Source: a virus. Taken from it: DNA of 64,000 bases. Numbering within the stretch: the stretch's first letter is position 1; each line of letters starts with the position of its first letter. The translations under genes were made by a program, and so were the position numbers. The stretch lies in IMG/VR virus record IMGVR_UViG_3300042863_002274; one strand, written 5' to 3'. Below are positions 1-64,000 of the stretch, in pieces. The notes under the pieces are model-generated. The model saw only the letters and a program-made list of their open reading frames with translations, had not been told where the DNA came from and did not search any database.

Positions 1-242
1 GTTCGAATAGGGTTTCCGACCGTGCTACCTGCAGCTTCCAGTAGGAAGCAAATTCTTCCAGCAGTCAGCAGGGGCTTTCCATCACCGCCCGCCTGGGTTA
101 TCGGTATTCCGTTTCCGAATGCACTATTTCGTGCTGCTTCGTTGAGAAAAAGAGAAACGGACTGGTCCATTAAATATTGATTTATATCTGCCGCATAAGC
201 TATTTCGCCAGATAAAAAAAGTTTTACTCCTGCGCCAGCCAT
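1..242 (-). CDS. Tail fibre/minor tail protein, N-terminal part (runs off window)
   Basis: Not in ORF track; ATG at 242 after AGGAG RBS reads MAGAGVKTFLSGEIAYAADINQYLMDQ..., resembling actinophage tail-fibre N-termini; follows baseplate genes. Confidence 0.65.
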   Translation of the reverse strand, partial: MAGAGVKLFLSGEIAYAADINQYLMDQSVSLFLNEAARNSAFGNGIPITQAGGDGKPLLTAGRICFLLEAAGSTVGNPIR

Positions 243-281
243 TATTTTTCTCCTAAATTGCTCATAGATGAGTGTATCATT

Positions 282-1493
282 TTAACCAAACCTGAAATTG
301 TCTAGTGCACCCAACGTTGGGTCGTCAAACGAAAAGAAAAATTCGTCAAACGTTTGCACAGTTATTGAATAGCCCATTGGTTTTGCCCAGTTAACCGATT
401 GGGTCACCAGCGAGCTGACTTCTCCTTCTTCGGCGTCCGGCGTCTCGTTGGCAAGGGTTGCAACTCGGATTGCAAAGGGGTCGCCTAGATATCTCGGCAA
501 TACTGCTACCGACAAAGTGCTAGGGTTTCCGTCTTTTGTCTTTATCAGAACCTGTCGCGCTGCTTCTAGAATGGCATTCCTGCTTCCTGCAGCCGCTCCG
601 TAATGCGAAGTACTTAATTGCCATTCAAGAAAATCTCTTTTGATTCTGGGATTGTCAAAAAACAGTGTTCCGTCAGTTTTTGAAATATTTTGTTTTATTA
701 ACGAACCATTAAACTGAGACAGCCACGGTATGTAGTCGGTGCGCACAGAGCGAGTCGAGACAAGCGAACTAGACGCCCAATATTCAGCTACCTGTGAAGG
801 AGATTGAAGTTGTTGTTGTTCAACCCCGTACATCCTGTCGTGCTCATCTAACGTTTCCCCAGCTGCCGAGGTAAGGATGTCTAAAAGTCTGAAAAAAGGA
901 AAAGATGGATATAACTGAGAAGAGTCAACTTCAAAGTAAAAATCCGGCAAGAACGTTCTTGCTCGGCCAACAAAACGATTTTTATAAAAACCTAACTCAT
1001 GTATGAGGTGAGGAAGTGTTGCATAAATGTTTGCGCTACCCTGGCCTGAAATCGTAAACTTCATTGTTGCAGTGTGCGCATTTCCGTCGTCAGGAACAGA
1101 AGCCTGATTTGTATGAATTGCTGAATATTTACCACTATTTATGGACTGAACGTTAGGGTCGTATGAAGCAGAAGCAGAATCTATATAAAGAAGAGAAGAG
1201 ATACTAATCGGGGAGTTGGCCTTCATTTTTATATTTGCCGAGATGGCTCGTCCATTGTCTGAAAGAGTAAGAGGAATGTTATTTAAAGTTAAAACAACGT
1301 CGTTCGAAGTACTCGGTGCCAACTGCATAACGTATCTAGTATTGACAACCGCTTCTGAGCTTGTTATAAAAAGAGTTGCGTTTGACGCGGTCCAGTCGTA
1401 AGAAAGAGAAGATATACCTACGTACTCACCCTGCTGTGAGGAGAATACCAATAGTGCGTTGTTGTCTGGTAAAAGATTAAAAGTGCTGGCCAT
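282..1493 (-). CDS. Baseplate/tail protein (P2 gpI-like wedge partner)
   Basis: Immediately downstream of baseplate J; YIPWLSQFNG and C-terminal AKPMG motifs typical of gpI-like proteins. Confidence 0.6.
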   Translation of the reverse strand: MASTFNLLPDNNALLVFSSQQGEYVGISSLSYDWTASNATLFITSSEAVVNTRYVMQLAPSTSNDVVLTLNNIPLTLSDNGRAISANIKMKANSPISISSLLYIDSASASYDPNVQSINSGKYSAIHTNQASVPDDGNAHTATMKFTISGQGSANIYATLPHLIHELGFYKNRFVGRARTFLPDFYFEVDSSQLYPSFPFFRLLDILTSAAGETLDEHDRMYGVEQQQLQSPSQVAEYWASSSLVSTRSVRTDYIPWLSQFNGSLIKQNISKTDGTLFFDNPRIKRDFLEWQLSTSHYGAAAGSRNAILEAARQVLIKTKDGNPSTLSVAVLPRYLGDPFAIRVATLANETPDAEEGEVSSLVTQSVNWAKPMGYSITVQTFDEFFFSFDDPTLGALDNFRFG

Positions 1494-1495
1494 TG

Positions 1496-2971
1496 CTACG
1501 TTCCAACGTTGATTGACGCATATGTAATATCAATATCATCAAGAGACAAAAGAGGAAGAGCGTTTTTGTATCTAAACAAAAGGTCCGTTCCATACTTTGG
1601 AAGCCACTGAGTGCCAGTCGGGGTCAGGGTTAAGGACTCAACGTAAACAACGCCAGGAATATTGCTAATCAAGGCAATTACTTGAGTTTGTCTTATTCTA
1701 TCTGAACTTAAAGAAAAAGACTGTGGACTTAAATAGTCTACAATAATGTCCTCTATCGTTTCTATGAGGGCTGCTTGCTCGTATTCTTCGTTAAGTTTTA
1801 TCGAGCCAGTAATTTCTAGTGTTGCGAATGCTGGGTCAATAACGTCTAAAACCAATCCACCTATAGACCTTTCCCTTAGAGCGGTAGCTAAGTTTCCTTT
1901 TTCAATATCGCTTAGTTCACTACCGTTTCCGTATGCAACAACGGCTACGTAACCAGTCACATCTTGACCAGCATATGCTGAACCTGTAACTACAGTGCTT
2001 GCCGAGTTTGCTATTTTTGCAAAACTAAAAGTCGTGTCGCTTCTACCAGTAATTGTGTATTCGCCATTAAAAGTTGCACTTACTGATGAGTTAAACACAT
2101 CTAAGTCGACAACATCGCCAACTACGTAAAGATGAGGTGCTTCTGTTTCTATCGTTGCAAGAGTTCCATCTGCAAAAGTTTTAATTACTCCAGCCGGACG
2201 ATATACCGTCAGGTTTTGATTTTTGTCTGCATCGGTGCTGTCATCCCCGTAGGTTAAGTCCAGTGTTTTTGCCCTAGATACAATAGCTGGGTAGTTTGTT
2301 AGTAGGTAGGCGTCAACTTGAGAAGGGGTTACCAGGACTGAACTGAGTGAACGAAGATACGTAGAAGCTTTTGATAGATAGTCTGCATCGGTGTCGTCAT
2401 TTAAACCATTTGCAAAGTTTGCTGTAGTTGCAATCTCGGCTGCAATAATGTTTGTTCCAGAAGATATTATGCTTAATTCTATTCCTGCCACTAATGGAGG
2501 AATAATTCCGGGTTCTAGTGAACGGACCGTTACTACTGCCGACGGATAGGTGGTTACGCCCTCTGCAACTGCAGGAACCGTTGTGGCAGATATTGTCTGA
2601 AATGCGTACTGTTCAGATTCGTCTTCAAACGTAGAATCGTAAACAAATACGGTTCCAGCAGGAATGTTTCCACCTTCGTAAGAACCTATGGTTACCTCAA
2701 CGTCTACTTCTGCGGGAATGGCTTCTTGACGCTGGTAGCCGAGAATTTGAACAATGCCCGCCATGAGCCTGTCTGGTAGTCTGTTGATTGCGTTTATGTT
2801 TAGCGCACTGACGTATGCAGCAGCCTGAAACATCGCGTCTTCAGGAGTTCCCGGACGTAGATTGAAGTCAGGCAAGGAAAGACGAGCAAGCTCTATGGAG
2901 TCTCTATAGATATCTCCAGGTTCCTTGTCAAATATTGATAGGTCTACGTATTCACTAAAATCTGCTGGCAT
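1496..2971 (-). CDS. Baseplate J-like wedge protein
   Basis: IPAGTVF, NGLNDDTDADYL and IPGVVYV motifs; position in baseplate cluster. Confidence 0.85.
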   Translation of the reverse strand: MPADFSEYVDLSIFDKEPGDIYRDSIELARLSLPDFNLRPGTPEDAMFQAAAYVSALNINAINRLPDRLMAGIVQILGYQRQEAIPAEVDVEVTIGSYEGGNIPAGTVFVYDSTFEDESEQYAFQTISATTVPAVAEGVTTYPSAVVTVRSLEPGIIPPLVAGIELSIISSGTNIIAAEIATTANFANGLNDDTDADYLSKASTYLRSLSSVLVTPSQVDAYLLTNYPAIVSRAKTLDLTYGDDSTDADKNQNLTVYRPAGVIKTFADGTLATIETEAPHLYVVGDVVDLDVFNSSVSATFNGEYTITGRSDTTFSFAKIANSASTVVTGSAYAGQDVTGYVAVVAYGNGSELSDIEKGNLATALRERSIGGLVLDVIDPAFATLEITGSIKLNEEYEQAALIETIEDIIVDYLSPQSFSLSSDRIRQTQVIALISNIPGVVYVESLTLTPTGTQWLPKYGTDLLFRYKNALPLLSLDDIDITYASINVGT

Positions 2972-2981
2972 GTTCTGTCCT

Positions 2982-3284
2982 TTAATCCGCTATTTCAAAA
3001 GCTACTGAAATTTTGGCCAACCCAGAGGACTGTTCGACGCCTGTTGTATCCATAGCTGTAATCGTAATTTCTGGGACGAACTGAGCAGCGTTAAGAATAA
3101 ACACGTTTTTGTCTATCTCTTGAAAAACAGGGTCAAAAGCTCCGAACCCAGGGGTCATCGGGTGGGTTCCTGGCTCTGTGAGCATGCAAATAGACAGCAA
3201 CTGAGAGTAGTAGTCAGTTGTTCCGTCCTGGTGTTTTTTGATACCAGTACTGTCAAATTTTATTGGAAAAGCGAGAGAATCCAT
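2982..3284 (-). CDS. Baseplate wedge/sheath initiator (T4 gp25/P2 gpW-like)
   Basis: 100 aa; LAFPI...LTEPGTHPMTPGFG motif; directly upstream of baseplate J. Confidence 0.8.
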   Translation of the reverse strand: MDSLAFPIKFDSTGIKKHQDGTTDYYSQLLSICMLTEPGTHPMTPGFGAFDPVFQEIDKNVFILNAAQFVPEITITAMDTTGVEQSSGLAKISVAFEIAD

Positions 3285-3291
3285 TTTTCAA

Positions 3292-3651
3292 TTATCCCAT
3301 ACCATCATGGCTTTGTTGCGCTTCTACAGGATTAACCCAAGACAATGTTTCTTCATCCCACAAATAGAAATTGTCGTCATCTGGTCTGGGAAATGGTGGC
3401 TCCCAGTCAAATGATTCACTTAGTAACCATGAAGGGAACGGAGAAGGGGATATGAAAACATCACTCACTTCGTCATACGTAAATCCGATGCCCGCAAACT
3501 GTTTACGGAAGTTGTTGTTGTACGAAGTTTGCACCCATGTTCCCCCAAGGTTGTCCATCAACCACTGGTAACCTTCGTCGGGGTCATTGTTGTCACCTAC
3601 GGTTACGCGTAGAACTATATTGTTTTCATCTATTTCTGCCCAGTGTGCCAT
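3292..3651 (-). CDS. Tail fibre-associated small protein
   Basis: Likely start is the ATG at 3651 (MAHWAEIDENNIVLRV), overlapping the upstream stop as TAATG; WVQTSYN...FAGIG...YD...FI.P.P.PSW motifs. Confidence 0.7.
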   Translation of the reverse strand: MAHWAEIDENNIVLRVTVGDNNDPDEGYQWLMDNLGGTWVQTSYNNNFRKQFAGIGFTYDEVSDVFISPSPFPSWLLSESFDWEPPFPRPDDDNFYLWDEETLSWVNPVEAQQSHDGMG

Positions 3652-4760
3652 TATATTGCGTAACTCACAATCACTATTCCGCTTCCTCCAGCGCCGGAAG
3701 CAACTCCGCCTGACGCATTCCTGCATCCACCACCACCACTTGCTGTGTTCGCAGCAGCACTTACCCCGGTTGTATTCCCGGTAGTTCCGTTTCCGCCAAC
3801 GCCACTTCCCCCGGTTCCAGCAATGTTGTCGCCACCGCCTCCTCCTCCACCGCAATAAAAGGTACTCAAAAAAGAAACTCCTGCGCCACCGTTTCCACTA
3901 TTCACGCCAGAAACCGCGTTTCCTCCTGCTCCAATAAACCCACCGCCACCACCAGCAAGATAATAGCCGTTTGTTTGATTTGCACCACTGCCGCCAGCGT
4001 TGCCTTGCGTTGCCGAGCCTCCCGCCGAAAAGTTATTCAAGTTAACACCACTAGACCCACCGCCACCTGAACCACCAGAAGAGCCAGTGGTAGGAGCATT
4101 GGCATTATAATAGCCCCCGCCTCCGCCTCCTGTTGCCGTGTAGGTGCCACCATTTACGGTTGCAACAGTATTTACTCCGTTTGCTCCTTGACCGCCAAAG
4201 TAAGAAGTCTGACGCGCTCCGCCTCCCCCTATTGTCGCAACAAGAGAACCACTAGCGGGAAGGGTTTGGTCAACGGCTGTCAATCCACCGGCACCACCCC
4301 CGCCACCAACGGAGGAGCCCCCAGCCCCTCCCCCTGCATGTACGCGCACATTGACCGAAGTGGCTGAACTACGAACACTCGTTAAGTTCCCGTTTGCTGT
4401 CATGAAATGGTAGCGCCTACCGCCGCTGTCAATAAATGAACTTCCTCCAGTTATGCCAGTGCCGACTGTTATTGAGAAGGCTTGACTTACTGAACCACCA
4501 GCATTCGTTGCAGTTATTGTAAAAGAATAAGAAGAAGGAGAGGTTGGTGTGCCTGTTAACGCACCCGTAGATGAGTTAAGAGAAATGCCTGCCGGCAAAG
4601 ACCCAGACGTTACCGAGTATGTTGGTGGAGGGGTGCCAGACGCAGTTACTGCATCAGAATAAGCAATTGTTAAATTCATTGTTGAACTGATGGTATTGTC
4701 AGTCCAAGCAGGGGCAATTATTACTGCGCCAGAAGAAACAATGCCAATAGTTGACGGCAT
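3651..4760 (-). CDS. Ig-like domain plus glycine-rich tail fibre/adhesin
   Basis: Likely start MPSTIG at 4760 (TAATG overlap); SGSLPAGISLNSSTGALTGTPT Ig-type repeat, then GGGG-rich region ending GGSGIVIVSY. Confidence 0.75.
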   Translation of the reverse strand: MPSTIGIVSSGAVIIAPAWTDNTISSTMNLTIAYSDAVTASGTPPPTYSVTSGSLPAGISLNSSTGALTGTPTSPSSYSFTITATNAGGSVSQAFSITVGTGITGGSSFIDSGGRRYHFMTANGNLTSVRSSATSVNVRVHAGGGAGGSSVGGGGGAGGLTAVDQTLPASGSLVATIGGGGARQTSYFGGQGANGVNTVATVNGGTYTATGGGGGGYYNANAPTTGSSGGSGGGGSSGVNLNNFSAGGSATQGNAGGSGANQTNGYYLAGGGGGFIGAGGNAVSGVNSGNGGAGVSFLSTFYCGGGGGGGDNIAGTGGSGVGGNGTTGNTTGVSAAANTASGGGGCRNASGGVASGAGGSGIVIVSYAI

Positions 4761-5659
4761 TAACCAAGGTCCCCTACAACGAGATAAACGTTGCTGGCTG
4801 TGCAAATAATAGAAGCGGCTGAGTACTGCGCCCGAAGAGTAAGGGCAGGCGTTCCGTTAACCGTCGCTCCAGAACCTTGAGCAACAGTGAAGGTGGCGCT
4901 ACTTAAACGGGCAAGGTCTACTCGTTGACCGACTGAGAATCCAGTAGAACTGTTTACAGTAAGGGTGCATGCGGCTGTATTGTAAAGTAATTTACCTACG
5001 CTGGATGAAGTTAGGTTTCCAGTCGTAAATAAAACAACTTCTTGTGCCGTTGACCAGTCTCCAGTTGCACCAGTTGCACCAGTTGCACCAGTTGCGCCGA
5101 CGCCAGTGGGTCCAGTAGGTCCTGTTGAACCGGTAGGTCCAGTAGGTCCAGTAGCGCCTATAACGCCACTGACTCCAGAGACACCACTAACACCAGAGAC
5201 GCCCGTAGGTCCAGTTGGTCCACCGGCAGGACCGGATGGCCCACTCGGTCCAACAATACTTAGTGGTTGTGGTCCAATTTCAATCCATGACGAGTCGTAG
5301 TAAATAAAAGTCGTACTCGTACTTGAGTCGAACCATAAATCTCCTGAGGATGGAGTTGAAGGAGCAGTATCGGATATGGCCACCCCTGCTTGCGCCGCTT
5401 CTTTAATGTTTGCCAAGCCTAAAACGATAAGTTCGGTGAAGAACTCGTTAGAAAACGTGCATTTAACCACGTCTCCAACAGCCAGAATCGAGTTACTGTT
5501 TGTGTTAAGAGGGACGACTTTTTCGTAAGAAGACGCCAGTTCTTGGATATATACAGTTACGGCACCGCGCGAATCAACCATTTTTATCAAGCCTGAATAG
5601 ATTCGACCTGGGGCAAGCGGATGGGATGACGATTTTACTCTGTCAATAATTTCTGCCAT
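4760..5659 (-). CDS. Baseplate spike-like N-terminus fused to collagen-like tail protein
   Basis: N-terminal gpV/gp5 OB-fold-like segment (GDVVKCTF...LIVLG), GDLWFDSS motif, Gly-X-Y repeats. Confidence 0.6.
5058..5252 (-). repeat. Collagen-like Gly-X-Y coding repeats (GPS/GVS/GPT/GAT), including a 9-bp tandem CCAGTTGCA array at about 5061-5098
   Basis: Seen directly in DNA and translation. Confidence 0.9.
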
Positions 5660-5701
5660 GGCCGTTACCTTACTATGCCAAGTTTAATTAAAAATCGTGT
5701 A

Positions 5702-7426
5702 TTACCATTCACTATCTACACCCCCTGGAGTATTGACAAAGTTCTTAAAACTAATGCCAGGGAAACGTTCTTCAATCACGCCAGACTGCTGTATAGATAG
5801 AAGCAGGCCATAATCTCGCCCATTAAGTACTGCGTCTTGTCGAGACCCGCCTTCAATGATGGCTAAATATTTAGCTGACCCAGAGTATCCGCCATCGGCT
5901 AAATATTTTGCTACAACTTCGTCATATGTCTTTATTACAGCTACGCCGTCTTCTGTGAATACGGTTGGTAGAACTGCTGCCTTAAAGGAAGAACCCTCTG
6001 CATAAACGTATTCAACGCTAAAAAGAGTGTGATATCCGACCGTTTTTCCGTTGCTTACGGAAAGAACAATAGGCCTATTCCATAGGTCTATGTTCCCGGT
6101 TAGTATTACTGAGTTTCTGTTGTTCGTGCTCTTAGGTATTTTTCCATAAGTAGATGCATACGTGCGGGAAATGTTTGCGTACTCCATGTCTGGATAACGA
6201 AGTGGGTCCTCTTGTGTCGGAAAATTGTTCCCAGTAATTCTTTTATCCTTGGAGGGGTTTACTATTGGCTTTCCTAGCTCGTTACGAGCTGCTTCTTTTG
6301 TTGTTCGTAAAGGAGCATTCCTCGTAAATGTTTGTTGATACGTCTGACCTAAAGGCAAGAGCCTTATTGCTTCTTTTTCTTCGTCACGAGTCAGTGTTCT
6401 GAAACCAACAGCAACAGGGTCTGGCGTCATTTCTTTGAATGATACGGATTCCACCAAGTAGTAACCGGATGAATTGGGAACATAACCAACATAGGCAGTC
6501 ATTCCTGGCCGAATCTGTACGCCGTTAAACCTTTCAACCAAACAGCTTCCATTTCCGGCGTAAGGGTCGTTTGCGGACTTTGTAATCGTAGGTCTTTCGA
6601 TAAGACGAAAGAAACCAGAAGTTCCGTTGTACTGGGGACCACTGTTTGGCCACTGCAGGGGGATGAATCTTCTGGCCAGTTTTTTTATAGACTTTTTCTT
6701 GGTTTTCTTGTCGATTACTTTTCTGTCTATGTATCTTATATTTGTTCCCCATTTGTGAAGCAAAAACGTTTCCGAAGCAAATACTAAAACCCCATCTACT
6801 TCGAATAAAACAAATTTTGCATCTTTTGCCAACCTGTCCAAAACGTCCCAAACGGATTCCGACTGTTTTGACCCTTTTGCTTTAGTAATATTTTTTGCTT
6901 TAGATGATTCTTCGCAGTAGAAATCAAGGCCATATTTTTTTGCAGCATTTTTAACATATTGACTGCCATTGCCTTTGATTGTTGCTGGAGTCTTGTCTCT
7001 TTTCATTTGCTGAACAGCTTTTGAATAGCACTGAACACTATATATGGCACTTCCGCCCGGCCCTTGTGCTGAGGTGACCTGAGCTATCTCGAAGAGCTGT
7101 CTAACTTGTCTTACTTCACCAGTAAACGAGTTGACTCTTCCCAGAGTTTGTGTTTCGTAGATTATATCTCTTCCAAGTATGAAATAGTTATTTCTTGCCA
7201 TCTCTAAATCAACATCTACAACATCAAACGATATTTCAGAAGCTTGACTTATTGAGTAACTAACCGAGAACGCGGTTACTTTGTCAGAAATGTCTGACAC
7301 CAAATTGTCAGGCAGGGAAGATATGAGTAACTTTCTTTCAAAAGGTCCTCGAAAGTTAGACCTGACAGAACTGCCTACAGGTCTTCCGAAACTATCTACG
7401 CTGGATGGTAAAAATAATTTAGCCAT
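5702..7426 (-). CDS. Baseplate hub-like protein
   Basis: Position after tube initiator; ESVWDVLDRLAKD...FEVDGVLVF and IRPGMT...GYYLVESV motifs of gp27/gpD-like hubs. Confidence 0.65.
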   Translation of the reverse strand: MAKLFLPSSVDSFGRPVGSSVRSNFRGPFERKLLISSLPDNLVSDISDKVTAFSVSYSISQASEISFDVVDVDLEMARNNYFILGRDIIYETQTLGRVNSFTGEVRQVRQLFEIAQVTSAQGPGGSAIYSVQCYSKAVQQMKRDKTPATIKGNGSQYVKNAAKKYGLDFYCEESSKAKNITKAKGSKQSESVWDVLDRLAKDAKFVLFEVDGVLVFASETFLLHKWGTNIRYIDRKVIDKKTKKKSIKKLARRFIPLQWPNSGPQYNGTSGFFRLIERPTITKSANDPYAGNGSCLVERFNGVQIRPGMTAYVGYVPNSSGYYLVESVSFKEMTPDPVAVGFRTLTRDEEKEAIRLLPLGQTYQQTFTRNAPLRTTKEAARNELGKPIVNPSKDKRITGNNFPTQEDPLRYPDMEYANISRTYASTYGKIPKSTNNRNSVILTGNIDLWNRPIVLSVSNGKTVGYHTLFSVEYVYAEGSSFKAAVLPTVFTEDGVAVIKTYDEVVAKYLADGGYSGSAKYLAIIEGGSRQDAVLNGRDYGLLLSIQQSGVIEERFPGISFKNFVNTPGGVDSEW

Positions 7427-7433
7427 AATCTAA

Positions 7434-8918
7434 TTACTCCGCAGGAACGGCCATTCCTCGGTTCTTGTACCAACATGGACTGAGTTTAATTCCGCCCGAG
7501 CGAGCTGTCTCTGAAGAGTCTGTTGCTAGTTCGGTACACAGTTCTGGGTCGGGAGTTCCTCCTGGGGCGTTCGGTACGTTCGGAACCTTACGAAGTTTTG
7601 GCATAAAAATGACATTGTCAGGGCTGAGACGCACTTCTTGAATTGTCATATTTACGGTAGCGCGACTTATGCTCCCCCCATCCGATACGGAGGTAAGGGG
7701 AGTTCTTTGAATAGAAGAGATTGACATATCAAAAATCGCCCATTCCCTATAGCTTTTATCTTCTATGACTGCAGTGCTGCCGCTAAACAGGGAGTCAAAA
7801 TTTCTAAATATTACAAGTTCTGGAGTGTTTGCCATTCTCTGAAGTTTTGCGAGTTTGTCTTCGCATGATTCGTAAATGCTTGATTTATCTCCTGAATGAG
7901 CTTCAACAACAAATTCAAATGAAATTTTCATAAGCTTATTGTTTTTATAGTCAACCAATCCATAATTATTTAAACGTTCAATTTCCGTCCATGTAATTCC
8001 AATATTGCTGTATGAGATATTGTTGGGACGTAAGTTGAACTCGTACTCATCTAGGACCGTTTTTTCAGTAGAATTAGATATTGCTCTGCGTTGAATCATT
8101 TTTGGCGATTCAGGTTTTGATGATGCTTTTACAGTTTGTGTAGGTGACAAAACAGAAATTGTTGCGCTTTTTGCTTTTACTGCAGTATTGACAATATAAG
8201 TAGATGCAAAATTGTTATTTCTTGTAGACAGCGAAGCAACCAGGCTCGTTGCAGCCGCATTGGAAGTTCCGCCAGATGTCAATTCTCTAATTTGAGCTAA
8301 GTCGAAGTTTTCGAGATTCATATCAGTTGAATCACCAACAAAATTATCCCATTTTGACTGTGAGGCTTCGTCAAAATTAGGAAGTTCCGCTATTGCATCT
8401 GTGGAGTCTAAGAGAAAAAACAATTTAAGGAGAGGATGATACCAGTATTGAGACCAGTCATCATCGGTGTCATTAAATTTACGCCATTTTTTAATTCGTG
8501 ATTGCTTGTAAGGATTCGTGTTGCTTTTAAACTTGGTAAGACCCCACTCAAACGTGTATTGCGTTGCTACGTATATATTGTTAGCAAAAACAATCTTATG
8601 ACCAGTTACGAAGTCGTCGTATTTTGTTGTTTTTGGGTTTGAGTACGGTATCTGTGGTGCTCGGAGGTTGTCGGCATCGTTCCACCCGTACTCATCACCC
8701 ACCGTGTACTCAATAAAGTTAAAGTCTTGCTGGGCACCACTTAGAAAGGGAAGCCAATATTTTTGAGTAGAAACAGGAGTATAGGAAGCAGGGAAAACTG
8801 GAGTGTTTGTGTTTACTGTTTGCTTAAACAGCTGCTTTATTGGATAGCCTTTTCTAACGCTTGCGTTGTCTGTTTCGGTATAGCCGACAGTTATGTATGA
8901 AATGCTATTTAGTGCCAT
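7434..8918 (-). CDS. Tail tube initiator-like protein
   Basis: Follows tape measure; C-terminal FNLRPNNISYS...KISFEF...RATVNMTIQE tube-like fold. Confidence 0.55.
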   Translation of the reverse strand: MALNSISYITVGYTETDNASVRKGYPIKQLFKQTVNTNTPVFPASYTPVSTQKYWLPFLSGAQQDFNFIEYTVGDEYGWNDADNLRAPQIPYSNPKTTKYDDFVTGHKIVFANNIYVATQYTFEWGLTKFKSNTNPYKQSRIKKWRKFNDTDDDWSQYWYHPLLKLFFLLDSTDAIAELPNFDEASQSKWDNFVGDSTDMNLENFDLAQIRELTSGGTSNAAATSLVASLSTRNNNFASTYIVNTAVKAKSATISVLSPTQTVKASSKPESPKMIQRRAISNSTEKTVLDEYEFNLRPNNISYSNIGITWTEIERLNNYGLVDYKNNKLMKISFEFVVEAHSGDKSSIYESCEDKLAKLQRMANTPELVIFRNFDSLFSGSTAVIEDKSYREWAIFDMSISSIQRTPLTSVSDGGSISRATVNMTIQEVRLSPDNVIFMPKLRKVPNVPNAPGGTPDPELCTELATDSSETARSGGIKLSPCWYKNRGMAVPAE

Positions 8919-11900
8919 TATCTTCTCTGCCTGTCAGAACGTTCTTTTTCTTGAATCTTGGCCATGACCATATTGGCAATTACTTCAGGAGCAGCGTTGT
9001 TGCCATTTATTTCAAATGTATAGTAATTATTGGTTCCACCACCGGAACTAGATGATGTAGAAACTGGTGAAGGTGTTGATGTGTCACCCATGCCGGAACC
9101 AGGAACAACGTGGAGATGACGATTAGCCATGGAACCGTGGAACTCAGCAAAGCCTCCATTCGCGTGAACAAGCTTTGCGTACTGACCTAGGTTCTGTCCT
9201 GTGAGGTCATAAGCAGAACCAGTTGCGTGGTCTGAGTTTATTGAACCAAGTGCGTAATCTCTGAGAGAAGAAGTGACTGTTCTCTTTCCTGTTAGTTGAC
9301 CGTTCATAGCAGCGTGACGGCCCATTGTTTGAGAAAGTTTGCTTGTTGCAGTGTCTCCTACGCCACCCGCGCGAGGGGTAGATGTATCGTTGGCCGGCTT
9401 AAGAGTCTTGCCATCAAATACCAGACCCTTTTCCCACCATCCCGGCATTTCGCCGAGAGGGGCCTTGAAGAAGCCTTCCATATTGGTGTTAAATGTATTA
9501 ATAGCAGTTTCTAGACCTGTCGCAGAAGTAGAAAAATCAGTAGCCGCAGTAGCTATTGCGTCAAGCTTCTTTGGGTCTTCAGCAGTAATCGCTACACCGG
9601 GCCCGATGATGCTCTCAAGACCTGATGTTAAATCTGCTGCAGTTTCGCCTTTTAAGCCTTTTCTTAGTCTGTTAGTGTCTACGCCGCGCTTTGCAAGCTC
9701 TGGGTCCATTGCCTCGTCAAACGTCGAAACATCGCCCAGTATCGCTGCCAATTCTTTTGGACTCTTACTAGCGAGAGCTGCTTTCAGGGCTCCCTGGTCG
9801 ACCGTCATGTTCTTCTTGGATAGTCTTGCGCTTATTTGAGTAGCAGCTTCGCCAACCATTCCCTCTTTTAGCAAACCTTGAGATTTTATAACATCTTTAT
9901 CCCCCAAGACGGTCTTTCCCTGTCCTGCCAGGGCTCCGCCTTTTGCAAAAACCCCCCCCTCTTCTCCTTGACCAAACATTTCGTTATAGGCAAGATAGGC
10001 TTTTGTCGCATCCCCACCATTTACTGCCAGTAGTTGCGGCATCATTTGCTCAAAGGAAGCGCCAATGGCTTTTGATTTATCCGCCTTGCTTGTTCCCTTC
10101 TTACGAAGGACATCACCTAAACCGGCTACGTTCTGGTTGAGAGCGGCGCTTTTTTCTCCTGCTTCTCTGGTTTCCTTGAAGGGATTTGCTCCAGTAAGAA
10201 AAGTATCTACTAACGCATCATTCAGGGCTGCTCCGGTTTTTATGATGCCTTCAGTAAATTTTGTTAGAAGTTCGTTGTACTTTACGGTTGGGTTATAGAG
10301 GTCTATACCCAACTTTTTAGCCATTTGTTCTAGTTCTGCACCACTTTTACCAGTAGCTCTAGATAACGCATCTATTCTGGCGGTGTTTTGTTTGTCTATT
10401 TCCCCAAGTTGTTTCTGAACAGCCGGGTCAGTTTCTTTTAGCATTGTGCGCAGCGTGCCAGTCGCCTTTTTTTTCTGTGTCTTTTGGTCTTCTGCGCTTA
10501 CCTTTTTTCCTTCTGCAGTCTTGTAGTACGCCTCAAGAGCGGCTACGGGGTCTTCGAATTCCTGTCTCCCACCCGACATGTAGCTTCCGCCGGTACCTGC
10601 TATTGCGCCACTTATAGAGCTGCGAATACCGGCTTGGGTTTTTGCATAACCTGCTCCAACTCCAAGCATGGTTGCACCTTTTCCAGCCAGGCTTTGACCT
10701 TTCTGGGAAGCTTCGTAGTTTTTCTGAAATGCTGCTCCTGCGCTTTTCGTGGTCTCCATATAAAGACGCCCGAAGCTTTCCATGACTGTCGCTTTAGCTG
10801 CAGCAAGTTGAGCCTTTCCTTTATTTACGGCTCCCATTATTCCGCCGACAAGTAGACCTATTCCAGCACCAATAGCCGCGCCTTGTGGCCCAAGCATTCC
10901 GCCTAGAGCGGCTCCACCAGCAGCACCAGATATCGCACCCTTCATTGTGCCCTGAGCCTTCATGGCTCCACCTATTCCAGCAACACCAAGTCCAAGCATT
11001 GGGTTAATGGTGGCAACGGTTGCTCCAAGAGCCATGGCTCCACGCATTTCTTCTGGGGCATACTGACTTGCCATTCCAAGTCCTATTCCTACACCGGCGC
11101 GACCACCCATACTGTTGTTGAACTTCTTTGTGCCTGCTCCGAATTTACTGTCGTTACGCGTAATTCTGTTCATATCGCGGGCGTAATTTAATCTTCCCGA
11201 AAGTTTTCTCAGGCCCCCTTGCGAGTCAGTTCCTCCTTTTCTTATTCCGTCGTCGCCTTTCACGCCAAATCTTCTGTTCTTTAGTGCGTCGCGCTGTGCT
11301 TTTACATCTCTGAACTCACCTTTTTCGCTGTCGTACGCACCAGAGTTGAGGTAAGCCATTCCGCCTCTAGCGACACCAACTCCCCTATCTATGCCTGACC
11401 TGGTTTTGTTTGCTGCACGTCTAAGGTCGTTTGAAACGCCTGTTCCGATTCCGACAGGGCGAGGGTCGTTTTTGAATTCTGCAACTGAGCCCTTTTTTGC
11501 AAGTATTTGGCGATTTATTTCTTCTCTTGTAGATTCTTTAGTTATGCCAGTAATGCCTTTGCCTGTCGCAATTTGATGCAACTCGTCTCTAGAGCGACCA
11601 TTTAGTGACTGTTCGGCTCGAAAACGAGCAGACTGTGCAAGATTGTACTGAGGGTTTGGTTGAGGTTTTCCATCACGACCCATAATGGTCGGGGATGCAT
11701 ACGGGTCTTTGGGTTGCCCAAATGCCGCATATCCAGCTCCTCGTCCTATTTGCTGCCTCTTGGTAAATCTTTCTGTGTGTCTTTGGGTTGAACCACTTGA
11801 GCGAAACCCCATGCGATATCCGTCTTTAATATTTTGGGAAAATCTACGAGATGGGTCATCTCTCATTTCGCGATACGCTCCGCCTCCTATTCTTGACGAC

Positions 11901-13651
11901 GGATAAACGGACGTACCAGAACTACCAGGAGCACCACTACCTCCTGCTGACGTTGCGCCAGAAGAAAGGCGACCGGAACCGACTGGACCAGCATTGCCGA
12001 TATTTACACTGTTGGCCGTTACGTTCATGGTTTGTGTATGGGTTCCGGACTTGGGCATTAAGCGCCCCTTGACTCCGGCCAATCCTCGTCCCAAAACAGC
12101 AGCACCCATTAGTGGGGCAAGCGCTGCCCCAAGACCGCTTCCGGCTCCAACGGTCATTACTTTCGTAAGCACTTTTAATACCTGATTAAGGCCTGCTAAA
12201 AGGTCATTTATAAATGGAGCCATTTGGGCAAAGTTTTTCTTTAGGCCCATAAAGTATTCAGAAAGGGTGTCGATGATGTCGGCTATGCGTTGACCGAACT
12301 CTTCAACAAAAAAACTATTTTCTTCCAGGAGGTCCTTGAAAAGCGTAAGGTTTTGAGCGCCTCCCTTGATGGAATCCCATATCGGGTCCATGGCCTTATA
12401 TAGAACCTTTGCTCCGTCGATAAGTGGACGTGTCGCATCTAGAACAAGATTCCAACCACGCTTGAATTTTGTATACCAGTCACCGATTCTGTCGAACATG
12501 CCAACAGCAGTAGGAAGGTATTCGCGAATCATTTTCACTAGCCAGCCAGATGCTTTTTCTATAGCGCTTGCAAAGTTATTTATTCCTTCCTCTGCTCCAA
12601 AGCTGTACTGGATTGCAGCAAATACGCGCGCTAAGTCGGTTCTGACTTTGTCAAACACGCGAGCAAATGCAGTTTTTAGCGGCTCAAGAAACATGTCGCC
12701 AAAGTCCGCGAATTCGCCACGTAAACGGGTAAAGTAGCCTTTCATTTGACTAATCAAAGTATTGTTCACTGCGTCAAACTGACCGGAGACGCCACCCTTT
12801 TTAGCAAGGTCTCCAGACATCAGGAGTTCTTGAAATTGTTTCTTTGTCTTAACGTTCGCCTTTTTTAAAGCCGATTCCATCTCTGGACCTAGTTTTTTTG
12901 CCTCAGTTATGACGTCACTGATGTTTTTCTTTTTATCAGAAAGTGCGGCTATAACTACAGATACTTGCTCAAGCCCCTTGGCTGGGTCTTGACCTGCTGA
13001 ACCAAAGTCCATCAAAGCCTTGATTGCACCACCACTTTGATTAATTTGGCTGGTATTCATTGATTTTGACATATTTCCATATGCCTTATTGAGTGCTTCT
13101 ACGCCAAGGCTCGACAGAGCGGCATCGGATTGCAGGTTTCTCATCGCCATGCGGGTCTGATTCATCGCTGACCCAAAAGCTGGAGCACCCTTGCCCCTGT
13201 AGGCATATATTGCTGCTTGTTGTTCTCGTATGGCTGCCGAGGCTGCAGATATTGCAACAACCACCCCCGCCGCACCTGACGCAAGCATCTGCATGGCTCC
13301 CCTATAGGCTTTGACCAGAAATTGTCCTGCAGCAAATAATGCATGGATGCCAATCATTGTTGCGCCAAGTATTGCCATTTCGACAACAACACCCTTAACT
13401 GACATTCCCAAGAACTTGGTCAGGCCTTTGCCTGCCATCTTTGCGCCTTTGTCTATGGCGTCAAAACTTCTCTTCCAGCCACTGGTCATGCTGTTTAGGC
13501 TTTTGTTTGTGCTGTTGGCAAACTTGTCTGTTCTACCGCTAGAAAGCTTGTCTAGTCTTTTGTGTAAAACTGCAATTTCTGCAATCGCACGGCGAATTTC
13601 ACCAGTTTGGGCATCAAATTTAATTTTTACATTAATATTTTCGTCTGCCAT
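8918..13651 (-). CDS. Tape measure protein with C-terminal M15-like Zn peptidase motif
   Basis: 1577 aa, Ala/Gly-rich and helical, after the tail chaperone; C-terminal TSSLR...SDHATGSAYD...RHLHV. Confidence 0.9.
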   Translation of the reverse strand: MADENINVKIKFDAQTGEIRRAIAEIAVLHKRLDKLSSGRTDKFANSTNKSLNSMTSGWKRSFDAIDKGAKMAGKGLTKFLGMSVKGVVVEMAILGATMIGIHALFAAGQFLVKAYRGAMQMLASGAAGVVVAISAASAAIREQQAAIYAYRGKGAPAFGSAMNQTRMAMRNLQSDAALSSLGVEALNKAYGNMSKSMNTSQINQSGGAIKALMDFGSAGQDPAKGLEQVSVVIAALSDKKKNISDVITEAKKLGPEMESALKKANVKTKKQFQELLMSGDLAKKGGVSGQFDAVNNTLISQMKGYFTRLRGEFADFGDMFLEPLKTAFARVFDKVRTDLARVFAAIQYSFGAEEGINNFASAIEKASGWLVKMIREYLPTAVGMFDRIGDWYTKFKRGWNLVLDATRPLIDGAKVLYKAMDPIWDSIKGGAQNLTLFKDLLEENSFFVEEFGQRIADIIDTLSEYFMGLKKNFAQMAPFINDLLAGLNQVLKVLTKVMTVGAGSGLGAALAPLMGAAVLGRGLAGVKGRLMPKSGTHTQTMNVTANSVNIGNAGPVGSGRLSSGATSAGGSGAPGSSGTSVYPSSRIGGGAYREMRDDPSRRFSQNIKDGYRMGFRSSGSTQRHTERFTKRQQIGRGAGYAAFGQPKDPYASPTIMGRDGKPQPNPQYNLAQSARFRAEQSLNGRSRDELHQIATGKGITGITKESTREEINRQILAKKGSVAEFKNDPRPVGIGTGVSNDLRRAANKTRSGIDRGVGVARGGMAYLNSGAYDSEKGEFRDVKAQRDALKNRRFGVKGDDGIRKGGTDSQGGLRKLSGRLNYARDMNRITRNDSKFGAGTKKFNNSMGGRAGVGIGLGMASQYAPEEMRGAMALGATVATINPMLGLGVAGIGGAMKAQGTMKGAISGAAGGAALGGMLGPQGAAIGAGIGLLVGGIMGAVNKGKAQLAAAKATVMESFGRLYMETTKSAGAAFQKNYEASQKGQSLAGKGATMLGVGAGYAKTQAGIRSSISGAIAGTGGSYMSGGRQEFEDPVAALEAYYKTAEGKKVSAEDQKTQKKKATGTLRTMLKETDPAVQKQLGEIDKQNTARIDALSRATGKSGAELEQMAKKLGIDLYNPTVKYNELLTKFTEGIIKTGAALNDALVDTFLTGANPFKETREAGEKSAALNQNVAGLGDVLRKKGTSKADKSKAIGASFEQMMPQLLAVNGGDATKAYLAYNEMFGQGEEGGVFAKGGALAGQGKTVLGDKDVIKSQGLLKEGMVGEAATQISARLSKKNMTVDQGALKAALASKSPKELAAILGDVSTFDEAMDPELAKRGVDTNRLRKGLKGETAADLTSGLESIIGPGVAITAEDPKKLDAIATAATDFSTSATGLETAINTFNTNMEGFFKAPLGEMPGWWEKGLVFDGKTLKPANDTSTPRAGGVGDTATSKLSQTMGRHAAMNGQLTGKRTVTSSLRDYALGSINSDHATGSAYDLTGQNLGQYAKLVHANGGFAEFHGSMANRHLHVVPGSGMGDTSTPSPVSTSSSSGGGTNNYYTFEINGNNAAPEVIANMVMAKIQEKERSDRQRR

Positions 13652-13718
13652 ATAGCCTGCCCAGAGTGATTTTTACATCACGTGAGTCTAAGGCGGTCAA
13701 GCTATGGGAGCAGTATCC

Positions 13719-13910
13719 CTAAGTCTTCGACTTGCGCTCTTGCTCTTCGCGGTCGTTACTTATTACTTTAGCACAGGCGAGAAGGACCAACCAGTCATTA
13801 TCGTCAAAGTTCATGAGTTCCAACGGATTAACGTGGAAAAGTTCTCCAAGTCTTGCTGCGGAGATGACTATGGAATCTTCAACTAGTTCGTCGAAGATTC
13901 CTTCGTAGGG
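13719..13910 (-). CDS. Tail assembly chaperone -1 frameshift extension (gpT-like)
   Basis: Open -1 frame with no start codon near its 5' end, overlapping the chaperone 3' end: (P)YEGIFDELVEDSIVISAARLGELFHVNPLELMNFDDNDWLVLLACAKVISNDREEQERKSKT*. Confidence 0.75.
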   Translation of the reverse strand, partial: PYEGIFDELVEDSIVISAARLGELFHVNPLELMNFDDNDWLVLLACAKVISNDREEQERKSKT

Positions 13911-14434
13911 TCCACCGCGGCAACAGTATCTGAATATCCAGCGGCGTCCAAGATTGCCAAAGCGGCTGATTCGATGTGAGGGTCAACACCAAACATGGCA
14001 CGAACGGCATCTGGAACCGGACGAGTAGTATCGGTCATTTCCAAAACTAATGGGTGAGCAAAGTTAAGATTATTGCCACTCTCGTCATAGATTTCCTCAT
14101 CATCCATACAGATGCCGATGGTTGTATTACCAATAACTAGGCAGGCAAATTTAGTGGCATCAAGACCGTTTCGTGAGTCTTCGCCAGCAGATTTTCTCCA
14201 GTTTTTCATCTGTGACTGGGTAATGTTTGGGCTGACCTTAATGCTCACACCATCACGTTCCGTGACAGGAATATGAACAACAGGGCGTTCAACTTTCTTT
14301 TTGACAACAGAACGCAAGCGGTCAAGTTGTGTCTCTTCTTTTATAGAAGAAGTAAGTCCATCACGCTGACCAGCCTTTTTGCTGCTCTTAACGTCGTCGG
14401 AGTCTTCGGTTGTGTACAGTGGATTATCGCTCAT
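13883..14434 (-). CDS. Tail assembly chaperone (gpG-like)
   Basis: Lies between tail tube and tape measure; ends VDPTKESSTN. Confidence 0.8.
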   Translation of the reverse strand: MSDNPLYTTEDSDDVKSSKKAGQRDGLTSSIKEETQLDRLRSVVKKKVERPVVHIPVTERDGVSIKVSPNITQSQMKNWRKSAGEDSRNGLDATKFACLVIGNTTIGICMDDEEIYDESGNNLNFAHPLVLEMTDTTRPVPDAVRAMFGVDPHIESAALAILDAAGYSDTVAAVDPTKESSTN

Positions 14435-14440
14435 GCTGAG

Positions 14441-14476
14441 AAGCTAGCACAGACATATTGCCTGGCGTTGCAACTA
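14441..14476 (-). promoter_or_regulatory. Putative late promoter TAGTTGCAA-N21-TAGCTT (leaderless)
   Basis: Same motif and spacing upstream of three other structural genes; -10 box 6 nt before the ATG. Confidence 0.7.
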
Positions 14477-14482
14477 GCGTAT

Positions 14483-14980
14483 TTAGGCGGCGTCTACGTC
14501 TGAGATTGCGAAGGTCAATGCGAAGGTGGCTGGAGCTCCAGATGACGAGTCACCTTCTGGCTCAGTCATTCCAACAAGAAGCGCATTTGTGTAAATACGG
14601 TCATTGGTTGGGTCCTTGATGTCGCAGTCGTAAACAGATACTGTAAGGTTAAAGTAAGCTGTTCCGACGTATCGACGCAAGTCCTTGAGTTTACGGCCGA
14701 TACCAGCTTCAGTGAGTGAGGTATTCATATCATCGTCATAGTGAGCAGTCAGCGTGATGTCACCTATCTCCGAAGGGGCACATAGGACTGTTGGTCTAGA
14801 CTTTCCGCCTTCGTAGATTTTCTCTACAGATGCTGTTATCTCGCCACCTGAAACCTGAGCAAAGCGGAATCCGTTCCACTTAGGCAGGTTGGCCTGCACG
14901 TTGGTTTGCTGTTTGGCGTTGTCGCTGAAAGTGCTTGGAACTATTGTTGCTAGTACTTGTCTTTGAGCTACTTTTGACAT
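14483..14980 (-). CDS. Tail tube protein
   Basis: 165 aa directly after sheath; FAQVSGG...GDITLT...TFALTF. Confidence 0.85.
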   Translation of the reverse strand: MSKVAQRQVLATIVPSTFSDNAKQQTNVQANLPKWNGFRFAQVSGGEITASVEKIYEGGKSRPTVLCAPSEIGDITLTAHYDDDMNTSLTEAGIGRKLKDLRRYVGTAYFNLTVSVYDCDIKDPTNDRIYTNALLVGMTEPEGDSSSGAPATFALTFAISDVDAA

Positions 14981-14996
14981 GAGGAATTTCCTTTGT

Positions 14997-16451
14997 TTAA
15001 ACTACTGTTGAGGTTAGGTTTGACTTGACAATATCGATTTCGATTCTGTCACCGACGCTGCTGACACGAACGCCAACTTTTGCTTTGACCAAGCCTTCAG
15101 ACAACTGCAATGTTGAGTTGAGCGAAGTATCGCACTTCACAACATAACCGTCATCAAGCTGACGACCGTTTGCGTCAAAAGCTGGGTAAAGAGCTCCGAG
15201 ATTACGCATGACCGACAAAATCGATATCAATCGTGACTCAATGTTGGCGAAAATAGTGTTTCTGCCGTCGATGGAGCTAAACACAACATCTTCGATAGAG
15301 CGGTAGCACTCTGTAACAATTGTATTTACAACGTCTTGCTGAGTAATATAGCGGAAGTTATCAACGTCAGATGACAGTGAACGTGCACCGTAGATTCTAA
15401 TTGTGTTTTGAATGATTCTGATTGGGTTGACGTAGTTGGCATCAAGGTCATCACCAATTGTTTTGTTTATGTCAGCCTTCAGGCCGACTACAAATGATGC
15501 TGCCGAGATAAGACCTGCTGCAGGAAGATGTGGCCCTGTTTGGTTGTGAGCAACCGCACGCTTGCCAGCGACATATCCTACTGGCGGAACAAATCTGGTA
15601 ACTCCTGGTACTCCAGTTGGAACCTCTACCCATGGGTAGTATAAGGCTGCGTGTTCTGCACCGTCTTCGGCTTGAAGCGTAAGTGCTGTTGACTTGACTG
15701 CAGATACAGCCGCATTCTCGCCTGTGAACAAGAGAGCAATTCTACTGTTTGCATTTGCATGTTCAATCAGAGCAGTTGACATTGCATCAGAAAAGTCTTC
15801 TGGGCAAACTACTGCACCAGAACCAAGGGCGTCATTGAAGAGTGCCAATTGTGTTTCATAAGTAGCTTGGACAACTTGGTTATGATAAGAGTCGCCTGCA
15901 CTAAGAGAAGTCAAAGCGAGAGCGTCTGGGACGAGGCTGGTGCTGTTAACTGTTGCGTTTACGTATCTTTGGGCGATTGCGCTCAGATTTATTCTGCCCG
16001 CTGCCTGAGATGTTGTAGACACTGTTCCTGTTGAGTACTTCTGTACTCCAGAGTAATAGATGTCAATTTTAAACGTGCTTGCCGTAGGGGCCGTGACTAC
16101 GACACCAACATTCGCGCTCCATGCGCCCGCTCCGTTTGCGGTAAGTGTAAGAGCAGCGGTTCCTCCGTCGTTAAGCACAAGGCTTCCTACGGTTGCAGAT
16201 GCTCCAACGGCTCTGGCTACGTAAGCCCGTGTGCCGCCTTCTTCGAAAAATGTTTCCAGGGTTGAGTGAGTGTAGGTACCGGTTAGGTAATCTCCAAACG
16301 TATCCTCGAACTCTCCCAGGTTTTGGATGAGTACAGGCTCGTCTGAAGGGCCTCTCTCTGTCAGGCCTACGACAAACAACTGTGACGACTCGCGTACTGT
16401 TGTGGTCGAAGGACCGGTTCTTACTGAAGTTGATATAACTACGCCAGGCAT
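14997..16451 (-). CDS. Contractile tail sheath protein
   Basis: MPGVVI, GLTERGP, FFEEGG, ALYYPWV, VNPIR and IYGARSL sheath motifs. Confidence 0.95.
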   Translation of the reverse strand: MPGVVISTSVRTGPSTTTVRESSQLFVVGLTERGPSDEPVLIQNLGEFEDTFGDYLTGTYTHSTLETFFEEGGTRAYVARAVGASATVGSLVLNDGGTAALTLTANGAGAWSANVGVVVTAPTASTFKIDIYYSGVQKYSTGTVSTTSQAAGRINLSAIAQRYVNATVNSTSLVPDALALTSLSAGDSYHNQVVQATYETQLALFNDALGSGAVVCPEDFSDAMSTALIEHANANSRIALLFTGENAAVSAVKSTALTLQAEDGAEHAALYYPWVEVPTGVPGVTRFVPPVGYVAGKRAVAHNQTGPHLPAAGLISAASFVVGLKADINKTIGDDLDANYVNPIRIIQNTIRIYGARSLSSDVDNFRYITQQDVVNTIVTECYRSIEDVVFSSIDGRNTIFANIESRLISILSVMRNLGALYPAFDANGRQLDDGYVVKCDTSLNSTLQLSEGLVKAKVGVRVSSVGDRIEIDIVKSNLTSTVV

Positions 16452-16500
16452 AGGACCTCACTGTTTCGCATTGGGAATCCCGTTTGTGATTGTGATTTCA

Positions 16501-16536
16501 ATTGTACAGAGGGGTATGTATTATTCTGTGCAACTA
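16501..16536 (-). promoter_or_regulatory. Putative late promoter TAGTTGCAC-N21-TACAAT
   Basis: Upstream of sheath; conserved motif and spacing. Confidence 0.75.
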
Positions 16537-16562
16537 TGAATTGAACTTTAAAAATATAAAAA

Positions 16563-17171
16563 CTAATTATCAAGTGACGGCATTTCTTCTGCAGTTCCTG
16601 CGGTAACTGTTTCTATTTCTATTGAATCCACAACTCCGAGAGGCTCTCTTGTGACAACTTCGTCTATTTCGAGGATGTAGGAGATGTATGCACCAGCCAT
16701 CATTCTCTCGCCTTTTAGTAGAGAGATATCTGAATATTCTTCACGAATGCTGTTTTCGCCTATTATCGCCCTAAATGAGGTTCTAGAGTCGTAGGCCTTT
16801 AGGCAGGGGTAGTCAAGAAGCGCGCTTCTAACGACAGTGGTTAGTCTGTCTCTCATTACCGTCGTTGGCTCATTGCCTTCGTCGCGGACCCAAATGTACG
16901 TTCTCATGCTGTAGGAGACCCTGTAAAGAGGGTCTGCACCATCGAAGCCTATTCGCTCTAATCCATTCATGGCAGTCGTTACGGTGATGATTGAGGGCCA
17001 TTCATCTATGGCTAGTGGTTCGTAAGCTATGTACTGACCAGGGTCTGGCAGCAAAGTGCTGTCCAGGTTCCAGCCATTTCTGTAGCGGATTAATCTTATT
17101 GGTAGGTCCTGTGTCAAGTAATCATTGACATATTTCTTTGCAAAATGAGAACCATTCATTAAAGCCGTCAT
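16563..17171 (-). CDS. Tail terminator/completion protein
   Basis: Position between neck genes and sheath; 202 aa. Confidence 0.6.
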   Translation of the reverse strand: MTALMNGSHFAKKYVNDYLTQDLPIRLIRYRNGWNLDSTLLPDPGQYIAYEPLAIDEWPSIITVTTAMNGLERIGFDGADPLYRVSYSMRTYIWVRDEGNEPTTVMRDRLTTVVRSALLDYPCLKAYDSRTSFRAIIGENSIREEYSDISLLKGERMMAGAYISYILEIDEVVTREPLGVVDSIEIETVTAGTAEEMPSLDN

Positions 17172-17668
17172 ATTAATTTACTTCCCTGAACAACGTATTG
17201 GAGTGTTTTTTTATTTATGTCTCTGTCAAAATCTCGAGGAATAAAAAGTATTTTTCTTGCTGGCATGTCTCGGGTTCCGTATTGATGAAACCTGGCTATG
17301 GGACTGTCGATAACAAAAGTCCCCTCCATCTCGGTTATTACATTTTTTGAACTAGACGCCATATTGGCAACGCTTCTAAAAAGTTCTCCAGTTATCATCA
17401 TCATCGGAGCGCCAGGATAACGTTCGGCTTTTTGAAACGCATAGTCATCATCAAGAGGAGGCCATGCCCCCTTTAACATCGCCTTTGCAGACATCGCACC
17501 CATCGTTGTAAAGTTTTTTGAATAAGCTCTTTGTAAGTAGTCTTTTCCCCATTGCAAAACCGGCCTCATGTCATTGGCTCTGTCTCGCATGTTTTGCAGT
17601 CTGTCTACAGTATCTTTGCCCTGCCAGTCAACGTCCGTGACTGTTACTAAAACGTTTCTTGAGGCCAC
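17168..17668 (-). CDS. Neck/virion morphogenesis protein (Mu gpG/P2 gpS-like)
   Basis: TGELFRS, ARFHQYGTRDMPARKIL motifs; GTG start at 17668 preferred to the ORF-track start. Confidence 0.8.
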   Translation of the reverse strand: MASRNVLVTVTDVDWQGKDTVDRLQNMRDRANDMRPVLQWGKDYLQRAYSKNFTTMGAMSAKAMLKGAWPPLDDDYAFQKAERYPGAPMMMITGELFRSVANMASSSKNVITEMEGTFVIDSPIARFHQYGTRDMPARKILFIPRDFDRDINKKTLQYVVQGSKLI

Positions 17669-17672
17669 GTCG

Positions 17673-18317
17673 TTATACCCGAACTCGTCTATATTTCCTA
17701 ATCGAACCAAGCTCGCTATCAAGGAATCCAGTCACAAGAGGGCCAGTACCACGCGTATTTAAGTCTTTTACGCCAACAACGTCGTCGTACATATTCTGCA
17801 TTTCACGTGAAGCCGCTCTGATGATTAAGAGCCTAAAGATAGGTATTGATGTTCCGTCTAGGCCGGCGGTATAAGTTATTGTCACTAAATCGTCGGACCA
17901 TCCGTAGTAGTAATCAATTCCATATTTTCTAGTGATGTAATCGACCTCTTCTTGGAGAACTTTTTCTGCTCCAAAAAGCGGTTTTACTTTTACTTCGTCA
18001 ACCGAAACTATAGGAGTATTTTTTAGATAGACGGTTGGTGGAGGAGTGGCCCAAGTCGTTGTGTCGTTGCTTGGGCTTGACGTATATGAAGAGTTGTACG
18101 TGTTGTCGTTTGATGTCAAAAACGAACCCATTGGCACTCCTGTGTGATTGGAGTCAAGACGTATTTCTTCGGTAAATTCTTGGACTTCTATTGGTCGCTT
18201 AAGGAAAGCTTCCATTTCACTTTGAAGGCCAGCCAGAATTATTTCTGCAGCGTCTTCTTGGCGAGCGGACAATTTGATGTCCATATATGTCTTAATGTCG
18301 TTGACTGAGACAATCAT
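17673..18317 (-). CDS. Head-to-tail adaptor protein
   Basis: VSVNDIKTYM, PIVSVDEV and VTITYTAG motifs; ends LGSIRKYRRVRV. Confidence 0.8.
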   Translation of the reverse strand: MIVSVNDIKTYMDIKLSARQEDAAEIILAGLQSEMEAFLKRPIEVQEFTEEIRLDSNHTGVPMGSFLTSNDNTYNSSYTSSPSNDTTTWATPPPTVYLKNTPIVSVDEVKVKPLFGAEKVLQEEVDYITRKYGIDYYYGWSDDLVTITYTAGLDGTSIPIFRLLIIRAASREMQNMYDDVVGVKDLNTRGTGPLVTGFLDSELGSIRKYRRVRV

Positions 18318-18435
18318 GGCGGCTCCCGGTTAAAGCGATGTTGCAAATAAATGTTGTATCAAATTCTAACACCTAGTAATGACCTGGCCGAACACTGGGG
18401 TTGCTCGCAAGGTGATTCCGGTGTAGATTACGGAG

Positions 18436-18738
18436 ATGAGCGATTCATCAAAATTTAATCCAACTGTTGAATTCGACAACAAAGAGATATCTGAAGCCAA
18501 TATGAGCGTTTTAGATAGGGTCACTCAAGCGTTATTTGCATTATTTATGCCGGAGGGCGGAATTGAGTCTCCTGACGAAATTGACGATTTAGCAAATCAG
18601 TCTTTTGAAATGGCCACTGTAGTCATGGCAGTTGCGGGAATGAGCATTGTTGGGGAAAACATCGACGGCGATTATGTTGCACGGTTCAAGCCCTATAAGT
18701 CCTTTAGTGACTTTGCTATTAAAAACAATATTCAATAA
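18436..18738 (+). CDS. Hypothetical protein (paralog of next gene)
   Basis: 100 aa; TTGCTC-N17-TAGATT-N6-ATG promoter. Confidence 0.75.
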   Translation: MSDSSKFNPTVEFDNKEISEANMSVLDRVTQALFALFMPEGGIESPDEIDDLANQSFEMATVVMAVAGMSIVGENIDGDYVARFKPYKSFSDFAIKNNIQ

Positions 18739-18750
18739 AGAAGGATAAAT

Positions 18751-19188
18751 ATGTCAGAACAAGAAATTAAGGGCACTTTGTTTGCGGACCAAAACGCAAG
18801 AAGAGCCGCGACTGTAAACATTGTGGACAGGCTTCATCAGGGATTATTTTACTACTACACCGAGCATGAGCCTGAAATAGAAGATGACGACATAAAAGTA
18901 GAGTTGGGCGATTACATGTGGCAGGTTGCAACTACCCTTATGGCCATGTGCGGATTAAGAATTATTGGAACAGAAAGCTCAACTGGAAGATATTTAGCCA
19001 CTTTTGAACCAGTAGAGTCTGTAAAGCAATTTTTACTGGAAAAAGACTTCGGACAGGAAAATGATTATTACTATGAAGATTTTCTAGAGGATGCTGAACC
19101 GGATGCCGGACTAGGACTGCATAGTTGGAGGCTGATGGATGAGAAAGAAGTTCTAGGGGACGAAGAGGACGAGATTACAACCCTTTAG
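18751..19188 (+). CDS. Hypothetical acidic protein (paralog of previous gene)
   Basis: 145 aa with AAGGA RBS. Confidence 0.75.
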   Translation: MSEQEIKGTLFADQNARRAATVNIVDRLHQGLFYYYTEHEPEIEDDDIKVELGDYMWQVATTLMAMCGLRIIGTESSTGRYLATFEPVESVKQFLLEKDFGQENDYYYEDFLEDAEPDAGLGLHSWRLMDEKEVLGDEEDEITTL

Positions 19189-19200
19189 AAATTTATCTTT

Positions 19201-19977
19201 TTACTTATTTTTTCCGGCTCTTTGGACTGTTGTTTTTGTTTTCGCCTGACCACTTTTGGCTCTTGTTGCGCTCGCAGGTGTTTTGGGTCCTGAAACTTTT
19301 TTCTTACGTTGCTCTGCTCTTTGCTGAGACCTCGCCAATCGAGGACGGATACCTATTCCTGGCTTCGTGACGGCAGAGTCTCCTCTTACTCGGTTCATCA
19401 AGTCGGAACTAGCCGCTCCCCGTGCCGTGTCTTTCTTGCCGCCTCTTGCTTTAGTAATTTGCAGCCCGTCGACTCTATCTTTAAAGTTTGACGAATTGAT
19501 TCCGCCTTTCTTTATCGACCTTTTGCCTATCTCCACTCCGTTCCTGTTCAAACGCTTGGTTGCTTTTGCTTCAAGCTCACGGAATCTCTTCGAGCGAGTA
19601 CGTCCTTCGTAGTAAGTTCCTTCTGCAGGCTTCGTTCTACTGCCACGACTGTTTCTGCCAGTAGACCTGTCCAGCAACTCTTCTGCTACAGACTTCGTCA
19701 TCGACGAACCGTCTCGAGAGTCTTTTGCTCGTCGACTTAATGCCTTGGAGCCACCGTATCGTGCCATCTCAGCCATTTCGCCAAGTTTACCTTTATCGAA
19801 ATTTGCTTTACTGACACCAAAAACTTTATTAGCCAATTCTGCAGCATTTGCCAGGGTTGTTCGTTCTCCAGCGTTCGGTTTTTTCCCTAAACGAATGTTG
19901 GCTTGAATTTCCTTAACCTTGTCAACAAAGTAGGCCGCATCGTCGGATATGTCTGGGCCGTAACGTACTCCTGGCAT
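19201..19977 (-). CDS. Highly basic hypothetical protein
   Basis: 258 aa, K/R-rich; AAGGA RBS. Confidence 0.7.
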   Translation of the reverse strand: MPGVRYGPDISDDAAYFVDKVKEIQANIRLGKKPNAGERTTLANAAELANKVFGVSKANFDKGKLGEMAEMARYGGSKALSRRAKDSRDGSSMTKSVAEELLDRSTGRNSRGSRTKPAEGTYYEGRTRSKRFRELEAKATKRLNRNGVEIGKRSIKKGGINSSNFKDRVDGLQITKARGGKKDTARGAASSDLMNRVRGDSAVTKPGIGIRPRLARSQQRAEQRKKKVSGPKTPASATRAKSGQAKTKTTVQRAGKNK

Positions 19978-20021
19978 AATGTTCCTTACTTAAAGTCTTT
20001 TTACAAATATACCAGAAATAT

Positions 20022-20579
20022 TTATCTGTCAGGATTGGGGGGTCTTTCGATAGAGACCGTAGATGACTCTAGTGAGCCAGGCGGAGCCTCAATAGGAATC
20101 CATGCTCTGGCGTAATTGTGCTCTTTAATTTTTCTCACTTTATAGAGACTTCCGTCAAGCATTAGAGAGAGTTCTTCCGAACGCATGCAAAGCATGTCTT
20201 CAAAATCTGAAATACCGTATTTACCAGAACGTCTAAGTGTTCGGATTATGTCTGATGTTTTAGGAGCCAACACATGGGAGTGTCCCCTATTGAGCCGAAG
20301 GTGCATCATCATGGCGTCCATTTTGTCAACGTCGTGGTACACGACCGGTATTTTTCCATCGCTCATAGCAAGAATTTGCGGAATATTTGTTGCCAGCAAG
20401 TATCTTTCCGAGCCGTCGATTATTTCCCCAGTGGCAAGCCTGACGTGTATCGGCTGAATGAAGCCAAACTGAGACAAGGAGGCAGAGATAACAAGCATCT
20501 CTGGACGCAGGGTGTAGGTAGCTTTCCATTCAGGAACAGAAAGCAGGGACGGTTCAACGTATTCGATTTTAATATTCAT
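20022..20579 (-). CDS. ParB/Srx-domain protein (IbrB-like)
   Basis: FGFIQPIHV...IIDGSERY and HLRLNRGH; overlaps the PAPS-reductase-like gene. Confidence 0.8.
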   Translation of the reverse strand: MNIKIEYVEPSLLSVPEWKATYTLRPEMLVISASLSQFGFIQPIHVRLATGEIIDGSERYLLATNIPQILAMSDGKIPVVYHDVDKMDAMMMHLRLNRGHSHVLAPKTSDIIRTLRRSGKYGISDFEDMLCMRSEELSLMLDGSLYKVRKIKEHNYARAWIPIEAPPGSLESSTVSIERPPNPDR

Positions 20580-21708
20580 AGATATCTGCTCTTTCTAGTT
20601 CTAGCGCTCGCACAGCATGAGCGCGAGTTTTGGGACCCACAGGGGTCGGTGAATTAACGTCAATATCATTAAGCATTAAGTTTCTTATCAACCAGCTGAC
20701 TGGATATCCATGAGGGTCACCAAGATGTTTTTTTCTAAATTTTGAAACATAAACACGAGCCTCCGTCTTTCGCCTATCACCTATCAGGTACTTGTCGATA
20801 AACGCAGACGCCCCATCAAATCCTCTTCGCGCATAACTTTCTATGAGTTTTTCTGAATCGAAATCAGCCCATAAGCGTCTTTGAGCGTCTATGTAAGGAA
20901 AGCAATCAAACAGTCTGTCATAAAATTCCGGTTCAGTAGCAACCACATCACCTATTCTGCGAATTGCCGTAGCATGAAGTGGAATACCGACCCTCGTATT
21001 GCTCCCTGTGGTTACGGCCAGGTCGTAGTACTCGCAATACTCAGCGTCATGCTCTTCAATAATGAACTTAAATACATCATTTGTATTCCAGTCATATATT
21101 ATTTTTGCAAACTTTAACGGGATTCCCTTTTTCAACTTATATGGGATATTGATGTAGTTCTCATGAAGCTTTTGAACCACGGAGCGATAACGAACCATTG
21201 ATTCACTGGCTCTAACACCAGTCAGGAAAGCTACGTTCCCCCTTTTTCCCTGCATTGTGTAATAGTCCGTCTGTTCAGGAAGAGAAACTTCATGAGTTAA
21301 ACCAAAATGCTTACCACTAATAGCCCATGGAGGCATCGGCCTAACCCATCTATCTTGTTCGAATCTTTGCTGGCTCCACAAAATAGTAGTAAGCCTATGA
21401 CCCAAAAACCATATCTCTGCAGGATAAGGAAGGCAGTACCACTCCATATCCACCCAGTCGTAGTTGCGAACCTTTTCCACGTACTTTACGACAGTGGGAC
21501 TGACCATCTCTTCGTCTCGAAAGATTACCTTTACCGGACCAAGGCCTCGCTCTTCATGTATTTCTTTTGCTAGATACAGAATCGCAGTGGAGTCTTTCCC
21601 TCCAGAGAACTGTACGCAGACAGTGTCGAAAGTGTCGTAGACGTGCCGTATTCTCTGTCTTGCAGCGTCAACGCAGGACATATCAAGAAATAGGCGCTGA
21701 CGAGTCAT
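20569..21708 (-). CDS. PAPS reductase-family protein (IbrA-like)
   Basis: FSGGKDS PP-loop, GVRASES..R and IYDWNTNDVF. Confidence 0.88.
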   Translation of the reverse strand: MTRQRLFLDMSCVDAARQRIRHVYDTFDTVCVQFSGGKDSTAILYLAKEIHEERGLGPVKVIFRDEEMVSPTVVKYVEKVRNYDWVDMEWYCLPYPAEIWFLGHRLTTILWSQQRFEQDRWVRPMPPWAISGKHFGLTHEVSLPEQTDYYTMQGKRGNVAFLTGVRASESMVRYRSVVQKLHENYINIPYKLKKGIPLKFAKIIYDWNTNDVFKFIIEEHDAEYCEYYDLAVTTGSNTRVGIPLHATAIRRIGDVVATEPEFYDRLFDCFPYIDAQRRLWADFDSEKLIESYARRGFDGASAFIDKYLIGDRRKTEARVYVSKFRKKHLGDPHGYPVSWLIRNLMLNDIDVNSPTPVGPKTRAHAVRALELERADIYEY

Positions 21709-21912
21709 TTAGTATCTTGCGATTTGAGTGAGGCGTGATACCTCGGCACGAAGCTCGTTGTTCTCGCGCATCATGTTTTCGGCTACGCCTTTCCAGTACG
21801 TGGCCTCAGAGATGCGAGTATCGAGCGCCTCCAAAACTTCAGCGCACTCAGCCGGCGATACTTTTCCTTTGCCGAGAAGGTATCTGCATTTTTGTTCTAT
21901 GGTCTGTTCCAT
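21709..21912 (-). CDS. Hypothetical small protein
   Basis: 67 aa, fits tightly between flanking genes. Confidence 0.6.
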   Translation of the reverse strand: MEQTIEQKCRYLLGKGKVSPAECAEVLEALDTRISEATYWKGVAENMMRENNELRAEVSRLTQIARY

Positions 21913-21920
21913 TGGTAATC

Positions 21921-22784
21921 CTATATTTCTATGTGTTGGTCTATGAAGTCGATTAGTTTTTCAGCCATTGTTACGCCAGCAATAGCTGGGTCAGCCTTGA
22001 GCCATTTCATGAATTCATACCATCGTGCTTGTTGGTCTGTATTGTCAAACACGATTGTGTACTGAACAACAGCTCTTGGTGCGGACCCAGGGGCTATTGT
22101 TGTTGAGCCCCTAATGACAGCATCGTTTTGATTCATGCCTGGCATTATGTCGATTCTTTGTTTCCCGTCTCCTGTTTGGGTTACCGAAACAACATTTCTG
22201 TCCATTTCTGGTGCGTCCTTAACTGGAACATCTTCATCAGAATCTTCATAGTCGGAAAACTTGTCAAGTCGAGAACTGAATCCGTTCCCGTAGTCGGAAT
22301 TAATTACAGGGGCCATAAATCCTGCTCCGGGCTCAATAACCCGATTGTCTTCTCTGATAAAGCGTTGTTCGATTTCGGCTGTTGAGAATTCATCCCAACC
22401 CAGTCCGGTTAAAAGTTCTGGATAGAAGTCGACCATTTCTAAAACAAACTCTTCAAGAAGTTCTGGCTCGGTGTATCCGAGTTCCATTGTTCGGTTGTCA
22501 GCGATAGCAAAAGCCATAGCCCTAGTGTCATCAACGTCATACTGGACAGCGGCTATTTTGTCCCACCCAAGCAGTTTTGCTGCTTCTAGCTGATGGTTAC
22601 CAGCTATTACGGTTGCTGTACCGTCCTTGTTGGGTCTTATCACTATTGGCTTAATTTGACCGAACTCGGCGTACGAAGCCATAATCGCATTAACGTCTCC
22701 TCTGCGTGGATTGTTATGAAGGGACTCTAGAAGATTTATATCAAAAGCTAGAGAAGTTAAGGATTCGTGTATTCCATTAGCCAT
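21921..22784 (-). CDS. ParB N-terminal domain protein
   Basis: NNPRRGD, FGQIKPIVI, VIAGNHQLEAAKLLGW and IADNRT. Confidence 0.88.
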   Translation of the reverse strand: MANGIHESLTSLAFDINLLESLHNNPRRGDVNAIMASYAEFGQIKPIVIRPNKDGTATVIAGNHQLEAAKLLGWDKIAAVQYDVDDTRAMAFAIADNRTMELGYTEPELLEEFVLEMVDFYPELLTGLGWDEFSTAEIEQRFIREDNRVIEPGAGFMAPVINSDYGNGFSSRLDKFSDYEDSDEDVPVKDAPEMDRNVVSVTQTGDGKQRIDIMPGMNQNDAVIRGSTTIAPGSAPRAVVQYTIVFDNTDQQARWYEFMKWLKADPAIAGVTMAEKLIDFIDQHIEI

Positions 22785-22786
22785 GC

Positions 22787-23134
22787 TTATACCTGAGACC
22801 TTACGTTAGCGTTAAGCGTTCTTATTGCATCCATTGATGCACGAACGGAGAACAGTTTTTCTCTTTTAGATTTAACCAGAGCCTCGGCACACTTGTATTC
22901 AAAATGCTCTTGGTCTAATTTGTAATCAGCCCATGCTTCGCGCTCTTTGATTGAACCCTTAGCTGACAGGTATTCTCGTGCCCAGTTAGCTTTGTAAAAA
23001 GCTTCCTTTTTGGCCATGTCCATGGACAGAGATTCAAACTGTTCTGTTTCCTCTTCCAAAGAGTCCATTAAACGAATCAATTCTTGTTCAATGTCAACTT
23101 GGCTTATTGGGGAATTTCTCATATTTTTATTCAC
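22787..23134 (-). CDS. Hypothetical coiled-coil protein
   Basis: 115 aa, helical, in the recombination operon. Confidence 0.65.
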   Translation of the reverse strand: MNKNMRNSPISQVDIEQELIRLMDSLEEETEQFESLSMDMAKKEAFYKANWAREYLSAKGSIKEREAWADYKLDQEHFEYKCAEALVKSKREKLFSVRASMDAIRTLNANVRSQV

Positions 23135-23136
23135 AC

Positions 23137-23652
23137 CTATTCTTCTAGTGGAGACCAGTCTACTTTGTCAAGTGCAGAAAGTTGCTCTTTTGTCCAGTCC
23201 CATTGTGAATCTATTCCTAGGCGAACCATACCCATTCGTTCAAGAACCCACGCATCACATTCGTCATTGCCGGAGGCTCCACTGAAGATGATTCCAGTCT
23301 TTGCTGAGATGGCAGAAATGACTTCTCCCTTTGATGCATTTCCTCTTCCAGTTGCAAACTTTGCACGACAGGTGGGCGGGATTTCAACAATAGGAATATT
23401 GCATTCAAACAGCGTCATCCGGATGCAACCACCGAGTTCGCCAATACTGAATGCTTGTCCACTTCGGGAAGCAAACGAGTAACCCTCAATCAGAACGCAA
23501 GCAATTTCGTTTTCCAAGCACTGATGCAATACTTCCTTCGTAACATCAGACAAACGCTCCGCACCTCGTGTCTTGGGACGGATAACACTAGTCGTTCCGT
23601 TCATAGATATGCCCGTGGATGTCAGGGAGAGGTCGAGACCCATGAGGCGCAT
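23137..23652 (-). CDS. ruvC: RuvC-like Holliday junction resolvase
   Basis: GLDLSLTSTG, LIEG, KFATGRGNASK and NDECDA; start MRLMG at 23652. Confidence 0.88.
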   Translation of the reverse strand: MRLMGLDLSLTSTGISMNGTTSVIRPKTRGAERLSDVTKEVLHQCLENEIACVLIEGYSFASRSGQAFSIGELGGCIRMTLFECNIPIVEIPPTCRAKFATGRGNASKGEVISAISAKTGIIFSGASGNDECDAWVLERMGMVRLGIDSQWDWTKEQLSALDKVDWSPLEE

Positions 23653-23670
23653 AATAAATCTGACTATAGC

Positions 23671-23718
23671 AAAGAAATACAAAGGCAGGCAGTCGCGTTA
23701 TTGCCGCGCCAGCCTGCC
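23671..23718 (-). terminator. Putative intrinsic terminator
   Basis: GGCAGGC...GCCTGCC hairpin followed by TTTGTATTT on the minus strand. Confidence 0.5.
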
Positions 23719-23773
23719 CATGTACCTATAATGTCCCCAGGTAGCGATTCTAAGGAGTGATTAAATAATACAT

Positions 23774-24142
23774 TCATTCCCATGAATGTTTTGCTAGTCC
23801 TAAGGAAAAAGCTAAAGAAGGCTCTTCACCAATCCTGGTATGACACGCTCTGCAGACTGTTACCAAGTTTTCTTCGTCAAGTATTGACCCGCCTTGAGAC
23901 CTTCTTATTAGCTCATGCACATCAACGCTGTTTTTGTGAATAAATGTTGTCAAGCCGTCATGTTTGGCAAAAACTGGACACGCAAAGCAAAGAGGAAACT
24001 CGGCAAGCATAGAAGAAACTATTTTGCGTCTCTCAACATAAACCTGTTCCGTTTTTTTGCTTCTTTTTGGGATTGGTTTAGTCCCTCGGTTTAGTGAGGT
24101 TCGTTTTAACGGTGTTCGCTTTAGTGGTTTCCTTGGCTTCAT
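23774..24142 (-). CDS. HNH endonuclease
   Basis: CFAC...DVHE..RRSQGG...NLVTVCRACH. Confidence 0.85.
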   Translation of the reverse strand: MKPRKPLKRTPLKRTSLNRGTKPIPKRSKKTEQVYVERRKIVSSMLAEFPLCFACPVFAKHDGLTTFIHKNSVDVHELIRRSQGGSILDEENLVTVCRACHTRIGEEPSLAFSLGLAKHSWE

Positions 24143-24162
24143 CTAAGCTAAAGAATACAGCA

Positions 24163-24678
24163 CTAGAGGTTGTCGTTGTTTATAGAATCAAAAGTCCACT
24201 TACTGTCAAGGCATTCCCACAAAGAACGGTCAATTGCCGTATCTTCCAGGTCAAAGTCTCTCATTAGTGTTCTGTGAGCAATGATTGCTCTTCTATAGAA
24301 ATCGACTTCCTTCCACCCGTCTTCTAGGGTGGATTCGCCAGTCTCAATCATTACGCAGACTTCGTCAAGCCGACGGTCAACGTGGTACTTAAACCTGTTT
24401 ATTCGTGTTGCTTTTTCATTGTAATAGCGCTGTGTTTCGTCGTTAAGTTTTTTAAACTTGAAGTCCAGCGACGAGTATCGTTTCTGGTCAGATTCACTAT
24501 CTGCCTCAATACTCTCTATTTGTCTTTGAAGGTTTTCGGATAGGGCGAGCAAGGCTCTTTTCCATCTATCCCAGTTTTCGACCAGCCTGAGCTCCGCGCG
24601 CTCCAAAGGGTTAACTTTGTTTTTTACCTCTTCGGCGACCATGCGAGCAAAAGTGTCATCATTCCATCTTGAGTTCAT
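24163..24678 (-). CDS. Hypothetical protein
   Basis: 171-aa ORF in operon. Confidence 0.7.
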   Translation of the reverse strand: MNSRWNDDTFARMVAEEVKNKVNPLERAELRLVENWDRWKRALLALSENLQRQIESIEADSESDQKRYSSLDFKFKKLNDETQRYYNEKATRINRFKYHVDRRLDEVCVMIETGESTLEDGWKEVDFYRRAIIAHRTLMRDFDLEDTAIDRSLWECLDSKWTFDSINNDNL

Positions 24679-24690
24679 ATATTTTTTGGG

Positions 24691-25470
24691 TCACTGCCAC
24701 GCAGGGCATATTTTCTTAAATCCACACCAGTTACATAGAATGGTTTTGTTGGGTTCAAAATATCCATTCTTGCAGCGCTCTTCTATGCCTGCTCTTACTT
24801 CTGCAATCACTGAAGCAACTTTCTGCACATCTTCTGCGGTTACTTCTTTTGCGAACCTAACCCCATCTTTTAGGTATAGAAGCTCTATCTCAAACTTCTT
24901 GGCCTCTATGCCGAGGCTTTTGAGGAGCTGAGTATAGATAATTAGCTGAAAATACTTATCTTCAATGTAATTCTTTTTTGGTGTTTTGCCTGTTTTGTAA
25001 TCAGAAACTTTTGCGGTATCACCATCTAGATGTAGACGGTCTATGAATCCATGAAGTTTGATTCCGGATATCTCGCCTTCCACATGCTCTTCAATACCCC
25101 ATGGCTCAACCTCTTGCGGCTGCTCCAGCATCCAGAGGTTTTCAACACACCACCAAGCAGACCACCTAAAGAGACGCAGTTCTTTTTCCCCACGGATTAA
25201 CGTGGTAACTTCTGCTTCCCATTTTGCAGCCCATAAATCTCGCGCCAGTTGGCGAGCGGTTTCTTGGGTTCTTTGTTCGGAAGGAAGAGCGTACATTGTT
25301 TCTAGGATTTCATGAACAAAGTTGCCAAGCATTGTTGCTTCTGTCGGAGAATCCCTAAGTCCATCAATCTTGCTGTACTTAAACTTCATAGGACATTGCT
25401 GGAATGTAGATATTGAAGAAGGGGAAAGCAGTTCTGGGGCCTGCATGAGCCCGTCTTGGTCAGTTGTCAT
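24691..25470 (-). CDS. RecB/Cas4-like PD-(D/E)XK exonuclease
   Basis: LSPSSISTFQQCP, GNFVH, GFIDRL, DYKTG, QLIIY and C-terminal CNWC...C; start MTTDQ at 25470. Confidence 0.9.
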   Translation of the reverse strand: MTTDQDGLMQAPELLSPSSISTFQQCPMKFKYSKIDGLRDSPTEATMLGNFVHEILETMYALPSEQRTQETARQLARDLWAAKWEAEVTTLIRGEKELRLFRWSAWWCVENLWMLEQPQEVEPWGIEEHVEGEISGIKLHGFIDRLHLDGDTAKVSDYKTGKTPKKNYIEDKYFQLIIYTQLLKSLGIEAKKFEIELLYLKDGVRFAKEVTAEDVQKVASVIAEVRAGIEERCKNGYFEPNKTILCNWCGFKKICPAWQ

Positions 25471-26152
25471 CTGTTTTTGCAACAAGAGTTGCACCAAACG
25501 ATAAACGCATTGCCTCAACAACGAGGGTGTCAATGTCTTCTTCAGTTACGGTTGCGCGAGTTGGCTTTGCTTTTCCATTTGAATGACTGGTCCAAAAAGC
25601 GTTCAATGAGTCTTTTTGCTCTTGCGTCAGTGTTTTTGCAACTGAAACAAAGTTGGTCCATTTTTCATCAATCTCTGATGGTGCTTCTGCCTGTGGCGCT
25701 GGCATAGACGATGCGTATTCGGCGTCTAAGGCGTCTGCAGAGCGTGCGAGGTATAGGCCGACACCCAATAGCTGAGCAGCCTTTTTAAGAGCATCAGAGA
25801 CAGCACCTTTAAAGTCGTTTCCGAGGTCAAGTGGCTTATTGTCTTTCTTCTGACGCTTCACTGAGGAACCACCGAAACCGTGCTTAATGACGGTTAAATC
25901 ACCTATGGTGGCAGTTAACGATACGTGAGCAACAATCTCATCCGTATCTACATCGTCACGGCGAACGGAAACGATTTCAAACGACCAGTTGTCAACGCCC
26001 AAAACTTTGTTAAGACGATTAATGACTTCACTTATCGGAAGATAGATGAGCGAAATTCCACCCTTGATTCTTGTGCGTTCCATTTCTTCCGAGAAAGGCT
26101 CTGCTAAAAGACGCGAAATGTTTTCAGAGTTATTGATATTGATAGACGACAC
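25460..26152 (-). CDS. Rad52/Sak-family single-strand annealing protein
   Basis: VINRLNKVLGVDNWSF and KGAVSDALKKAAQLLGVGLYL. Confidence 0.9.
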   Translation of the reverse strand: MSSININNSENISRLLAEPFSEEMERTRIKGGISLIYLPISEVINRLNKVLGVDNWSFEIVSVRRDDVDTDEIVAHVSLTATIGDLTVIKHGFGGSSVKRQKKDNKPLDLGNDFKGAVSDALKKAAQLLGVGLYLARSADALDAEYASSMPAPQAEAPSEIDEKWTNFVSVAKTLTQEQKDSLNAFWTSHSNGKAKPTRATVTEEDIDTLVVEAMRLSFGATLVAKTDDN

Positions 26153-26180
26153 GTAGGTCTCCTTGTTTAGTTAATTATGT

Positions 26181-26678
26181 TTATGTATTTTTAGGTTTGC
26201 GAACGATAATGCTTGTTTTAAGTTCGCCAGTCTCACTGAAGTTATCAGCATTTAGACCAATTTTGTTTAGCTCTTTAATTCTCCAGTACGAAGGAGCACA
26301 GTAGGAAAGCATTTCCTCTGCTATTTCTTTTGGAGACTTTGTTACTTCTCCGGTATCCATGTCGATAGACATTTTTACAAGACGTTCTGCGACGGCCGAG
26401 CCAAGCTCCAAGTGCTTCCAGCCTTTTCTGTCGTAGGCTGATTTTTTCTCAATAGTAGTACCGTCAGAGAGGGACAAGATTTCTACTGAACCCATGATTT
26501 CAGACAGAGCGTGTGCAAAGGAATCATAGACGAGCGCCACGTCTTTTTTTAAAAGATTCAACTCTGCGAGTCCTTGGCCGGCATCTTCAGGTGAAGGCTC
26601 CCCCGATATAAATAAAGATAATTCTTTGTCAAGGTTGACCAAAGAAGAGCGGAGCTCTTGGATTTTTTCCAAGCTCAT
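26181..26678 (-). CDS. Hypothetical protein
   Basis: 165 aa with GAGG RBS. Confidence 0.7.
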   Translation of the reverse strand: MSLEKIQELRSSLVNLDKELSLFISGEPSPEDAGQGLAELNLLKKDVALVYDSFAHALSEIMGSVEILSLSDGTTIEKKSAYDRKGWKHLELGSAVAERLVKMSIDMDTGEVTKSPKEIAEEMLSYCAPSYWRIKELNKIGLNADNFSETGELKTSIIVRKPKNT

Positions 26679-26714
26679 TACTAGTACCTCATTTAAGTTT
26701 AGATAGGTGATTTA

Positions 26715-28028
26715 CTAGATGAGTATAGAAGCTCGTTTGCGTTGTGGCAACCCCAGGCCGGTTAGATACGTAAATGCTCCAACTGCAGAGTCTATTTGGT
26801 CGTCATGGTTTGAGGCTTCCGGGAATGAAGAAAATTCATCCAACCAATCTGTCAACCACGAAGCACGAACTAGTCTCACGTTCCCGTTTGAAGCGGCAGC
26901 AGCAAAAGGTCTAGCTCTCGTGACTTTGTCCCCTGTTGGACGCATTGCCCCGAAGTCGTACCCAGGAATCACGTATCTGGCGTACTGGTCAACCAAGGCC
27001 TTGCCTGAAGAACCGGGCTCCTGCTCCATTCTGATGGCAACACCAAAACCGTCTTCTTCTGCCGTCTTGGCGATGAGTTGCTCCACCTTTTCACCCCTGA
27101 CTCTGGCCTTTTTTACGTCAAGAACATAGGCCACGCCGCCGTCAAACATCATGAGAGTTCCTACGGTCCAGTCAGGGTCCGGATATCCAGCATGTGGCTC
27201 CGTTGCGGCAAGGTCCCAGAACCGAACCACCCTGGCCGAGTTGGTTATGACGGGTATCTCTTCTGGGTCAATAACAAGAAAGGCCTCGCGCTGAAAGAGG
27301 CTACCAAGGGTCGTTGACCACCAGTCTCCTTCTTCTAGGCGTCGTCTTTCAACAGGGTCCAGCTCTGAAAGGGCCTGACGGTACGAAACGGCGTCAATTC
27401 CAGGGTTATCCTTAAGCGTAGATGGCACGAATACGCGCCCGGTCTCTTTGCCTTCCACGATAAACCTCTGTCGCACCCAGTTGGGGGCTGGGTTGGATGC
27501 AGCCCTCATTCTTAGTGGAACCTGAGATATTGGACCGCTGGCAGGTCGACGAAGACGGGAGAAGAGGTATCTATAGTCAGATTCTCTAATTTCGGTAACT
27601 TCGTCCATTCCTATGAACTGGAATTCCGAACCCTTGTATCGCAGGTAGTCGTTTACGTTGTTTAGGTAACCGAAGGAGATACGAGCCCCAGATGGGAAGG
27701 TGGCAACGAAAGTATTGTTGTTCCAGTGAACGTCATCATAGTTGCTCATCCACGCCCTGAATCGGTCCATCAAGGCTCCAGGCAAGGAAAGGTCAGCAAA
27801 CGTTCTACGACAGAGAAGGGCTGAATAGCCAGGAACGTCTACATACTGCAGTGCCGCCATCAGAAGGGCTGAGGACTTTCCTCCTCCGGCCGCACCTCCA
27901 AATAATGCCTCTATAGAATTGGTTCTTAAAAATACTTTTTGGTTAATAGAGGGTTCTTCTGGACAGAATGGTGGCAGCTTTGGGCTCAGGTACTCAAGTA
28001 CTTCATCCCAGTTAGATTTTGTAGCCAT
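26715..28028 (-). CDS. terL: Terminase large subunit
   Basis: Walker A GGAAGGGKS, Walker B IGMDE, ASNP, WDLA and HDDQID nuclease motifs. Confidence 0.95.
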   Translation of the reverse strand: MATKSNWDEVLEYLSPKLPPFCPEEPSINQKVFLRTNSIEALFGGAAGGGKSSALLMAALQYVDVPGYSALLCRRTFADLSLPGALMDRFRAWMSNYDDVHWNNNTFVATFPSGARISFGYLNNVNDYLRYKGSEFQFIGMDEVTEIRESDYRYLFSRLRRPASGPISQVPLRMRAASNPAPNWVRQRFIVEGKETGRVFVPSTLKDNPGIDAVSYRQALSELDPVERRRLEEGDWWSTTLGSLFQREAFLVIDPEEIPVITNSARVVRFWDLAATEPHAGYPDPDWTVGTLMMFDGGVAYVLDVKKARVRGEKVEQLIAKTAEEDGFGVAIRMEQEPGSSGKALVDQYARYVIPGYDFGAMRPTGDKVTRARPFAAAASNGNVRLVRASWLTDWLDEFSSFPEASNHDDQIDSAVGAFTYLTGLGLPQRKRASILI

Positions 28029-28099
28029 GAGATATATATTGACCAATCAATTAAAGCCCTTAGTGCATTTGGGGCAATTTGTGCGCTACTGTATGTTAC

Positions 28100-28366
28100 A
28101 TGCCCCCAGCGTCATCGAACACAAAGACCAGAAGAGCCAAGCTAATAAAAAGAGTAAAAACAAAAGGCTCTAGCTTTGTAAGAATTATTAAAGCGCCATT
28201 TGTATTCGCCGCTAGACAAGTCAATAGACCAAGGTCCGCAAATGTACTGATGTTTTGCTTTATACTGTTTACTAGTATTGGAGCAGGAATGATATTCATG
28301 CCTGCCGGTTGGGTGGTTGCCGGTGTCGGCTGTGGAATTTTTGGCTTTCTTTTGGGACTTGAGTAG
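28100..28366 (+). CDS. Small membrane protein upstream of portal
   Basis: Two hydrophobic segments at C-terminus; TACTGT-N7-ATG at 28100. Confidence 0.6.
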   Translation: MPPASSNTKTRRAKLIKRVKTKGSSFVRIIKAPFVFAARQVNRPRSANVLMFCFILFTSIGAGMIFMPAGWVVAGVGCGIFGFLLGLE

Positions 28367-28373
28367 GTAATAG

Positions 28374-30428
28374 ATGGGCTGGAATGCGCCTCAAAACAAA
28401 GGCTTGGGCTCACAATCAAGCAAAAATCTAGGATACGGAGCCCCCATATCCATGAACCCGTCCCTCGCTGGGAAGGCGTATCGTGACTCTTGGGACATAG
28501 AGCGCGCTTACCGCGAAGGCATGTCTAAAATCACTTGGGTCAATAGGTGTATTGACGCAATCTCGGGAAACCAAGCGCGCTTGCCGATGATTTTAAGAAA
28601 AGACAATTCAAAACATGGCGAAATTATCAAGGGGCGCGAAGCAAATCGTAATCCCCTGCTGGAGATTTTAAATAATAAAGCCAATGTCGGAGAAAACTCT
28701 TTTATTTTTAGATACAGGCTTTCTGCTCAGCTCATGCTGGGTACTCGTGGAGCTTTTATAGAAAAGATACGTGGACGTGATGGTGGAATCATTGGGCTCA
28801 ACCTTCTTCCACCTCAGTCAACAGCACCAATACCAGACCCTAAAACGTTTGTTTCCGGCTACGAAGTGCAAATGCCTTATGGTGAGAAAATAATACTCAA
28901 GCCAGAAGATGTTTGCTGGGTTAGACGCCCTCACCCTATCGACCCTTACCTATCGCTTACGCCTCTTGAGGCAGCAGGTGTGGCCATAGAAATCGAAAAC
29001 CTCGCCAAGATTTACAACAGAAACTACCTTCTTAACGACGGACGTCCGGGTGGACTTTTAGTTGTTAGGGGTGAAATTGATGAAGACGATAAAGAAGAAC
29101 TGCGTAACAGATTCAGAGGAAACCTAGCAAGGGCTGGACACACTACGGTCATTGCGGCAGACGACGGAGTTGACTTTGTTGACACTTCTGCAAACCCACG
29201 TGATGCTGCCTACGTCCAGATGCGACAGATAACTAAAGAAGAAATACTTTCTGCATTTGGTGTTCCTGAGTCTGTTATTGGTAATGCCTCTGGCAGAACC
29301 TTCAGTAACGCTTCAGAAGAGATTCGTGTTTTCTGGATGGAGACAATGCTTCCCCATCTGGAGCCAATATCTAGAGCGTTAGACGAACTTGATGAAAAGT
29401 ACTATCTAGATTTTGACACGACCGAAGTTCCAATCCTCATGCTTTATAAGCAAGAGCGAGACAAGTATTTACTACAGGAATTCCAGTCTGGATTGATTAG
29501 CGCGAACGAGTACAGAACTGGCTCGTCACGCAAGGAAGTAGATGCCGACTTGGCTGACTCGCTTCTTCAGAATCCAAACCTTATTCCTATTGCGAACACG
29601 AAAAAGAAGATGGAAGAAGGCCAGGCTCAGATTCCTGGGGCTCCTGGGGCTCCTCCGGGAATGCCGGGAATGCCAGAAATGCCAGGGGTACCACCTGGAA
29701 TGCCTACTCCTGTTCCTCCAATGGCAGAAACCATTCCTTTGGACACAAATACTATGCAAGGTGCAATGGCCGAAGCAGGTATGGCGGGAGGAGAATTGGC
29801 TCAAACCACCATTCCTACCGAGGCACTTGGTGGACTTCCACAGCCAATGACTGTTGCGTCTTCTCCTAGCAATCAAATTCAAGTAAAAGAACTGATTGAC
29901 AAGAGCGAACAGTCAATCGAAAGATGGACCGAAATTCTTGCAAGAAGCGTTGAGCGCGTAGCGGAAAGACAGCAAAGAGTAGTGCTTGAAAAAGCTAGCG
30001 GCTTAAAGTCTAAAAAAGCCTTGATGCACGGAACCCTTGATGTTGACTCGGTTTTGTCAATTGAGACATGGAATAAGCAGATAGAGGAAGACATCCGTCC
30101 GGTCGTTTCTTCTATTATTAGCGATTCTTTTGAGTCGCGAGTAAATGAAGCATCTGAAAAGGGAGTAAAAGTAAAAGCTCTCCCAGTTAAGGACCTTCGC
30201 GCGATGGTTGATGCTCACGTTTCAAGAATTAAAAGAATAAATGAAGCGAATTTTTCAGAAATTAATTCACTTATGATTAAATCTTTTGAATACGCAGACG
30301 AAGAAAGACGATATTCGTTCTTTAGAGATGGGTTGGTGGAAATGTACACCGACTTCTTCGCTTATGGTCAATATCAGCTGGCCGAAAACGAGGCTCGTTC
30401 CGCTTGGAACTTTGGTCAAACTGTTTAG
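28374..30428 (+). CDS. HK97-type portal protein with C-terminal extension
   Basis: WVNRCIDAI, LSLTPLEAA, NDGRPGG and ILSAFGVP; Pro/Met/Gly-rich linker and MuF-like tail. Confidence 0.93.
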   Translation: MGWNAPQNKGLGSQSSKNLGYGAPISMNPSLAGKAYRDSWDIERAYREGMSKITWVNRCIDAISGNQARLPMILRKDNSKHGEIIKGREANRNPLLEILNNKANVGENSFIFRYRLSAQLMLGTRGAFIEKIRGRDGGIIGLNLLPPQSTAPIPDPKTFVSGYEVQMPYGEKIILKPEDVCWVRRPHPIDPYLSLTPLEAAGVAIEIENLAKIYNRNYLLNDGRPGGLLVVRGEIDEDDKEELRNRFRGNLARAGHTTVIAADDGVDFVDTSANPRDAAYVQMRQITKEEILSAFGVPESVIGNASGRTFSNASEEIRVFWMETMLPHLEPISRALDELDEKYYLDFDTTEVPILMLYKQERDKYLLQEFQSGLISANEYRTGSSRKEVDADLADSLLQNPNLIPIANTKKKMEEGQAQIPGAPGAPPGMPGMPEMPGVPPGMPTPVPPMAETIPLDTNTMQGAMAEAGMAGGELAQTTIPTEALGGLPQPMTVASSPSNQIQVKELIDKSEQSIERWTEILARSVERVAERQQRVVLEKASGLKSKKALMHGTLDVDSVLSIETWNKQIEEDIRPVVSSIISDSFESRVNEASEKGVKVKALPVKDLRAMVDAHVSRIKRINEANFSEINSLMIKSFEYADEERRYSFFRDGLVEMYTDFFAYGQYQLAENEARSAWNFGQTV

Positions 30429-30486
30429 TTTCACTAAACGATTGTTTGATTTTTATATAATTTCACTAAAAGTGGATATATAAGCA

Positions 30487-30522
30487 TAGTTGCACCGAAC
30501 AGACTTCCTAATGTCTTATTAT
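30487..30522 (+). promoter_or_regulatory. Putative late promoter TAGTTGCAC-N21-TATTAT
   Basis: Upstream of the protease polyprotein; conserved motif and spacing. Confidence 0.7.
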
Positions 30523-30554
30523 TTTCAGTAGACACAAGACGAAGGGTCTCCTGA

Positions 30555-33500
30555 ATGTTGCCTGAACTGTACGAATATAAGTCAACCACGCTCGGAACTT
30601 CCTTTGCGACCAAGGGTGGCTCCATCAACCTAGATGAAGCTCAGGGAATGGTTGAGTGCTTCGTAGCCGGAATAGGCAACAAAGACTCAGTAGGAGACAT
30701 TGTCACTACTGGTGCGTTCACAAAAAGCCTTCAGCGCCGCAAGCCTCGTGTTGTTTGGGGCCACAACTGGAATGACCCAATCGGTAAAGTTTTAGAGATT
30801 TACGAAGTACCAAATACGGACCCAAGATTGCCTTTGAAGATGAAGATGGCAGGAATCGGTGGACTTTTTGCTCGCGTTCAGTTCAACCTTAATTCCGAAA
30901 AAGGTAAAGAAGCATTCGCTATGGTTGCCTTCTTTGGTGAAGAACAAGAATGGTCAATCGGCTATAAGACGCTTCGTGCCCAGTTCGACCAGAAGTCGCA
31001 AGCAAACGTTATTTACGAACTTGAACTGTACGAAGTATCTCCTGTTCTTCACGGAGCAAACCAGCTCACTGGCACTATTTCCGTAAAGTCAGAAGAAGGT
31101 GGATATTCCGGTCCAGTTTCCTATATGGAAGAAGACGAAGAAGAAACCATAAACCGCGCAGAAATTGAAAAGCAATTGGGCTTAATGCTCGGCGCAAAAG
31201 TTTCCTTAATGGACGTAAACGGAGAAGAGCTAACCTTTGCTCGTCGTGCAGATAACGGTGAAGTTGGCCGATACAAGTGCCATTTCAGCGGAGGTCGCGG
31301 ACGATACATGTTTGGAGCACCTGAGCCAATTACGGTTGTTGCACCACGCAGACCATCAGTGCCTATGCCCGGAATGCCAATGATGCCAATTGGGTCTCCA
31401 GGAATGGTGATGAATCAGCCTCAACGCCCCACGCGTCCGCCAGCAATGTCTATGCCTGTTGCGATAAGACCAGGACAAAATGGTCCTCAGATTATCGCGC
31501 TTCCAGCAGTTGAGTACGAAGATGATGATACTCAAGAATTTGACCCAACAAACTTGGACAAAGAAGAAGCAGACCTAAGAGACGCACTTCTCAAGATAAC
31601 AAAACGTCACGGCAAGTTTAATCAAGACTCAGAAGGTGTTTGGGCCGGATACACGCCAGCTGCCGAAAACTCAATTGCTGGCATAGGCGTAAAATGTGCT
31701 AACTGCGTTTTTTATCAAGGTGGCGATAGCTGCAAGATAATTGACATGGAAGTTGAATCAGAAGGAAAGTGCCGTTTTGCCGTCATTCCTAATGGAGTTG
31801 TCAAAGGTGATTCAACAGTCAAAAAGACATACGAAATCGAAGAAGAGTTCACTCAAGAAGACTACGTTTCCGACCTTGAAGTAAAATACCCTGGAGAGTT
31901 AGCAATAGCAGCCCTGCGTGGAGCTATCGGAAGACGTAGAAAAAAGCGTCGTAAGTTCAAGTTGCTAAGCGAGTTTGGTTCGCAAAGTGATTGGCCCGAA
32001 GAGAAGGCATACCTGTTGCCTGTCGTGCCAAAGTTTGCCTTCATGGTCAAGCAGGCCCTAGACCCAATATTTGACTATCACGGCGTTGAGTCTTTTGTAG
32101 ACGTGGATGGAATTGTAATGACGTCTGGCATCAGTTATGACTTAATTGATGCGGTAGATACGGCTGTTGATAACCTAAAAAAAAAGTCTATAAATCAAAA
32201 TGACATCGAATGGAAAGCTGCTAGTTACCGACTTGGTCGTGCTATTGGTGGTCGTTTAACAAATAAACCAAATATTGGTGGAGGCCGTTCGGCCGGTCGA
32301 TTCTTTACGTCAATTGGAGCAGAAGATTTTGACCCATTTAGTGCGCGTGATGCCAACCTAAACGGAATAGTCGGTGAAGGCTTATTCCTTCGTGGTGTTG
32401 CTCTAGCCACTCCAGACCCAACACCGGATGGCCCTGGTTCAATACGCAACCCAAAACCATCCCGCGCTCAAGTACGCAAGCCTGAATCAGAGATTCTTGA
32501 CCGAGCTGGAGACGGCAAAGTCAAGCCTGTCGGCTCAAAACTAAGTAGCGGAAAACTGTTTGACGTTCCACGCATAGACGACCCTGATGTAGATTCTGCG
32601 ACAAAATACGGCTCCGCTGAGTCACAAAGAGACGAGCTTCAAGGCGTACTTGATGGTGCTTCAGACAAAGACCAAATAAAGAGACTAAAGCAAGCTATTG
32701 CTGAACTCGATAAATACATGAAGAGTGTTGAAAAAACGGTCGAAGGGGACATGGAACGCGAAAAGCGTCCAACAAAACCCAAGGCACCACAGGTTCTCAA
32801 CAGAGAAAACACTCAGCTTGCCAGAGGAATAAAGCCTCAGCGTATACCAATCGCTAGTCAATCGATGACAAGCGTAGAACGTTTCTCTTCTGGGAAACTT
32901 CCCGACAAAGCTCAGCTTCCAGAAGGCTCCTCGCAGCTTAAAGAATTCTACGAAGCGATGGCAGAAGACGTAGTGAAGTTGCTCACGGAGTTAATGAACG
33001 ACCCAAATAAAGATAAAAACTGGAAACTTCCATGGCGTCGCCCTGAGCTTTATGCAAGAAACCCTACGCGCGGTCGCGTGTATCAAGGCATGAACCAGAT
33101 GACTCTTGGCTTGGTTGCAAAATCTCGCGGGTACGAACTTCCTCGATGGGCCGGAGAAGGTCAATGGAAAAAGCTTGGTGGAAAACTTAAGCCGGGTGGA
33201 CGAAAGATGGGCGTTTCTATTCTTGTTCCACGAGAAGGACGCACTTTCACAGACATAAACGGCAAGGAAGTCGTCGAGGGGCGCTACTACGAGGTACAAA
33301 CTGTTTATAACGTAGCCGAAGTAGCTGGCCTCCCAAAGAAATTTTATGAACCTATCGATGCGGACATAAATCAAGAAACAAGACTTGAAGATTTAGAAAA
33401 CGTTATTAAGGAAATTGGTCCTGATTTCGTAGAATCATTTGGTGAGGATGCTTTTTATCGCCCATCAACAGACAAGATTCACATGCCTGCTTTTGAACAG

Positions 33501-36500
33501 TTTGTTGATGCTACGGCTTTTTATGGGACAGCAATGCACGAAACCGTTCATTGGACCTCTCACCCAACACGCCTAAACAGAACTTTAGGTAAAGAATTTG
33601 GCGATGAACAATACGCATTTGAAGAACTAATCGCTGAGATAGGTTCAGCGTTCGCGTTGGGCGCAATGGGTATTGAGCCAACAATTAGAGACAATCACCT
33701 TGTTTATGTAGCAGGATGGTTGAAGAAACTGACAGCAGACCCACTTGCCTTGCATAGGGCAATACTTTCAGCCCAACAAGCAAACGACTTCTTGCTAGAC
33801 CGTTCCTCGACAATGCGAAGACTTGCTGGCATCCCGGACGATGAAAGAAAAGGCAAAGACAATGCGTGGCTCGAAGTGCCAATGCTTGCTGGATACGAAG
33901 ACTCTCCAAGAATCAAGCCGACAACAGGCGTAAGCGGCACAATGGAAGACATGCTGGACGTGGAGTTCCCGCAGGACTTCGCACCAGAGGCTAGAAGAAC
34001 GTCTACTGCGGAACGAGAGATGAGTTCTCTTTCACGAAACCTACCAACAAAGACCAAAGATGGAATCGTCATTACTCCGTCTGGAAGACTTTCTAGCGGT
34101 AGAGGCCCAATCAAGGGCAAAAACCCTAATGCGCCAGAAATAAAGCCCATAGATGAGACAGTAGCGCTCAGGCTTGCATTTGGTTTGTCAAACGAGCCAA
34201 CCGAAGAGCAGCGAGACATCATGGCGGTTGCCATGAATCTCATTAGAAACAAAGACCCGCGCATATTGTCTATTCTTGCAGGTGCTGGAACTGGTAAAAC
34301 CACAACGCTAAAGAGCATCGCATGGGGTCTGCAGAGAGAATTCGACCTATGGCCAGAAGGCGACCTTCGGAGACCAGAACAACTCAGATACCTTTCAGAT
34401 AGGTACGGCGTTGATTTCTCTGGCATGTCCGCGGAACAGGTTAAGGAATCTGTAGAAAAACTAGCTGAAGAAAAATCAATAAACAATCTTTACTATGCGG
34501 TATTTAACAAGAAAAATCAATTCGAAGCAGAATTGGAGTTTCCAAGAAATACCGGAGTATCAACAACCGACAAGATTTGGTACTGGTCACTAAAACTAGG
34601 ACAAGGCGACAAAAAATACGGAACAGGAATGCGCAGAAAAATGCAATTCGCATTGATTTCGCCTACTGACAGAAAAGTAAATAATCCCGGAGCCAAGAAT
34701 CCTAAATTCATCAGCGAAGCTCTAACTCCTGACGAACCAGAAAGACTATTGCCACAGCAGGTACGGGAGCTCTTTGATGGAACAACCGAGTCTTTTGATG
34801 GAATTGAACCAGGATACAGAAGTCTTGGTTGGACAAGATTAGATACTGGAAGTGATTGGAAAGAATTTTTAGATTTTGCAGACGAGAAGCGCTGGAAGGG
34901 TCAAGAAACTAGACCAACTTCTGTTCCCATCTTGGACGATAAGGGAAAACCAGTAAGAGACGCTAAGGGAAAAATTCAAACAACAATGGAAGATTCGTCT
35001 GGATTTATTCTTCCAGATGCGGGCTCAACATTTGTCAGTCGAGACCAATTCGGTGACCTTTTTAAAAATGCCCTTACTAGATGGAGTCTTTCAAAAGAAG
35101 AAAAAGCGTCAGCATGGATGTTTACGCAGCCCGCAATACTAACGCAAGAGCTAGATACGCCGCGCGGTTCTGGTAAGGACATCAGCCCTGTTGACACCAT
35201 TTTAGATGAAAAAGATATTCCGGCTCAATGGGTAGAAGCTTTGCAGGAAGCAATAGACAAATTTTCCGATGGGGATAGCAGTATGCTTCCACCAAGAGAT
35301 TCTGTCGCAAAACTGTGGATGCTTACGGAGCCAGACCTTCGCTCAGACCCGGGCTTGATAACGCATACCGAGTCTCAAGAGCGCAAAAAAACTATTCCAG
35401 ATAGCTACGCGGTTGGAGACACGTATGAGCTTGAAGGCGAAACATGGATAGTCAAAACAAGAAAAAAGAGTAAAGGCAAAAACGTTCAAGTTACTCTAAC
35501 CAAGAGAATGGCGACAGAAGAAAAACCACTCAGTGCATTTTTTGTTGACGAGGCGCAAGACTCAAATGAAATTCTTGAAACAGTGCTCGACAACAATAGA
35601 GCCAATCTTCCGATAGTTGTTGTTGGAGATGATAGACAAGCCGTTTATGCGTTTCGTAACGCGAAAAACATCCTTGAATCCCTAAACGCTGACTATGAAT
35701 TAACAATTACCGAATCTTTTAGATACGGAGAAGTAATTGGGCATTTAACGAACCTTGCCTTGGGTATGCAAAACCTTTACCTTGACAAACAGGGCGTCCC
35801 TCAGTTGCCATGGAAACACGTTAAAGGCAAAGCTCAGGTTGTAGTAAACAGACTGTTCGACCCATTGCTTCCTAAAAAAGATAGAAAAGGTCTGGAGCCG
35901 GTTGACGAAATCGACGATATGACTCGTGAGTTCCTTCTTAAGGACTTGGAAGAAAAGTTTTCAACTCCAGAAAAGCGTTTGAATTTCTCTGTACATACGG
36001 TTGGAAAGAAAGCTGGAGAAAAATTAACACGCAAAGAGCAAGATGATAAATTAAGAGAACTAAGAGACTCCATTCTTGAGCCAAAAGCGGGGAAGATAGT
36101 CGACAGGGTTGAGGAAGCAAATAAAGAAGTTCCAAATCTCCCAACCATGATTCTCTGCAGAACCAACGCAGAAATCATTAACGAAACTCTCAAGTTCATT
36201 AAACTTGTCGTCGATAGTCCAAATGCGAAAAAAGATGATAACGGGTTGCCAATTCTGCCAGAAGTAGTCATTCCTTTAAGCAAGCACGAAGAACTTCTAA
36301 AGTTTACGAGACATCTTGAGTACATCTTTATGCCTCAAGCAGAAAAAAGCAAGCGCGGTCTCCCCGAAGTATCGGGATGGATTGGACCCATCTTCGACCA
36401 GGGAGGACTGAAGAGAGTAATAAATCAGGCTTCAGGACAGCAGGCCAGAAGTGCATACAAACTAATAATGCAGGCCCCTCCTGGCGGCGGCGTGCCTCTT

Positions 36501-39305
36501 GGGATATCAGGAATGTTAACCCTTCTTCAGGGCAGACAGAAAATAGAAATAGATGCGAAAACCGGTAAAGAAAAAATTACTGTTATTCCTGCGTCAATTC
36601 TTCCAGAAAGAAAAAGCGTAACGCTTGAGAATTTCAGAATAGAACCAGAAGAAATTGACTCAATATCTAAATTTTCTAAAGCCGCATCCGCCCCTCAAGC
36701 TAAAGAATCTCAACTACAAAGAATTGTAATAATTCCTCCACCCAGCACCTCAACCGATGGTCGAGGTGCTGTATATGCTCAACTTGAAATTATAGGCGGA
36801 GACGAAAAGAAACCCGGAAAACCATCCGGACGCATTATCGTTACCGGTGACGGTGTGGATACCGGTAGACCACAAACACTCCCCGACGGCTCCGAAGCAA
36901 GAAACATACCTCCCAACCAAAGAGTAGGTAACGGTCGCTATAGAAGAGACCTCGAAAAGGTCATCTTGAATCTTGGTTTATCCGACAAGGTAAAGATAAT
37001 GCAAGACGCAGAGAGGGGCGGCCCGCGAGCCGGAGGAAAGCGCAGAGCGTTTGACGGATTTGTAATTGAGGGCGAAAACCTTGAAGAATCAACCAAAATA
37101 TTAAACGACATTGGCCAAGCAATGAGAGATTCGGCTCAAGGCCCTGGTGGAGACGTTGAGATTACGACCATTCAGCTTTCAAAAGGCCGAGAGTCAGATT
37201 TTGTTGCAGTAGCAGAAGACTTGGGAGACCCTAGCGATTCATTGGCTGCAAATATTCCACAAGGACAAGCAGGACTTGCCTTCATGGAGGAAACAAACCT
37301 CATCCATGTGGCGTTTTCTCGTGCGAAAAAAATGATTGACCCAGGTTGGAAGGGGTTCAAGTATTATCTCCACGACGAATCTACAAAAGACGTCAGGGCA
37401 GCAATCAAGAAAGCAGTACAGGACGGCCATATACCGCCAGAACTAGACAAGGGGGCCTTTGGAGACGAAGGCGGTATTCCTCTTCCTAAGTTCTATGCAG
37501 CATTAAACAAGATGAGTCCTGACGATATAGATGAAAATAATCTTCCAGACCGAGCAGCGCTTGATGAAAAAGAAATCGAAATTGACCCCGACCTCGTCTT
37601 TGACGTGGATAAGGATATTAACGATGTCGTTCGTGACCCAAGTGATTACGAATCAGAAGTAGACATAGATGACTTGATTGATGCGGACGAAATGGGAGAC
37701 GATTCTGATGGTCAGATGCGCCTCTCTAGCGGAACCTCAAACTTCCCTGGTCCTGGCCGCCGTCTGTCTAGAAGAATGGGCGTAAGAAGCAGTAGTCGCG
37801 TCACCCCTGGTGCCATAAGTGCTCAAGACCTTGCTGGAATAAGACTCTTTGGAGACCCCAATTCACCCAACAACCGCCGCAAGACGGATTATGCAATGCA
37901 GACGTGGGCTGGATTCAGGGAAAGAGGTATCGAAATAAATGCCGAAGGAAGAGAACAAACAAAAAACGCCATGAAAAAAGTCGGCGAAGCCATGAAGGCT
38001 CGTCAGAACAGGGTTCGGGTTGGGCGAGTTGGAGACAACTTGCGCAATGATAATCCTTCGGCGGAAACATGGATGCTCTCAGTAGACGCTCTCGCAGAGC
38101 AACTTCGCATTCCAGAAGATTTTAATGGCCAGGGCGAATCCCTTCGTTCTCGTTCTGCGACACGACAAGAGATAGCAAGTCTTTTGGGTTTGAGCGAAAT
38201 GGACAAGCAGAAGATTCAAAATTCCGATGCTGGAGTAAACCACGACGCAGTTCGTCTTTTGGTTGCTGAACTTGGAAATCAACCAGAGCTGGCAGGCTGG
38301 CGCTATTTTGCTCCGGTTTCAAGAGACGAAATCAGAAAGATAATTCCATCCCCAACAGGAGACACGGAAAGTATCACCCCCCAAGTGGACATGGCAATGG
38401 AGAATGCCGGTAGGGCAAACATGCGTGACCGTTTCATTATCGAAACGTTCGGCAAAGACGCCTTCCCTCATTGGTTCGACCAAGATGAAGAAGAAGCCAT
38501 TAGTCCAGCCGAGTACTCTCAATTGGGTGAGGTCGACGAGAGGGCGAAGTTCCGTGCAACAGGACGATTTGCCCCCGATGACCCATTTGAGGGCGACTCT
38601 GAAGCCGAAATTGACCTTTATGGACAAAGCTTTGACGAACTTGAGAATCCTCCATCCTTGTCTGCCGATGATGAAATAATCAAACTTGATAAAACAGATA
38701 AAAAAGACTTTGAGATTGAGCCTTTGCTTAAATATCTAGGAATAGATAAGAAAGAGTGGAGAACCAGACTTAGTGAAATTCTTTCTGAAAAGTTTGGAAC
38801 CGATAGTACTGGAGTCAACCCTGAGTGGGAAAAGCAGGGAATCCCAACCGCAACTATTGCTCACATGATTCGTAAAGGAGTCCTGCCAAATGCGGCAGAC
38901 GTCTGGAAGGACGGCAAGGCAGGGAAACTGTTTGACGAAGAGATGGAAAGACCCAAGTATGCGGTTTATGAAGCCCTTAACGAATTCATAGACAGAAGCT
39001 TCCCGAACAGCAGACTCAACAGCAAAGAAAACCGTAACAAAATAGTCGGCGCGACAGATATGGGTACCGCACTTCGCGATGCTGCTGCTGCAAAAGGTTC
39101 AGCCTGGAGTGCAAAGAAAGGCAACGAGCCAAGGTTCGCTGTTTCTGAAATGCAAACAATGGTTGACAGGTTTAACGAGATATTCGGAACGGACCATACT
39201 CTTGAAGACATTTTCAGCGCCGAGCAATTAAGAAACGCTAAAACCAGAATTGAAAACGGCGAAACGCTGTCAGGTAAAAAAAGAAAGCCAAAACAGGCTG
39301 ATTAA
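30555..39305 (+). CDS. Giant polyvalent protein: HK97-type prohead protease, Cys4 domain, ArdC (ssDNA-binding plus zincin), SF1 UvrD-like helicase
   Basis: Protease DSVGD..GAF, WGHNW..PIG, WSIGY, LYEVSPV; ArdC PW..NPTRGRVYQGMNQ and HETVHWTSH..YAFEELIAE; helicase GAGTGKTT (34281), DEAQD (35547), VGDDRQAVYAFR, SFRYG, SKGRE, VAFSRAK. Confidence 0.9.
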   Translation: MLPELYEYKSTTLGTSFATKGGSINLDEAQGMVECFVAGIGNKDSVGDIVTTGAFTKSLQRRKPRVVWGHNWNDPIGKVLEIYEVPNTDPRLPLKMKMAGIGGLFARVQFNLNSEKGKEAFAMVAFFGEEQEWSIGYKTLRAQFDQKSQANVIYELELYEVSPVLHGANQLTGTISVKSEEGGYSGPVSYMEEDEEETINRAEIEKQLGLMLGAKVSLMDVNGEELTFARRADNGEVGRYKCHFSGGRGRYMFGAPEPITVVAPRRPSVPMPGMPMMPIGSPGMVMNQPQRPTRPPAMSMPVAIRPGQNGPQIIALPAVEYEDDDTQEFDPTNLDKEEADLRDALLKITKRHGKFNQDSEGVWAGYTPAAENSIAGIGVKCANCVFYQGGDSCKIIDMEVESEGKCRFAVIPNGVVKGDSTVKKTYEIEEEFTQEDYVSDLEVKYPGELAIAALRGAIGRRRKKRRKFKLLSEFGSQSDWPEEKAYLLPVVPKFAFMVKQALDPIFDYHGVESFVDVDGIVMTSGISYDLIDAVDTAVDNLKKKSINQNDIEWKAASYRLGRAIGGRLTNKPNIGGGRSAGRFFTSIGAEDFDPFSARDANLNGIVGEGLFLRGVALATPDPTPDGPGSIRNPKPSRAQVRKPESEILDRAGDGKVKPVGSKLSSGKLFDVPRIDDPDVDSATKYGSAESQRDELQGVLDGASDKDQIKRLKQAIAELDKYMKSVEKTVEGDMEREKRPTKPKAPQVLNRENTQLARGIKPQRIPIASQSMTSVERFSSGKLPDKAQLPEGSSQLKEFYEAMAEDVVKLLTELMNDPNKDKNWKLPWRRPELYARNPTRGRVYQGMNQMTLGLVAKSRGYELPRWAGEGQWKKLGGKLKPGGRKMGVSILVPREGRTFTDINGKEVVEGRYYEVQTVYNVAEVAGLPKKFYEPIDADINQETRLEDLENVIKEIGPDFVESFGEDAFYRPSTDKIHMPAFEQFVDATAFYGTAMHETVHWTSHPTRLNRTLGKEFGDEQYAFEELIAEIGSAFALGAMGIEPTIRDNHLVYVAGWLKKLTADPLALHRAILSAQQANDFLLDRSSTMRRLAGIPDDERKGKDNAWLEVPMLAGYEDSPRIKPTTGVSGTMEDMLDVEFPQDFAPEARRTSTAEREMSSLSRNLPTKTKDGIVITPSGRLSSGRGPIKGKNPNAPEIKPIDETVALRLAFGLSNEPTEEQRDIMAVAMNLIRNKDPRILSILAGAGTGKTTTLKSIAWGLQREFDLWPEGDLRRPEQLRYLSDRYGVDFSGMSAEQVKESVEKLAEEKSINNLYYAVFNKKNQFEAELEFPRNTGVSTTDKIWYWSLKLGQGDKKYGTGMRRKMQFALISPTDRKVNNPGAKNPKFISEALTPDEPERLLPQQVRELFDGTTESFDGIEPGYRSLGWTRLDTGSDWKEFLDFADEKRWKGQETRPTSVPILDDKGKPVRDAKGKIQTTMEDSSGFILPDAGSTFVSRDQFGDLFKNALTRWSLSKEEKASAWMFTQPAILTQELDTPRGSGKDISPVDTILDEKDIPAQWVEALQEAIDKFSDGDSSMLPPRDSVAKLWMLTEPDLRSDPGLITHTESQERKKTIPDSYAVGDTYELEGETWIVKTRKKSKGKNVQVTLTKRMATEEKPLSAFFVDEAQDSNEILETVLDNNRANLPIVVVGDDRQAVYAFRNAKNILESLNADYELTITESFRYGEVIGHLTNLALGMQNLYLDKQGVPQLPWKHVKGKAQVVVNRLFDPLLPKKDRKGLEPVDEIDDMTREFLLKDLEEKFSTPEKRLNFSVHTVGKKAGEKLTRKEQDDKLRELRDSILEPKAGKIVDRVEEANKEVPNLPTMILCRTNAEIINETLKFIKLVVDSPNAKKDDNGLPILPEVVIPLSKHEELLKFTRHLEYIFMPQAEKSKRGLPEVSGWIGPIFDQGGLKRVINQASGQQARSAYKLIMQAPPGGGVPLGISGMLTLLQGRQKIEIDAKTGKEKITVIPASILPERKSVTLENFRIEPEEIDSISKFSKAASAPQAKESQLQRIVIIPPPSTSTDGRGAVYAQLEIIGGDEKKPGKPSGRIIVTGDGVDTGRPQTLPDGSEARNIPPNQRVGNGRYRRDLEKVILNLGLSDKVKIMQDAERGGPRAGGKRRAFDGFVIEGENLEESTKILNDIGQAMRDSAQGPGGDVEITTIQLSKGRESDFVAVAEDLGDPSDSLAANIPQGQAGLAFMEETNLIHVAFSRAKKMIDPGWKGFKYYLHDESTKDVRAAIKKAVQDGHIPPELDKGAFGDEGGIPLPKFYAALNKMSPDDIDENNLPDRAALDEKEIEIDPDLVFDVDKDINDVVRDPSDYESEVDIDDLIDADEMGDDSDGQMRLSSGTSNFPGPGRRLSRRMGVRSSSRVTPGAISAQDLAGIRLFGDPNSPNNRRKTDYAMQTWAGFRERGIEINAEGREQTKNAMKKVGEAMKARQNRVRVGRVGDNLRNDNPSAETWMLSVDALAEQLRIPEDFNGQGESLRSRSATRQEIASLLGLSEMDKQKIQNSDAGVNHDAVRLLVAELGNQPELAGWRYFAPVSRDEIRKIIPSPTGDTESITPQVDMAMENAGRANMRDRFIIETFGKDAFPHWFDQDEEEAISPAEYSQLGEVDERAKFRATGRFAPDDPFEGDSEAEIDLYGQSFDELENPPSLSADDEIIKLDKTDKKDFEIEPLLKYLGIDKKEWRTRLSEILSEKFGTDSTGVNPEWEKQGIPTATIAHMIRKGVLPNAADVWKDGKAGKLFDEEMERPKYAVYEALNEFIDRSFPNSRLNSKENRNKIVGATDMGTALRDAAAAKGSAWSAKKGNEPRFAVSEMQTMVDRFNEIFGTDHTLEDIFSAEQLRNAKTRIENGETLSGKKRKPKQAD

Positions 39306-39423
39306 AATTTAATTGAACTATCTACTGTTACCAATTCACGCACGTATAGCGTGATAGGTTATAATTAGAGACATTTAATGGTTAATGGTCTATCGGTCAT
39401 TCCTTTGCACTAATAGGAGTTGT

Positions 39424-41067
39424 ATGAATTACGACGAAAAAGTTACAGTAAGCATTGACGGAAACGGCGATGTGCTTAAGTGCGCCAAGGGTGCCTCTAC
39501 TTCCGAATGCGGATACGTCAAGGGTGCAGAGCTTTGCGGTAAGTGCGGCGCTATGCCGGTGGAAATGAAAATGGTTCCAGTAGTCGAACCCGCCGAAGAC
39601 GAAGACATGGAGAACACCGACGAGCCAATGACGGCTGCTCCTATGGCTAAGAAAATGAAAAAGAAAACGAATGGAGCACCTATTGCTATGGGTGACGAAT
39701 CCGACGAACCAGAAATGACCGAAGACGAAATGGCCGCTTTCATGCCAAAGAAGAAAAAGGGCATGGATGTACCCATGTTGGAAGAAGAAGACGAAGAGAA
39801 GATGATGGGCATGTATGCAATGCCTAAGAAGAAAAAAGGAATGGGCGTAGCTCTCCCCGTAATGGAAGAGGACGAAGAGGACGAAGAAATGAAGGGTATG
39901 GGAATAATGCCTGACGAAACTTACGCAGAAGACGAAGAAACGCCTTTGAAGAGAAAGAAAAAAGGCATGGGTGCATCCATGATGGATGACGAAGAAGAAG
40001 AAGAAGAAGTCTTGGACAAAGAAGACATGGCTGTAGAAGGCATGGACCCTGAAGATGAAGATGAAGATGATGAAGAAGAAGAAGAAGAAGAGGATGAAGA
40101 CGCAGAACTAGGTGTTAAGTCGTTTTCTGCTCGCGATTCTGAATGGGAAATGATTCGTCAGTCACGTATAAAGTCGCTTGGCCTCAAAGCTTCTGACGTT
40201 GGTGTTTCTGGTTATCTTTGTGCTCTTGAGCGTAAAGCTTATGGTGGTTCTTCTCCTGTTTGTGATGACTGCCCTGGCGGTTGTGTGTCCGAAAAAGGAA
40301 TGCCTGGAATTCTCCACGTTGAAGGAATGGCTGAAAAGATGTTCGACGGAGTCGTTGTAGATTCTGGATACTCGTCAGATGCAGACATGTTCGTAATTGA
40401 CGTGCAAGTTAAAGATGGTTCAATTAATGAAGTTTTCGTAGACGGAAGCAGCGCAGAAATGCTTGGATTCCACAAGCTTGACTCTTCAAGCTTTGAGCAG
40501 AAATCAGAAGTCGGTGCGTACACTCTTGTTGACTTCACGGAAGCAGCAGAAATAGCAGTTAAGTCAATTGACGGAACAGTTATCGCAGTAGAGCCTGACG
40601 TGTTCGAAGGTTTTGATGCTTACGCTGTAGAAATAGAAGGATTTGACGGCAAGTCCTACGATGTGTTCGTCGCACTAGACGGAGAAGTTCTCGGTTACGA
40701 CAAGTACGAAGCAGACGAGATTGAGGACATTGAAGCAGAGGCTGCAGAGATAGCTATCAAGCAAGCCTTTTCTGAAGAACGTCGTATGGAAATGGCCAAG
40801 GAAGGAACCGCTCTTGAAGACGGTTCATACCCAATCGCTACAGAGACTGACCTAAGAAACGCAATCCAAGCCTATGGCCGCGCAAAAGATAAAGAAGCAG
40901 CAAAGAAGCACATCATGAAGCGAGCTCAGGCGTTGAAGCTTGAAAGTCTTATTCCTGGTAACTGGTTAGCAGGTAGTGACGAAAAGAGTCAAGATGTTAG
41001 CGATGCAGAGTTCATGGCTTCCCTTGTTGAGTTTCAATTGCTTGAAGATTCAGTCGACGAAATCTAG
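39424..41067 (+). CDS. Acidic head-module protein (scaffold-like candidate) with Cys motifs and PepSY-like repeats
   Basis: AGGAG RBS before MNYDEK at 39424; D/E/M-rich low complexity with KKKGM repeats; C-terminal DGSYPI..DLRNAI motif. Confidence 0.6.
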   Translation: MNYDEKVTVSIDGNGDVLKCAKGASTSECGYVKGAELCGKCGAMPVEMKMVPVVEPAEDEDMENTDEPMTAAPMAKKMKKKTNGAPIAMGDESDEPEMTEDEMAAFMPKKKKGMDVPMLEEEDEEKMMGMYAMPKKKKGMGVALPVMEEDEEDEEMKGMGIMPDETYAEDEETPLKRKKKGMGASMMDDEEEEEEVLDKEDMAVEGMDPEDEDEDDEEEEEEEDEDAELGVKSFSARDSEWEMIRQSRIKSLGLKASDVGVSGYLCALERKAYGGSSPVCDDCPGGCVSEKGMPGILHVEGMAEKMFDGVVVDSGYSSDADMFVIDVQVKDGSINEVFVDGSSAEMLGFHKLDSSSFEQKSEVGAYTLVDFTEAAEIAVKSIDGTVIAVEPDVFEGFDAYAVEIEGFDGKSYDVFVALDGEVLGYDKYEADEIEDIEAEAAEIAIKQAFSEERRMEMAKEGTALEDGSYPIATETDLRNAIQAYGRAKDKEAAKKHIMKRAQALKLESLIPGNWLAGSDEKSQDVSDAEFMASLVEFQLLEDSVDEI

Positions 41068-41082
41068 GAAGGGAGCACCACC

Positions 41083-44000
41083 ATGGTGGATGCCCCTATA
41101 AATAGGGAAAGAATCGTAGTTTCGGCGCGGCTTATCGTGCCTTTGTCGTGCTGCGGTGGATTCAACGAAAAAGCACTTCGCTTTAGGCAGTCAATAAATT
41201 CTTCTGTATCTACTGGAAGACTAGAGCCAGAACTTGCATTAAAAGCAGTCGGTGACGTTTTTAGTTTAAGAAAAAAAACAGCCGAAGATACTGATAATAA
41301 AAAAAGAGAATTCACTGGAGACACTCGTCCCGGTGTTGCCTCAAATGAGTTCGGCTATCGCTGGGACAAATCAGCCAAGTGGGAACCAGGCTCTCGTCTT
41401 GTCATAAGCCCGTCGTATACGTCGCGCATGGGAATGGGAACCATGCCGAACGTGGGTTGGATTCCTAGAGACGAAAATCAACCAAAGTCTTTTCAGGAAA
41501 TGATTTCGAGAATTCAATCAGAACCTCAGATTCAGTTACGAAAATTTAAAGTAAATCCAAAAACTGACGACATAATCCCTGAGTCAGAAAAGATAATTGA
41601 CCCTTTTGCTATTTCTTCCGGCATGACCATGGAAGAAAGACGAAATGCTCAAAGAAAATATCAAATCGATAATCCTGAAGAAAAAAGACTTCCAGGCGCG
41701 AGTCTTGAATCACGAGTTCCGGGAGGCTCTCTTTTAAGTAGAGCAGCAGCTGTTTTTGGTATCCTGAGAGACGAGAACAACAAGTTTCGATGCCCTCCAG
41801 GAACTCCGGCAGCAAATCAGTTCACTGACGCAACTGGTTCCAACTGCTTCGGTTTTAGTGCTTCAAAGTTTTCACGTTTCGCAGCAAGGGAAGCAGCCAG
41901 ACTTACGGCAGAAGGCGAATACGAGGGGTTGAGAACAAACGCTAATGCTTTTTTTGGTTACCTATACGGCGGCAGTCAACAAGCAAGAGGCGTTGCAAGT
42001 CCAGAGTTTATTTCCCGATGCGCATACTGGGAAGACCTTTATGGAGACAAATTAAAGCCGCCTTCATGGCGCGACACCCCTGTCACAGAAAATCTTCGTC
42101 TGTTCAAAAACGGAGCAATACGTGCACAGGACGATATTGCGAGACAAAAAGCCTCAGCAGTACGTATCTATGATGCTTTAGGAATCGACCCCAGTGACCC
42201 AAATGCTCATTTCCAGGCTGTCGAAAAATTACAGAAGATGCATGTTGATAGTGACGGTGCTGCTGGATGGGACTTAAAGATTTTAAACACTTCTTCTGGT
42301 GGAGACGCATCTCGTCTAACTGATTTAGAAGTCAGAGAGTTTACTGAAGCAAGACTTAAATCAGTTTCAGGGTGGAATCGTTTATCAAACGAAGAACAAA
42401 AAAGACTTATTGATTCTGACATTAGAAGGTATCAAGAGACAGAACGAGCAATGTTCGAAACACTCTTGGACCAATTCATGCAAAATCCATCAACAGCGAG
42501 AGTGCTTGGAAGAGTTGAATATAACTTTTTATCTGATGACGAAGCTGGAACAGGAATGTACAGAGATGCCCCCTCTATTGTTCCACGATTAAAACCAGAC
42601 GGAACACCAGTTCTTGACAAAGCCGGCAACCCCGTAATGGGCAAAGTTCCCGGAGAACTACGTAGCGTTATTCATATAAACATGAAAGAAATTCTACAAA
42701 ATCAAGAAACAATGCTTCCAAACATGGGACCAGATGAAAGATTGGCAATTTCTGCGATTGGCGCACGAAGCGAAGCCGAAGGTCGTTTAGCGGTTGCAGA
42801 TTTTCTTGTCAACGTAGACCATACCGCAAGAGGAATGGCTGGACTAATTGATGGTGTCTACTCTTTCTCTAGTCACATCATGCTTCACGAGCACGCACAT
42901 AGTATTCAGCTTCAAGTATTCATGGCGAAAATTCAAGAACAGATAGACAGCAAAGGTTTCATATCTGTTCCCATAGTAGACAGAAACGGAATCGTTAAAG
43001 GGACAAGAAACGTAGACTCAATCTACAGACTGTCCGGCGATGACGTTATGGCGATAATGACCGACGTAGCGGACGACATAAACCTGGATTCCTTAAAAGA
43101 CGCCATGGAGCGCATCAAATCTGTGGCACCTCTTGCTGGAGCGTATCCAAGAGATGCATACAAAGAAGGCTCAGAGGTTTGGGCTCTTGAAGTAGCAGCA
43201 GAACTACACGCCCTTCGCGCGAGAGGCATAATATACGGAGACGACATTGACGCAGCTTTAGCCTTTATGGACGACATAGGCGATAGTAGAGCGTCGATTG
43301 ACAGAGCTCTTGGTGACGAGACCGCAGCGCTTGTTGACATGGACGACGTGTTCACTATTCGTCCAGACTCCGTCGTTCCGGACGGCATGCCGGAAGAATC
43401 CATAACAGAAGCGCTAGGGGACAGGGACGAACGCATTGCTTCTGCTCTTCGTGAGGAAATAAAACAATTCAAGACGGGATTCAAAGACCTTCCTGAAGAT
43501 GAAATGATTTCAGAAGCTGCAATTATTGAATCTCAGAGAGATGCTTCAAATAACACGTTAAAGAAACTTAATGATTTCGAGATTGACCCGTCCCTGCCTG
43601 AAGACGAGAAAGAGTCAATAAGGGGATATCTAGAGAATCTTAAGAAGCAAACGCAAATGGAATTGGACTTCCACGACACTAGATACAACGAAGCATCAAA
43701 AGCGTGGAGAAAAAAGTACGGCATCGGAGCTAGAGGAGAAAAAGACAGATTTAAAGAATCCGTTAAGGCAGTCCGTGAAAGAGAAGGACTGTTTGATGAT
43801 GTTGAAATTGAAGAACTTGCAAAAATAGCAGCTCTCGACGACCTTCGTAAGTCTGTAGAAAAAATGCCAGAGAAGAAGATAATTCGACGCCTGGCTGATG
43901 ACGAAATATACCTAAGCACTCTTGACCCATCTTCCGACGAGGCTAAAAACCTAATTGAAAAGATTGACGTCATAAAAGAGCAGTATGTACAAAACATGCG

Positions 44001-47000
44001 TGACGCAGGAGACAAGTCGACGACTGCCAAATTAAAGAAAAACCTAGACCAGAGTGTTAAGGATTTAATTTCTCCTCCAGCAAAAAAGAACGTGTCCTTA
44101 AAGAGCAAGCAAGAAGCAAAAGACCACGCAACAAAAGAACGTCGCCGGGTTCGCGGAACTGCAGAGCAGAAAAAAGCAGTCAAAGAACTCGGAGACATTG
44201 CATCTTCGGACGTAGGACAACTGCTTGACCCTGCGGCTCAGACCAGGGCCGGAAGAGCAATAAACAAAAGAAACGCCAGAATAAAGAGATTGGGACTTAC
44301 GGTTGATGAAAAATCATCTGAAGAAGGCGACGTTGTCCAGCAAGTTCAAAATTTGCTAATTCCAGTCATGGAAGTAATCGACGGAACGTCTATTGCTGAC
44401 CCGTTCGAGATAGAAACAGTTATTGATTTCGATTCAGGAGTTCTACGAGGAAAAATTGAAGGCAAAGAAATTGAAATGCCTCAATTTGTTTCCGGCAAGG
44501 TTCTGACGACGAAAACAAAAAAGCTGGACATGCCAGAAAAAGGAATTCGCGACAAAGAAACTGGGAAAACCGCTCGCCGCGTAGTTGTACAGGTTCGCGA
44601 GGGAGACAGAGGCCTCTTTCCTTCAGCAGGAGAAGACGACCAACGCTTTGTTGCTCCACCTGGACGCCTTCGCATTACGGGGATAGACCCCGACGGAACA
44701 GTAAGAGCAGAGTTGTCTTATCAAAAAGACTCTGTTGAGGTCATTGACTCCATGGCATACAGTTTGGAGACAAACAAAACTGATGCAATTTGGGCGCAGA
44801 GCCACGGTAAAAAAATCAAAGCAGTAGCAGACAAGTACGTTAACTCGCGCCGTGAATCAGGTAAGGAATCTACGGGTTCAAGAAGTGATTACGATTCCGT
44901 CTCAGAAACCTCAAGCAAAACAGTTGTAGACGAGGTTGTGGACGCTGGTGGTTCTTTCGGAGAAGGTTTTGACGAACTACCCCCTCACTTGTCGTCTGAT
45001 GACTCAAGTTCCCGCTTGTCTTCTGGAAAGAAAGACGTACTGGGCGCTCCCGCTACGCGCAAGCAAAGAACAGAATTAAGAAATAAGTCAATGTCTTCTC
45101 AGGTTAGGGAAGTTAAATCCATTCTTGGAGGAGGACAGGGGGACTCGGCTGACCCACTGTCAAGGGGTGACATCCACCCAGACGTTGCTCGTTTAATCGC
45201 CGATACTCCAGAAGAAGACCTGTTAGCAAGAGCCGAGAATACTGCATACAGAATGCATGAAGGTTTCGATAGAAGAGTACGTGTTCGCGCAACAGATGAC
45301 GACATTGAGAGACTTTCTTCCACGGGCTCCATAAGGTCCCCGTTTGCTTCTCCAGACGATGAAGCAAAAAGAACATCACGCAGAGCGCAAAGATACTCAG
45401 GAATGGGTCCAGACGAGCGCTCTTCAAGACTGTCTTCCGGCCGAACTATTGATTCTTCAGAGAATTTAGCTGAAAGAAAAAGGCAAGAAAAAGAAGTTGC
45501 AGTTAAGGCTTTTGAAATATTTGACAAAGTCCTTAACGCCGACGGAAAAAACTTAGACGACATGTCCGAAGCAGAACTCTCTGCGTCTTTCGGTGGGAAA
45601 GTAAAGAAATCTAAGAGAAAATCAGTAAGTGCTACAAACGACTCGCTTTATGAAGTGGACGACGTGCCGACAGCTATTGCGTTAATGATGTTGGGGCATC
45701 ACGTTGCTGTTAAAGACCAGGACCTAAGATTGACCGAGCAATCACAAAAAGCATTTGAAGAAGAAGTTAAAAATGCTGCAAAGAAACATATTGACGCCCA
45801 AAACCCTCACCCTAAATGGGTTCAGTATCAAGAACAGTATAAAAAAGATTCTCCAGATTTAGACTATGGAGACCCTGCAGTTGTCAAGGAAATGGAAAAG
45901 AACTACGTAGACAGCTATCAAGCAGACCTTTGCGCTTTGTATAGTCCGGCACAAAACTTGCTGTGCTCGGGGCATATCGGTATTGATAGAGAAAAAATGC
46001 CTCAGACAAACGGAAGGTCTGCAGGCTACGATACTGTCGCGGTAAGAGCGCTTAAAGCCGGAGAAGCCGCCGGAAAGTTTGAACCTGCAAAGACTATAAA
46101 AAGAAACGCTGCAGTAGACGCAGAGTTCGCAGAAGAACTTAATGCAGCAGTAATTAAAGCCAACGCTGGTCTAGTCAAAAAGGGTAAACCAGAATTAACA
46201 GACGAAGAGATTTCAAAAAAACTTTATGAGATAGTTTCAGAAAAACATTCATTAAGGAATCAATTTGGGGACAAAACACAAGAACAACACAAGGGTGATT
46301 CTTACGACAAAATGTCTGATGCTTCGAAAAATTGGCTATATGAAAACACTGACTGGAACGACACTGAAGTAAACTTGGAGACACCATTCATAGAATGGCT
46401 AAATGGAGTTATTGAGCCAGAAAACGGCGAACCTTCGGTAATCCTTAAAGAGGTAAATCCTGGTGATTATGCTCCATCACAGCAGCAGCTAGTTGCATCA
46501 AAAGTAGACGGTACCGCTAGGCAAATACAAGAAAAAGCCATAGAAGTTGCCGAGGGCATAAGAGCTGATAATCCTGGAATATCGGACGAAGACTTTAGAA
46601 CAAAATACCTAGAAGAAATGAAAAAGCAATGGTTTATGCAGCCCATCCTTACTGCAAGTGATGGGTTTATTGTTGACGGTCACCATAGGTGGGCAGGAAT
46701 AAACGTAGGAAACAGTTCACTTTCGGAAGAATTACGACTCCCTTTGAATGTTAATGAAATACAAACGGACATAATTGAAGCTTTGACCCTAGGAAAAATC
46801 TTCCAAGACGCTTGGGGTATTAAAGAAGCGCGCCTTGGAGCTGAAAACAAGTGGAAAGAGGGAGAAATAACCGACATTAGTAAAAACGAAATATCTCAAC
46901 TCATGGACGGTTTGACCAAAAACGTGGGCACCCTTGTGGACGAAAAGTACGCAGAAGGAAATTTTGTTCAGCTTGGCTCGATTGGTCTTTCAAACAATCC

Positions 47001-48252
47001 AGACTACGCAGCACGAGCCAAGGAAAGACAGACTAGTGCTCTGACAAGAAGACCCGGCCCAGCAGCAAGAGCTCGTGAACTAGAGCTTGATGCAGCCATT
47101 CGTGATGCAGGGAGACAACGTTCGCCAGATGCTCCCGCGGAAAGAGAATCTGTTGGCAGATTGGCAAAAATGCGTAAAGGAAAGAGACTTAGTAGTGGAA
47201 AGACTATCGATGCTCCCGCTTCAGGCAAGACGGTAGGAATGTCTCCTAAAAACTACGCAAGCGAATATTATTCAAGAATAGGTCTACCAAGCTCTCTTGA
47301 CCCAGACATGATGCCAGTAAGTGGATATCTCGTTCATAAATCTCACATAGATGCAAAACGTGCTCAGATTACAAAAGGCGGAATGCCTGGAAATCTCAGA
47401 CCAGATGGTGTGTTTGAAGTAGGGGACGAAGATTTAGTTGGAGACGGCCTAACGGCCTTGGGTGATATGGAAATAGTTTTGCGCCCTGGAGTGTCAAACC
47501 GGGTCGCTTACGGACGAGGCAATGCTCTCACTTCGGCTCACAGGCCCGTAATGCTTAACTCACGTAACAGGGACGACGTAGCTGACGCAATCCTTAATGC
47601 CGACGGAGTAAACGCTGAAGAAACAAAACGAGAAGCCCTTTTACACATGCTCTCTTCTTCTTTGAATAACGATTTTTCAAACGCAAACGCATCAAGAAGC
47701 TCTAGTGGAAAAATGCCATCTTCGTTCGACAAGAAACTACCCGAAGGCTCCACCAGGGAACCTTTTGAGGCTCAGATTTTGGGCGGATTTGACGTTGCTG
47801 ATATCGAACAAATAAACGTTCCGTTGAGCAAGATTGAGGCCGCCTCGGCGAAAGAAGACATTTCCGACGTTGTTGATGCCGTATCGATTGCTGACAAGTT
47901 AAGAAAAGCCGGATTTTCTCAAGAAGAAATTGAATACTTTTACTCTATGGGCGGGGGACAATCGTTAGATACAGCAAGCATGTCTATGCTGCGTAAATAC
48001 AGAGCGTCACAAAAGATGAAAGACGACTTTGCCAAGCGTGGTCTGAATAATGTCAAGTTTGCTCACCCGAATGGTTTCAATATTGAAGACGCTCGTTCTC
48101 ACTCTAAGAGCGCCAAAGCAGGCCAGTCTGTTGAGTCAACCCTCAAGGACTCTATAGCTGAGGAAATTATTGCAGCAGCGAAAGACTTGCTCAAAGAAAT
48201 GAAAAAAACAAACAAGCCAAAAGTTACATCTATATTCGGAGGAAAACTATGA
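41083..48252 (+). CDS. Giant polyvalent protein: zincin, ART-like, ParB/Srx and DUF3626-like domains
   Basis: HEHAH (42886)..EVAAE; FVSG..VVVQVREG..PPGRLRI; PSQ..PILTASDGFIVDGHHRW (46675); PVSGYL..EAQILGG..DIEQI. Confidence 0.75.
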   Translation: MVDAPINRERIVVSARLIVPLSCCGGFNEKALRFRQSINSSVSTGRLEPELALKAVGDVFSLRKKTAEDTDNKKREFTGDTRPGVASNEFGYRWDKSAKWEPGSRLVISPSYTSRMGMGTMPNVGWIPRDENQPKSFQEMISRIQSEPQIQLRKFKVNPKTDDIIPESEKIIDPFAISSGMTMEERRNAQRKYQIDNPEEKRLPGASLESRVPGGSLLSRAAAVFGILRDENNKFRCPPGTPAANQFTDATGSNCFGFSASKFSRFAAREAARLTAEGEYEGLRTNANAFFGYLYGGSQQARGVASPEFISRCAYWEDLYGDKLKPPSWRDTPVTENLRLFKNGAIRAQDDIARQKASAVRIYDALGIDPSDPNAHFQAVEKLQKMHVDSDGAAGWDLKILNTSSGGDASRLTDLEVREFTEARLKSVSGWNRLSNEEQKRLIDSDIRRYQETERAMFETLLDQFMQNPSTARVLGRVEYNFLSDDEAGTGMYRDAPSIVPRLKPDGTPVLDKAGNPVMGKVPGELRSVIHINMKEILQNQETMLPNMGPDERLAISAIGARSEAEGRLAVADFLVNVDHTARGMAGLIDGVYSFSSHIMLHEHAHSIQLQVFMAKIQEQIDSKGFISVPIVDRNGIVKGTRNVDSIYRLSGDDVMAIMTDVADDINLDSLKDAMERIKSVAPLAGAYPRDAYKEGSEVWALEVAAELHALRARGIIYGDDIDAALAFMDDIGDSRASIDRALGDETAALVDMDDVFTIRPDSVVPDGMPEESITEALGDRDERIASALREEIKQFKTGFKDLPEDEMISEAAIIESQRDASNNTLKKLNDFEIDPSLPEDEKESIRGYLENLKKQTQMELDFHDTRYNEASKAWRKKYGIGARGEKDRFKESVKAVREREGLFDDVEIEELAKIAALDDLRKSVEKMPEKKIIRRLADDEIYLSTLDPSSDEAKNLIEKIDVIKEQYVQNMRDAGDKSTTAKLKKNLDQSVKDLISPPAKKNVSLKSKQEAKDHATKERRRVRGTAEQKKAVKELGDIASSDVGQLLDPAAQTRAGRAINKRNARIKRLGLTVDEKSSEEGDVVQQVQNLLIPVMEVIDGTSIADPFEIETVIDFDSGVLRGKIEGKEIEMPQFVSGKVLTTKTKKLDMPEKGIRDKETGKTARRVVVQVREGDRGLFPSAGEDDQRFVAPPGRLRITGIDPDGTVRAELSYQKDSVEVIDSMAYSLETNKTDAIWAQSHGKKIKAVADKYVNSRRESGKESTGSRSDYDSVSETSSKTVVDEVVDAGGSFGEGFDELPPHLSSDDSSSRLSSGKKDVLGAPATRKQRTELRNKSMSSQVREVKSILGGGQGDSADPLSRGDIHPDVARLIADTPEEDLLARAENTAYRMHEGFDRRVRVRATDDDIERLSSTGSIRSPFASPDDEAKRTSRRAQRYSGMGPDERSSRLSSGRTIDSSENLAERKRQEKEVAVKAFEIFDKVLNADGKNLDDMSEAELSASFGGKVKKSKRKSVSATNDSLYEVDDVPTAIALMMLGHHVAVKDQDLRLTEQSQKAFEEEVKNAAKKHIDAQNPHPKWVQYQEQYKKDSPDLDYGDPAVVKEMEKNYVDSYQADLCALYSPAQNLLCSGHIGIDREKMPQTNGRSAGYDTVAVRALKAGEAAGKFEPAKTIKRNAAVDAEFAEELNAAVIKANAGLVKKGKPELTDEEISKKLYEIVSEKHSLRNQFGDKTQEQHKGDSYDKMSDASKNWLYENTDWNDTEVNLETPFIEWLNGVIEPENGEPSVILKEVNPGDYAPSQQQLVASKVDGTARQIQEKAIEVAEGIRADNPGISDEDFRTKYLEEMKKQWFMQPILTASDGFIVDGHHRWAGINVGNSSLSEELRLPLNVNEIQTDIIEALTLGKIFQDAWGIKEARLGAENKWKEGEITDISKNEISQLMDGLTKNVGTLVDEKYAEGNFVQLGSIGLSNNPDYAARAKERQTSALTRRPGPAARARELELDAAIRDAGRQRSPDAPAERESVGRLAKMRKGKRLSSGKTIDAPASGKTVGMSPKNYASEYYSRIGLPSSLDPDMMPVSGYLVHKSHIDAKRAQITKGGMPGNLRPDGVFEVGDEDLVGDGLTALGDMEIVLRPGVSNRVAYGRGNALTSAHRPVMLNSRNRDDVADAILNADGVNAEETKREALLHMLSSSLNNDFSNANASRSSSGKMPSSFDKKLPEGSTREPFEAQILGGFDVADIEQINVPLSKIEAASAKEDISDVVDAVSIADKLRKAGFSQEEIEYFYSMGGGQSLDTASMSMLRKYRASQKMKDDFAKRGLNNVKFAHPNGFNIEDARSHSKSAKAGQSVESTLKDSIAEEIIAAAKDLLKEMKKTNKPKVTSIFGGKL

Positions 48253-48767
48253 GAGCCGCACTTGTAGCACTTCTTGGGGATTCACGTGTTTATTATGACG
48301 TGGACGCAAAAAGAGGCCAGAAGGACGCGGCTGTCGAGAAAGCTGACGGCTCGGTTGTAAAAATGGATTTAATGCACTTGTCAAGTACGGCTAGAAATCT
48401 TACAAAACTACGAAACACTCCTTTTCAAAGGTTCGTATGGGACTCCCCTAAAGACCCCTTGTCGGGAGCATGGTACGAAACCTTTATTGAGAAAACACGT
48501 CCAATAAACGATTCACTCATGGACTCAATGCCAATGCATTCAGCGCTTGGTAAAAACAAAAAAAAGATAGACAAAACTAAAAAGTCCGTCAAGTCTTTCC
48601 AACTGGACGAAATCACTCGCCGCATGCTTTCCAACTCGTGCTGCAGCGAGGTGGTACAGTTAAACATAAACGATTACGCCTTTAAGTCGCTAGAAGAACG
48701 CGACTTTGCGTGGCTTTCAGTTAAGACTATGAGAAGTATAGAAAAGGCCATAAATGATGAACAGTGA
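48249..48767 (+). CDS. Hypothetical head-module protein
   Basis: ATGA overlap with upstream gene; 172 aa. Confidence 0.65.
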   Translation: MRAALVALLGDSRVYYDVDAKRGQKDAAVEKADGSVVKMDLMHLSSTARNLTKLRNTPFQRFVWDSPKDPLSGAWYETFIEKTRPINDSLMDSMPMHSALGKNKKKIDKTKKSVKSFQLDEITRRMLSNSCCSEVVQLNINDYAFKSLEERDFAWLSVKTMRSIEKAINDEQ

Positions 48768-49410
48768 CGGAATCAAGGCAGACCCTCTTGGCGGTTTGTT
48801 GCCCCAAGAGCTTGTCACTGGGGACATCTTGCGTGGTAGAGGACCAAGGCGTGGAAACCTTGAGCGCCTCCTCAGATACTGGCGTCCCATCATGAAGAAG
48901 CCAGGCGGCTTTCGTAGGTGTCGGGTCATTCTGGTTAACCATCCAGAACTGTACCCACTAAACAATATCTGTGCTTGGTTGCATCACGAAACTACTGGTC
49001 TTTGGCCAAACGAAGGTTGCCATCATCCAGGTATGAAGAACTGCAGGAAGAAGCTCCGGAAACTGACCAACTGGACAGACTCTCAGTTCAATACTTCCCT
49101 TTCGGGGAAAAAGCCTAAAAATATGATTAGGACTTCTGGAGAAAAATCTGATTCACCATTTGGTTCTGATTTGTTCTTTTACGAACAACCAGATACTGAT
49201 TTTAAATCAAACGAAAATTCGGTCGTAACAGAGTCGGATATTTTCCACGCTATGAAGGTTCTGAATGAGTTTTGCGAGATGGAAAAAGATTTTGTGACCT
49301 TCTTAAGAAATGACAAAAATTGGCAAATAGAGGGTGAAGACGAATCCGGAAAGAAATCCTTTTCTCAGGTTCTGAAAACGTCTTCACTAGAGGATGAGTG
49401 CTGTGGATAA
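48754..49410 (+). CDS. Hypothetical head-module protein with Cys/His motif
   Basis: LLRYWR..GGFRRC..CAWLHHETTGLWP. Confidence 0.7.
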   Translation: MMNSDGIKADPLGGLLPQELVTGDILRGRGPRRGNLERLLRYWRPIMKKPGGFRRCRVILVNHPELYPLNNICAWLHHETTGLWPNEGCHHPGMKNCRKKLRKLTNWTDSQFNTSLSGKKPKNMIRTSGEKSDSPFGSDLFFYEQPDTDFKSNENSVVTESDIFHAMKVLNEFCEMEKDFVTFLRNDKNWQIEGEDESGKKSFSQVLKTSSLEDECCG

Positions 49411-51421
49411 CGCAAACGACTGCTGTAGCGGGAATGAGATACTAGTAACAAGGGTTTTACTGTTTAACCCTGCTCAAAAACAAAATATTGACTATATCCG
49501 CGGGACAAAAACGTTAACTCAAGAAATTACCGATTACAAAGCTTTGTCTAGAAAATTTGGCAACACCAGAAGAATTCAGCGTAATCAGCAATCTAGTGGA
49601 ATGCAGTTTAAGGCGAACGCTTTGCGACAGTTGGGAAGTTCGGCGTTAAGCGTGGCGGTCCCAGGAGATTCTGGCCCACTGCGCTCACCAGTACGTTCTG
49701 CTATTTACAGAACAATAACCCCAGGACGCCCAGGGGGTCGTGGCGGTTCACTTCCTGGGCAAAACAGGGCTCATCGATGCCCAGAGGGATATCAATACGG
49801 TGGAAGATTTACAGACAATAGGCTTTCTACTTGTGGTGCAAAGCTCTTTGCAATCCCCTCTGCTCTCGGTGCAGCAATTGGGGCAGCCAGAGGAGCCCTT
49901 ACTTCCGGAATATCTTCAGAAACACGTGGAAGAGACCTAACAGGGTCACCTTACGACAGCTCAATTATCCTGTCTCGCGCACCTCAAATACCTAAGGTTG
50001 GAGCCTTCAACAGTCGTGCGTCTCTAAGTAGGCTAAAAGAAGAAATAAGCTCAATAGGAAAGTTCAATAAAGAATCGGGCTTAAAAGTAAGAAGAATGAT
50101 TCGTCGTGACGGCTTTGTACTTGAACCAGTTGTTCCTAACAAAGTACTAAGAGCAATCCCTGACAACAGAGACATGGAGGGAGCATATTTCGTGATGTCA
50201 GCCCTTTCTCCAAAAGACATCGGAGGAGAAGAGTTGGGCCTCCTTTCAAACACTGGAGTGACTTCTCTAATTTATGTACTCCCGGGCGGCTCGTCTGTCA
50301 CGCTAGAAAAAGCGAGAGCGCTAGAAGTTGGTGAAAGAAGAAAACTTGGAAGAACACTAAATCAAGTTATTGCAATCGACAACTCAAGAGACCCTTCAAA
50401 ACGCCTCAAAGCACTAGCTGACGCCATTGGTGACGGCATGCTCTATTCCGAAGATTTCGTAGGAGTTAAAAATCCAAACGAAATAGTCAAGGGCAGAATC
50501 AGCTGGGCATCACAGGTGTGGGGAAAGCGCATGATGACGCAACCCCAGTCTTCGTCTACGCGTGATACAGAATCTTTTGGGCCACGTAGAAAGCTGATAT
50601 CGAATGTAGATTCAGCAGTTCAGCATCTCATCAATGGTGGTTCAATGTCAGATATTGACCCAAAAATTATGTCCAAAGTTTTATCCAAGTCAGGCGTGAT
50701 TCAGAAACAGAAGCTTGCCAACAATATAGTTGCTATCGCCACCCCTACAGAGCGTTTGTTTCTTTACAATAAGCCAAACAGGTTTCAGCATATTGGAGAA
50801 AGATTTGCTGCTGACGTTCAACAGCAGCTAGGACTGGAATCACCAGACGTAATCTTTGCCGACAAACCAGGAGAAGTAAGAAAATTCTTACGACAAGAGG
50901 TTACAAGCGCAATCCCTGGTGGCGTCTTCAACCCAGAGATAAAGTTCAACGAGCTTGAGCCTTCTGACGTTGCTGCATTAATGGTGTCGGACTACCTGAC
51001 CGACCAAAGAGAACGCCCACTTACGTCTATCTACACCATAGATACTCCTGATGCAAGAAGACTTATAGCAGGGCAAAACGCAACATCTGGACTCGTTGAT
51101 TTGTCCAAGATAGAAATTACAAAACGTATGAATTTGCGTTTAAATGATTTCTACGCAACACAGCTCACTCCTTCGTATTCTGACTATTATCAGTCGCTCA
51201 AGGCGCAGCAAAGAGTTGCATTTATGAAGTTTTTGTCCGTAATGATTCAAAGAGCAAAAAAATTTAACTCATTAGAGTTTCAAAAATCTCTATCAAAATA
51301 CGGCCTTTCTGAGGGTGAAAAAATACATATAAATATTCTTGGCAAACTGTTTGATGCAAGACTAGAAAACTTAAATGCTGGAAAAGATACTCTTAAAAAA
51401 TTAATTAGTGGAGCTATATAA
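49394..51421 (+). CDS. Head-module protein with degenerate HipA/PI-kinase-like C-terminal domain
   Basis: GERFAADVQQQLGLESP...VSDYLTDQRER; RCPEG motif shared with the 2389-aa protein. Confidence 0.55.
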   Translation: MSAVDNANDCCSGNEILVTRVLLFNPAQKQNIDYIRGTKTLTQEITDYKALSRKFGNTRRIQRNQQSSGMQFKANALRQLGSSALSVAVPGDSGPLRSPVRSAIYRTITPGRPGGRGGSLPGQNRAHRCPEGYQYGGRFTDNRLSTCGAKLFAIPSALGAAIGAARGALTSGISSETRGRDLTGSPYDSSIILSRAPQIPKVGAFNSRASLSRLKEEISSIGKFNKESGLKVRRMIRRDGFVLEPVVPNKVLRAIPDNRDMEGAYFVMSALSPKDIGGEELGLLSNTGVTSLIYVLPGGSSVTLEKARALEVGERRKLGRTLNQVIAIDNSRDPSKRLKALADAIGDGMLYSEDFVGVKNPNEIVKGRISWASQVWGKRMMTQPQSSSTRDTESFGPRRKLISNVDSAVQHLINGGSMSDIDPKIMSKVLSKSGVIQKQKLANNIVAIATPTERLFLYNKPNRFQHIGERFAADVQQQLGLESPDVIFADKPGEVRKFLRQEVTSAIPGGVFNPEIKFNELEPSDVAALMVSDYLTDQRERPLTSIYTIDTPDARRLIAGQNATSGLVDLSKIEITKRMNLRLNDFYATQLTPSYSDYYQSLKAQQRVAFMKFLSVMIQRAKKFNSLEFQKSLSKYGLSEGEKIHINILGKLFDARLENLNAGKDTLKKLISGAI

Positions 51422-52113
51422 TGAAAATCGGTTTTATCAAGGATGTTTTTGGAGGAATGCCTCATGTTATGGCAACTTCAAACAACGAAAAAATTCAGGT
51501 AAAAGCAATTACCGAATATGGCAAATCAATTGTTTCTGATTTTAATTTTGACGCTTACAACATTAAGTCAACAGTGCCTGATGGATTTATTTTTACCGGA
51601 TTCTTCGAAAACTCAGAAATAGCAGAGGACGAGCCTGTTTCTAAAGCAATTGAGAAAAAATCGTACCGCTACATCACTACTGTAAAAAACGAGAGAAGCT
51701 CAAATCGTGACCCTATCGAAAATACGCCAATCCGGTCGTTTTCCTCCGCGGTCAATAAACTGAACGCTATTTCTTTCAAGACCAGTAACTTTAAAAACCT
51801 TAAGAAAAAATCAGAATTCAAGAGAAGAATAAAGTCAGGAAAAGTTTTTTTTGACGAAAAATCTCGCGCTGTTAAATCTCATCCTAAAGCACAGTTTGGA
51901 CAAATAGAGACAGAACTCATATATGGACAATTTGGTCAAGGGTTTATTAGAAAAACAGCCAATAGAAAAACGGCAGAAACTTCTTCAAGTCGTCGATTGA
52001 CTCGCAGAGCCAAGACTCTAGAAAGCATTACCCGAGAAGCAACGGCTGGCCAAAAGGAATCAATTTCAGCACGGGTTTCTTACACTAGAAACGAAATAAA
52101 ACATGCAAGGTAA
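51421..52113 (+). CDS. Hypothetical protein
   Basis: 230 aa, translationally coupled on both sides. Confidence 0.65.
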   Translation: MKIGFIKDVFGGMPHVMATSNNEKIQVKAITEYGKSIVSDFNFDAYNIKSTVPDGFIFTGFFENSEIAEDEPVSKAIEKKSYRYITTVKNERSSNRDPIENTPIRSFSSAVNKLNAISFKTSNFKNLKKKSEFKRRIKSGKVFFDEKSRAVKSHPKAQFGQIETELIYGQFGQGFIRKTANRKTAETSSSRRLTRRAKTLESITREATAGQKESISARVSYTRNEIKHAR

Positions 52114-52774
52114 ATCTCCAGCAAAAGCAAAAGCATTGGCTCTGCGTCTTGCTCAAGACATAGGGTGTTCCGGCGCACACAAGGATTCAGAAGGAAGATG
52201 GATGCCCTGTGCTTCCATGGAAGAGATGGAAAGAATCTCAAACACTGCCGAGACATCAAGGTGGAGAAGTGTCGTTCCAGGAGCTAAAGAAGCGGGAACA
52301 AAAAGAAGTATTGGGAAAAACAAGAAAAAAAGACGCTCTGACGGCTGGGAAAACCTAACGGAAGCGCCAATACGGGGAATTGGCTCACTGGAAGGTGGAG
52401 GCATCGTTTCGTCTACTTCCTTTAGTGGTAAATCTATTGAATGCTGCGAAGAAAAGGGTGTCGGCCCAGAGTTCGTAAGAGATAACGACGTAGACGTCTT
52501 TATTGACCCAGAATCAGCCAAGGCTCGTTCTCGCCAGATTGGGTGCATAGGAATCAGTAGAAGAGTGAGCAAGTCAGGACGCACGGTGTGGATGCCATGT
52601 ACAAATATGACTGATTATTCCAATAGAACTGGTTCAACATCTTTAGGCAGAAGAAACATCAGCAAGAGGCGTGAACGGGAAACCAGAAACGCTGTCAGGA
52701 CCGTCTTGCGCGAAAAACCAAAGTCAAGCGTCGCAAGGAAAACATCCCTCACGCGAGAACTCATTGGTAAGTAA
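52103..52774 (+). CDS. Hypothetical protein with duplicated IGCxG...WMPC motif
   Basis: Internal repeat visible in translation. Confidence 0.7.
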   Translation: MQGKSPAKAKALALRLAQDIGCSGAHKDSEGRWMPCASMEEMERISNTAETSRWRSVVPGAKEAGTKRSIGKNKKKRRSDGWENLTEAPIRGIGSLEGGGIVSSTSFSGKSIECCEEKGVGPEFVRDNDVDVFIDPESAKARSRQIGCIGISRRVSKSGRTVWMPCTNMTDYSNRTGSTSLGRRNISKRRERETRNAVRTVLREKPKSSVARKTSLTRELIGK

Positions 52775-52811
52775 CGTAATCTATTTACGTACTTTAATTG
52801 CAAAATATTAT

Positions 52812-52847
52812 TAGTTACACCGAGAGGTGTCAATTATCTGTTATTTT
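52812..52847 (+). promoter_or_regulatory. Putative late promoter TAGTTACAC-N21-TATTTT
   Basis: Upstream of major capsid gene; conserved motif and spacing. Confidence 0.7.
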
Positions 52848-52935
52848 TGTTTATACATAAGAGCTGGGTGCTTACCTAAGCCTTGGAAAAACCAACAATA
52901 AACAAACCCCACCCAACTCATAAGAGGAGAACCCA

Positions 52936-54303
52936 ATGTCGGAAGACAAGGCACGTACAGAAGAGCTTCAATCAGCTCTTCGCACAAAGATGGCAGACAA
53001 TAAGACCATCGCAGATTCATTCAAAATCGAGGACGGCACAGTAGTCGTTACTCCTGAGCAAAAGTCAGCGTTCGACAAGAACATGCGCGACATCAAGGAA
53101 ATCAAGGGCCTTCTCGGAGACCTTGAGACCATGAACCAAGTAGACAACTGGGCATCACAGCCATCAGGCGATTCTGCAGGAGCAGCTTATGCTGCCGCCG
53201 CAGCAGACCTCAATAGCTTGTCTTCACGTGAAATCAAGTCAATTGGACAAATGTTCACTGACTCACCAGAGTTCAAGGCACTTAATGGTGGCCGCAATGG
53301 AGCAAACATGGTTTCACCATGGCAAATTGCTGCATCGTTGACTTCATACACTTCTGGTTACAACGTAAAGGACGTTTACTCGGGTCTGCCAACAACAGCA
53401 GTAACCGATAGCCGTCTTGGTTCATTTGGTTCCGTACAGCGTGACCCAATGGTATTGCCACCAACACGTACAAAGCGTGTTCGTGACTTGTTCCCAGTTC
53501 GCAAGACAAACGCTGCTGTTATCGAATACTTCCGTCAGCTTGGTTTCACAACCTTGCAGGCTGGAGCAGGCGTAAACAGTGCATCATCAGTTGCAGAGCG
53601 CAACGCCGGCAATACCGCATTCGGTATCAAGCCACAGTCTTCATTCGCCTTCGTTGGTGAGCAGGCTCCAGTGCGCACACTTGCACATTGGGAAGCAGCA
53701 CACCGCAACGTTCTTGCAGACGAGCCACAGCTTCGAAGCATTATCGACAACGAATTGATGTACGGTCTCCGTCTCCTTGAGGATAACCAAATCCTTAACG
53801 GTAACGGTACTGGTGAAAACTTGTTGGGCGTTCGTAACACACCAAACATCCAGACATACAACTGGTCAAGCGGTGCAACTCTGCCAGTGAAGGACACAAA
53901 GGCTGACGCGCTTCGCCGTGCGGCAACCCTTTCCTTCCTTGCTTACTACGAGCCAAGCGGCATCGTTCTTCACCCGAACGACTGGGAAGACATCGAACTT
54001 ACTAAGGACTCACAAGGCCAGTACCTCATCGCAGTTTCGGTTGCAATGGGTGGCGAGCCACGCGTCTGGCGTATGCCAATCGTTGACACTCCTGCAATGA
54101 CTGAAGGTAAGGCACTTGTTGGAGCCTTCGGTACCGGAGCACAGTTGTACGACCGTGAAGAAGCAAGCATCCGCATCAGCGAACAGCATTCGGACTTCTT
54201 CGTCCGTAACGCAATCGTTATCCTTGCAGAGCAAAGACTTGCGCTTGCTGTCAAGCGTCCAGAAGCATTCGTTGAAGTAACCTTCGACAACGCACCAGCC
54301 TAA
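52936..54303 (+). CDS. Major capsid protein (HK97 fold)
   Basis: KPQS, VRTLAHW, EDNQILNGNG, LHPNDW and FVRNAIVILAEQRLALAVKRPEAF; GAGGAG RBS. Confidence 0.96.
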   Translation: MSEDKARTEELQSALRTKMADNKTIADSFKIEDGTVVVTPEQKSAFDKNMRDIKEIKGLLGDLETMNQVDNWASQPSGDSAGAAYAAAAADLNSLSSREIKSIGQMFTDSPEFKALNGGRNGANMVSPWQIAASLTSYTSGYNVKDVYSGLPTTAVTDSRLGSFGSVQRDPMVLPPTRTKRVRDLFPVRKTNAAVIEYFRQLGFTTLQAGAGVNSASSVAERNAGNTAFGIKPQSSFAFVGEQAPVRTLAHWEAAHRNVLADEPQLRSIIDNELMYGLRLLEDNQILNGNGTGENLLGVRNTPNIQTYNWSSGATLPVKDTKADALRRAATLSFLAYYEPSGIVLHPNDWEDIELTKDSQGQYLIAVSVAMGGEPRVWRMPIVDTPAMTEGKALVGAFGTGAQLYDREEASIRISEQHSDFFVRNAIVILAEQRLALAVKRPEAFVEVTFDNAPA

Positions 54304-54317
54304 TAAGCACTAAGCGG

Positions 54318-54364
54318 AACCCCGCCTGTACCTTCGAACGGTACGGGCGGGGTTTTTGCCTTTT
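54318..54364 (+). terminator. Rho-independent terminator after major capsid gene
   Basis: AACCCCGCCTGTACC-ttcgaac-GGTACGGGCGGGGTT stem followed by T tracts. Confidence 0.9.
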
Positions 54365-54395
54365 ATAACCCAAAAACTATGAGAAGATATCTTAT

Positions 54396-55217
54396 ATGAC
54401 TAATCCATTTGATGACATCGAAAAAACGTTTGAAGAACTTCAGGGCTTATCTGACCAAATAGAGGTAGAACTAGCCCTTGAGCAAATAGCTAACCAGTCC
54501 ATGATTGAGCTGAAGCATATTGAAATGCACCCAATATTCGATGAATATTACGGTTCTTTTGTTTTCCAAGAAGTACTAGTCAAAGGTTCAAAAAAACCAG
54601 TACTTAAAGACCCAAAGGGTGGCCTGACTGCTGCCGGACGAGCTTACTTCAAAAGAAAAGAAGGAGCTAGCTTGAAGCCAGGAGTAAAGGGGGCTGCCGA
54701 TACTCCTGAAAAGATGAGAAGAAAAGGTTCTTTCTTGACTCGTTTCTTCACAAACCCATCAGGCCCTATGAAAGACGAAAAGGGCAGAGCAACTAGATTG
54801 GCTCTATCGGCTGCAGCCTGGGGCGAACCAGTACCTCAAAATATCGAAGACGCCAAAAAGCTTGCAGCAAAAGGAAGAAGAATGCTGGAAAGATACCAGA
54901 ATTCTAAATCTAAGAAATCACATTTTTCTTACGACTACTTTAATAAGTTTTCGCCAGATAGTTATAACGAATTTATTAATTCAGAAGAACTTAAAGGACT
55001 TATCCCTCCTGATGGAATGTTGTTCTTAAATGAATCCATGTCCGAAGAGCAGCAAGCGATACGCGCATCTCTTCGGAGAAGTGTCTCCGAACTAGCGCCT
55101 TCGTCCAAAACCGCATCACAGTCTTATATTTCAGAAGATTCAGAAGAACTAAAAAGAATGTCTAAGGCAGCAAAAATGATGAAACAGCGTCGTAAGGCTA
55201 AGCAAAAAAATGGCTGA
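54396..55217 (+). CDS. Hypothetical phage protein (KDPKGGLTAAGR...RRKGSF motif)
   Basis: 273 aa; basic motif of a kind seen in phage head regions. Confidence 0.65.
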   Translation: MTNPFDDIEKTFEELQGLSDQIEVELALEQIANQSMIELKHIEMHPIFDEYYGSFVFQEVLVKGSKKPVLKDPKGGLTAAGRAYFKRKEGASLKPGVKGAADTPEKMRRKGSFLTRFFTNPSGPMKDEKGRATRLALSAAAWGEPVPQNIEDAKKLAAKGRRMLERYQNSKSKKSHFSYDYFNKFSPDSYNEFINSEELKGLIPPDGMLFLNESMSEEQQAIRASLRRSVSELAPSSKTASQSYISEDSEELKRMSKAAKMMKQRRKAKQKNG

Positions 55218-55611
55218 GCAATACTGGTACACAGCAAAAGTACTCAAGGTAATAGACGGAGACACTCTCGACGTCATGATAGACCTAGGGTTCAGTATTC
55301 ACCACAAAGCCAGAGTGAGGCTCTATGGAGTAAACACTCCAGAATCCCGTACAAAGGATTTGGCTGAAAAGGAAATGGGTCTAAAGGCAAAGAGTTTTAC
55401 TTCAGACTGGACAACACGGCACTCTATTGTCTTTTTAAAGACAATCGCCGGCAAGGATGACAAGTACGGAAGAGTCTTGGCTCAAATATATTCCGACAAG
55501 GACGTCAAGTCCGAATTAACTGCATGCCTTAATCAGGACATAGTTTCATCGGGCTACGCTCGTGAGTACTACGGCCAAGGGGATAAAACTTGGGAAGAAT
55601 TTAAAAAATGA
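55210..55611 (+). CDS. Thermonuclease (SNase-like)
   Basis: KVIDGDT, RVRLYGVNTPE and DKYGRVLA. Confidence 0.9.
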   Translation: MAEQYWYTAKVLKVIDGDTLDVMIDLGFSIHHKARVRLYGVNTPESRTKDLAEKEMGLKAKSFTSDWTTRHSIVFLKTIAGKDDKYGRVLAQIYSDKDVKSELTACLNQDIVSSGYAREYYGQGDKTWEEFKK

Positions 55612-56066
55612 ACGACAATACATGGGGTTCCTATAAAGGACCCATAAAAGGCCTTCGCATAGAAGTGAAAGCAGACGAATCCGCTAAATGCCCTACGGCA
55701 ACAAAAGACGTTTCGGTAAACCTGCTTAATCGCAAAAAGGCAATCGCTGTTGCTGACTACGGCCCGCTTAATCCAGAAGAGAAAAACGAAGAGTTCTGGT
55801 CCAAGCTTGCCGACGAGTGGGAAGTAAGCACCGAAGAGGCTAAGAAACAGAAATGCGGCAATTGCGCAGTTTTTATTGTCACCCCACAAATGAAGTCATG
55901 CATACAAGGCGGACTTGTCGGAGACGATAGAAAAGACGAATGGGAAGCAATAGACGAAGCTGGTGAACTAGGATACTGTGAAGCATTCGACTTTAAGTGC
56001 GCTTCTAAGAGAACTTGTCGCGCCTGGGTCACCGGAGGACCAATACGTGAAGAAAAAGATAAATAA
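55608..56066 (+). CDS. Cys-rich hypothetical protein
   Basis: CPTAT, CGNC, GYC..FDFKCASKRTCRAW. Confidence 0.7.
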   Translation: MNDNTWGSYKGPIKGLRIEVKADESAKCPTATKDVSVNLLNRKKAIAVADYGPLNPEEKNEEFWSKLADEWEVSTEEAKKQKCGNCAVFIVTPQMKSCIQGGLVGDDRKDEWEAIDEAGELGYCEAFDFKCASKRTCRAWVTGGPIREEKDK

Positions 56067-56144
56067 CGTCATTAACTGGCTAGCGGCAATTGTTTCAGCC
56101 GTTGTTGTGGCAAGAACAGCTATAAAGATGAAAAAAGCAGTGAG

Positions 56145-56528
56145 TCACCCCAACCCTGAAATGTGGGAATGAATTTCGTGCTCGTCGCAAGACGTATAAC
56201 GCATTCCTGATGTCTCCACCTTGCGTGGATATCCTGGTTCACCGCATTTCTCACATACGCTGAAAGAATCCTGCTCGATAGTAAGAATCAGTGAATTGAC
56301 TTTACTATATTCTTCCATGTTTGAAAGATTGAAGTAAAAACGTAGTCCACCAAACTTTTCTTTTATTTGCACAATCGTGTAATTCGGGTCCTGCGTAAAT
56401 AAAACAGTATCGCATTTCCTTATTAATTCCGCCCAGCCATAACCACAGTCAATGGTTGCCGGTATGCCGTCAGCAAAACGGTCAAGGATGTTTTGGAAAT
56501 CCGGGTCTGAACCTATGTTGATATTCAT
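56145..56528 (-). CDS. Hypothetical phage protein with Zn-finger-like C-terminus
   Basis: QIKEKFGGLRFY...CEKCG...CDEH; TAGGAT-N6-ATG. Confidence 0.75.
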   Translation of the reverse strand: MNINIGSDPDFQNILDRFADGIPATIDCGYGWAELIRKCDTVLFTQDPNYTIVQIKEKFGGLRFYFNLSNMEEYSKVNSLILTIEQDSFSVCEKCGEPGYPRKVETSGMRYTSCDEHEIHSHISGLG

Positions 56529-56548
56529 GGCTAAATCCTATACTCGTT

Positions 56549-56564
56549 GCGCGTCGGGCAGGGC
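56549..56564 (-). pseudogene. 3' remnant of disrupted tRNA-Arg
   Basis: GCCCTGC-CCGACGC-GC; CCGACGC pairs perfectly with GCGTCGG at 57149-57155. Confidence 0.75.
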
Positions 56565-56581
56565 TTAGGCTTTGTAAGATT

Positions 56582-56656
56582 TGGTGCCCCATGAGAGAAT
56601 CGAACTCCCGTAAAATGCTTAGAAGGCATTGACTTTATCCACTAAGTTAATGGGGC
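56582..56656 (-). tRNA. tRNA-Arg(UCU), intact, CCA encoded
   Basis: GCCCCAT/ATGGGGC acceptor stem; AATGC-CTTCTAA-GCATT anticodon arm; GGGAG-TTCGATT-CTCTC T arm; ACCA. Confidence 0.93.
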
Positions 56657-57076
56657 CCGATATGAGTGCTTTGCCCAGTTAAATTGTTGTGCCGTTCTAA
56701 TTTTATGACAATTTGCACATACAATATCGCATTTTTTAATTTCTTCGTATGCCGCTTTGTCTCTTCCAGTATTTACCAAGTGAGACACATTGTACTCTTT
56801 TTCCCCACGATGGTCAAATTCTAAAACACGGATATCACTATTTCCGCAGTCCATACATGATTTATCTGCTAACCATTCAATGAATTCTTTTTGAATCCTT
56901 AATTTTCTATCGTACGCTTTGTCGATATAGTATTTTTTATTTTCTTCATAATGCGTCTTAAAATAAACCTTCCTACACTCCCTACAGGAGCTTTGTAACC
57001 CATCTTTTTTTCCTACATTTTTAGCAAAACAATTTTTAGGTTTTACGGTTTTGCACGATGGGCATTCTTTGGTCAT
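56642..57076 (-). CDS. HNH endonuclease inserted in tRNA locus
   Basis: CPSC..CREC, CMDCG, LEFDH and CDIVCANCH; TACAAT-N6-ATG at 57076; visibly AT-rich. Confidence 0.88.
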   Translation of the reverse strand: MTKECPSCKTVKPKNCFAKNVGKKDGLQSSCRECRKVYFKTHYEENKKYYIDKAYDRKLRIQKEFIEWLADKSCMDCGNSDIRVLEFDHRGEKEYNVSHLVNTGRDKAAYEEIKKCDIVCANCHKIRTAQQFNWAKHSYRAPLT

Positions 57077-57117
57077 ATTTAAATTGTACACATTTGGGAT
57101 TCTGACCATTGTTACTT

Positions 57118-57155
57118 TTAGAAGTCTGTTGCCTTATCCCTTGGGCCACCGACGC
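57118..57155 (-). pseudogene. 5' half of disrupted tRNA-Arg(UCU)
   Basis: GCGTCGG-TG-GCCCAAGGGATAAGGC-A-ACAGA-CT-TCT-AA, then tRNA similarity stops. Confidence 0.85.
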
Positions 57156-57724
57156 TAGAGGGTTGGTTTGTTCTTGCGAGAATGATACAGGTTTCTCTTT
57201 TGTTCGTTCAGTTTGTCCCGGTTCACGCGGTTGTACTCCTTCATGGACTCAATGTTTTTCCCTTTCCTTTTTAAGTCATTGATTCGTTTGCATTCCCTGC
57301 AGACCCTATATTCTTCACCAATTTGCCTGCCCTGTTTCTTTACATATACAAGAGGTTCGAACTCCTCAAAAGAATGACCCTTTTTACAGTGAGTCTGTTT
57401 TTTCGTCTGAGGGGGATTTCTTCCTTTTTTGAACATGTCCTTCATGTTTCCTGAATTTGTATCTAGAAAAAGATGTTCGGGGTTAACGCACGGCGGGTTG
57501 TCGCAATGGTGGCAGACAAGTAGGCCCTTTGGTACTTCACCTATATGAAAAAGGTAGCTTGAAACATGAGCCCCAATCGCCGGCCTGTCTTGGTAGTACT
57601 TGAACGAACCATACCCCTTACTCGTTGGTGCGCCAGTCCAAATCCAGCAATCTGGAAATTTATCGTTACCAGACTTATCGACCTTCTGAAAAAATCTTTC
57701 AATGAGAGGCATATTCTTAGCCAT
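57155..57724 (-). CDS. HNH homing endonuclease
   Basis: CWIWTG..GYG, VCHHCDNPPCVNPEHL..NMKD and THCKKGH; start MAKNM at 57724. Confidence 0.9.
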   Translation of the reverse strand: MAKNMPLIERFFQKVDKSGNDKFPDCWIWTGAPTSKGYGSFKYYQDRPAIGAHVSSYLFHIGEVPKGLLVCHHCDNPPCVNPEHLFLDTNSGNMKDMFKKGRNPPQTKKQTHCKKGHSFEEFEPLVYVKKQGRQIGEEYRVCRECKRINDLKRKGKNIESMKEYNRVNRDKLNEQKRNLYHSRKNKPTL

Positions 57725-58349
57725 TTTTTTTCTTTTCGTTTCTAATTCGCATACACTCCGCGCACGTCCGATACTTTCGCCCACTTTTTTTCACGAACCA
57801 CTTCTCCCCATAAACACTAAAGTCATGACCTTTTCTACAGTGGTTTAGTTTTTTAGGCTCTATTCCCTTTTCCTCGCGTCTGCGCGCAAGTCGCTCTTTC
57901 TTCCATCTTTTGTGACAAGCCTTACAATCCCGTGTGACAAAACCGGTATGTTTGCTGATTCTGTGGATTGTGTTTTCCTCATCATAGAGATGACCGTGTT
58001 TGCAGTGCGTCTTTCTGCTCTCTTTATGATTCCCGTGCGTAACCGAATAGCGCTGATTGTGAGAACGGGTCTCAGCTTCTAAATGGTCCGGACGAACACA
58101 TGGAGGGTTGTTACATGTATGGCAAACTTCGCGCCCTTCTGGGACTCGCTTGCCATTTGCTTTTTGCCAGCTATAAACATGGGCACCAAGTTTCTTGTTT
58201 ACCCCATCTTGCTTGATTGCAAAGTGACCATATTTTTTCACAACATAGCCAGTCCATTCCCAACAGTCTGGATAATCTGGATTAGGTCCAGATTTGTCTA
58301 CCTTCTCCCAGAAACGTTCTTCTTCTGGTATTGGTTTTCTTCCTGCCAT
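57717..58349 (-). CDS. HNH homing endonuclease
   Basis: CWEWTG, VCHTCNNPPCVRPDHL and two HCxxGH..CxxC repeats. Confidence 0.9.
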   Translation of the reverse strand: MAGRKPIPEEERFWEKVDKSGPNPDYPDCWEWTGYVVKKYGHFAIKQDGVNKKLGAHVYSWQKANGKRVPEGREVCHTCNNPPCVRPDHLEAETRSHNQRYSVTHGNHKESRKTHCKHGHLYDEENTIHRISKHTGFVTRDCKACHKRWKKERLARRREEKGIEPKKLNHCRKGHDFSVYGEKWFVKKSGRKYRTCAECMRIRNEKKKNG

Positions 58350-58353
58350 GTGT

Positions 58354-60279
58354 CTACTTTACTGGGCAGGCTCCTGTTGCGCAATCTTCCATGTCAATTT
58401 CTCCGTCAAACTTTGACTGAACAAGTGGAATAGTGAAATCAATCTTTGCGACAGTCTTTTCATATTCTTCTTTTGTAATTTCCTCGTATGGAGGAAGAAC
58501 GAAGTTATGGTCTGTGTGAAGAAGGAATGAAACAGACTTAACGCTGTCGTTGTAATTCTTTGAAAGCCATTGCTTGATTTCTTCAAGTTCTTCTTTTCTG
58601 TAATACACAGTTACCGAGACGGCATTGTCTGCCCATTCTGTCTGAAGCTTCTTGACCCACTCCAATTGCTGAACTGCTGTCATTTCGCTGACCAAAATTG
58701 ACCCCTGCGGTGATTCACAAGGGAACTCAACAACATAACGGGTGTGGTCTTCTCGTCCATCGATGCCAATATCCCAGACGACCTTGTAACCCCTCTTGCG
58801 ACAGGCTTCTACGAGCGGGTCGTTCGAGCCAAAACGGACCCTACGGGTGTAATAGGCTGCAAAGGCCGGATGTATGCCCGGAGTGACTCCAGGGAGCAGA
58901 GAGAGCGTCCCAGAGGGCTGTACGGTGGTAAGACGGATGGACTTCGGAAAGCCTTTTTCTGCTGAGTACTCGGCGTCAAGGTCACGAAGGTAGTCGTATG
59001 TCGTGGAGAGCCAAGAAACCTGCTGTTCGGAGGCTTGAAGCACTCCTGTGACGCTTTGTCCAATTCTGGCGTTCTTGCGAACAATCTTGGTTGTCTTTTC
59101 AAACGGGTAAGAAAGTCGTGTTATCTGCTTTTGTGTCATATAAAGAAGACGAGAGATAGACATCAACTGTTTTACGGACTCTACGTTCGGCAGGAAGATT
59201 GTGGACAAGTTGCACGACTCTCCATCTGCTAGGCCAATTTCAGCGCATGGATTAAAGCCTTCAATTGAGTTGTCAACGTTCTTTTCGCCAAGTCGACCAA
59301 CGGCTCTTGCAAGCTTTCTGTTAAGGAATCCGTATGGTTCGCCAGAACCGTCGTAACCCTTCCAAATCTCAGCAGGAATCTCGTCCCAACCATCGGCATA
59401 GATAGAGTTGTTGCTGTTTGCTCGCCATGCAGGAATGTTTCCACTTCCCCAGTTCTTGGCACGCTGGAAAAGAACGTCGTCAGGGTCACCTGCGGCTATT
59501 TGCGCCGACCGACGCGACGAGCCGGAAACAACAACGCGACCAATAATGTTACAAATATCCAAAACATCGATAGACCGAAGCTTCTTTCCTACTCTGTTTT
59601 CCAGAACCTTGCAGATATCCTCCACGCCCTCAATAAGAGCGCCAGGACCCGATGCGGTTCCGCCCATCTTGCTCAACTTTGCTCCGTACTCTCGTACAAG
59701 AATTGTTGAATAAGTAAAAGACTTACCAGTATCAAAGTATGACTTCAATACGGCATGTAGTAGACGGCTCCAGCCCTCTCGTGAGTCTGGAACAATAATA
59801 TTTGCATCGTTTGTTCTTTCGTGCGAGATAACAACGCCAGATTTGACCTTTGGAAGGTCGTGAATCTTTGAACGCTCTACTGAAAAACCAACTCCGCCGC
59901 CAAGCATCAAGTAATTGAAAAGAAACTCAAAGTCATCTATCTTTTCAATGTTTGTGAAGTAGCAGTTGTTCAAGGATGCTCCGCCAAAAGATTCAACCAT
60001 TGGGGTTCCAAGCTGCCAAAGCGCCCTACCGCTTACTGAGCACCTCAAGTGATACATGTGGTCAAAAAGTTCTTCGGCTTCTTCTCTAGTGTAAGGAACG
60101 CCGATAGCAACTGCTCCATTGACAACTCGCTGAATTGTTTCAGCCCATGTTTCTATGTTTCCATTCTCTTTCAAGCGACCATAGGTGCGCAAAAAAACGA
60201 TTTCTCCCATTCCGTTAAAGCCCCAAGGGACTTGCTTGTTCGCGTATGAAGCAATAAATTCATCGTCAATGAGGTTCAT
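58354..60279 (-). CDS. nrdJ: Class II (B12-dependent) ribonucleotide reductase
   Basis: SLNNC, GGGVGFS, NPCAEI, ESCNL, TTVQPSGT and C-terminal CATGACP; monomeric RTPR-type size; no small subunit adjacent. Confidence 0.92.
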   Translation of the reverse strand: MNLIDDEFIASYANKQVPWGFNGMGEIVFLRTYGRLKENGNIETWAETIQRVVNGAVAIGVPYTREEAEELFDHMYHLRCSVSGRALWQLGTPMVESFGGASLNNCYFTNIEKIDDFEFLFNYLMLGGGVGFSVERSKIHDLPKVKSGVVISHERTNDANIIVPDSREGWSRLLHAVLKSYFDTGKSFTYSTILVREYGAKLSKMGGTASGPGALIEGVEDICKVLENRVGKKLRSIDVLDICNIIGRVVVSGSSRRSAQIAAGDPDDVLFQRAKNWGSGNIPAWRANSNNSIYADGWDEIPAEIWKGYDGSGEPYGFLNRKLARAVGRLGEKNVDNSIEGFNPCAEIGLADGESCNLSTIFLPNVESVKQLMSISRLLYMTQKQITRLSYPFEKTTKIVRKNARIGQSVTGVLQASEQQVSWLSTTYDYLRDLDAEYSAEKGFPKSIRLTTVQPSGTLSLLPGVTPGIHPAFAAYYTRRVRFGSNDPLVEACRKRGYKVVWDIGIDGREDHTRYVVEFPCESPQGSILVSEMTAVQQLEWVKKLQTEWADNAVSVTVYYRKEELEEIKQWLSKNYNDSVKSVSFLLHTDHNFVLPPYEEITKEEYEKTVAKIDFTIPLVQSKFDGEIDMEDCATGACPVK

Positions 60280-60368
60280 AATTTCCTGTCAGGTAGGTCA
60301 CTTAATAACTGTGAGTAAATGAGTGTAGCGCAAAAACGAATAAAGAAAAAGTCGAGAGACGATGAAAT

Positions 60369-60698
60369 TTATTTTATGAAACCGTATTCTTTTGCGGTGG
60401 TCAAAGGAATGTTTTTTCCCTTTTTAAAGACAAGAATCTTCGTAATTATGCCGGGTGCAATTTCACGTTCTTCAAAATAATCTTCTTCAATATAAAAAGT
60501 TAACGAGTTGTCTAACGAAGATGAAGTGTTGTATCCCCATATTGTCTCCGGAGCGGGAGTATCTCCTACGCAGTCCCCAGTAGGGTGACCACAGACCGGA
60601 CATGGTTGTCTGTCTGCCCTGTGGATATCTATTCCGGAGGAGTCGTTTCTAAAGAGCGATGATTCGCCAAATCCAGCGCTGTTATAAAATTCAGACAT
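60369..60698 (-). CDS. Hypothetical protein with CPVCGH motif
   Basis: 109 aa; TAAACT-N6-ATG. Confidence 0.7.
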   Translation of the reverse strand: MSEFYNSAGFGESSLFRNDSSGIDIHRADRQPCPVCGHPTGDCVGDTPAPETIWGYNTSSSLDNSLTFYIEEDYFEEREIAPGIITKILVFKKGKNIPLTTAKEYGFIK

Positions 60699-60711
60699 AA
60701 TATAAGTTTAC

Positions 60712-61350
60712 TTAAATTAATCTCTGCATTATAAAACCTAGGTCGGAAATCTTAGATGTTGCTGTGGTTAGATTGTCTCCAATGACGGAATCGTCTGGGT
60801 CCATCTGCAAAACCCTGCGGAGCATGGTCGGGTACTTGGTCTGGCGAGTGTATTCGTCGGCTTTTTCTGGATAAACCAACACCTCTTTCCAGCTCACTTT
60901 TCTGCCTACTTCAATCTTGTACGGCGCTGCAACCATTGAAACGGGAGAAACGTGGTCAGTATCTTCATCAATGGACGTGTGGCTAACGGTTATGCATTCG
61001 TAAACCGGGAGACTTTGGTCAGCAAAAGCGGTGGCAAGGTCCATGTTCTTGGTCTTATAAGAGTCCAGGGAGCAATATCCTTCTGAAACCATAGTTATCG
61101 CAGTTGACCACATGTCCGTCCTGAGGACTTTGCATAACTCTTTACATCTATTAAATCTAGTTTCAGGGTCAAGCTTGCCAGTTTCCCCATTCATTTGGCA
61201 AATCGCTATGAGGGTGTTATCTAGCCATGCTAAAAAATGAATCGAGAGCTCTTCTCCTAGTCCATGTTCACTGACTGCTTCATCCTTGGCCATTTGGGCC
61301 GAGGTCAATGCCAGTGCCATTTTACTAAAATCATTTACATATTGCTCCAC
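60712..61350 (-). CDS. Hypothetical protein
   Basis: 212 aa; TAAGAT-N6-GTG. Confidence 0.7.
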   Translation of the reverse strand: MEQYVNDFSKMALALTSAQMAKDEAVSEHGLGEELSIHFLAWLDNTLIAICQMNGETGKLDPETRFNRCKELCKVLRTDMWSTAITMVSEGYCSLDSYKTKNMDLATAFADQSLPVYECITVSHTSIDEDTDHVSPVSMVAAPYKIEVGRKVSWKEVLVYPEKADEYTRQTKYPTMLRRVLQMDPDDSVIGDNLTTATSKISDLGFIMQRLI

Positions 61351-61442
61351 GAAAAAATCTTAGTCAATGACCCCCGGAATCCGGGTAAACAAATAAAGTT
61401 GTTTTACCCTGTACGACATACCCGTACGCTATTGTTTTAGCC

Positions 61443-61769
61443 ATGAGCGATAGCAAGAAAAAAACATCATCAAAAAAAGCACCAGTCAAGAAGGCTGTAG
61501 CCAAGAAAAAGGCTCCGGCCAAGAAGGCTCCCGCTAAGAAAGCTGCGGCTCCAAAGAAGAAGAGCGTTAAGCCTGCCGTTGAAGCAGCAGCAATTCATGA
61601 AGCATTGCACGAATTGGAAACGATTAAAATTAATTTTGTTGATGGAACATCTGAATTCAAAGATTTCATTTCATCCACTACAAACGAGATTAAAGACCTT
61701 GTGAAAAAGGAAGCCCCTGCTCGCGTTGGCACCCTGAAGAGAATCTTCTCAAAACTGTTTAAGCGTTAG
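61443..61769 (+). CDS. Histone H1-like K/A/P-rich protein
   Basis: KKAPVKKAVAKKKAPAKKAPAKKAAAPKKK. Confidence 0.75.
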   Translation: MSDSKKKTSSKKAPVKKAVAKKKAPAKKAPAKKAAAPKKKSVKPAVEAAAIHEALHELETIKINFVDGTSEFKDFISSTTNEIKDLVKKEAPARVGTLKRIFSKLFKR

Positions 61770-61796
61770 TCTTTCCGAGAGGAAAGCTTCGCCCAA

Positions 61797-62207
61797 ATGA
61801 CAACAGAACGACGAAAAGCCCCACGTAGGGCCATTGTTTCTATTGAAAAAATAGGAGCATGGGGACAACTAACGTATCAGCACAAGCTTTCTTGTGGTCA
61901 TATTGATGTTAGAAAACGCAAAGCTTCATCGAGTGATATTGCGTGCATGTGGTGCTTGCGCGCTAAAGAAAAACAAGTAGAGCTCAAGTCTTTTACCGCA
62001 CCTTCTCCTTCAAACGTTTTTTACGATGACGATTTAGCAGAACAAGAAACTCGGATAGAAAAAACCAGAGCAGCGATTGCTTCTAGAATAGGTGTTCCAA
62101 TGGAAGCAGTAGATGTTGCTTCAGAAGATATCAATGGTCAACTTGTGATTCGCAGCGCAGTCGTGTATCTTTCATCACGCGATGTAATCCGTATCGCAGG
62201 AGAATAA
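61797..62207 (+). CDS. Hypothetical Zn-binding protein
   Basis: LSCGH...CMWC. Confidence 0.7.
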   Translation: MTTERRKAPRRAIVSIEKIGAWGQLTYQHKLSCGHIDVRKRKASSSDIACMWCLRAKEKQVELKSFTAPSPSNVFYDDDLAEQETRIEKTRAAIASRIGVPMEAVDVASEDINGQLVIRSAVVYLSSRDVIRIAGE

Positions 62208-62237
62208 TTTCGCTTCACGGCAAGACAGGGTTTACTA

Positions 62238-62561
62238 GTGAACAATATTGAACGTATAGACAGTATTCCCGAAGGTGGTAGTTGCACCGGAAAAGACCTC
62301 AATATGTGGTTTCCCATGGCGGACAAATCTCAGCCAGGAAAATTCTCAGACAATTATCGCAAAGCAAAAAAAGATGCTGTGCTCGCGAAGAGCATTTGCA
62401 AAGATTGTTCCGTTCGTTTAGAGTGTTTGTCTTACGGCTTGTATCACGAATCTTTTGGTATATGGGGTGGAGCGTCAGAACGTGAGAGGCATCAAATGAG
62501 AAGAAAACTAAACATCATTATGATTCCTAAAGTCCCCGTCAACCTACTCCTGCCTCGGTGA
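62238..62561 (+). CDS. whiB: WhiB-family transcription factor
   Basis: Four conserved Cys (C..AKSICKDC..C) and GIWGG turn. Confidence 0.93.
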   Translation: MNNIERIDSIPEGGSCTGKDLNMWFPMADKSQPGKFSDNYRKAKKDAVLAKSICKDCSVRLECLSYGLYHESFGIWGGASERERHQMRRKLNIIMIPKVPVNLLLPR

Positions 62562-62569
62562 CCATCTAG

Positions 62570-64000
62570 ATGACAAATCCTTCTTTAGAAACTGAAAATT
62601 TTCTAGCCTTATTGGACGGTGTTCGCAAGGCTGGCTCTGGATGGATTGCACGCTGCCCATGCAGAAACGATGACGCCAACCCGTCTCTCTCTGTTGGACA
62701 AGGAATGGACGGCAGAGTTCTCGTTACCTGTCATCGAGGAATGTCCTGCAACGTAGAAGAGATATGCACTGCCGTTGGTTTAAGTGTTGCTGATTTGATG
62801 CCACGAAAAGACGATTCTGACTATCTACAGAACAAAGATTATCGTCCAGTTTCTCCACCAAAAAGCTCAGAACAGCAGAAAAAGCCAGTGGTCGCAAAAT
62901 CTACACCCTCAACAAAACAAACATTAGTAGCAACCTATGACTACACGGACGAAAACGGAAAGCTGATATTTCAAAAGCTTCGATACGTAGACGAGAATGG
63001 TAAGAAAACATTTAGTCAGCGAAAGCCAGACTCCAGGGGTGGCTGGGAGTACAGTCTCGGCGACATTCCTAAGGTTCTCTATAATCTTCCCGCAGTTGTA
63101 AACTCAAAGCAGTTCGATGCTCCTGTATGGGTTGTGGAGGGCGAAAAAGATGTAGACACGTTGACTGACGCTGGTTATATTGCTACAACCATGCCTGGTG
63201 GTGCTGGGAAATGGCTTGATATTCATACCGAACCACTTGCTGGTTTAGTTGTAGAAATAATCGCCGACAAAGACGAGGTTGGATTAAAACACGCTTTAGA
63301 TGTTTGTAAAAAACTTAAGGCAGTGGGATGCGACGCTCAAGTGTGGGTATGTCCAGAACACAAGGACATAACAGACCATCTTCAGGCTGGTAGAGCCATT
63401 GACGAGCTGATTCCGTATATTCCGGAAGAAGAGGAACCGCAACAAACTTCTGCAGATGGATTTAATGAAGTAGTCGTTTCTGAATCAAAGATTACAGACG
63501 AACTTTCTCCTGAAGATTTGGCTCTAACCAAAATTCAAGAAATCTTAGACAGAAGCGACCTGAATAATAAACAAAAAATAGCAAAGAGTGGCCTTATTCT
63601 CGCAACGGCTACCGTGTCTTTCACATTAGACACTGGTCGTCTTGTTCACTGGAACGATTTCATCAACGAGTCCGATGGTGACACTTACGATTGGGCTATA
63701 CCTGGCCTTATTGAAAAAGGAGAAAGAGTTATTGTTGTTGCTGCCGAAGGTGTCGGTAAAACAATGTTGGCTAGACAGGTTGCGCTTCTTTCAGCGGCTG
63801 GAATACATCCGTTTTCGTTTCAGCCCATGAAACCAATCACAACACTTACTGTTGACCTTGAAAACCCAGACAGAATCATTAGAAGAACTGGTCGCTCCAT
63901 AGCGCTTCAAGCCATGTCGCAGGGTCGCGTGTCTCGCCTGAACGCCGAATTGTTAACTCGTCCGTCTGGTATGGATTTACTCAAGGCGAGCGATAGGGCG
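62570..64000 (+). CDS. DNA primase-helicase (Zn finger, TOPRIM, AAA ATPase), truncated by window end
   Basis: Not in ORF track; my translation gives ARCPCRNDDANPSLS..CHRGMSC, VVEGEKDV, IADKD and Walker A AEGVGKT. Confidence 0.88.
   Translation, partial: MTNPSLETENFLALLDGVRKAGSGWIARCPCRNDDANPSLSVGQGMDGRVLVTCHRGMSCNVEEICTAVGLSVADLMPRKDDSDYLQNKDYRPVSPPKSSEQQKKPVVAKSTPSTKQTLVATYDYTDENGKLIFQKLRYVDENGKKTFSQRKPDSRGGWEYSLGDIPKVLYNLPAVVNSKQFDAPVWVVEGEKDVDTLTDAGYIATTMPGGAGKWLDIHTEPLAGLVVEIIADKDEVGLKHALDVCKKLKAVGCDAQVWVCPEHKDITDHLQAGRAIDELIPYIPEEEEPQQTSADGFNEVVVSESKITDELSPEDLALTKIQEILDRSDLNNKQKIAKSGLILATATVSFTLDTGRLVHWNDFINESDGDTYDWAIPGLIEKGERVIVVAAEGVGKTMLARQVALLSAAGIHPFSFQPMKPITTLTVDLENPDRIIRRTGRSIALQAMSQGRVSRLNAELLTRPSGMDLLKASDRA

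Follow-up and report, generated by a model that had tools for sequence, protein, structure and literature searches.

Two giant polyprotein genes lie on the plus strand of the window, by which I mean the whole 64,000-nucleotide stretch analysed from record IMGVR_UViG_3300042863_002274. They encode proteins of 2916 aa (P0001, 30555..39305) and 2389 aa (P0002, 41083..48252), and the portal and terminase are encoded nearby. The source of the record is an uncultured phage with a contractile tail. The pentapeptide [RK][LF]SSG, each copy of which I call a junction, occurs 18 times in the record: four times in the 2916-aa protein, three times in the 2389-aa protein, twice in the tail tape measure, and nine times in a 3009-aa giant (P0003) encoded beside replication genes just past the window end. 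The initial annotation listed the seven copies in the first two proteins, all of which lie where it placed them and use the kinds of codon it described, but it missed those in the other two carriers.

The 2916-aa protein is built from a conserved 660-aa anchor with a Peptidase_S78 (HK97-type prohead protease) domain, followed by four cargo modules; all of its features lie on the plus strand. The S78 domain (aa 32-175, 30648..31079) belongs to PF04586 with a score of 43.5 bits against a cut-off of 21, and its His70, Ser134 and His166, which I take to be candidate catalytic residues from what is known of the family, are invariant in 17 diverse homologues of 47-78% identity. Directly before the first junction lies a leader (32208..32429) with the pattern '...RLGR..G.R..[DN]RP.IG..GR ... 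D.[DN].[DN]G.V.EG', a candidate address tag that also opens the 3009-aa giant and its homologues. The anchor ends at the first junction, KLSSG at aa 662-666 (32538..32552), and the structural model has pLDDT <50 up to this point. The protein has about 296 homologues of 1600-5100 aa, and in those inspected the first junction falls near aa 600-735, mostly at about 650-670.

The second junction, RFSSG at aa 776-780 (32880..32894), forms the N-edge of an ArdC cassette (32895..34085) in which Pfam places ArdC-N (PF08401) at aa 797-888 and MPTase-PolyVal (PF18818) at aa 946-1069. Judged by these domains the cassette is a full ArdC-like anti-restriction unit, and it is modelled at a pLDDT of about 70-95. 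It is closed by RLSSG at aa 1178-1182 (34086..34100), which sits within a stretch of pLDDT <50 (model residues 548-554). The next module (34101..37718) is a UvrD/SF1 helicase (PF00580, PF13245, PF13538; UvrD-type helicase at about aa 1228-2259), and RLSSG at aa 2389-2393 (37719..37733) separates it from a 523-aa C-terminal module that is conserved in relatives. The earlier claim that junctions bracket ArdC and the helicase is borne out by the Pfam domains, all of which fall between sites and none of which spans one.

The 2389-aa protein consists of a junction-free 1310-aa anchor, common to 152 cluster representatives, and three cargo modules, and I was unable to find a family match for it in Pfam or PHROGs. 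Its junctions, all RLSSG and all on the plus strand, lie at aa 1311-1315 (45013..45027), where the anchor ends and where relatives have an aligned junction, at aa 1449-1453 (45427..45441), and at aa 2035-2039 (47185..47199). The module after the last of these is a separate gene in the related record G002. The segment between the last two junctions (aa 1454-2034) had been described as a ParB module, and although the flanking junctions are indeed present, searches of Pfam (E up to 1) and of PDB sequences turned up nothing that matches the segment; its language-model neighbours, which include ParBc_2 and ParB_N clusters at 0.86-0.87, are weak leads to a ParB identity. The most conserved element of the family is a mini-domain in the anchor, RCPPGTP..FTD..SNC (41788..41847, plus strand), which is invariant in 52 sequences. 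The same element is also present in a 675-aa head-module ORF at 49394-51421.

The fourth carrier, P0004 (1577 aa, 8918..13651, minus strand), fits a tail tape measure in gene position, length and hydrophobic segments. It follows sheath, tube and assembly chaperone in the gene order (PHROG matches), contains Gly-zipper as well as hydrophobic segments, and has a His/Asp-rich C-terminal end that I read as peptidase-like; it matches no tape-measure family of PHROG or Pfam, and tblastn found no counterpart in cultured phages. The first of its two junctions, KLSSG at aa 35-39 (13535..13549, minus strand), occupies a column that reads KLSSG, KLSSG, RLASG, RFSSG and KFSSG in five relatives. The second, RLSSG at aa 561-565 (11957..11971, minus strand), opens a hypervariable Gly/Ser-rich middle region and is kept in five of five relatives despite surroundings that cannot be aligned. 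The 3009-aa giant contains two GNATs, a DEDD exonuclease, a zincin and pentapeptide repeats.

No junction occurs in any non-carrier ORF of at least 80 aa in the record, and several other ORFs of 900-2100 aa have zero copies. The 2916-aa and 2389-aa ORFs contain seven copies against 0.033 expected from composition (Poisson P ~8e-15), and none of 20000 shuffles exceeded two. The excess over residue frequencies asserted in the initial annotation is thus real, and together with the enrichment in homologues and against whole proteomes described below it rules out chance and composition. The annotation was also right that conservation is at the protein level: 17 of the 18 copies have distinct 15-mers and their serines use both TCN and AGY codons, so the motif is not a DNA repeat.

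The recurrence of the motif extends to homologues, where its form needs some revision. Across 120 homologous S78-anchored giants the conserved core is [LFM][SA]SG, found about 1300 times and tolerating solely L/F/M, S/A, S and G, and the R or K that precedes it in the form first proposed is lineage-variable. LSSG by itself was observed 1037 times in these proteins against 11 expected, a 95-fold enrichment. In five genomes the carriers have 15-31 copies versus 1.1-1.6 expected, while the remaining proteome is near chance (0-8 observed versus 2.3-4.9 expected); depletion of the motif in non-carrier proteins is mixed between genomes. Searched by megablast and tblastn with the giants and the tape measure as queries, 50,697 phage records returned no cultured relatives with proteomes, and at most portal and S78 matches of about 40-44% identity in Gordonia and Brevibacterium myoviruses, whose head-module proteins and tape measures have no repeated LSSG. 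A literature search on RLSSG or LSSG with phage found nothing relevant.

Junctions also have a consistent structural setting. Their flanks are poor in hydrophobic residues (0.19 vs 0.27), and all three of the modelled sites lie in or border stretches of pLDDT <50 with well-folded modules on either side, as expected of sites in linkers predicted to be disordered. The spacing between junctions has a median of 140 aa and a range of 5 to 1534 aa, and tandem copies occur. The ArdC cassette is mobile, sitting anywhere from aa 700 to 3930 depending on the homologue (102 proteins), and at any of these positions it keeps a junction no more than about 14 aa from its N-edge; another junction comes after the cassette, except where the cassette ends the protein. 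Thus the motif is kept at cassette edges in related giants, and its retention in several hundred homologues, its disordered-linker sites and its bounding of mobile cassettes support the view that the junction peptide is a protein-level signal at module boundaries, one that would fit a processing signal in polyvalent effector proteins.

The earlier reading as a cleavage or ejection signal therefore survives as far as the boundary signal is concerned, but not as a simple head-module or capsid-maturation signal: the tape measure has two conserved sites, the capsid protein has none, and the gene for the third giant neighbours replication genes. The major capsid protein has its HK97-type capsid domain behind a long N-terminal leader, and it lacks the code peptide in the LSSG and G[ML]RS lineages examined. 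It contains a conserved 'QL[ST]SRE' at aa 94-99, which I considered as a code site and rejected, given that LSSR is not enriched and that G[ML]RS lineages have no GMRS there.

Sister lineages use other junction peptides, namely G[ML]RS, FAS[NA], LRSSG and LTGAM, and at least three quite different ones are in use among phages with capsid proteins of 62-91% identity. G[ML]RS occurs 19 times in one S78 giant and five times in its P0002-like partner, and the G[ML]RS, FAS[NA] and LTGAM lineages likewise have the leader ahead of their first junction. The tape measures of the G[ML]RS and FAS[NA] lineages examined change at the same places as the LSSG sites: GMRS or GMKS replaces RLSSG at the aa 561 site in G[ML]RS lineages, and the FAS[NA] lineage has FASA at the position equivalent to KLSSG aa 35. 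Since giants and tape measures switch together, their sequences suggest that a single, phage-encoded reader probably serves all carrier proteins.

What would such a reader do? As an explanation of the whole, I think it rather probable that the junction code is a cutting signal read by a site-specific phage-encoded protease. The core [LFM][SA]SG (here mostly [RK]LSSG) would be the recognition site of an endopeptidase that co-evolves with its sites, and would punctuate the 2916-aa, 2389-aa and 3009-aa polyproteins and the tape measure. Each giant would then be an anchor, a first junction and a series of exchangeable enzyme cassettes (ArdC, helicase, GNATs, exonuclease, a pentapeptide-repeat module and others), with the shared leader serving ahead of the first junction in S78-anchored and 3009-aa giants, and cuts at the junctions would release the cassettes as individual proteins. 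I infer this cutting from sequence, and likewise infer that the four carriers travel with or ahead of the DNA; for the 2389-aa and 3009-aa proteins it is gene position and the shared leader that suggest packaging. Because the tape measure is marked, cutting probably takes place where head cargo and tape measure can meet, which could be the cytoplasm, ahead of assembly, or, once ejection has taken place, the newly infected cell.

Alternatively, the junction peptide could mark a place for docking or for modification, by a serine-modifying enzyme for instance, or could serve in loading or threading unfolded chains via portal and tail. The carriers, including the tape measure, are expected to pass through the tail, the central Ser is kept in LSSG, GMRS, FASN and LRSSG, and a strictly conserved linear motif could equally serve a modifying enzyme. 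However, the LTGAM variant has no Ser, and the sites bound independently folding cassettes that elsewhere are separate genes. Furthermore, irregular domain-sized spacing with tandem copies suits the release of modules better than periodic docking, and I consider a docking or modification role unlikely.

Cutting by the S78 prohead protease of the 2916-aa protein, which would process cargo within the procapsid in the manner of T4 gp21 and the phiKZ/SPN3US protease, is slightly less likely still. The protease is fused to a code-bearing polyprotein in the roughly 296 homologues. Assemblin-fold head proteases recognise a hydrophobic residue at P3 and a constant small one at P1, a preference that a Phi-x-S peptide suits, and a charge change, K57E, is common to both G[ML]RS lineages. 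Nevertheless, the domain changes little across the switches in code: its counterparts in the G[ML]RS and FAS[NA] lineages keep 76-79% identity, compared with 82-90% among members of the LSSG lineage. The G[ML]RS lineages depart from it at just 3 of 112 conserved columns, and the domain of the LTGAM lineage looks equally conserved. Near-constancy of the protease while quite different peptides are exchanged argues against it as the reader, the role suggested for it in the initial annotation. In addition, the capsid leader, its expected substrate, is without the code peptide in every lineage examined, whereas the tape measure, expected to assemble outside the head, has code sites that switch with lineage.

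Another protease to consider is the MPTase-PolyVal zincin of the ArdC cassette, which matches PF18818 with 133 bits and is present in five of five LSSG genomes examined and in G016. A processing role for it in polyvalent proteins in general has already been proposed in an earlier study (Iyer et al., 2017; PMC5512222). In the present phages, however, it is a mobile cassette of variable position that itself lies between junctions, and with ArdC-N it makes up a complete ArdC-like unit whose peptidase requires no extra role. It is also missing, according to Pfam lists, from about 20 code-bearing S78 giants, and no copy was found in the 91-kb record G017, in G018 or in G020, all three of which are fragments; G017 nevertheless encodes giants that bear the code, and its tape measure has a near-code peptide. 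Thus, processing of the polyproteins by this zincin seems improbable. A host protease, which delivered proteins would certainly encounter, is the least credible reader of all, since near relatives with different peptides point to a reader that evolves with each phage lineage and not to a conserved host enzyme.

For cutting by a dedicated phage protease, the most likely reader, put forward tentatively and at somewhat less than even chances, is the HExxH...E zincin in the 1310-aa anchor of the 2389-aa protein. Its predicted gluzincin core (42130..43332, plus strand, with HEHAH at 42886-42900) sits in a fixed anchor that never contains a junction, and each of the ten related records in which it was sought contains it. 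H602, E603, H606, E703 and E707 are invariant in 52 diverse sequences. An AF2 model of the core has a pLDDT of 80.7, and its best 25 structural matches are nearly all zinc metallopeptidases or zincin-like domains; with HExxH, a downstream Glu and a predicted zincin fold, it is a putative gluzincin. The top match is 1yqy_A of the lethal-factor, M34 group (Z 9.8, rmsd 9.8 A, 220 residues), and the others have Z 5-6.4, including PPEP-3 (Z 6.2) and PPEP-2 (Z 5.6). Lethal factor and the PPEPs act as site-specific endopeptidases on particular short sequences within flexible stretches. The predicted likeness to these enzymes goes only so far: the alignment is modest, the domain is embedded in a virion-module anchor, the core has no Pfam match and shows no relation to M34 at the sequence level, and Foldseek with the anchor model found nothing significant in the PDB and, in a viral library, solely one uncharacterised protein from an uncultured phage.

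This zincin differs between code lineages, with 27-37% identity and changes at 6 of 36 conserved columns, but the divergence is not specific to changes in code: members of the LSSG lineage, which keep one code, also share just 35-68% identity in it. A complex prediction of the zincin core with a 38-aa junction peptide gave 0.27 versus a mark of 0.32, a score that counts neither for nor against this reader. Two further candidates in the 3009-aa protein were set aside: its C-terminal Cys/His domain, a lone 128-aa ORF in G002, is absent from G001, G005 and G007, and its HEFGH zincin module is an unlikely reader because G007 has no detectable copy. In a more specific version, a dedicated site-specific zincin, fixed in the anchor of one virion protein, would wait until all of them had left the particle, and so act on both the polyproteins and the tape measure in the newly infected cell; each lineage would have its own protease/peptide pair (LSSG, GMRS, FASN, LRSSG, LTGAM), together a natural orthogonal set. 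This version is possible but on the doubtful side.

These proteins belong with the polyvalent proteins, which combine ArdC-N, a zincin MPTase, a helicase and conflict domains and are predicted to be packaged, injected and processed by the embedded zincins (Iyer et al., 2017; PMC5512222). Like them, they are very long, multi-effector proteins of a phage with a portal-terminase system, with S78, ArdC-N, MPTase and UvrD in the 2916-aa protein and the further domains of the 3009-aa giant. A term search of that paper gave no mention of a recognition site, a prohead protease or a linker motif. What sets the present group apart is a strict, countable peptide that switches with lineage and is shared with the tape measure; and, unlike in the published proposal, the ArdC-type MPTase here looks like cargo and not like the reader.

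The head proteases of T4 and phiKZ cut capsid protein and scaffold at the same motif as cargo. The T4 internal proteins and Alt have a capsid-targeting sequence and are cleaved by gp21, and ejection proteins of phiKZ and SPN3US are cut by gp175 and gp245 (PMC5694885, PMC10052503). The present system resembles these in having a short motif on the presumed cargo and a candidate address element ahead of the proposed first cut. It differs in that the motifs of those phages are of Leu/Ile-x-Glu and Ala-x-Glu types, and in that here the tape measure is marked, the capsid is codeless and S78 is nearly unchanged, which would place the carriers outside head-protease cargo of that kind. In picornaviruses (3C), adenovirus and ASFV, one viral protease reads a short consensus between polyprotein modules, and in the latter two the cutting occurs inside the particle. 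The candidate proteases here belong to families unrelated to those of the eukaryotic viruses, and the substrates are accessory effector cassettes and a tail protein in place of replication or core proteins.

Cutting at the junctions would mean that the mature effectors delivered by these phages can be listed straight from sequence, about 20 modules for this genome and hundreds for the whole group, and it would settle for one group how giant polyvalent proteins are deployed. The protease of tape-measure processing is not known in most phages, and the shared marking would tie cargo release to that process. The lineage-specific codes would also supply candidate orthogonal protease/site pairs for protein engineering. 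Finally, if the junctions are not cut, a strict peptide that switches coherently between lineages would still indicate an enzyme acting on ejected proteins.

The peptide [LFM][SA]SG, here mostly [RK]LSSG, which joins the modules of this phage's giant proteins, is a genuine feature with overwhelming statistical backing. The initial annotation had described seven [RK][LF]SSG copies at domain boundaries in two giants: the 2916-aa P0001 (30555-39305, plus strand), which has an S78 prohead-protease domain at its start, and the 2389-aa P0002 (41083-48252, plus strand), which has no family match. All seven were found (32538, 32880, 34086 and 37719 in P0001; 45013, 45427 and 47185 in P0002), and Pfam domains always lie between sites, none spanning one. 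The description is therefore correct for these seven but undercounts the copies, since a six-frame scan also revealed KLSSG and RLSSG in the tape measure (1577 aa, 8918-13651, minus strand), and a 3009-aa third giant in the rest of the record, P0003, carries nine. No copy was found in the record's other ORFs of at least 80 aa. Composition predicts 0.033 copies of [RK][LF]SSG, and 0 of 20000 shuffles gave more than two. The 18 copies in the record are encoded by 17 different 15-mers using both serine codon classes, so it is the protein sequence that is conserved.

The window belongs to an IMG/VR phage record of 83.9 kb whose completeness is put at about half. A contractile-tail module on the minus strand comprises terminase, sheath, tube and assembly chaperone and then the gene in the tape-measure position, with a PAPS-reductase-like gene (20569-21708, minus strand) set between the tail and terminase genes. 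The plus-strand head module holds the portal (28374-30428), P0001, an acidic, Met-rich 560-aa protein (39385-41067), P0002, several small genes and an HK97-type capsid protein (52936-54303); in the latter the Pfam capsid match starts only at aa 179, behind a long N-terminal leader. Portal and protease are ~40-44% identical to their Gordonia and Brevibacterium myovirus counterparts; comparison with phage database records found no counterpart of the giants in any cultured phage. The 560-aa protein, for which a family search gave no match, has a Cys-rich zinc-ribbon-like N-terminus, a low-complexity middle that is very acidic and rich in Met, and a C-terminal half that is conserved; it keeps its position in every sister lineage examined, and could be a scaffold or internal head protein. 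A class II (B12-type) ribonucleotide reductase gene (58354-60279) is followed directly downstream by two HNH endonuclease genes and a tRNA-Arg(TCT) (56582-58349, minus strand). P0003 lies just past the window end (L009:3069-12095, record 68068-77097), adjoining primase-helicase and HTH genes and not in the head module. It contains two GNATs, a DEDD exonuclease, an HEFGH zincin, a long pentapeptide-repeat region and a small Cys/His domain. The pentapeptide-repeat region, ~250 aa long, is possibly a DNA mimic; it, the two GNAT acetyltransferases and the exonuclease are junction-bounded cassettes.

For the N-terminal 660 aa of P0001 there are ~296 homologues; they are 1600-5100 aa long, and the same protease anchors every one of them. 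Across 120 retrieved homologues, [LFIMV]SSG occurs 1268 times (at most 21 per protein) and LSSG 1037 times where 11 are expected. Among the inspected homologues, the first copy stands directly behind the conserved anchor, at aa ~600-735 and mostly at ~650-670. Position 1 also tolerates F and M, and position 2 tolerates A (GLASG in some lineages); positions 3 and 4 are Ser and Gly only. The residue before this core (R, K, G or S) appears to vary with lineage. Hydrophobic residues are scarce around the junctions, which lie a median of 140 aa apart. In an AlphaFold model of P0001 residues 630-1230, all three junctions lie within or border on stretches with pLDDT <50, which separate a confident helical hairpin from a confident ArdC module.

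The unit of ArdC-N and MPTase, present in 102 homologues, may lie anywhere from aa 700 to 3930, with a junction no more than ~14 residues from its N-edge in 102/102 and a second behind it, except where the cassette ends the protein. The P0002 homologue of near relatives (93% identity) has an extra 500-aa insertion and one more junction, and in the relative G002 the last P0002 module is a gene of its own, and the third giant's Cys/His domain stands by itself as an ORF of 128 aa. The giants are therefore made of exchangeable units joined by the peptide. Each of four complete relatives, 151-173 kb long and with terminal repeats, has multiple copies essentially only in the S78-anchored, P0002-like and P0003-like giants and the tape measure; the relative G007 has no P0003-like giant and has three further ORFs with two copies each. 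Carriers hold 15-31 copies versus 1.1-1.6 expected, the remaining proteome of each genome is near chance, and several other ORFs of 900-2100 aa have zero copies. Tape measures bear the peptide at aa ~36 in 5/5 and at aa ~570 in 5/5, the latter site in an otherwise unalignable region. The tape measure of this phage has a hypervariable Gly/Ser/Arg-rich middle of ~270 aa (aa ~565-830) directly behind its second junction, and a strongly conserved C-terminal end rich in His and Asp (aa ~1470-1520), which I read as a cell-wall peptidase-like motif.

The architecture of the giants is one of anchor, junctions and cassettes, and in two of the three a shared leader precedes the first junction. This ~90-aa element, containing '[DN]RP.IG..GR' and 'D.[DN].[DN]G.V.EG', closes the anchor of S78 giants and opens P0003-like giants, in both directly before the first junction. 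It is a candidate loading address tag, or a candidate docking site for the enzyme that recognises the peptide. The leader is absent from P0002, which has a different mini-domain, RCPPGTP..FTD..SNC (41788-41847). The general form, RCPxG..FTD..SxC with two invariant Cys, occurs both in the P0002 anchor and in a 675-aa head-module protein (49394-51421; aa 128-150) that is otherwise unrelated to it. The pair was found again in the relative G001, with single matches in G002 and G007, and may be a common head-targeting or metal-binding tag.

Used as a query, the leader retrieved sister lineages that share 62-71% capsid-protein identity with this phage and whose giants carry other peptides. G[ML]RS occurs 19 times in the S78 giant of G016 and five times in its P0002-like partner, and five times in each of two giants of G017; the S78 giant of G018 has four copies of FAS[NA]. 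The L192 contig has LRSSG, with six copies in a P0002-like protein and 5-6 in a neighbouring 1930-aa protein, and in the L193 contig the P0002-like protein has six LTGA-type copies, four of them LTGAM, and an 824-aa S78 protein has ITGAM once, behind the leader. The G016 S78 giant also has 'GGMR' at aa ~185-190, almost directly behind the S78 domain; as no Ser follows, it was not counted, and the first junction to score lies at aa 585. The tape measures of G016, G017 and G018, the three sister lineages examined, have changed too, with GMRS (G016) and GMKS (G017) in the Gly-rich middle and FASA near aa 40 (G018). Where the capsid protein of this phage has 'LSSRE', those of the G[ML]RS lineages have no such peptide. 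DUF3721, which in this phage stands alone and without cargo in a 223-aa ORF directly upstream of the capsid gene (52103-52774), in those lineages opens code-bearing proteins of 913-2281 aa with the leader and Zeta-toxin-like, pentapeptide or ArdC modules. The peptide is strict and sits in flexible linkers and at two conserved positions of the tape measure. Its coherent switching in unrelated proteins of one genome argues for a single reader, and for one encoded by the phage instead of a conserved host enzyme.

The peptide is probably a proteolytic site, and cleavage at the junctions is a plausible reading. The best candidate reader, tentatively and on circumstantial evidence, is the zincin in the P0002 anchor, an anchor with no junction in any case examined. 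It is present in 10/10 related records searched, its HExxH and two downstream Glu are invariant in 52 diverse sequences, and its model is confident (pLDDT 80.7). Zinc peptidases and zincin-like domains make up nearly all of its best structural matches. First comes the catalytic region of lethal factor (Z 9.8, though with an rmsd of 9.8 A), followed by a putative metal-dependent hydrolase and the Pro-Pro endopeptidases (Z 5.6-6.4). Between code lineages it is only 27-37% identical, which leaves room for altered specificity. If the scissile bond precedes Leu/Phe/Met, a zincin whose P1' pocket is hydrophobic would fit; if it follows the invariant Ser, a serine protease would.

The S78 protease, which the initial annotation had put forward as a possible cutter, is an unlikely reader. 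In the G[ML]RS and FAS[NA] lineages its domain keeps 76-79% identity, barely below the 82-90% seen within the LSSG lineage, and only 3/112 conserved columns have changed in the G[ML]RS lineages, although one of these, K57E, is a charge change that keeps the idea alive. In HK97-type phages the N-terminal leader of the capsid protein is the expected head-protease substrate, yet the capsid protein here has no code site; the tape measure, which is assembled outside the head, is marked. The ArdC-type MPTase is more improbable still, as it behaves like a mobile cassette, is missing from ~20 code-bearing giants and was not found in the 91-kb G017 record, itself a fragment. The remainder of the probability falls to an unrecognised phage protein.

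Packaging, injection and processing by embedded peptidases have already been proposed for phage polyvalent proteins (PMC5512222), and cutting of capsid cargo at motifs by head proteases is established for T4 and phiKZ/SPN3US (PMC5694885, PMC10052503). A literature search on the junction peptide found nothing relevant. New here is an explicit and strict junction peptide, found also in the tape measure yet absent from the capsid protein, which switches between lineages while the head protease stays constant. In the proposed mechanism, the giants would be loaded into the head via their anchors or leader and would exit through the tail behind the tape measure. A phage zincin would cut the junctions where all substrates meet, whether in the producing cell's cytoplasm ahead of assembly or after entry in the newly infected cell, and such cutting would free ArdC, the helicase, the acetyltransferases, the exonuclease, the pentapeptide-repeat module and other cassettes.

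Follow-up and report, generated by a model that had tools for sequence, protein, structure and literature searches.

A giant phage open reading frame that places ArdC-like and helicase modules behind a prohead protease and a conserved A-run

This study analyzed a window of 64,000 nucleotides (the whole stretch of DNA considered here) from the IMG/VR virus record IMGVR_UViG_3300042863_002274, an 83.9-kb record that is approximately 53% complete. The source is an uncultured tailed phage, a myovirus of about 160 kb. Its genes for the portal, a 2916-aa protein, two proteins of 560 and 2389 aa without assigned family, and the capsid lie in this order on one strand, and no convincing terminator or promoter was found between the portal and capsid genes.

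28374..30428, + strand: portal protein gene, directly 5' of the 2916-aa ORF (Pfam Phage_portal, E 7e-51)
30555..39305, + strand: protease-led polyvalent ORF, 2916 aa, 324 kDa, frame open throughout
41083..48252, + strand: neighboring 2389-aa protein, matching no family; contains three RLSSG motifs and, at aa 602, a conserved HExxH
52936..54303, + strand: HK97-fold major capsid protein, extended N-terminally by ~178 aa (Pfam Phage_capsid, E 1e-40)

The initial annotation had described a single 2916-aa ORF at 30555-39305 (+), and the open frame was confirmed. It comprised, in that account, an HK97-type protease at about aa 20-180, a Pro/Met-rich linker, a CxxC-x8-C-x12-C domain at 31695-31772, an ArdC module with HETVH at 33537, and a UvrD-like helicase with large inserts and intact Walker A and B motifs. 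All of these modules were recovered, and all sequence coordinates given there proved exact on re-checking. The N-terminal part of the protein contains the following features.

30648..31079, + strand: Peptidase_S78 prohead serine protease, aa 32-175 (Pfam, PHROG)
30762-30764, + strand: catalytic His70 (alignment with HK97 gp4)
30954-30956, + strand: catalytic Ser134 (alignment with HK97 gp4)
31146..31337, + strand: small alpha+beta subdomain, aa 198-261 (AF2 model, local pLDDT about 70-79)
31320..31544, + strand: Pro/Met-rich low-complexity linker, aa 256-330 (from sequence; predicted disordered)
31695..31772, + strand: four-Cys cluster CxxC-x8-C-x12-C (C381, C384, C393, C406), HiPIP-like pattern
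31812..32195, + strand: helical hairpin and alpha/beta subdomain at the end of the N-module, aa 420-547 (AF2 local pLDDT 59-86)
32190..32537, + strand: conserved, predicted-disordered segment present in the long form only, aa 546-661 (alignment consensus; pLDDT <50)

The protease matched Peptidase_S78 (PF04586) with an E value of 4.7e-11 and 43.5 bits against a cut-off of 21, as well as phrog_80 and phrog_3244, both annotated as head maturation protease, and no second S78 match occurs in the 83.9-kb record. In an alignment with HK97 gp4, His70 and Ser134 fall opposite His65 and Ser114, the residues that Duda et al. 2013 reportedly identified as catalytic in that enzyme, and both are invariant in 83 relatives, as are nearly all residues of the S78 domain. 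The ORF shares with HK97 gp4 its Pfam family, its catalytic His and Ser, and a gene position in the head module after the portal gene; as in HK97, moreover, the capsid protein carries a delta-like N-terminal extension, and no separate scaffold gene was recognized. The two differ in size: gp4 has 225 aa and ends in a short C-terminal tail, which Duda et al. 2013 reportedly showed to target it into proheads, whereas the 2916-aa ORF adds approximately 365 conserved residues and 2370 aa of cargo.

The constant N-terminal unit of the protein is an N-module of ~545 aa in which the protease is followed by a small alpha/beta domain, then by the four-Cys cluster, and last by a helical domain. C381, C384, C393, and C406 are all invariant in 83 relatives, and the cluster is probably a metal site. 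The cysteine spacing resembles that of a HiPIP; no Pfam match was obtained at E <=0.1, and the AF2 model has low confidence there. The model of the N-module as a whole is of low confidence (pLDDT 52), with disorder from about aa 546 onward. Foldseek and VIA searches of the N-module beyond the protease returned generic matches only (KA1-like, cystatin/NTF2-like, and helical hairpins, Z <=6.8), and a PDB profile search returned none. The alpha+beta subdomain yielded only cystatin/NTF2-like matches within noise (Z about 6), and aa 420-547 had no significant fold match. The conserved motifs of the disordered segment at aa 546-661 include GYRLGRAIGSRLIDRPNIGG and PDPTPxGPGS.

Two enzyme modules follow.

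32943..33824, + strand: complete ArdC-like module, aa 797-1090, comprising an ArdC-N ssDNA-binding domain and a zincin MPTase (Pfam, phrog_7245, alignment with R388 ArdC)
33537-33551, + strand: HETVH, the HExxH of the MPTase
34194..37334, + strand: UvrD-like SF1 helicase with large inserts, about aa 1214-2260 (Pfam, phrog_1967)
34281-34301, + strand: helicase Walker A, GAGTGKT
35538-35561, + strand: helicase Walker B, FFVDEAQD
37167-37193, + strand: helicase motif VI

In the first module, ArdcN (PF08401) was matched at aa 797-888 (E 6.9e-14) and MPTase-PolyVal (PF18818) at aa 946-1069 (E 8.4e-39), each scoring over its profile's cut-off, so that an ArdC-N domain is followed by a zincin domain with HExxH and a downstream Glu; phrog_7245 is annotated as an anti-restriction protein. 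The module aligns with residues 27-294 of R388 ArdC (PDB 6SNA/6I89), nearly the whole length of that protein, at E 5.6e-37, with HETVH opposite HEATH and EELIAEIG shared. Both proteins combine an ssDNA-binding N-domain with an HExxH metalloprotease domain (PMC7213743); however, R388 ArdC is a free 297-aa protein acting in the recipient, whereas here the same unit is a cassette in a polyprotein of the virion module. The second module matched UvrD-helicase (PF00580) at aa 1659-1705 with 42.2 bits against a cut-off of 23, AAA_19 with 29.1 against 25.1, and phrog_1967, annotated as a DNA helicase. UvrD_C_2 scored 16.5 bits, under its cut-off of 27.4, although relatives do reach PF13361. Motifs I, II, III, and VI were found (GAGTGKT, FFVDEAQD, GDDRQ, TIQLSKGRE, FSRAK), the spacing of 413 aa between Walker A and Walker B fits large inserts, and comparison with the PDB gave a weak match to FBH1.

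The protein ends in a module without a known fold.

37812..39269, + strand: family-specific C-terminal module, about aa 2420-2905 (AF2 pLDDT 85.6)

Foldseek found nothing in the PDB at E <=0.001 for this module, the best Z of a wide VIA search was 4.7, BFVD gave no match, the ESM Atlas gave TM <=0.26 by shape and no usable match by features, and PDB profile hits had E values of 0.005 or worse. The HTH-like repeats previously suggested for the last ~530 aa stayed within this noise, and the last ~500 aa matched no family. The Sigma70_r4 matches of the relatives fall in variable cargo, outside the C-terminal module. The last ~100 aa weakly resemble XRE-type HTH bundles. A profile search of 1.84 billion representatives with the module recovered 44 proteins, of which those already encountered in this study are giants of this family and the remaining ones are 74-3352 aa long. 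The C-terminal module of ~480 aa is constant and specific to the protease-led family, and it was always C-terminal among 88 relatives.

Comparison across 115 relatives separated constant from variable parts. The N-module (aa 1-650) was matched in 85-100 of them, the C-module (aa 2450-2900) in approximately 65-88, and the helicase in approximately 57, and other cassettes come and go, namely a second helicase, sigma-70 r4, KTSC, and pentapeptide. The aligned relatives reveal a design in which a constant N-module (~545 aa) and a constant C-module (~480 aa) enclose variable enzyme cassettes. The initial annotation had proposed that the protease acts as a loading handle. A constant N-terminal part with variable cargo is what a handle predicts, which lends the proposal partial support; the constant unit, however, is the N-module of ~545 aa and not the 180-aa protease alone.

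The joint between the N-module and the cargo carries a homopolymer.

32177..32185, + strand: A9 homopolymer (CTA AAA AAA AAG, Leu541 to Lys544), candidate programmed slippage site

This A9 is the only homopolymer of at least 9 in the 83.9-kb genome. A run of A9-A11 occupies the joint in 78 of 81 related loci (the in-frame loci read, with 32 distinct sequences listed), and the range across the relatives is A9-A13. The run is present in 19 of 21 lineages defined at 70% identity and is held at synonymous sites. Its Lys codons are AAA in 101 of 105 cases, whereas AAA makes up 24-82% of the Lys codons in the same genes; the Leu codon before it is CTA or TTA in 27 of 28, whereas flanking Leu codons have these forms in 2 of 20 and 3 of 17. 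In two sublineages the run has been relocated but remains in the stretch that separates the N-module from the first LSSG. Both other frames reach a stop within 1-5 codons in all distinct sequences read and at the relocated sites. Judged from these aligned genes, the A-run is kept by selection on nucleotides.

Several relatives are split at the run. The loci L041, L083, L089, and L090 would need -1 or +1 nt to be read through, and the ORFs P0133-P0135, P0137, P0139, and P0140 end 1-6 aa after KKK. The slipped products are predicted to have 545-549 aa (~60 kDa). Runs of 9 A or T slip efficiently in bacterial transcription, and Thermus dnaX employs a run of this kind, accompanied by stops in the two non-zero frames, to make its products in a 1:1 ratio (PMC5009743). 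The present gene resembles dnaX in its homopolymer of at least 9 and in the nearby stops of both shifted frames, features that there set a fixed ratio of short to long products with a common N-terminus. In the likeness to Gag/Gag-Pol, the common N-terminal part would serve as the unit of assembly, and the enzymes would make up the extension. The zero frame usually encodes the long form, an arrangement known from dnaX and opposite to that of Gag-Pol; some lineages are reversed. No stable RNA fold was detected 3' of the A-run (z -0.6), and a classical stimulated -1 ribosomal frameshift is therefore unsupported. By sequence and by analogy, the A-run probably leads to two products, not foreseen in the initial annotation: the bare ~60-kDa protease N-module and the 324-kDa fusion.

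The borders between modules are marked by a short repeated motif, [RK][LF]SSG.

32538..32552, + strand: KLSSG motif 1, aa 662-666, after the N-module
32880..32894, + strand: RFSSG motif 2, aa 776-780, directly before ArdC
34086..34100, + strand: RLSSG motif 3, aa 1178-1182, between ArdC and the helicase
37719..37733, + strand: RLSSG motif 4, aa 2389-2393, before the C-terminal module

The 83.9-kb genome contains 18 such motifs, all in four giant proteins, and those of the 2916-aa ORF fall at module borders. In the homologues, 429 were observed compared with 1.45 in shuffles.

We favor, with a probability of about 0.55, the reading that the ORF encodes a protease-anchored polyvalent cargo that is dosed by slippage, packed in the head, cut at RLSSG, and ejected along with the phage genome; the steps of slippage, packaging, and cutting are ones that we infer. 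Slippage on the A-run, either by RNA polymerase or by a ribosome sliding on poly-A, would yield a mixture of the ~60-kDa N-module and the 324-kDa fusion. Both forms would enter the procapsid through their shared N-module, as HK97-type proteases are co-assembled with capsid protein, and the slippage ratio would admit many copies of the protease and few of the bulky cargo. A phage protease would then cut the linkers at RLSSG, in the head or after ejection, and free the modules. The freed ArdC, helicase, and C-module would leave with the DNA and shield it from host restriction before phage genes are expressed. An anti-restriction enzyme made from a late operon would protect incoming DNA only if it were carried in the virion. 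Against packaging, a 324-kDa protein would need unfolding to exit through the tail.

For the phage family, we propose, with somewhat less confidence than even odds would carry, that recoding of a Gag/Gag-Pol-like or dnaX-like kind sets the ratio of free protease to tethered cargo, and that swappable anti-defense enzymes are in this manner dosed into the capsid, freed at RLSSG, and injected. The selection and dosing of proteins injected together with DNA are understood in few model phages, through T4 targeting peptides, P1 Dar, and the phiKZ/SPN3US ejection proteins. The protease-led family points to a third way, with cargo that would be attached to the maturation protease itself and dosed by a slippery homopolymer. 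If this is true, a phage head gene carries a recoding signal that annotators can check, and protease and cargo ORFs split at poly-A should not be treated as errors. It would also account for anti-restriction enzymes in late operons and would provide a natural modular scaffold, with a constant N-module and tag-delimited cassettes, for studying or engineering phage protein delivery in laboratory hosts.

Another reading concerns the enzyme that cuts the linkers. It is possible, though we consider it less likely than not, that the cargo is packaged and that a zinc metallopeptidase, not the S78 protease, cuts it at the RLSSG linkers, perhaps after ejection; the candidates are the MPTase domain of ArdC and the HExxH region of the neighboring 2389-aa protein. 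RLSSG was absent from the major capsid protein and the portal, in which a looser LSSG-like site was also not found, and it does occur in the probable tape measure protein, a component located outside the head, and in a giant outside the head module (L091 1419-10448). The absence from the capsid protein and the presence in the tape measure favor a metallopeptidase, and the former means that the S78 protease, if it reads RLSSG, must cut the capsid protein elsewhere. Iyer et al. 2017 propose autoprocessing of polyvalent proteins by MPTase, and the HExxH of the 2389-aa neighbor is conserved in its L083 homologue; that region, however, matches no peptidase family. An MPTase in cis is moreover neither necessary nor sufficient for LSSG: proteins with S78 and the N-module and without MPTase have a median of 2.7 LSSG per 1000 aa, whereas those with S78 and MPTase and without the N-module have a median of 0. 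The cut in HK97 gp5 also speaks for the S78 protease. In the gp5 sequence SLGS stands directly after Lys103, the residue after which gp4 cleaves, and this basic P1 followed by small residues is not unlike [RK]-LSSG.

A further question is whether the cargo enters the head at all. An account to which we give little credence holds that the ORF encodes an unpackaged cytoplasmic polyprotein, the fusion being an expression device that is cut during infection, inside the host cell, by the protease or the zincin domain. Once released, ArdC and the helicase would act on DNA that is being replicated or packaged, for instance to counter superinfecting rivals or the restriction of progeny DNA, and only the short slipped product would enter proheads. 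This account agrees with the slipped ~60-kDa product being by itself a complete prohead protease, and the occurrence of RLSSG in the non-head giant and the probable tape measure implies that cutting need not be intracapsid. R388 ArdC also works when expressed in the recipient, with no need for transfer (PMC7213743), which counts against packaging. However, the gene is part of the late head operon, after the portal gene and before the capsid gene; the cargo is in frame with the part expected to enter proheads and has been kept so in >100 lineages; and an anti-restriction protein made late cannot protect the incoming genome. ArdC-N and MPTase in phage virion modules are in addition a hallmark of injected polyvalent proteins (PMC5512222).

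The comparison with the polyvalent proteins extends further. The 2916-aa ORF unites disparate domains, including ArdC-N and MPTase, in one polypeptide in a virion gene context. It shares with the proteins described in PMC5512222 the giant size, the combination of ArdC-N, MPTase-PolyVal, and helicase, and a location beside portal and capsid genes in a phage of the portal-terminase type; for those proteins, too, packing into the head and injection together with the DNA are predicted. It differs in being led by an N-terminal S78 protease within a constant 545-aa module, with ArdC and a UvrD-like helicase as cargo, and in having a repeated RLSSG linker tag and a conserved slippery A-run at the joint. 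In Iyer et al. 2017 (PMC5512222), polyvalent proteins that include an assemblin-like peptidase invariably have it at the C-terminus, so that the protease-first layout is without described precedent, a point against the reading favored above. A literature search retrieved nothing specific on a protease-led architecture or on a slippage site in a protease gene.

Two groups of injected proteins offer functional parallels. P1 DarB (~250 kDa) contains a helicase, is present at ~40 copies per virion head, and protects incoming DNA from type I restriction, and the Dar head genes adjoin portal and protease genes (PMC9024508). In contrast to the 2916-aa protein, DarB has a 30-aa N-terminal signal, relies on the helpers Hdf, DarA, DdrA, DdrB, and Ulx, is unfused to a protease, and carries a methyltransferase in place of ArdC. 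The T4 IP/Alt proteins and the SPN3US/phiKZ-like ejection (E) proteins are loaded as the prohead assembles, cut by its protease at a short motif, retained in the head, and later ejected into the host cell (PMC7411985), features proposed here for the 2916-aa protein. The T4 and SPN3US cargoes come from separate genes with cleavable N-terminal targeting propeptides and are cut by a T4 gp21-type protease at a motif ending in Glu, whereas in the 2916-aa ORF the protease itself is the N-terminus of the cargo.

Dosing by slippage has its own alternative, namely that the A-run is a tolerated or hypermutable DNA tract, reflecting replication slippage, population heterogeneity, or assembly error, and that the full-length protein is the only product of consequence. 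In DNA, homopolymers readily acquire indels, the sole difference between L041 and its sister loci is A9 against A10, and the joint lacks an A-run in about 9 of 83 relatives. We nevertheless regard this explanation as improbable. The run is kept against codon preference across lineages of only ~50% protein identity, the nearby stops in both other frames accompany every variant, including the relocated ones, and no other run of this length occurs in the genome. A run this long would slip in bacterial transcription anyway (PMC5009743), and a costly tract would therefore be lost through synonymous AAG unless it were useful.

That the ORF is an assembly chimera of unrelated genes, the outcome that the initial annotation named as refuting its reading, can be dismissed: the source is a metagenomic contig and no support for a chimera was found, whereas full-length relatives come from many independent assemblies, in which L002-L007 and P0002-P0004, from independent samples, share the architecture at 85-97% identity, and contigs of 130-170 kb (ENA, JGI, Logan) carry it at 36-65% identity.

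A tblastn search of 50,697 phage records for cultured relatives matched the ArdC cassette only, at 9% coverage, and yielded no cultured member of the family. The search of genome collections matched only four MAG contigs, and we make no host assignment because these belong to unrelated phyla. Full-length relatives of the 2916-aa ORF, with 36-91% identity, form >100 protein clusters, and the fusion design is present on 302 viral contigs, the contigs of relatives reaching 170 kb. The phage family with the protease-led ORF is abundant; a search with the capsid protein recovered 2723 related proteins on contigs of up to 232 kb.

The giant ORF (window 30555-39305, plus strand) was confirmed to be one uninterrupted frame of 2916 aa (324 kDa), as claimed in the initial annotation, whose positions for the four-Cys cluster (31695-31772), the HETVH motif (33537), Walker A, and Walker B all proved exact. 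Family matches along the protein were as follows:

aa 32-175, plus strand, Peptidase_S78 (Pfam family match)
aa 797-888, plus strand, ArdcN (family match)
aa 946-1069, plus strand, MPTase-PolyVal (family match, E 8e-39)
aa 1228-1260, plus strand, P-loop (family match)
around aa 1650-1705, plus strand, UvrD-helicase and AAA_19 (family matches)
aa 2202-2259, plus strand, UvrD_C_2 (sub-threshold family match)

PHROGs concurred, returning head maturation protease, anti-restriction protein, and DNA helicase. In alignment, His70 and Ser134 paired with His65 and Ser114 of HK97 gp4; the S78 protease domain was near-invariant among 83 relatives, and the ArdC part aligned, metal-binding motifs included, over nearly all of R388 ArdC (PDB 6SNA, E 6e-37). 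All four Cys of the cluster (KCANCVFYQ...CKI...GKCRFAVIP, plus strand) were invariant in 83 relatives. The cluster had no Pfam match and was poorly modeled by AF2, and its Cys pattern is similar to that of the 4Fe-4S ligands in HiPIP; an Fe-S or metal site within a prohead-protease module would be unusual.

The giant ORF was the sole S78 match in its source record (83.9 kb in IMG/VR, CheckV completeness about 53%), in which the following genes were located:

14997-16451, minus strand, tail sheath gene
26715-28046, minus strand, large terminase
28374-30428, plus strand, portal, upstream of the giant ORF
52936-54303, plus strand, HK97-fold capsid protein with an N-terminal extension of ~178 aa

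The tail sheath gene identifies the phage as a myovirus. On the plus strand, the portal was followed by the giant ORF, a 560-aa unknown, a 2389-aa unknown, five small ORFs, and the capsid gene, and no convincing promoter or terminator was found between the portal, the giant ORF, and the genes downstream.

A search of 5.8 billion proteins yielded more than 100 clusters combining S78, ArdC, and MPTase, mostly with UvrD, in single proteins of 2600-4760 aa. Relatives shared 36-91% full-length identity and lay on contigs of up to 170 kb from ENA, JGI, Logan, and NCBI; in IMG/VR, 302 stretches encoded a relative of aa 1-800. This recurrence of one design on contigs from several sources ruled out an assembly chimera. 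The S78-led fusion was absent from cultured phages (0 of 50,697 records), and the only four MAG contigs carrying it came from unrelated phyla and therefore gave no host assignment. When coverage by 115 relatives was examined, aa 1-650 were matched in 85-100 and aa 2450-2900 in about 65-88; ArdC was matched in about 100, the helicase in only about 57. Cassettes gained or lost comprised a second helicase, sigma-70 region 4, KTSC, and pentapeptide repeats. Constant ends around a variable middle are the pattern expected of trafficking domains with exchangeable cargo. They support the earlier proposal that the protease serves as a loading handle, with the correction that the handle is the 545-aa N-terminal unit (N-module), not the protease fold alone.

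The C-terminal module lay at the extreme C-terminus of every relative possessing it. Its model was confident (pLDDT 85.6), with no match in PDB, BFVD, or Atlas. Its profile retrieved 44 proteins among 1.84 billion representatives; those already among the identified relatives were giant proteins of the protease-led family, and the new ones ranged from 74 to 3352 aa.

We then considered the joint between N-module and cargo. In L083, an apparently split relative, a 543-aa protease ORF and a cargo ORF proved to be one reading frame broken at ten A's. The window equivalent is CTA AAA AAA AAG (Leu541 to Lys544), whose A9 at 32177-32185 is the genome's sole homopolymer of 9 or more. A run of A9-A11 occupied the joint in 78/81 related loci, down to about 47% protein identity, and the site was present in 19/21 lineages defined at 70% identity; in two sublineages it was shifted 35-100 aa downstream but still lay past the N-module and ahead of the first LSSG, with stops in both other frames. 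All 32 distinct A-run sequences listed had a stop within 1-5 codons in both shifted frames. Within the run, Lys was encoded by AAA in 101/105 codons, compared with only 24-82% of Lys codons in the rest of these genes; CTA or TTA encoded the Leu just before it in 27/28 cases, against 2/20 and 3/17 at flanking Leu positions. Flanking Ala, Asp, and Thr used all codons. As judged from this conservation and codon usage, the A-run is kept by selection at the nucleotide level.

Several lineages had out-of-frame genotypes at the run, shifted either way: L083 (A10) requires one additional A, L089 (A13) and L090 (A11) require one fewer, L041 carries A9 whereas its sister loci carry A10, and the ORFs of P0133-P0135, P0137, P0139, and P0140 end 1-6 aa past KKK. 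As an alternative to polymerase slippage, ribosomes sliding on poly-A could yield the same pair of products; no stable structure was found in the RNA downstream of the run. Slippage by RNA polymerase has a precedent in Thermus dnaX, of the same design, in which slippage occurs at a homopolymer of nine, stops lie in both non-zero frames, and the short product accumulates at about 1:1; slippage on runs of 9 A/T is efficient in bacteria (PMC5009743). Two products, of 545-549 aa (about 60 kDa) and 2916 aa, are predicted, and the shorter would end at a domain boundary because the last helix of the AF2 model stops at about aa 547, with disorder beyond.

Immediately 3' of the slip site, a segment of ~115 aa (32190-32537, plus strand), present in the long product alone, was predicted to be disordered yet strongly conserved, with motifs GYRLGRAIGSRLIDRPNIGG, DPxxxRDxNLDG, and PDPTPxGPGSIxNPKPS; its role could be to dock or tether the protein. 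At the protein level, the more distant S78 proteins P0146 and P0149 end a few residues past KKK (…GKKKAFRD*, …TKKKNKYK*), and poly-A junction sites may thus be more widespread among protease-led fusions.

The linker motif [RK][LF]SSG was present in 18 copies in the 83.9-kb genome, all within four giant proteins, the chance expectation being roughly 0.1-0.2 copies per genome as estimated from typical residue frequencies. In the giant ORF, copies at aa 662, 776, 1178, and 2389 bordered the N-module, ArdC, helicase, and C-terminal module. The 114 homologues contained 429 copies versus 1.45 in shuffled sequences, and motif density tracked N-module lineage, not MPTase in cis. The motif scan found none in the capsid protein or portal. 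The most economical reading of this sequence pattern is a proteolytic cutting site; candidates for cutting it are the S78 protease, the MPTase, and the 2389-aa neighbor through its conserved HExxH.

Three further proteins carried RLSSG. The probable tape measure (1577 aa; 8918-13651, minus strand, downstream of the tail sheath gene) had two copies (aa 35, 561), which shows that the tag extends beyond head proteins. The 2389-aa head-module protein (41083-48252, plus strand), with no Pfam or PHROG match, had three (aa 1311, 1449, 2035) and an HExxH at aa 602 (HEHAH), with a conserved counterpart at aa 578 of L083's 2405-aa homologue; this neighbor could be both a second cargo polyprotein and a candidate zinc peptidase. 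Just past the window end, a 3009-aa protein (L091 1419-10448, equivalent to 68068-77097 of genome record G000:C1) had nine, together with a GNAT acetyltransferase, an RNase_T-type exonuclease, and a long region of pentapeptide repeats, of a kind able to mimic DNA. Its architecture identifies it as a second polyvalent protein, outside the head module and after the primase-helicase gene.

The giant ORF itself works like a polyvalent protein (PMC5512222), showing each of the features tested. Unlike those described, its peptidase is an N-terminal S78 protease, its cargo includes a UvrD-like helicase (rare in that survey), its linkers bear a family-wide tag, its C-terminal module was seen only in giant proteins among the matches identified, and its joint has a putative slippage site.

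The mechanism that we propose starts from the observed anatomy, conservation, motif enrichment, and nucleotide-level constraint. Both products would enter the procapsid through their common N-module, slippage would ensure a high protease-to-cargo ratio, and the linkers would be cut at RLSSG; ArdC, helicase, and C-terminal module would be retained in the head, exit with the DNA, and counter restriction. We infer these steps from the established behavior of HK97-type proteases, the polyvalent-protein concept (PMC5512222), and known head cargo, namely T4 IPs and Alt, SPN3US E proteins (PMC7411985), and P1 DarB (PMC9024508), and from the reasoning that an anti-restriction enzyme made from a late operon would be of use only when carried in the virion. 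Against the mechanism, RLSSG occurs in the probable tape measure but not in the capsid protein, the A-run is missing in about a tenth of lineages, and R388 ArdC works from inside the recipient cell (PMC7213743).

The capsid protein had 2723 matches at E 1e-20 or better, the best 120 sharing 78-97% identity on contigs of 145-232 kb; a family so large and conserved indicates that the phage group is abundant in metagenomes. The portal extends ~300 aa past its Pfam domain, beginning with a Pro/Met/Gly-rich stretch (29580-29800, plus strand, aa ~400-470; PGAPGAPPGMPGMPEMPGVPPGMP) that closely resembles aa 256-330 of the protease ORF, its Pro/Met-rich linker. Directly 5' of the capsid gene, a 223-aa ORF (52103-52774, plus strand) contained two DUF3721 repeats (E 8e-13).

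Follow-up and report, generated by a model that had tools for sequence, protein, structure and literature searches.

How a protein domain can hold several hundred residues of another module, and whether those residues would have to be removed, is the question raised by a viral DNA in the IMG/VR collection (record IMGVR_UViG_3300042863_002274, an 83.9-kb contig). In the 64,000-nucleotide stretch analyzed here (the window), the near-identical peptides RLSSGRTID (from nt 45427) and RLSSGKTID (from nt 47185) enclose 586 aa that contain GIDREKMPQ (aa 1633), APSQ (aa 1797), and DGHHRW (aa 1865). A sequence-only reading had proposed that a ParB/Srx module lies here between the two halves of one DUF3626-like domain and that its duplicated peptide ends imply either excision with reassembly or module swapping at the motif. 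Our analysis favors the nested arrangement and replaces the duplicated ends with a recurring border tag.

A giant protein among the head genes

Both peptides and the enclosed GIDREKMPQ, PSQ, and DGHHRW motifs are located in one ORF of 2,389 aa (P0001; 41083 to 48252), as had been claimed. It lies on the plus strand, to which all coordinates below refer. The ORF belongs to the head-gene block: it is found 10.7 kb downstream of the portal gene (28374 to 30428; PHROG E value, 3e-64), and immediately 5′ of it are the genes for a 2,916-aa polyvalent protein and a 560-aa product. The 2,916-aa neighbor has a Peptidase_S78 (prohead protease) domain at its head (aa 32 to 175) and an MPTase-PolyVal domain (PF18818; E value, 8e-39), along with ArdC-N and helicase domains. 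Within its 2,389 aa, P0001 combines a unit with the ART fold, a module with the ParB/Srx fold, and an N-terminal block bearing an HExxH motif; it thus has two features of polyvalent proteins, namely, several unrelated enzyme domains and a location among phage virion genes.

The N-terminal block (N1-N2-N3; aa 1 to 1310; 41083 to 45012) is common to all close relatives. Its HExxH motif is HEHAH (aa 602 to 606; nt 42886 to 42900), which in a 37%-identical homolog becomes HEFAH, with HExxH kept. The block, including this motif, has no Pfam match. Overall, no part of P0001 was detected by Pfam (DUF3626, ParB_N, or any other model), searches of Pfam and PHROGs with the whole protein and with five pieces of it returned nothing usable, and megablast of the gene against deposited phages gave no match.

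The flanks of the insert as parts of one ART fold

The upstream flank, M1 (aa 1320 to 1434; 45040 to 45384), consists of helices and the strand RVRVR (aa 1398 to 1402; nt 45274 to 45288), with RVRVRAT starting at aa 1398. The downstream flank, M3 (aa 2056 to 2367; 47248 to 48183), includes a C-terminal helical part; PVSGYLVH (aa 2078 to 2085) and the Glu of FEAQILGG (E2229; nt 47767 to 47769), where the mapped motif EAQILGG starts, are conserved in it. We built a profile of 420 positions from 38 contiguous homologs in which the gap between M1 and M3 is less than 40 residues. In 69 matched proteins, these 38 included, M1 and M3 form one continuous match to this profile, while P0001 matches it as two pieces that abut in profile coordinates (7 to 121 for M1 and 117 to 419 for M3), and the break falls at the same place (about 105 to 122) in every close relative. 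A MAFFT alignment had raised the suspicion of a peptide duplication of about 40 residues at both insert edges, and this was rejected since the two pieces share no more than 5 profile positions.

For structure prediction, natural sequences were folded: a contiguous homolog (P0123) and the full nested segment of P0001. The P0123 model forms a single unit (pLDDT, 90.4; pTM, 0.88). Foldseek places the Salmonella effector SopF (7dn8/7dn9) on top (E value, 4e-5; probability, 1.0), and VIA aligns SopF with 209 residues of the model (34 to 364; Z, 11.9). A Foldseek-independent search also ranks SopF first (Z, 11.2), followed by DarT (8.9) and Tpt1 (8.5). Furthermore, the alignments of more than 20 ART toxin structures to this model all begin at residues 44 to 53, which correspond to the M1 strand; for example, model residues 53 to 360 align with residues 4 to 146 of LT and residues 48 to 360 with residues 1 to 167 of pertussis toxin S1. 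Several of these structures are aligned from their own first residues (DarT, 0 to 5; pertussis S1, 1 to 3; LT, 4; CC0527, 1 to 2). In the model of the nested segment (aa 1311 to 2389; pLDDT, 84.1), both pieces are spanned by SopF (model residues 14 to 1017; 219 residues; Z, 11.2) and by DarT1 (80 to 1023). Alignment A4 did not bring the M1 segments of the contiguous homologs into the M1 columns, so the docking of M1 with M3 in the nested model rests on about 11 close relatives and on network priors. The evidence for the fold as a whole consists of AlphaFold models and alignment ranges.

PF12294 (DUF3626) did not match any part of P0001 at E values up to 10; its best sequence match was to one homolog (E value, 0.019; 14.4 bits against a cut-off of 27) and covers only M3. 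Phmmer and profile searches of PDB sequences gave no ART or ParB match, and sequence identity to SopF is 10 to 16% despite the match in fold. It is by fold and not by Pfam that the models support M1 and M3 as two parts of one SopF/DUF3626-like ART fold. The earlier view of the flanks as halves of one DUF3626-like domain is borne out in this form: they are contiguous in the 69 proteins, are predicted to fold as a unit, and are reassembled in the P0001 model.

The RVRVR strand of M1 would, according to the models, be strand 1 of the ART fold. If the first aligned residues are ungapped, R1400 (R55 of P0123) may correspond to the Arg that is catalytic in LT and in pertussis toxin. By position, the conserved R1400 in strand 1, S-G-Y (aa 2080 to 2082), and E2229 form a candidate triad of the I/H/R, Tyr, and Glu type.

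The cargo: a helical part and a ParB/Srx-like core

The cargo begins with a part (M2a and the beginning of M2b; aa 1454 to 1765; 45442 to 46377) that is mostly helical and gave no fold match. M2a carries an invariant C...C.G..GI.R..MPQ motif (aa 1617 to 1641), and this part accompanies the ParB core in nearly all mapped homologs, including free-standing proteins of 300 to 600 aa.

The core (aa 1766 to 1960; 46378 to 46962) has structure matches to Noc (7ng0; Z, 6.4; rmsd, 2.4; 74 aligned residues), ParB-CDP (6sdk; Z, 6.2), and sulfiredoxin (1xw3; Z, 5.8). The ParB/Srx matches have rmsd values of 2.4 to 2.5 over 72 to 76 residues, with Z scores near 6 that are moderate, and the eight best non-ART matches of the nested model (down to a Z of 3.6) are all ParB/Srx proteins. 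DGHHRW (aa 1865 to 1870; nt 46675 to 46692) lies at a strand-to-helix turn (model strand 552 to 555 and helix 557 to 569) and is invariant in 17 aligned homologs. No ParB-clan Pfam model matched P0001; ParBc_2 gave only subthreshold matches (E values, 0.02 to 0.09), to two small homologs, and PF02195 matched two other genes across the phage genome and not P0001. An hhalign comparison of the ParB-module alignment with the phage's own ParB_N protein found nothing. The modeled structure supports a ParB/Srx fold for the cargo core, in agreement with the original proposal, though the module is invisible to Pfam. By analogy with what has been proposed for the ParB domains of other polyvalent proteins, it is probably an NTP-dependent nuclease or nickase.

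A recurring tag at module borders

The RLSSG core of the two edge peptides is found at three sites around these modules. Copy 1 (aa 1311 to 1315; 45013 to 45027) precedes M1, and pLDDT is below 50 at model residues 1 to 7. Copy 2, in RLSSGRTID (aa 1449 to 1453; 45427 to 45441), marks the upstream cargo edge, and a predicted disordered linker (aa 1424 to 1452; 45352 to 45438; pLDDT, <50) runs into it. Copy 3, in RLSSGKTID (aa 2035 to 2039; 47185 to 47199), marks the downstream edge and is contained in a second predicted disordered linker (aa 2009 to 2053; 47107 to 47241; pLDDT, <50).

On the 83.9-kb contig, the core [RK][LF]SSG has 18 copies, all within four giant ORFs (3,009, 2,916, 2,389, and 1,577 aa) and none in any other frame or ORF. 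Shuffling of the residues of these four ORFs gave an expectation of 0.08 copies and a maximum of 2 in 2,000 shuffles. The tags in the 2,916-aa neighbor fall between Pfam domains, and among the repeated 4-mers in the giant ORFs of distant relatives, the variants RFSSG, SLSSG, and GLSSG are predominant. Some relatives lack the tag at one or both slot edges. Overall, module borders in each of this phage's four giant proteins are marked by x[LF]SSG tags. The [RK]TID that the two flanking copies share is not special: three of the next four residues are also common to one other pair among the 153 tag pairs, and at the same two sites the relative L005 (89 to 95% identical at the DNA level) has RLSSGRVIDSS and RLSSGKTTEAP, with TID not kept. 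The peptide-level duplicated ends of the sequence-only reading are thus better described as a tag with 18 copies, written in different codons at the two edges, whose TID extension is not kept in L005.

The statistics of the tag, its position at borders, and its disordered context also fit putative processing by a prohead protease at a recurring motif.

Slot content varies among relatives

All 63 split rows form one clade (support, 98), the sister of which comprises contiguous N1-N3-M1-M3 proteins. In relatives, the slot holds one ParB module, two ParB modules, a ParB module with extra content, non-ParB content, an RNase_T exonuclease, or unknown content, and insert lengths range from 265 to about 1,500 residues. 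A search for homologs without the insert, as had been suggested, did find them, with other homologs carrying different slot content. The opposite outcome, in which the flanks would not form one domain and every homolog would carry ParB, was not seen: P0123 is modeled with a pLDDT of 90.4, and ParB-less homologs exist.

The one recent cargo change that we mapped is a clean 1,524-nt in-frame indel between the window and L005. At this site, L004 to L006 carry a second ParB module that is 29% identical, and P0001 has the body of copy 1 joined to the tail of copy 2. The junction (47030 to 47037) lies within the tails of the ParB modules rather than at a tag, which does not agree with the suggested module swapping at the motif. 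In relatives with two ParB modules, both are found between one tag pair, with no tag in between.

In several phages, M3 is a separate gene with its own ATG 100 to 240 nt after the stop codon of the giant ORF; the context of free-standing M3 was taken from an alignment query (36 loci). In these two-gene forms, M1 is always within the upstream giant ORF (8 of the 8 loci inspected), and the free-standing M3 genes begin exactly at the break, at profile positions 106 to 118. Relatives thus carry no cargo, other cargo, or M3 as a separate gene, so the loop after the first strand of the ART fold is a swappable cargo slot. Since two-gene forms occur naturally, covalent rejoining of the ART halves is not needed.

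Proposed organization and alternatives

Taken as a whole, an account in which P0001 is a polyvalent protein with a nested cargo slot in its ART fold, a single insertion, cargo turnover, and tag cleavage seems likely to us. P0001 would be a virion-module polyvalent protein with a SopF-like ART fold as its C-terminal effector, and the slot would sit in the loop after the first strand-helix element of that fold. M1 would supply strand 1 and the Arg at the NAD-binding Arg/His position of ART toxins, and M3 would supply the rest, including the conserved Glu. The slot holds about 586 aa, comprising the helical part and the ParB/Srx-fold module, and it is connected through two predicted disordered linkers, one of about 30 and the other of about 45 residues, both of which contain an RLSSG tag. 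M1 and M3 may come together in one fold with the cargo nested between them, and excision would then be unnecessary for formation of the ART fold because the pieces fold with the cargo in place. The insertion presumably arose once, in the ancestor of this phage clade; later, cargo would have been gained, lost, duplicated, and replaced. M3 would have become a separate gene in some lineages, which suggests that the ART halves can function, or are at any rate maintained, when they are not covalently joined.

We regard the x[LF]SSG tags as putative sites at which a phage protease most likely cuts, the candidates being the zincin peptidase of the neighboring giant protein and the S78 prohead protease. 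After such cleavage, the ParB module would be released while noncovalent contacts kept the two ART halves together. We infer enzyme activities for the modules of P0001, as well as cleavage of the protein and its delivery into the host. A further possibility, speculative and rather unlikely in our estimate, is that the split functions as a natural split-enzyme switch. During synthesis and packing of the giant protein, the ART would be kept inert or tethered; cleavage at xLSSG would then free the ParB cargo, and the M1 stub on the giant protein would capture or activate M3 by fragment complementation. In the two-gene phages, this complementation would load the separately made M3 into the particle.

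The break might instead represent an insertion at a domain border, with M1 as a separate adaptor that always accompanies the enzyme and M3 as a complete ART. The exact start of free-standing M3 genes at the break and the confinement of the sole DUF3626 signal to M3 are in line with this, as is a DT-like H-Y-E assignment (H2085, a conserved Tyr, and E2229) that can be read wholly inside M3. However, single-domain ART structures, more than 20 of them, begin at the M1 strand, several from their own first residues, and the SopF and DarT1 alignments on the P0001 model cover M1 as well as M3. The pTM of the contiguous homolog and the retention of M1 directly upstream at every two-gene locus inspected likewise argue against an adaptor, which we consider unlikely. 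Alternatively, the split ART could be a decayed relic, destroyed as an enzyme by the insertion and kept only as structural filler of a virion protein. Many contiguous homologs conserve GRYKTTHE, which neither the split clade nor its sister group retains, and the Glu position is Asn in one two-gene M3 (P0043), as decay would predict. Yet M1 and M3 are both recognizable down to about 35% identity over the 63 split rows; in M1, H, G, D, and R-V-R are retained throughout the split clade, and in M3, P-x-S-G-Y..H, R..Y, and E-A are conserved; and M3 is maintained as a gene with its own start codon. Decay is a poor explanation for such conservation and has a correspondingly small chance of being correct.

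Two other readings concern the edges of the cargo. That eight of nine residues are identical at the cassette edges could point to insertion scars, either a target-site duplication or ends left by recombination of a mobile ParB cassette. The evidence contradicts this reading, which has very little chance of being right: the two flanking RLSSG peptides are encoded by AGA CTG TCT TCC GGC and AGA CTT AGT AGT GGA, with serine codons of the TCN type in the first and of the AGY type in the second, and the two sites share no DNA repeat. In addition, the core recurs as a tag with 18 copies over four proteins, TID is absent from a close relative, paired ParB modules share a single pair of tags, and the mapped indel junction falls within the module tails. 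Removal of the cargo by intein-like protein splicing, with religation of the ART halves, has the nested layout in its favor and nothing more. We found no match to a Hint or intein family, and the junctions (...SSRLSSGRTID and ...GKRLSSGKTID) are without the Cys/Ser/Thr and His-Asn residues of splicing, which upholds the earlier remark that no intein termini are visible. The cargo is a helical part with ParB rather than a Hint fold, and the two-gene forms make ligation unnecessary, so we give splicing almost no credence.

Comparison with known systems

ADP-ribosyltransferases are the commonest protein-modifying effectors packed in phage particles. Salmonella SopF (7DN8/7DN9), the characterized member of DUF3626, is an ADP-ribosyltransferase with an I-Y-E triad (PMC10333799, PMC6682159). 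It is the best structural match of both of our models (Z, 11.2 to 11.9; 209 to 219 residues), and the Glu-bearing strand is conserved. However, SopF is a type III effector whose fold is contiguous and which host ARF activates, whereas P0001 belongs to a phage virion module and has 586 aa nested in the fold. The cargo core resembles the N-terminal domain of the ParB/Srx superfamily (6SDK, 7NG0, and 1XW3; DdrB-like ParB of polyvalent proteins) in fold, and its DGHHRW lies at the strand-helix turn at which ParB carries an Arg-bearing box. It differs in its obligatory upstream part, in which a Cys/GI.R..MPQ motif is invariant, and in having neither a ParA partner nor an HTH domain.

Polyvalent proteins of phages and conjugative elements were described by Iyer, Burroughs, Anand, de Souza, and Aravind (2017; PMC5512222); ParB modules are a known cargo of the phage proteins, ART and ParB types are typical contents, and processing by an embedded peptidase has been proposed. 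P0001 resembles them as a giant multienzyme protein among head genes near the portal, next to a 2,916-aa protein with the MPTase-PolyVal, ArdC-N, and helicase domains of the family. The domains of the polyvalent proteins described in PMC5512222 are arranged end to end, whereas the catalytic fold of P0001 is interrupted by other modules and its joints bear a defined, recurring five-residue border tag. Term searches of PMC5512222 and PMC9503650 gave neither such a tag nor a split ART. Searches that expect contiguous domains miss such enzymes, and neither module of P0001 is detected by Pfam. Together with the border tag, the arrangement provides a testable model for the assembly, diversification, and probable cutting of giant phage effectors.

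A nested domain lies within a loop of another domain, and the host domain is built from two distant segments. In P0001, the ART catalytic fold appears to be such a host, serving as a frame with other enzymes borne in one loop. Its tolerance of variable cargo and of separation into two genes across the clade suggests a natural split enzyme with cassette exchange inside a domain. One known case of nesting is that of DNA ligases, in which the RAGNYA domain contains an inserted ATP-grasp domain (PMC9503650). Unlike nested domains of this kind, the P0001-type insert varies from 265 to about 1,500 residues, has changing multimodule content, and is attached through tagged disordered linkers, and its ART host fold also occurs naturally as two genes.

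The nested domain and its uninterrupted homologs

No part of P0001, the 2389-aa protein encoded at 41083-48252 (+), was recognized by Pfam or PHROG models. All motifs of the sequence-only reading are present, with RLSSGRTID (nt 45427, aa 1449) and RLSSGKTID (nt 47185, aa 2035) enclosing GIDREKMPQ, APSQ, and DGHHRW, with RVRVRAT upstream, and with PVSGYL and EAQILGG downstream. That reading took the upstream flank (M1) and the downstream flank (M3) for halves of one domain, and homologs without the insert do exist. With aa 1300-2389 of P0001 as the query, an exhaustive phmmer search returned 343 proteins at E values up to 0.001, and the modules of P0001 were mapped onto the best 150 of these. 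Among those best 150 of 343 matches, M1 and M3 are contiguous in 38, which have the M1 core (approximately aa 1360-1420, with RVRVR) fewer than 40 residues before M3 and no ParB between; the spacing is mostly 10 to 15 residues, and M3 starts at approximately aa 2060 in P0001 numbering. Under a looser criterion (one continuous profile match), 69 matched proteins are contiguous. P0001 matches a 420-position profile of the 38 contiguous homologs in two adjoining segments (aa 1320-1434 to profile positions 7-121 and aa 2056-2367 to positions 117-419), and the break point is identical in every close relative, irrespective of the intervening content.

In several distant polyvalent proteins (P0034-P0037 and P0041; 3290-3444 aa), M1 and M3 match contiguously, and two ParB modules of the type seen here lie farther downstream; therefore, the enzyme domain and this type of ParB travel together even when they are not nested. 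The nested form could conceivably have arisen by duplication plus deletion.

Predicted ADP-ribosyltransferase fold of the flanks

A contiguous homolog of 427 aa (P0123) was folded with a 45-row alignment (pLDDT 90.4, pTM 0.88). In Foldseek, the sole significant PDB matches of this model were to Salmonella SopF (7DN8/7DN9; E = 4e-5, probability 1.0), with DarT, OspC3/CopC, and CteC below it, and the VIA comparison with SopF gave a Z of 11.9 over 209 aligned residues (model 34..364 to SopF 120..374). In a scan of 48,161 chains made independently of Foldseek, SopF again came first (Z 11.2), followed by DarT (8.9), Tpt1 (8.5), and more than 20 further ADP-ribosyltransferase (ART) chains, including CC0527, CteC, TreX, Scabin, pertussis toxin, CARDS, LT, PltA, pierisin, PARP16, DT, and TccC3. 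SopF is an ADP-ribosyltransferase with an I-Y-E triad (PMC10333799). The label "DUF3626-like" holds at the level of the predicted fold, because SopF, the top structural match, is the characterized DUF3626 member (PMC6682159).

The ART alignments to the P0123 model all start at residues 44-53, which form the M1 strand FDRRIRVAV, and LT and pertussis S1 are aligned from their own first residues (LT 4..146 to model 53..360; pertussis S1 1..167 to 48..360). Judging from these ranges, the catalytic Arg of LT (R7) and of pertussis S1 (R9) would fall on R55 of P0123, which is R1400 of P0001. Across the split clade, M1 has retained H, G, D, and R-V-R, and the residues retained in M3 are P-x-S-G-Y..H, R..Y, and E-A. 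One free-standing M3 protein (P0043) has Asn where the family conserves Glu (E2229 of P0001) and, by its sequence, may be an inactive or re-purposed copy.

When aa 1311-2389 of P0001 were folded whole (pLDDT 84.1, pTM 0.60), SopF aligned over model residues 14..1017 (219 residues, Z 11.2) and DarT1 over 80..1023. Because these alignments span the insert, the model predicts that M1 and M3 come together across 586 aa, which agrees with the view of the flanks as two parts of one fold.

The ParB-fold cargo and its turnover

The call of a ParB/Srx module in the insert likewise finds support in the model. There, aa 1766-1960 resemble Noc (Z 6.4, rmsd 2.4, 74 residues), ParB-CDP (Z 6.2), and human sulfiredoxin (Z 5.8), and DGHHRW sits at a strand-helix turn of this fold. 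Weaker leads agree, namely, sub-threshold ParBc_2 matches in small homologs and ParB-clan neighbors in the ESM Atlas. The first approximately 310 residues of the insert, which contain an invariant Cys/GI.R..MPQ motif, gave no fold match. This motif (C...C.G..GI.R..MPQ in M2a; 45442-46182) lies approximately 230 residues upstream of DGHHRW and accompanies the ParB core in nearly all mapped homologs, including free-standing proteins of 300-600 aa. One free-standing homolog (P0140) is a fusion with an S-adenosylmethionine lyase domain (PF23780, E = 2e-9). Pfam ParB_N matches occur in two more phage genes (22494-22733 [-], E = 1.6e-11; 20301-20489 [-], E = 1e-3), whose sequences are unrelated to the cargo.

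The P0001 gene is 89% identical in DNA to that of the relative L005 up to nt 47030 and 95% identical from nt 47037. The window lacks 1524 nt of that relative (L005:8329-9852; a clean, in-frame indel) coding for a second ParB module, which L004-L006 carry in the same slot and which is 29% identical to the first. In the window's module, the body comes from copy 1 and the end from copy 2, with the joint inside the conserved NNPDYA...RQ..ALTRRPGPAARAR tail. Since the indel junction lies in the module tails and L005 has no tag between its two ParB copies, these sequences argue for cargo turnover by recombination inside modules and not at the tag, contrary to the earlier idea of module swapping at the motif.

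Forty-three viral loci carrying M3 were fetched and their ORFs mapped. In close relatives, the order N1-N2-N3-M1 ... M3 is constant, and the slot holds one ParB module, two (L004-L006, P0003, and P0012), ParB with 170-500 extra residues, non-ParB content of 265-1100 residues, or, in the two-gene relative L019 (6029-9694; seven tags in its giant ORF), an RNase_T family exonuclease (E = 2e-14). The conserved module N3 (aa 1091-1310; 44353-45012), which includes RVVVQVREGDRGLFP...FVAPPGRLRITG, occurs in every close relative and in the contiguous sister proteins and had no family match. M3 is a separate gene in L015-L023, L035, L038, L045, and L046, with its own ATG 100-240 nt past the stop of a giant ORF that retains M1 and then cargo. 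L044 is a frameshifted one-ORF form in which the M3 frame overlaps the giant ORF (L044:9881-10025); no start codon precedes the conserved M3 residues there, an FSSG tag lies just upstream, and the frameshift is either a sequencing error or real. In a FastTree phylogeny of 134 M3 segments (midpoint root), the 63 split rows all group in one clade (support 98), whose sister comprises the contiguous N1-N3-M1-M3 proteins P0038, P0045, P0049, and P0051; the remaining contiguous forms lie outside.

The RLSSG tag and a possible mechanism

The flanking peptides had been read as duplicated ends left by an insertion, a claim that did not hold. A third RLSSG copy lies at nt 45013, and [RK][LF]SSG occurs 18 times on the contig, always in four giant ORFs (3009, 2916, 2389, and 1577 aa), against 0.08 copies expected from residue shuffling (maximum of 2 in 2000 shuffles). 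The codons vary between copies (the serines of the flanking pair are TCT TCC versus AGT AGT), and no DNA repeat joining the two flanking copies was found. The corresponding sites in L005, which is 89-95% identical in DNA, read RLSSGRVIDSS and RLSSGKTTEAP, so the extra TID is not kept, and among short words in giant ORFs of distant relatives, the variants RFSSG, SLSSG, and GLSSG recur most often. Because of this abundance, codon variation, loss of TID, and spread of variants, the peptide is a selected tag and not a scar. Both flanking tags fall in the only long low-confidence stretches of the P0001 model (model 114-142 and 699-743). The tag also occurs outside the head-gene block; the 1577-aa ORF on the opposite strand (8918-13651 [-]) has KLSSGR at aa 35 and RLSSGA at aa 561. 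This ORF has a Gly-zipper match (E = 4e-4) and may encode a tape-measure-like protein.

A mechanism can be proposed for this nested layout of two folds, which occurs in a single clade with variable cargo and two-gene forms. The ART halves would fold together around the cargo and would also be able to associate without a covalent link. The tags, abundant, at the borders, and in a disordered context, are putative protease sites, where cutting would release the modules. Candidates for the cutting enzyme are either peptidase of the neighboring protein (the S78 protease and MPTase-PolyVal) or P0001's own HExxH block. Protein splicing was rejected for want of a Hint fold and of junction residues, in keeping with the absence of intein termini noted earlier. 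The main rival holds that M1 is merely an adaptor beside a complete enzyme, M3; free M3 genes start exactly at the break and M3 contains a possible H-Y-E triad, both of which favor this rival, which we nevertheless consider improbable.

Gene neighborhood and comparison with known systems

The window spans bases 2650-66649 of an IMG/VR virus record of 83.9 kb, which is judged to be approximately half complete. Three genes precede the P0001 ORF in the same orientation: a portal gene (28374-30428 [+]; E = 3e-64 to PHROG portal), a 2916-aa ORF whose domains are Peptidase_S78 prohead protease, ArdC-N, MPTase-PolyVal (E = 8e-39), and UvrD-helicase, and a 560-aa ORF. In the literature on DUF3626 and polyvalent-protein ARTs, we found no account of an ART fold interrupted by exchangeable cargo, of such a fold in two-gene form, or of the xLSSG tag. 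The components are already known: polyvalent proteins, ART folds, ParB folds, and nested domains. P0001 lies in the head-gene setting that characterizes the "polyvalent proteins" (Iyer et al. 2017; PMC5512222).
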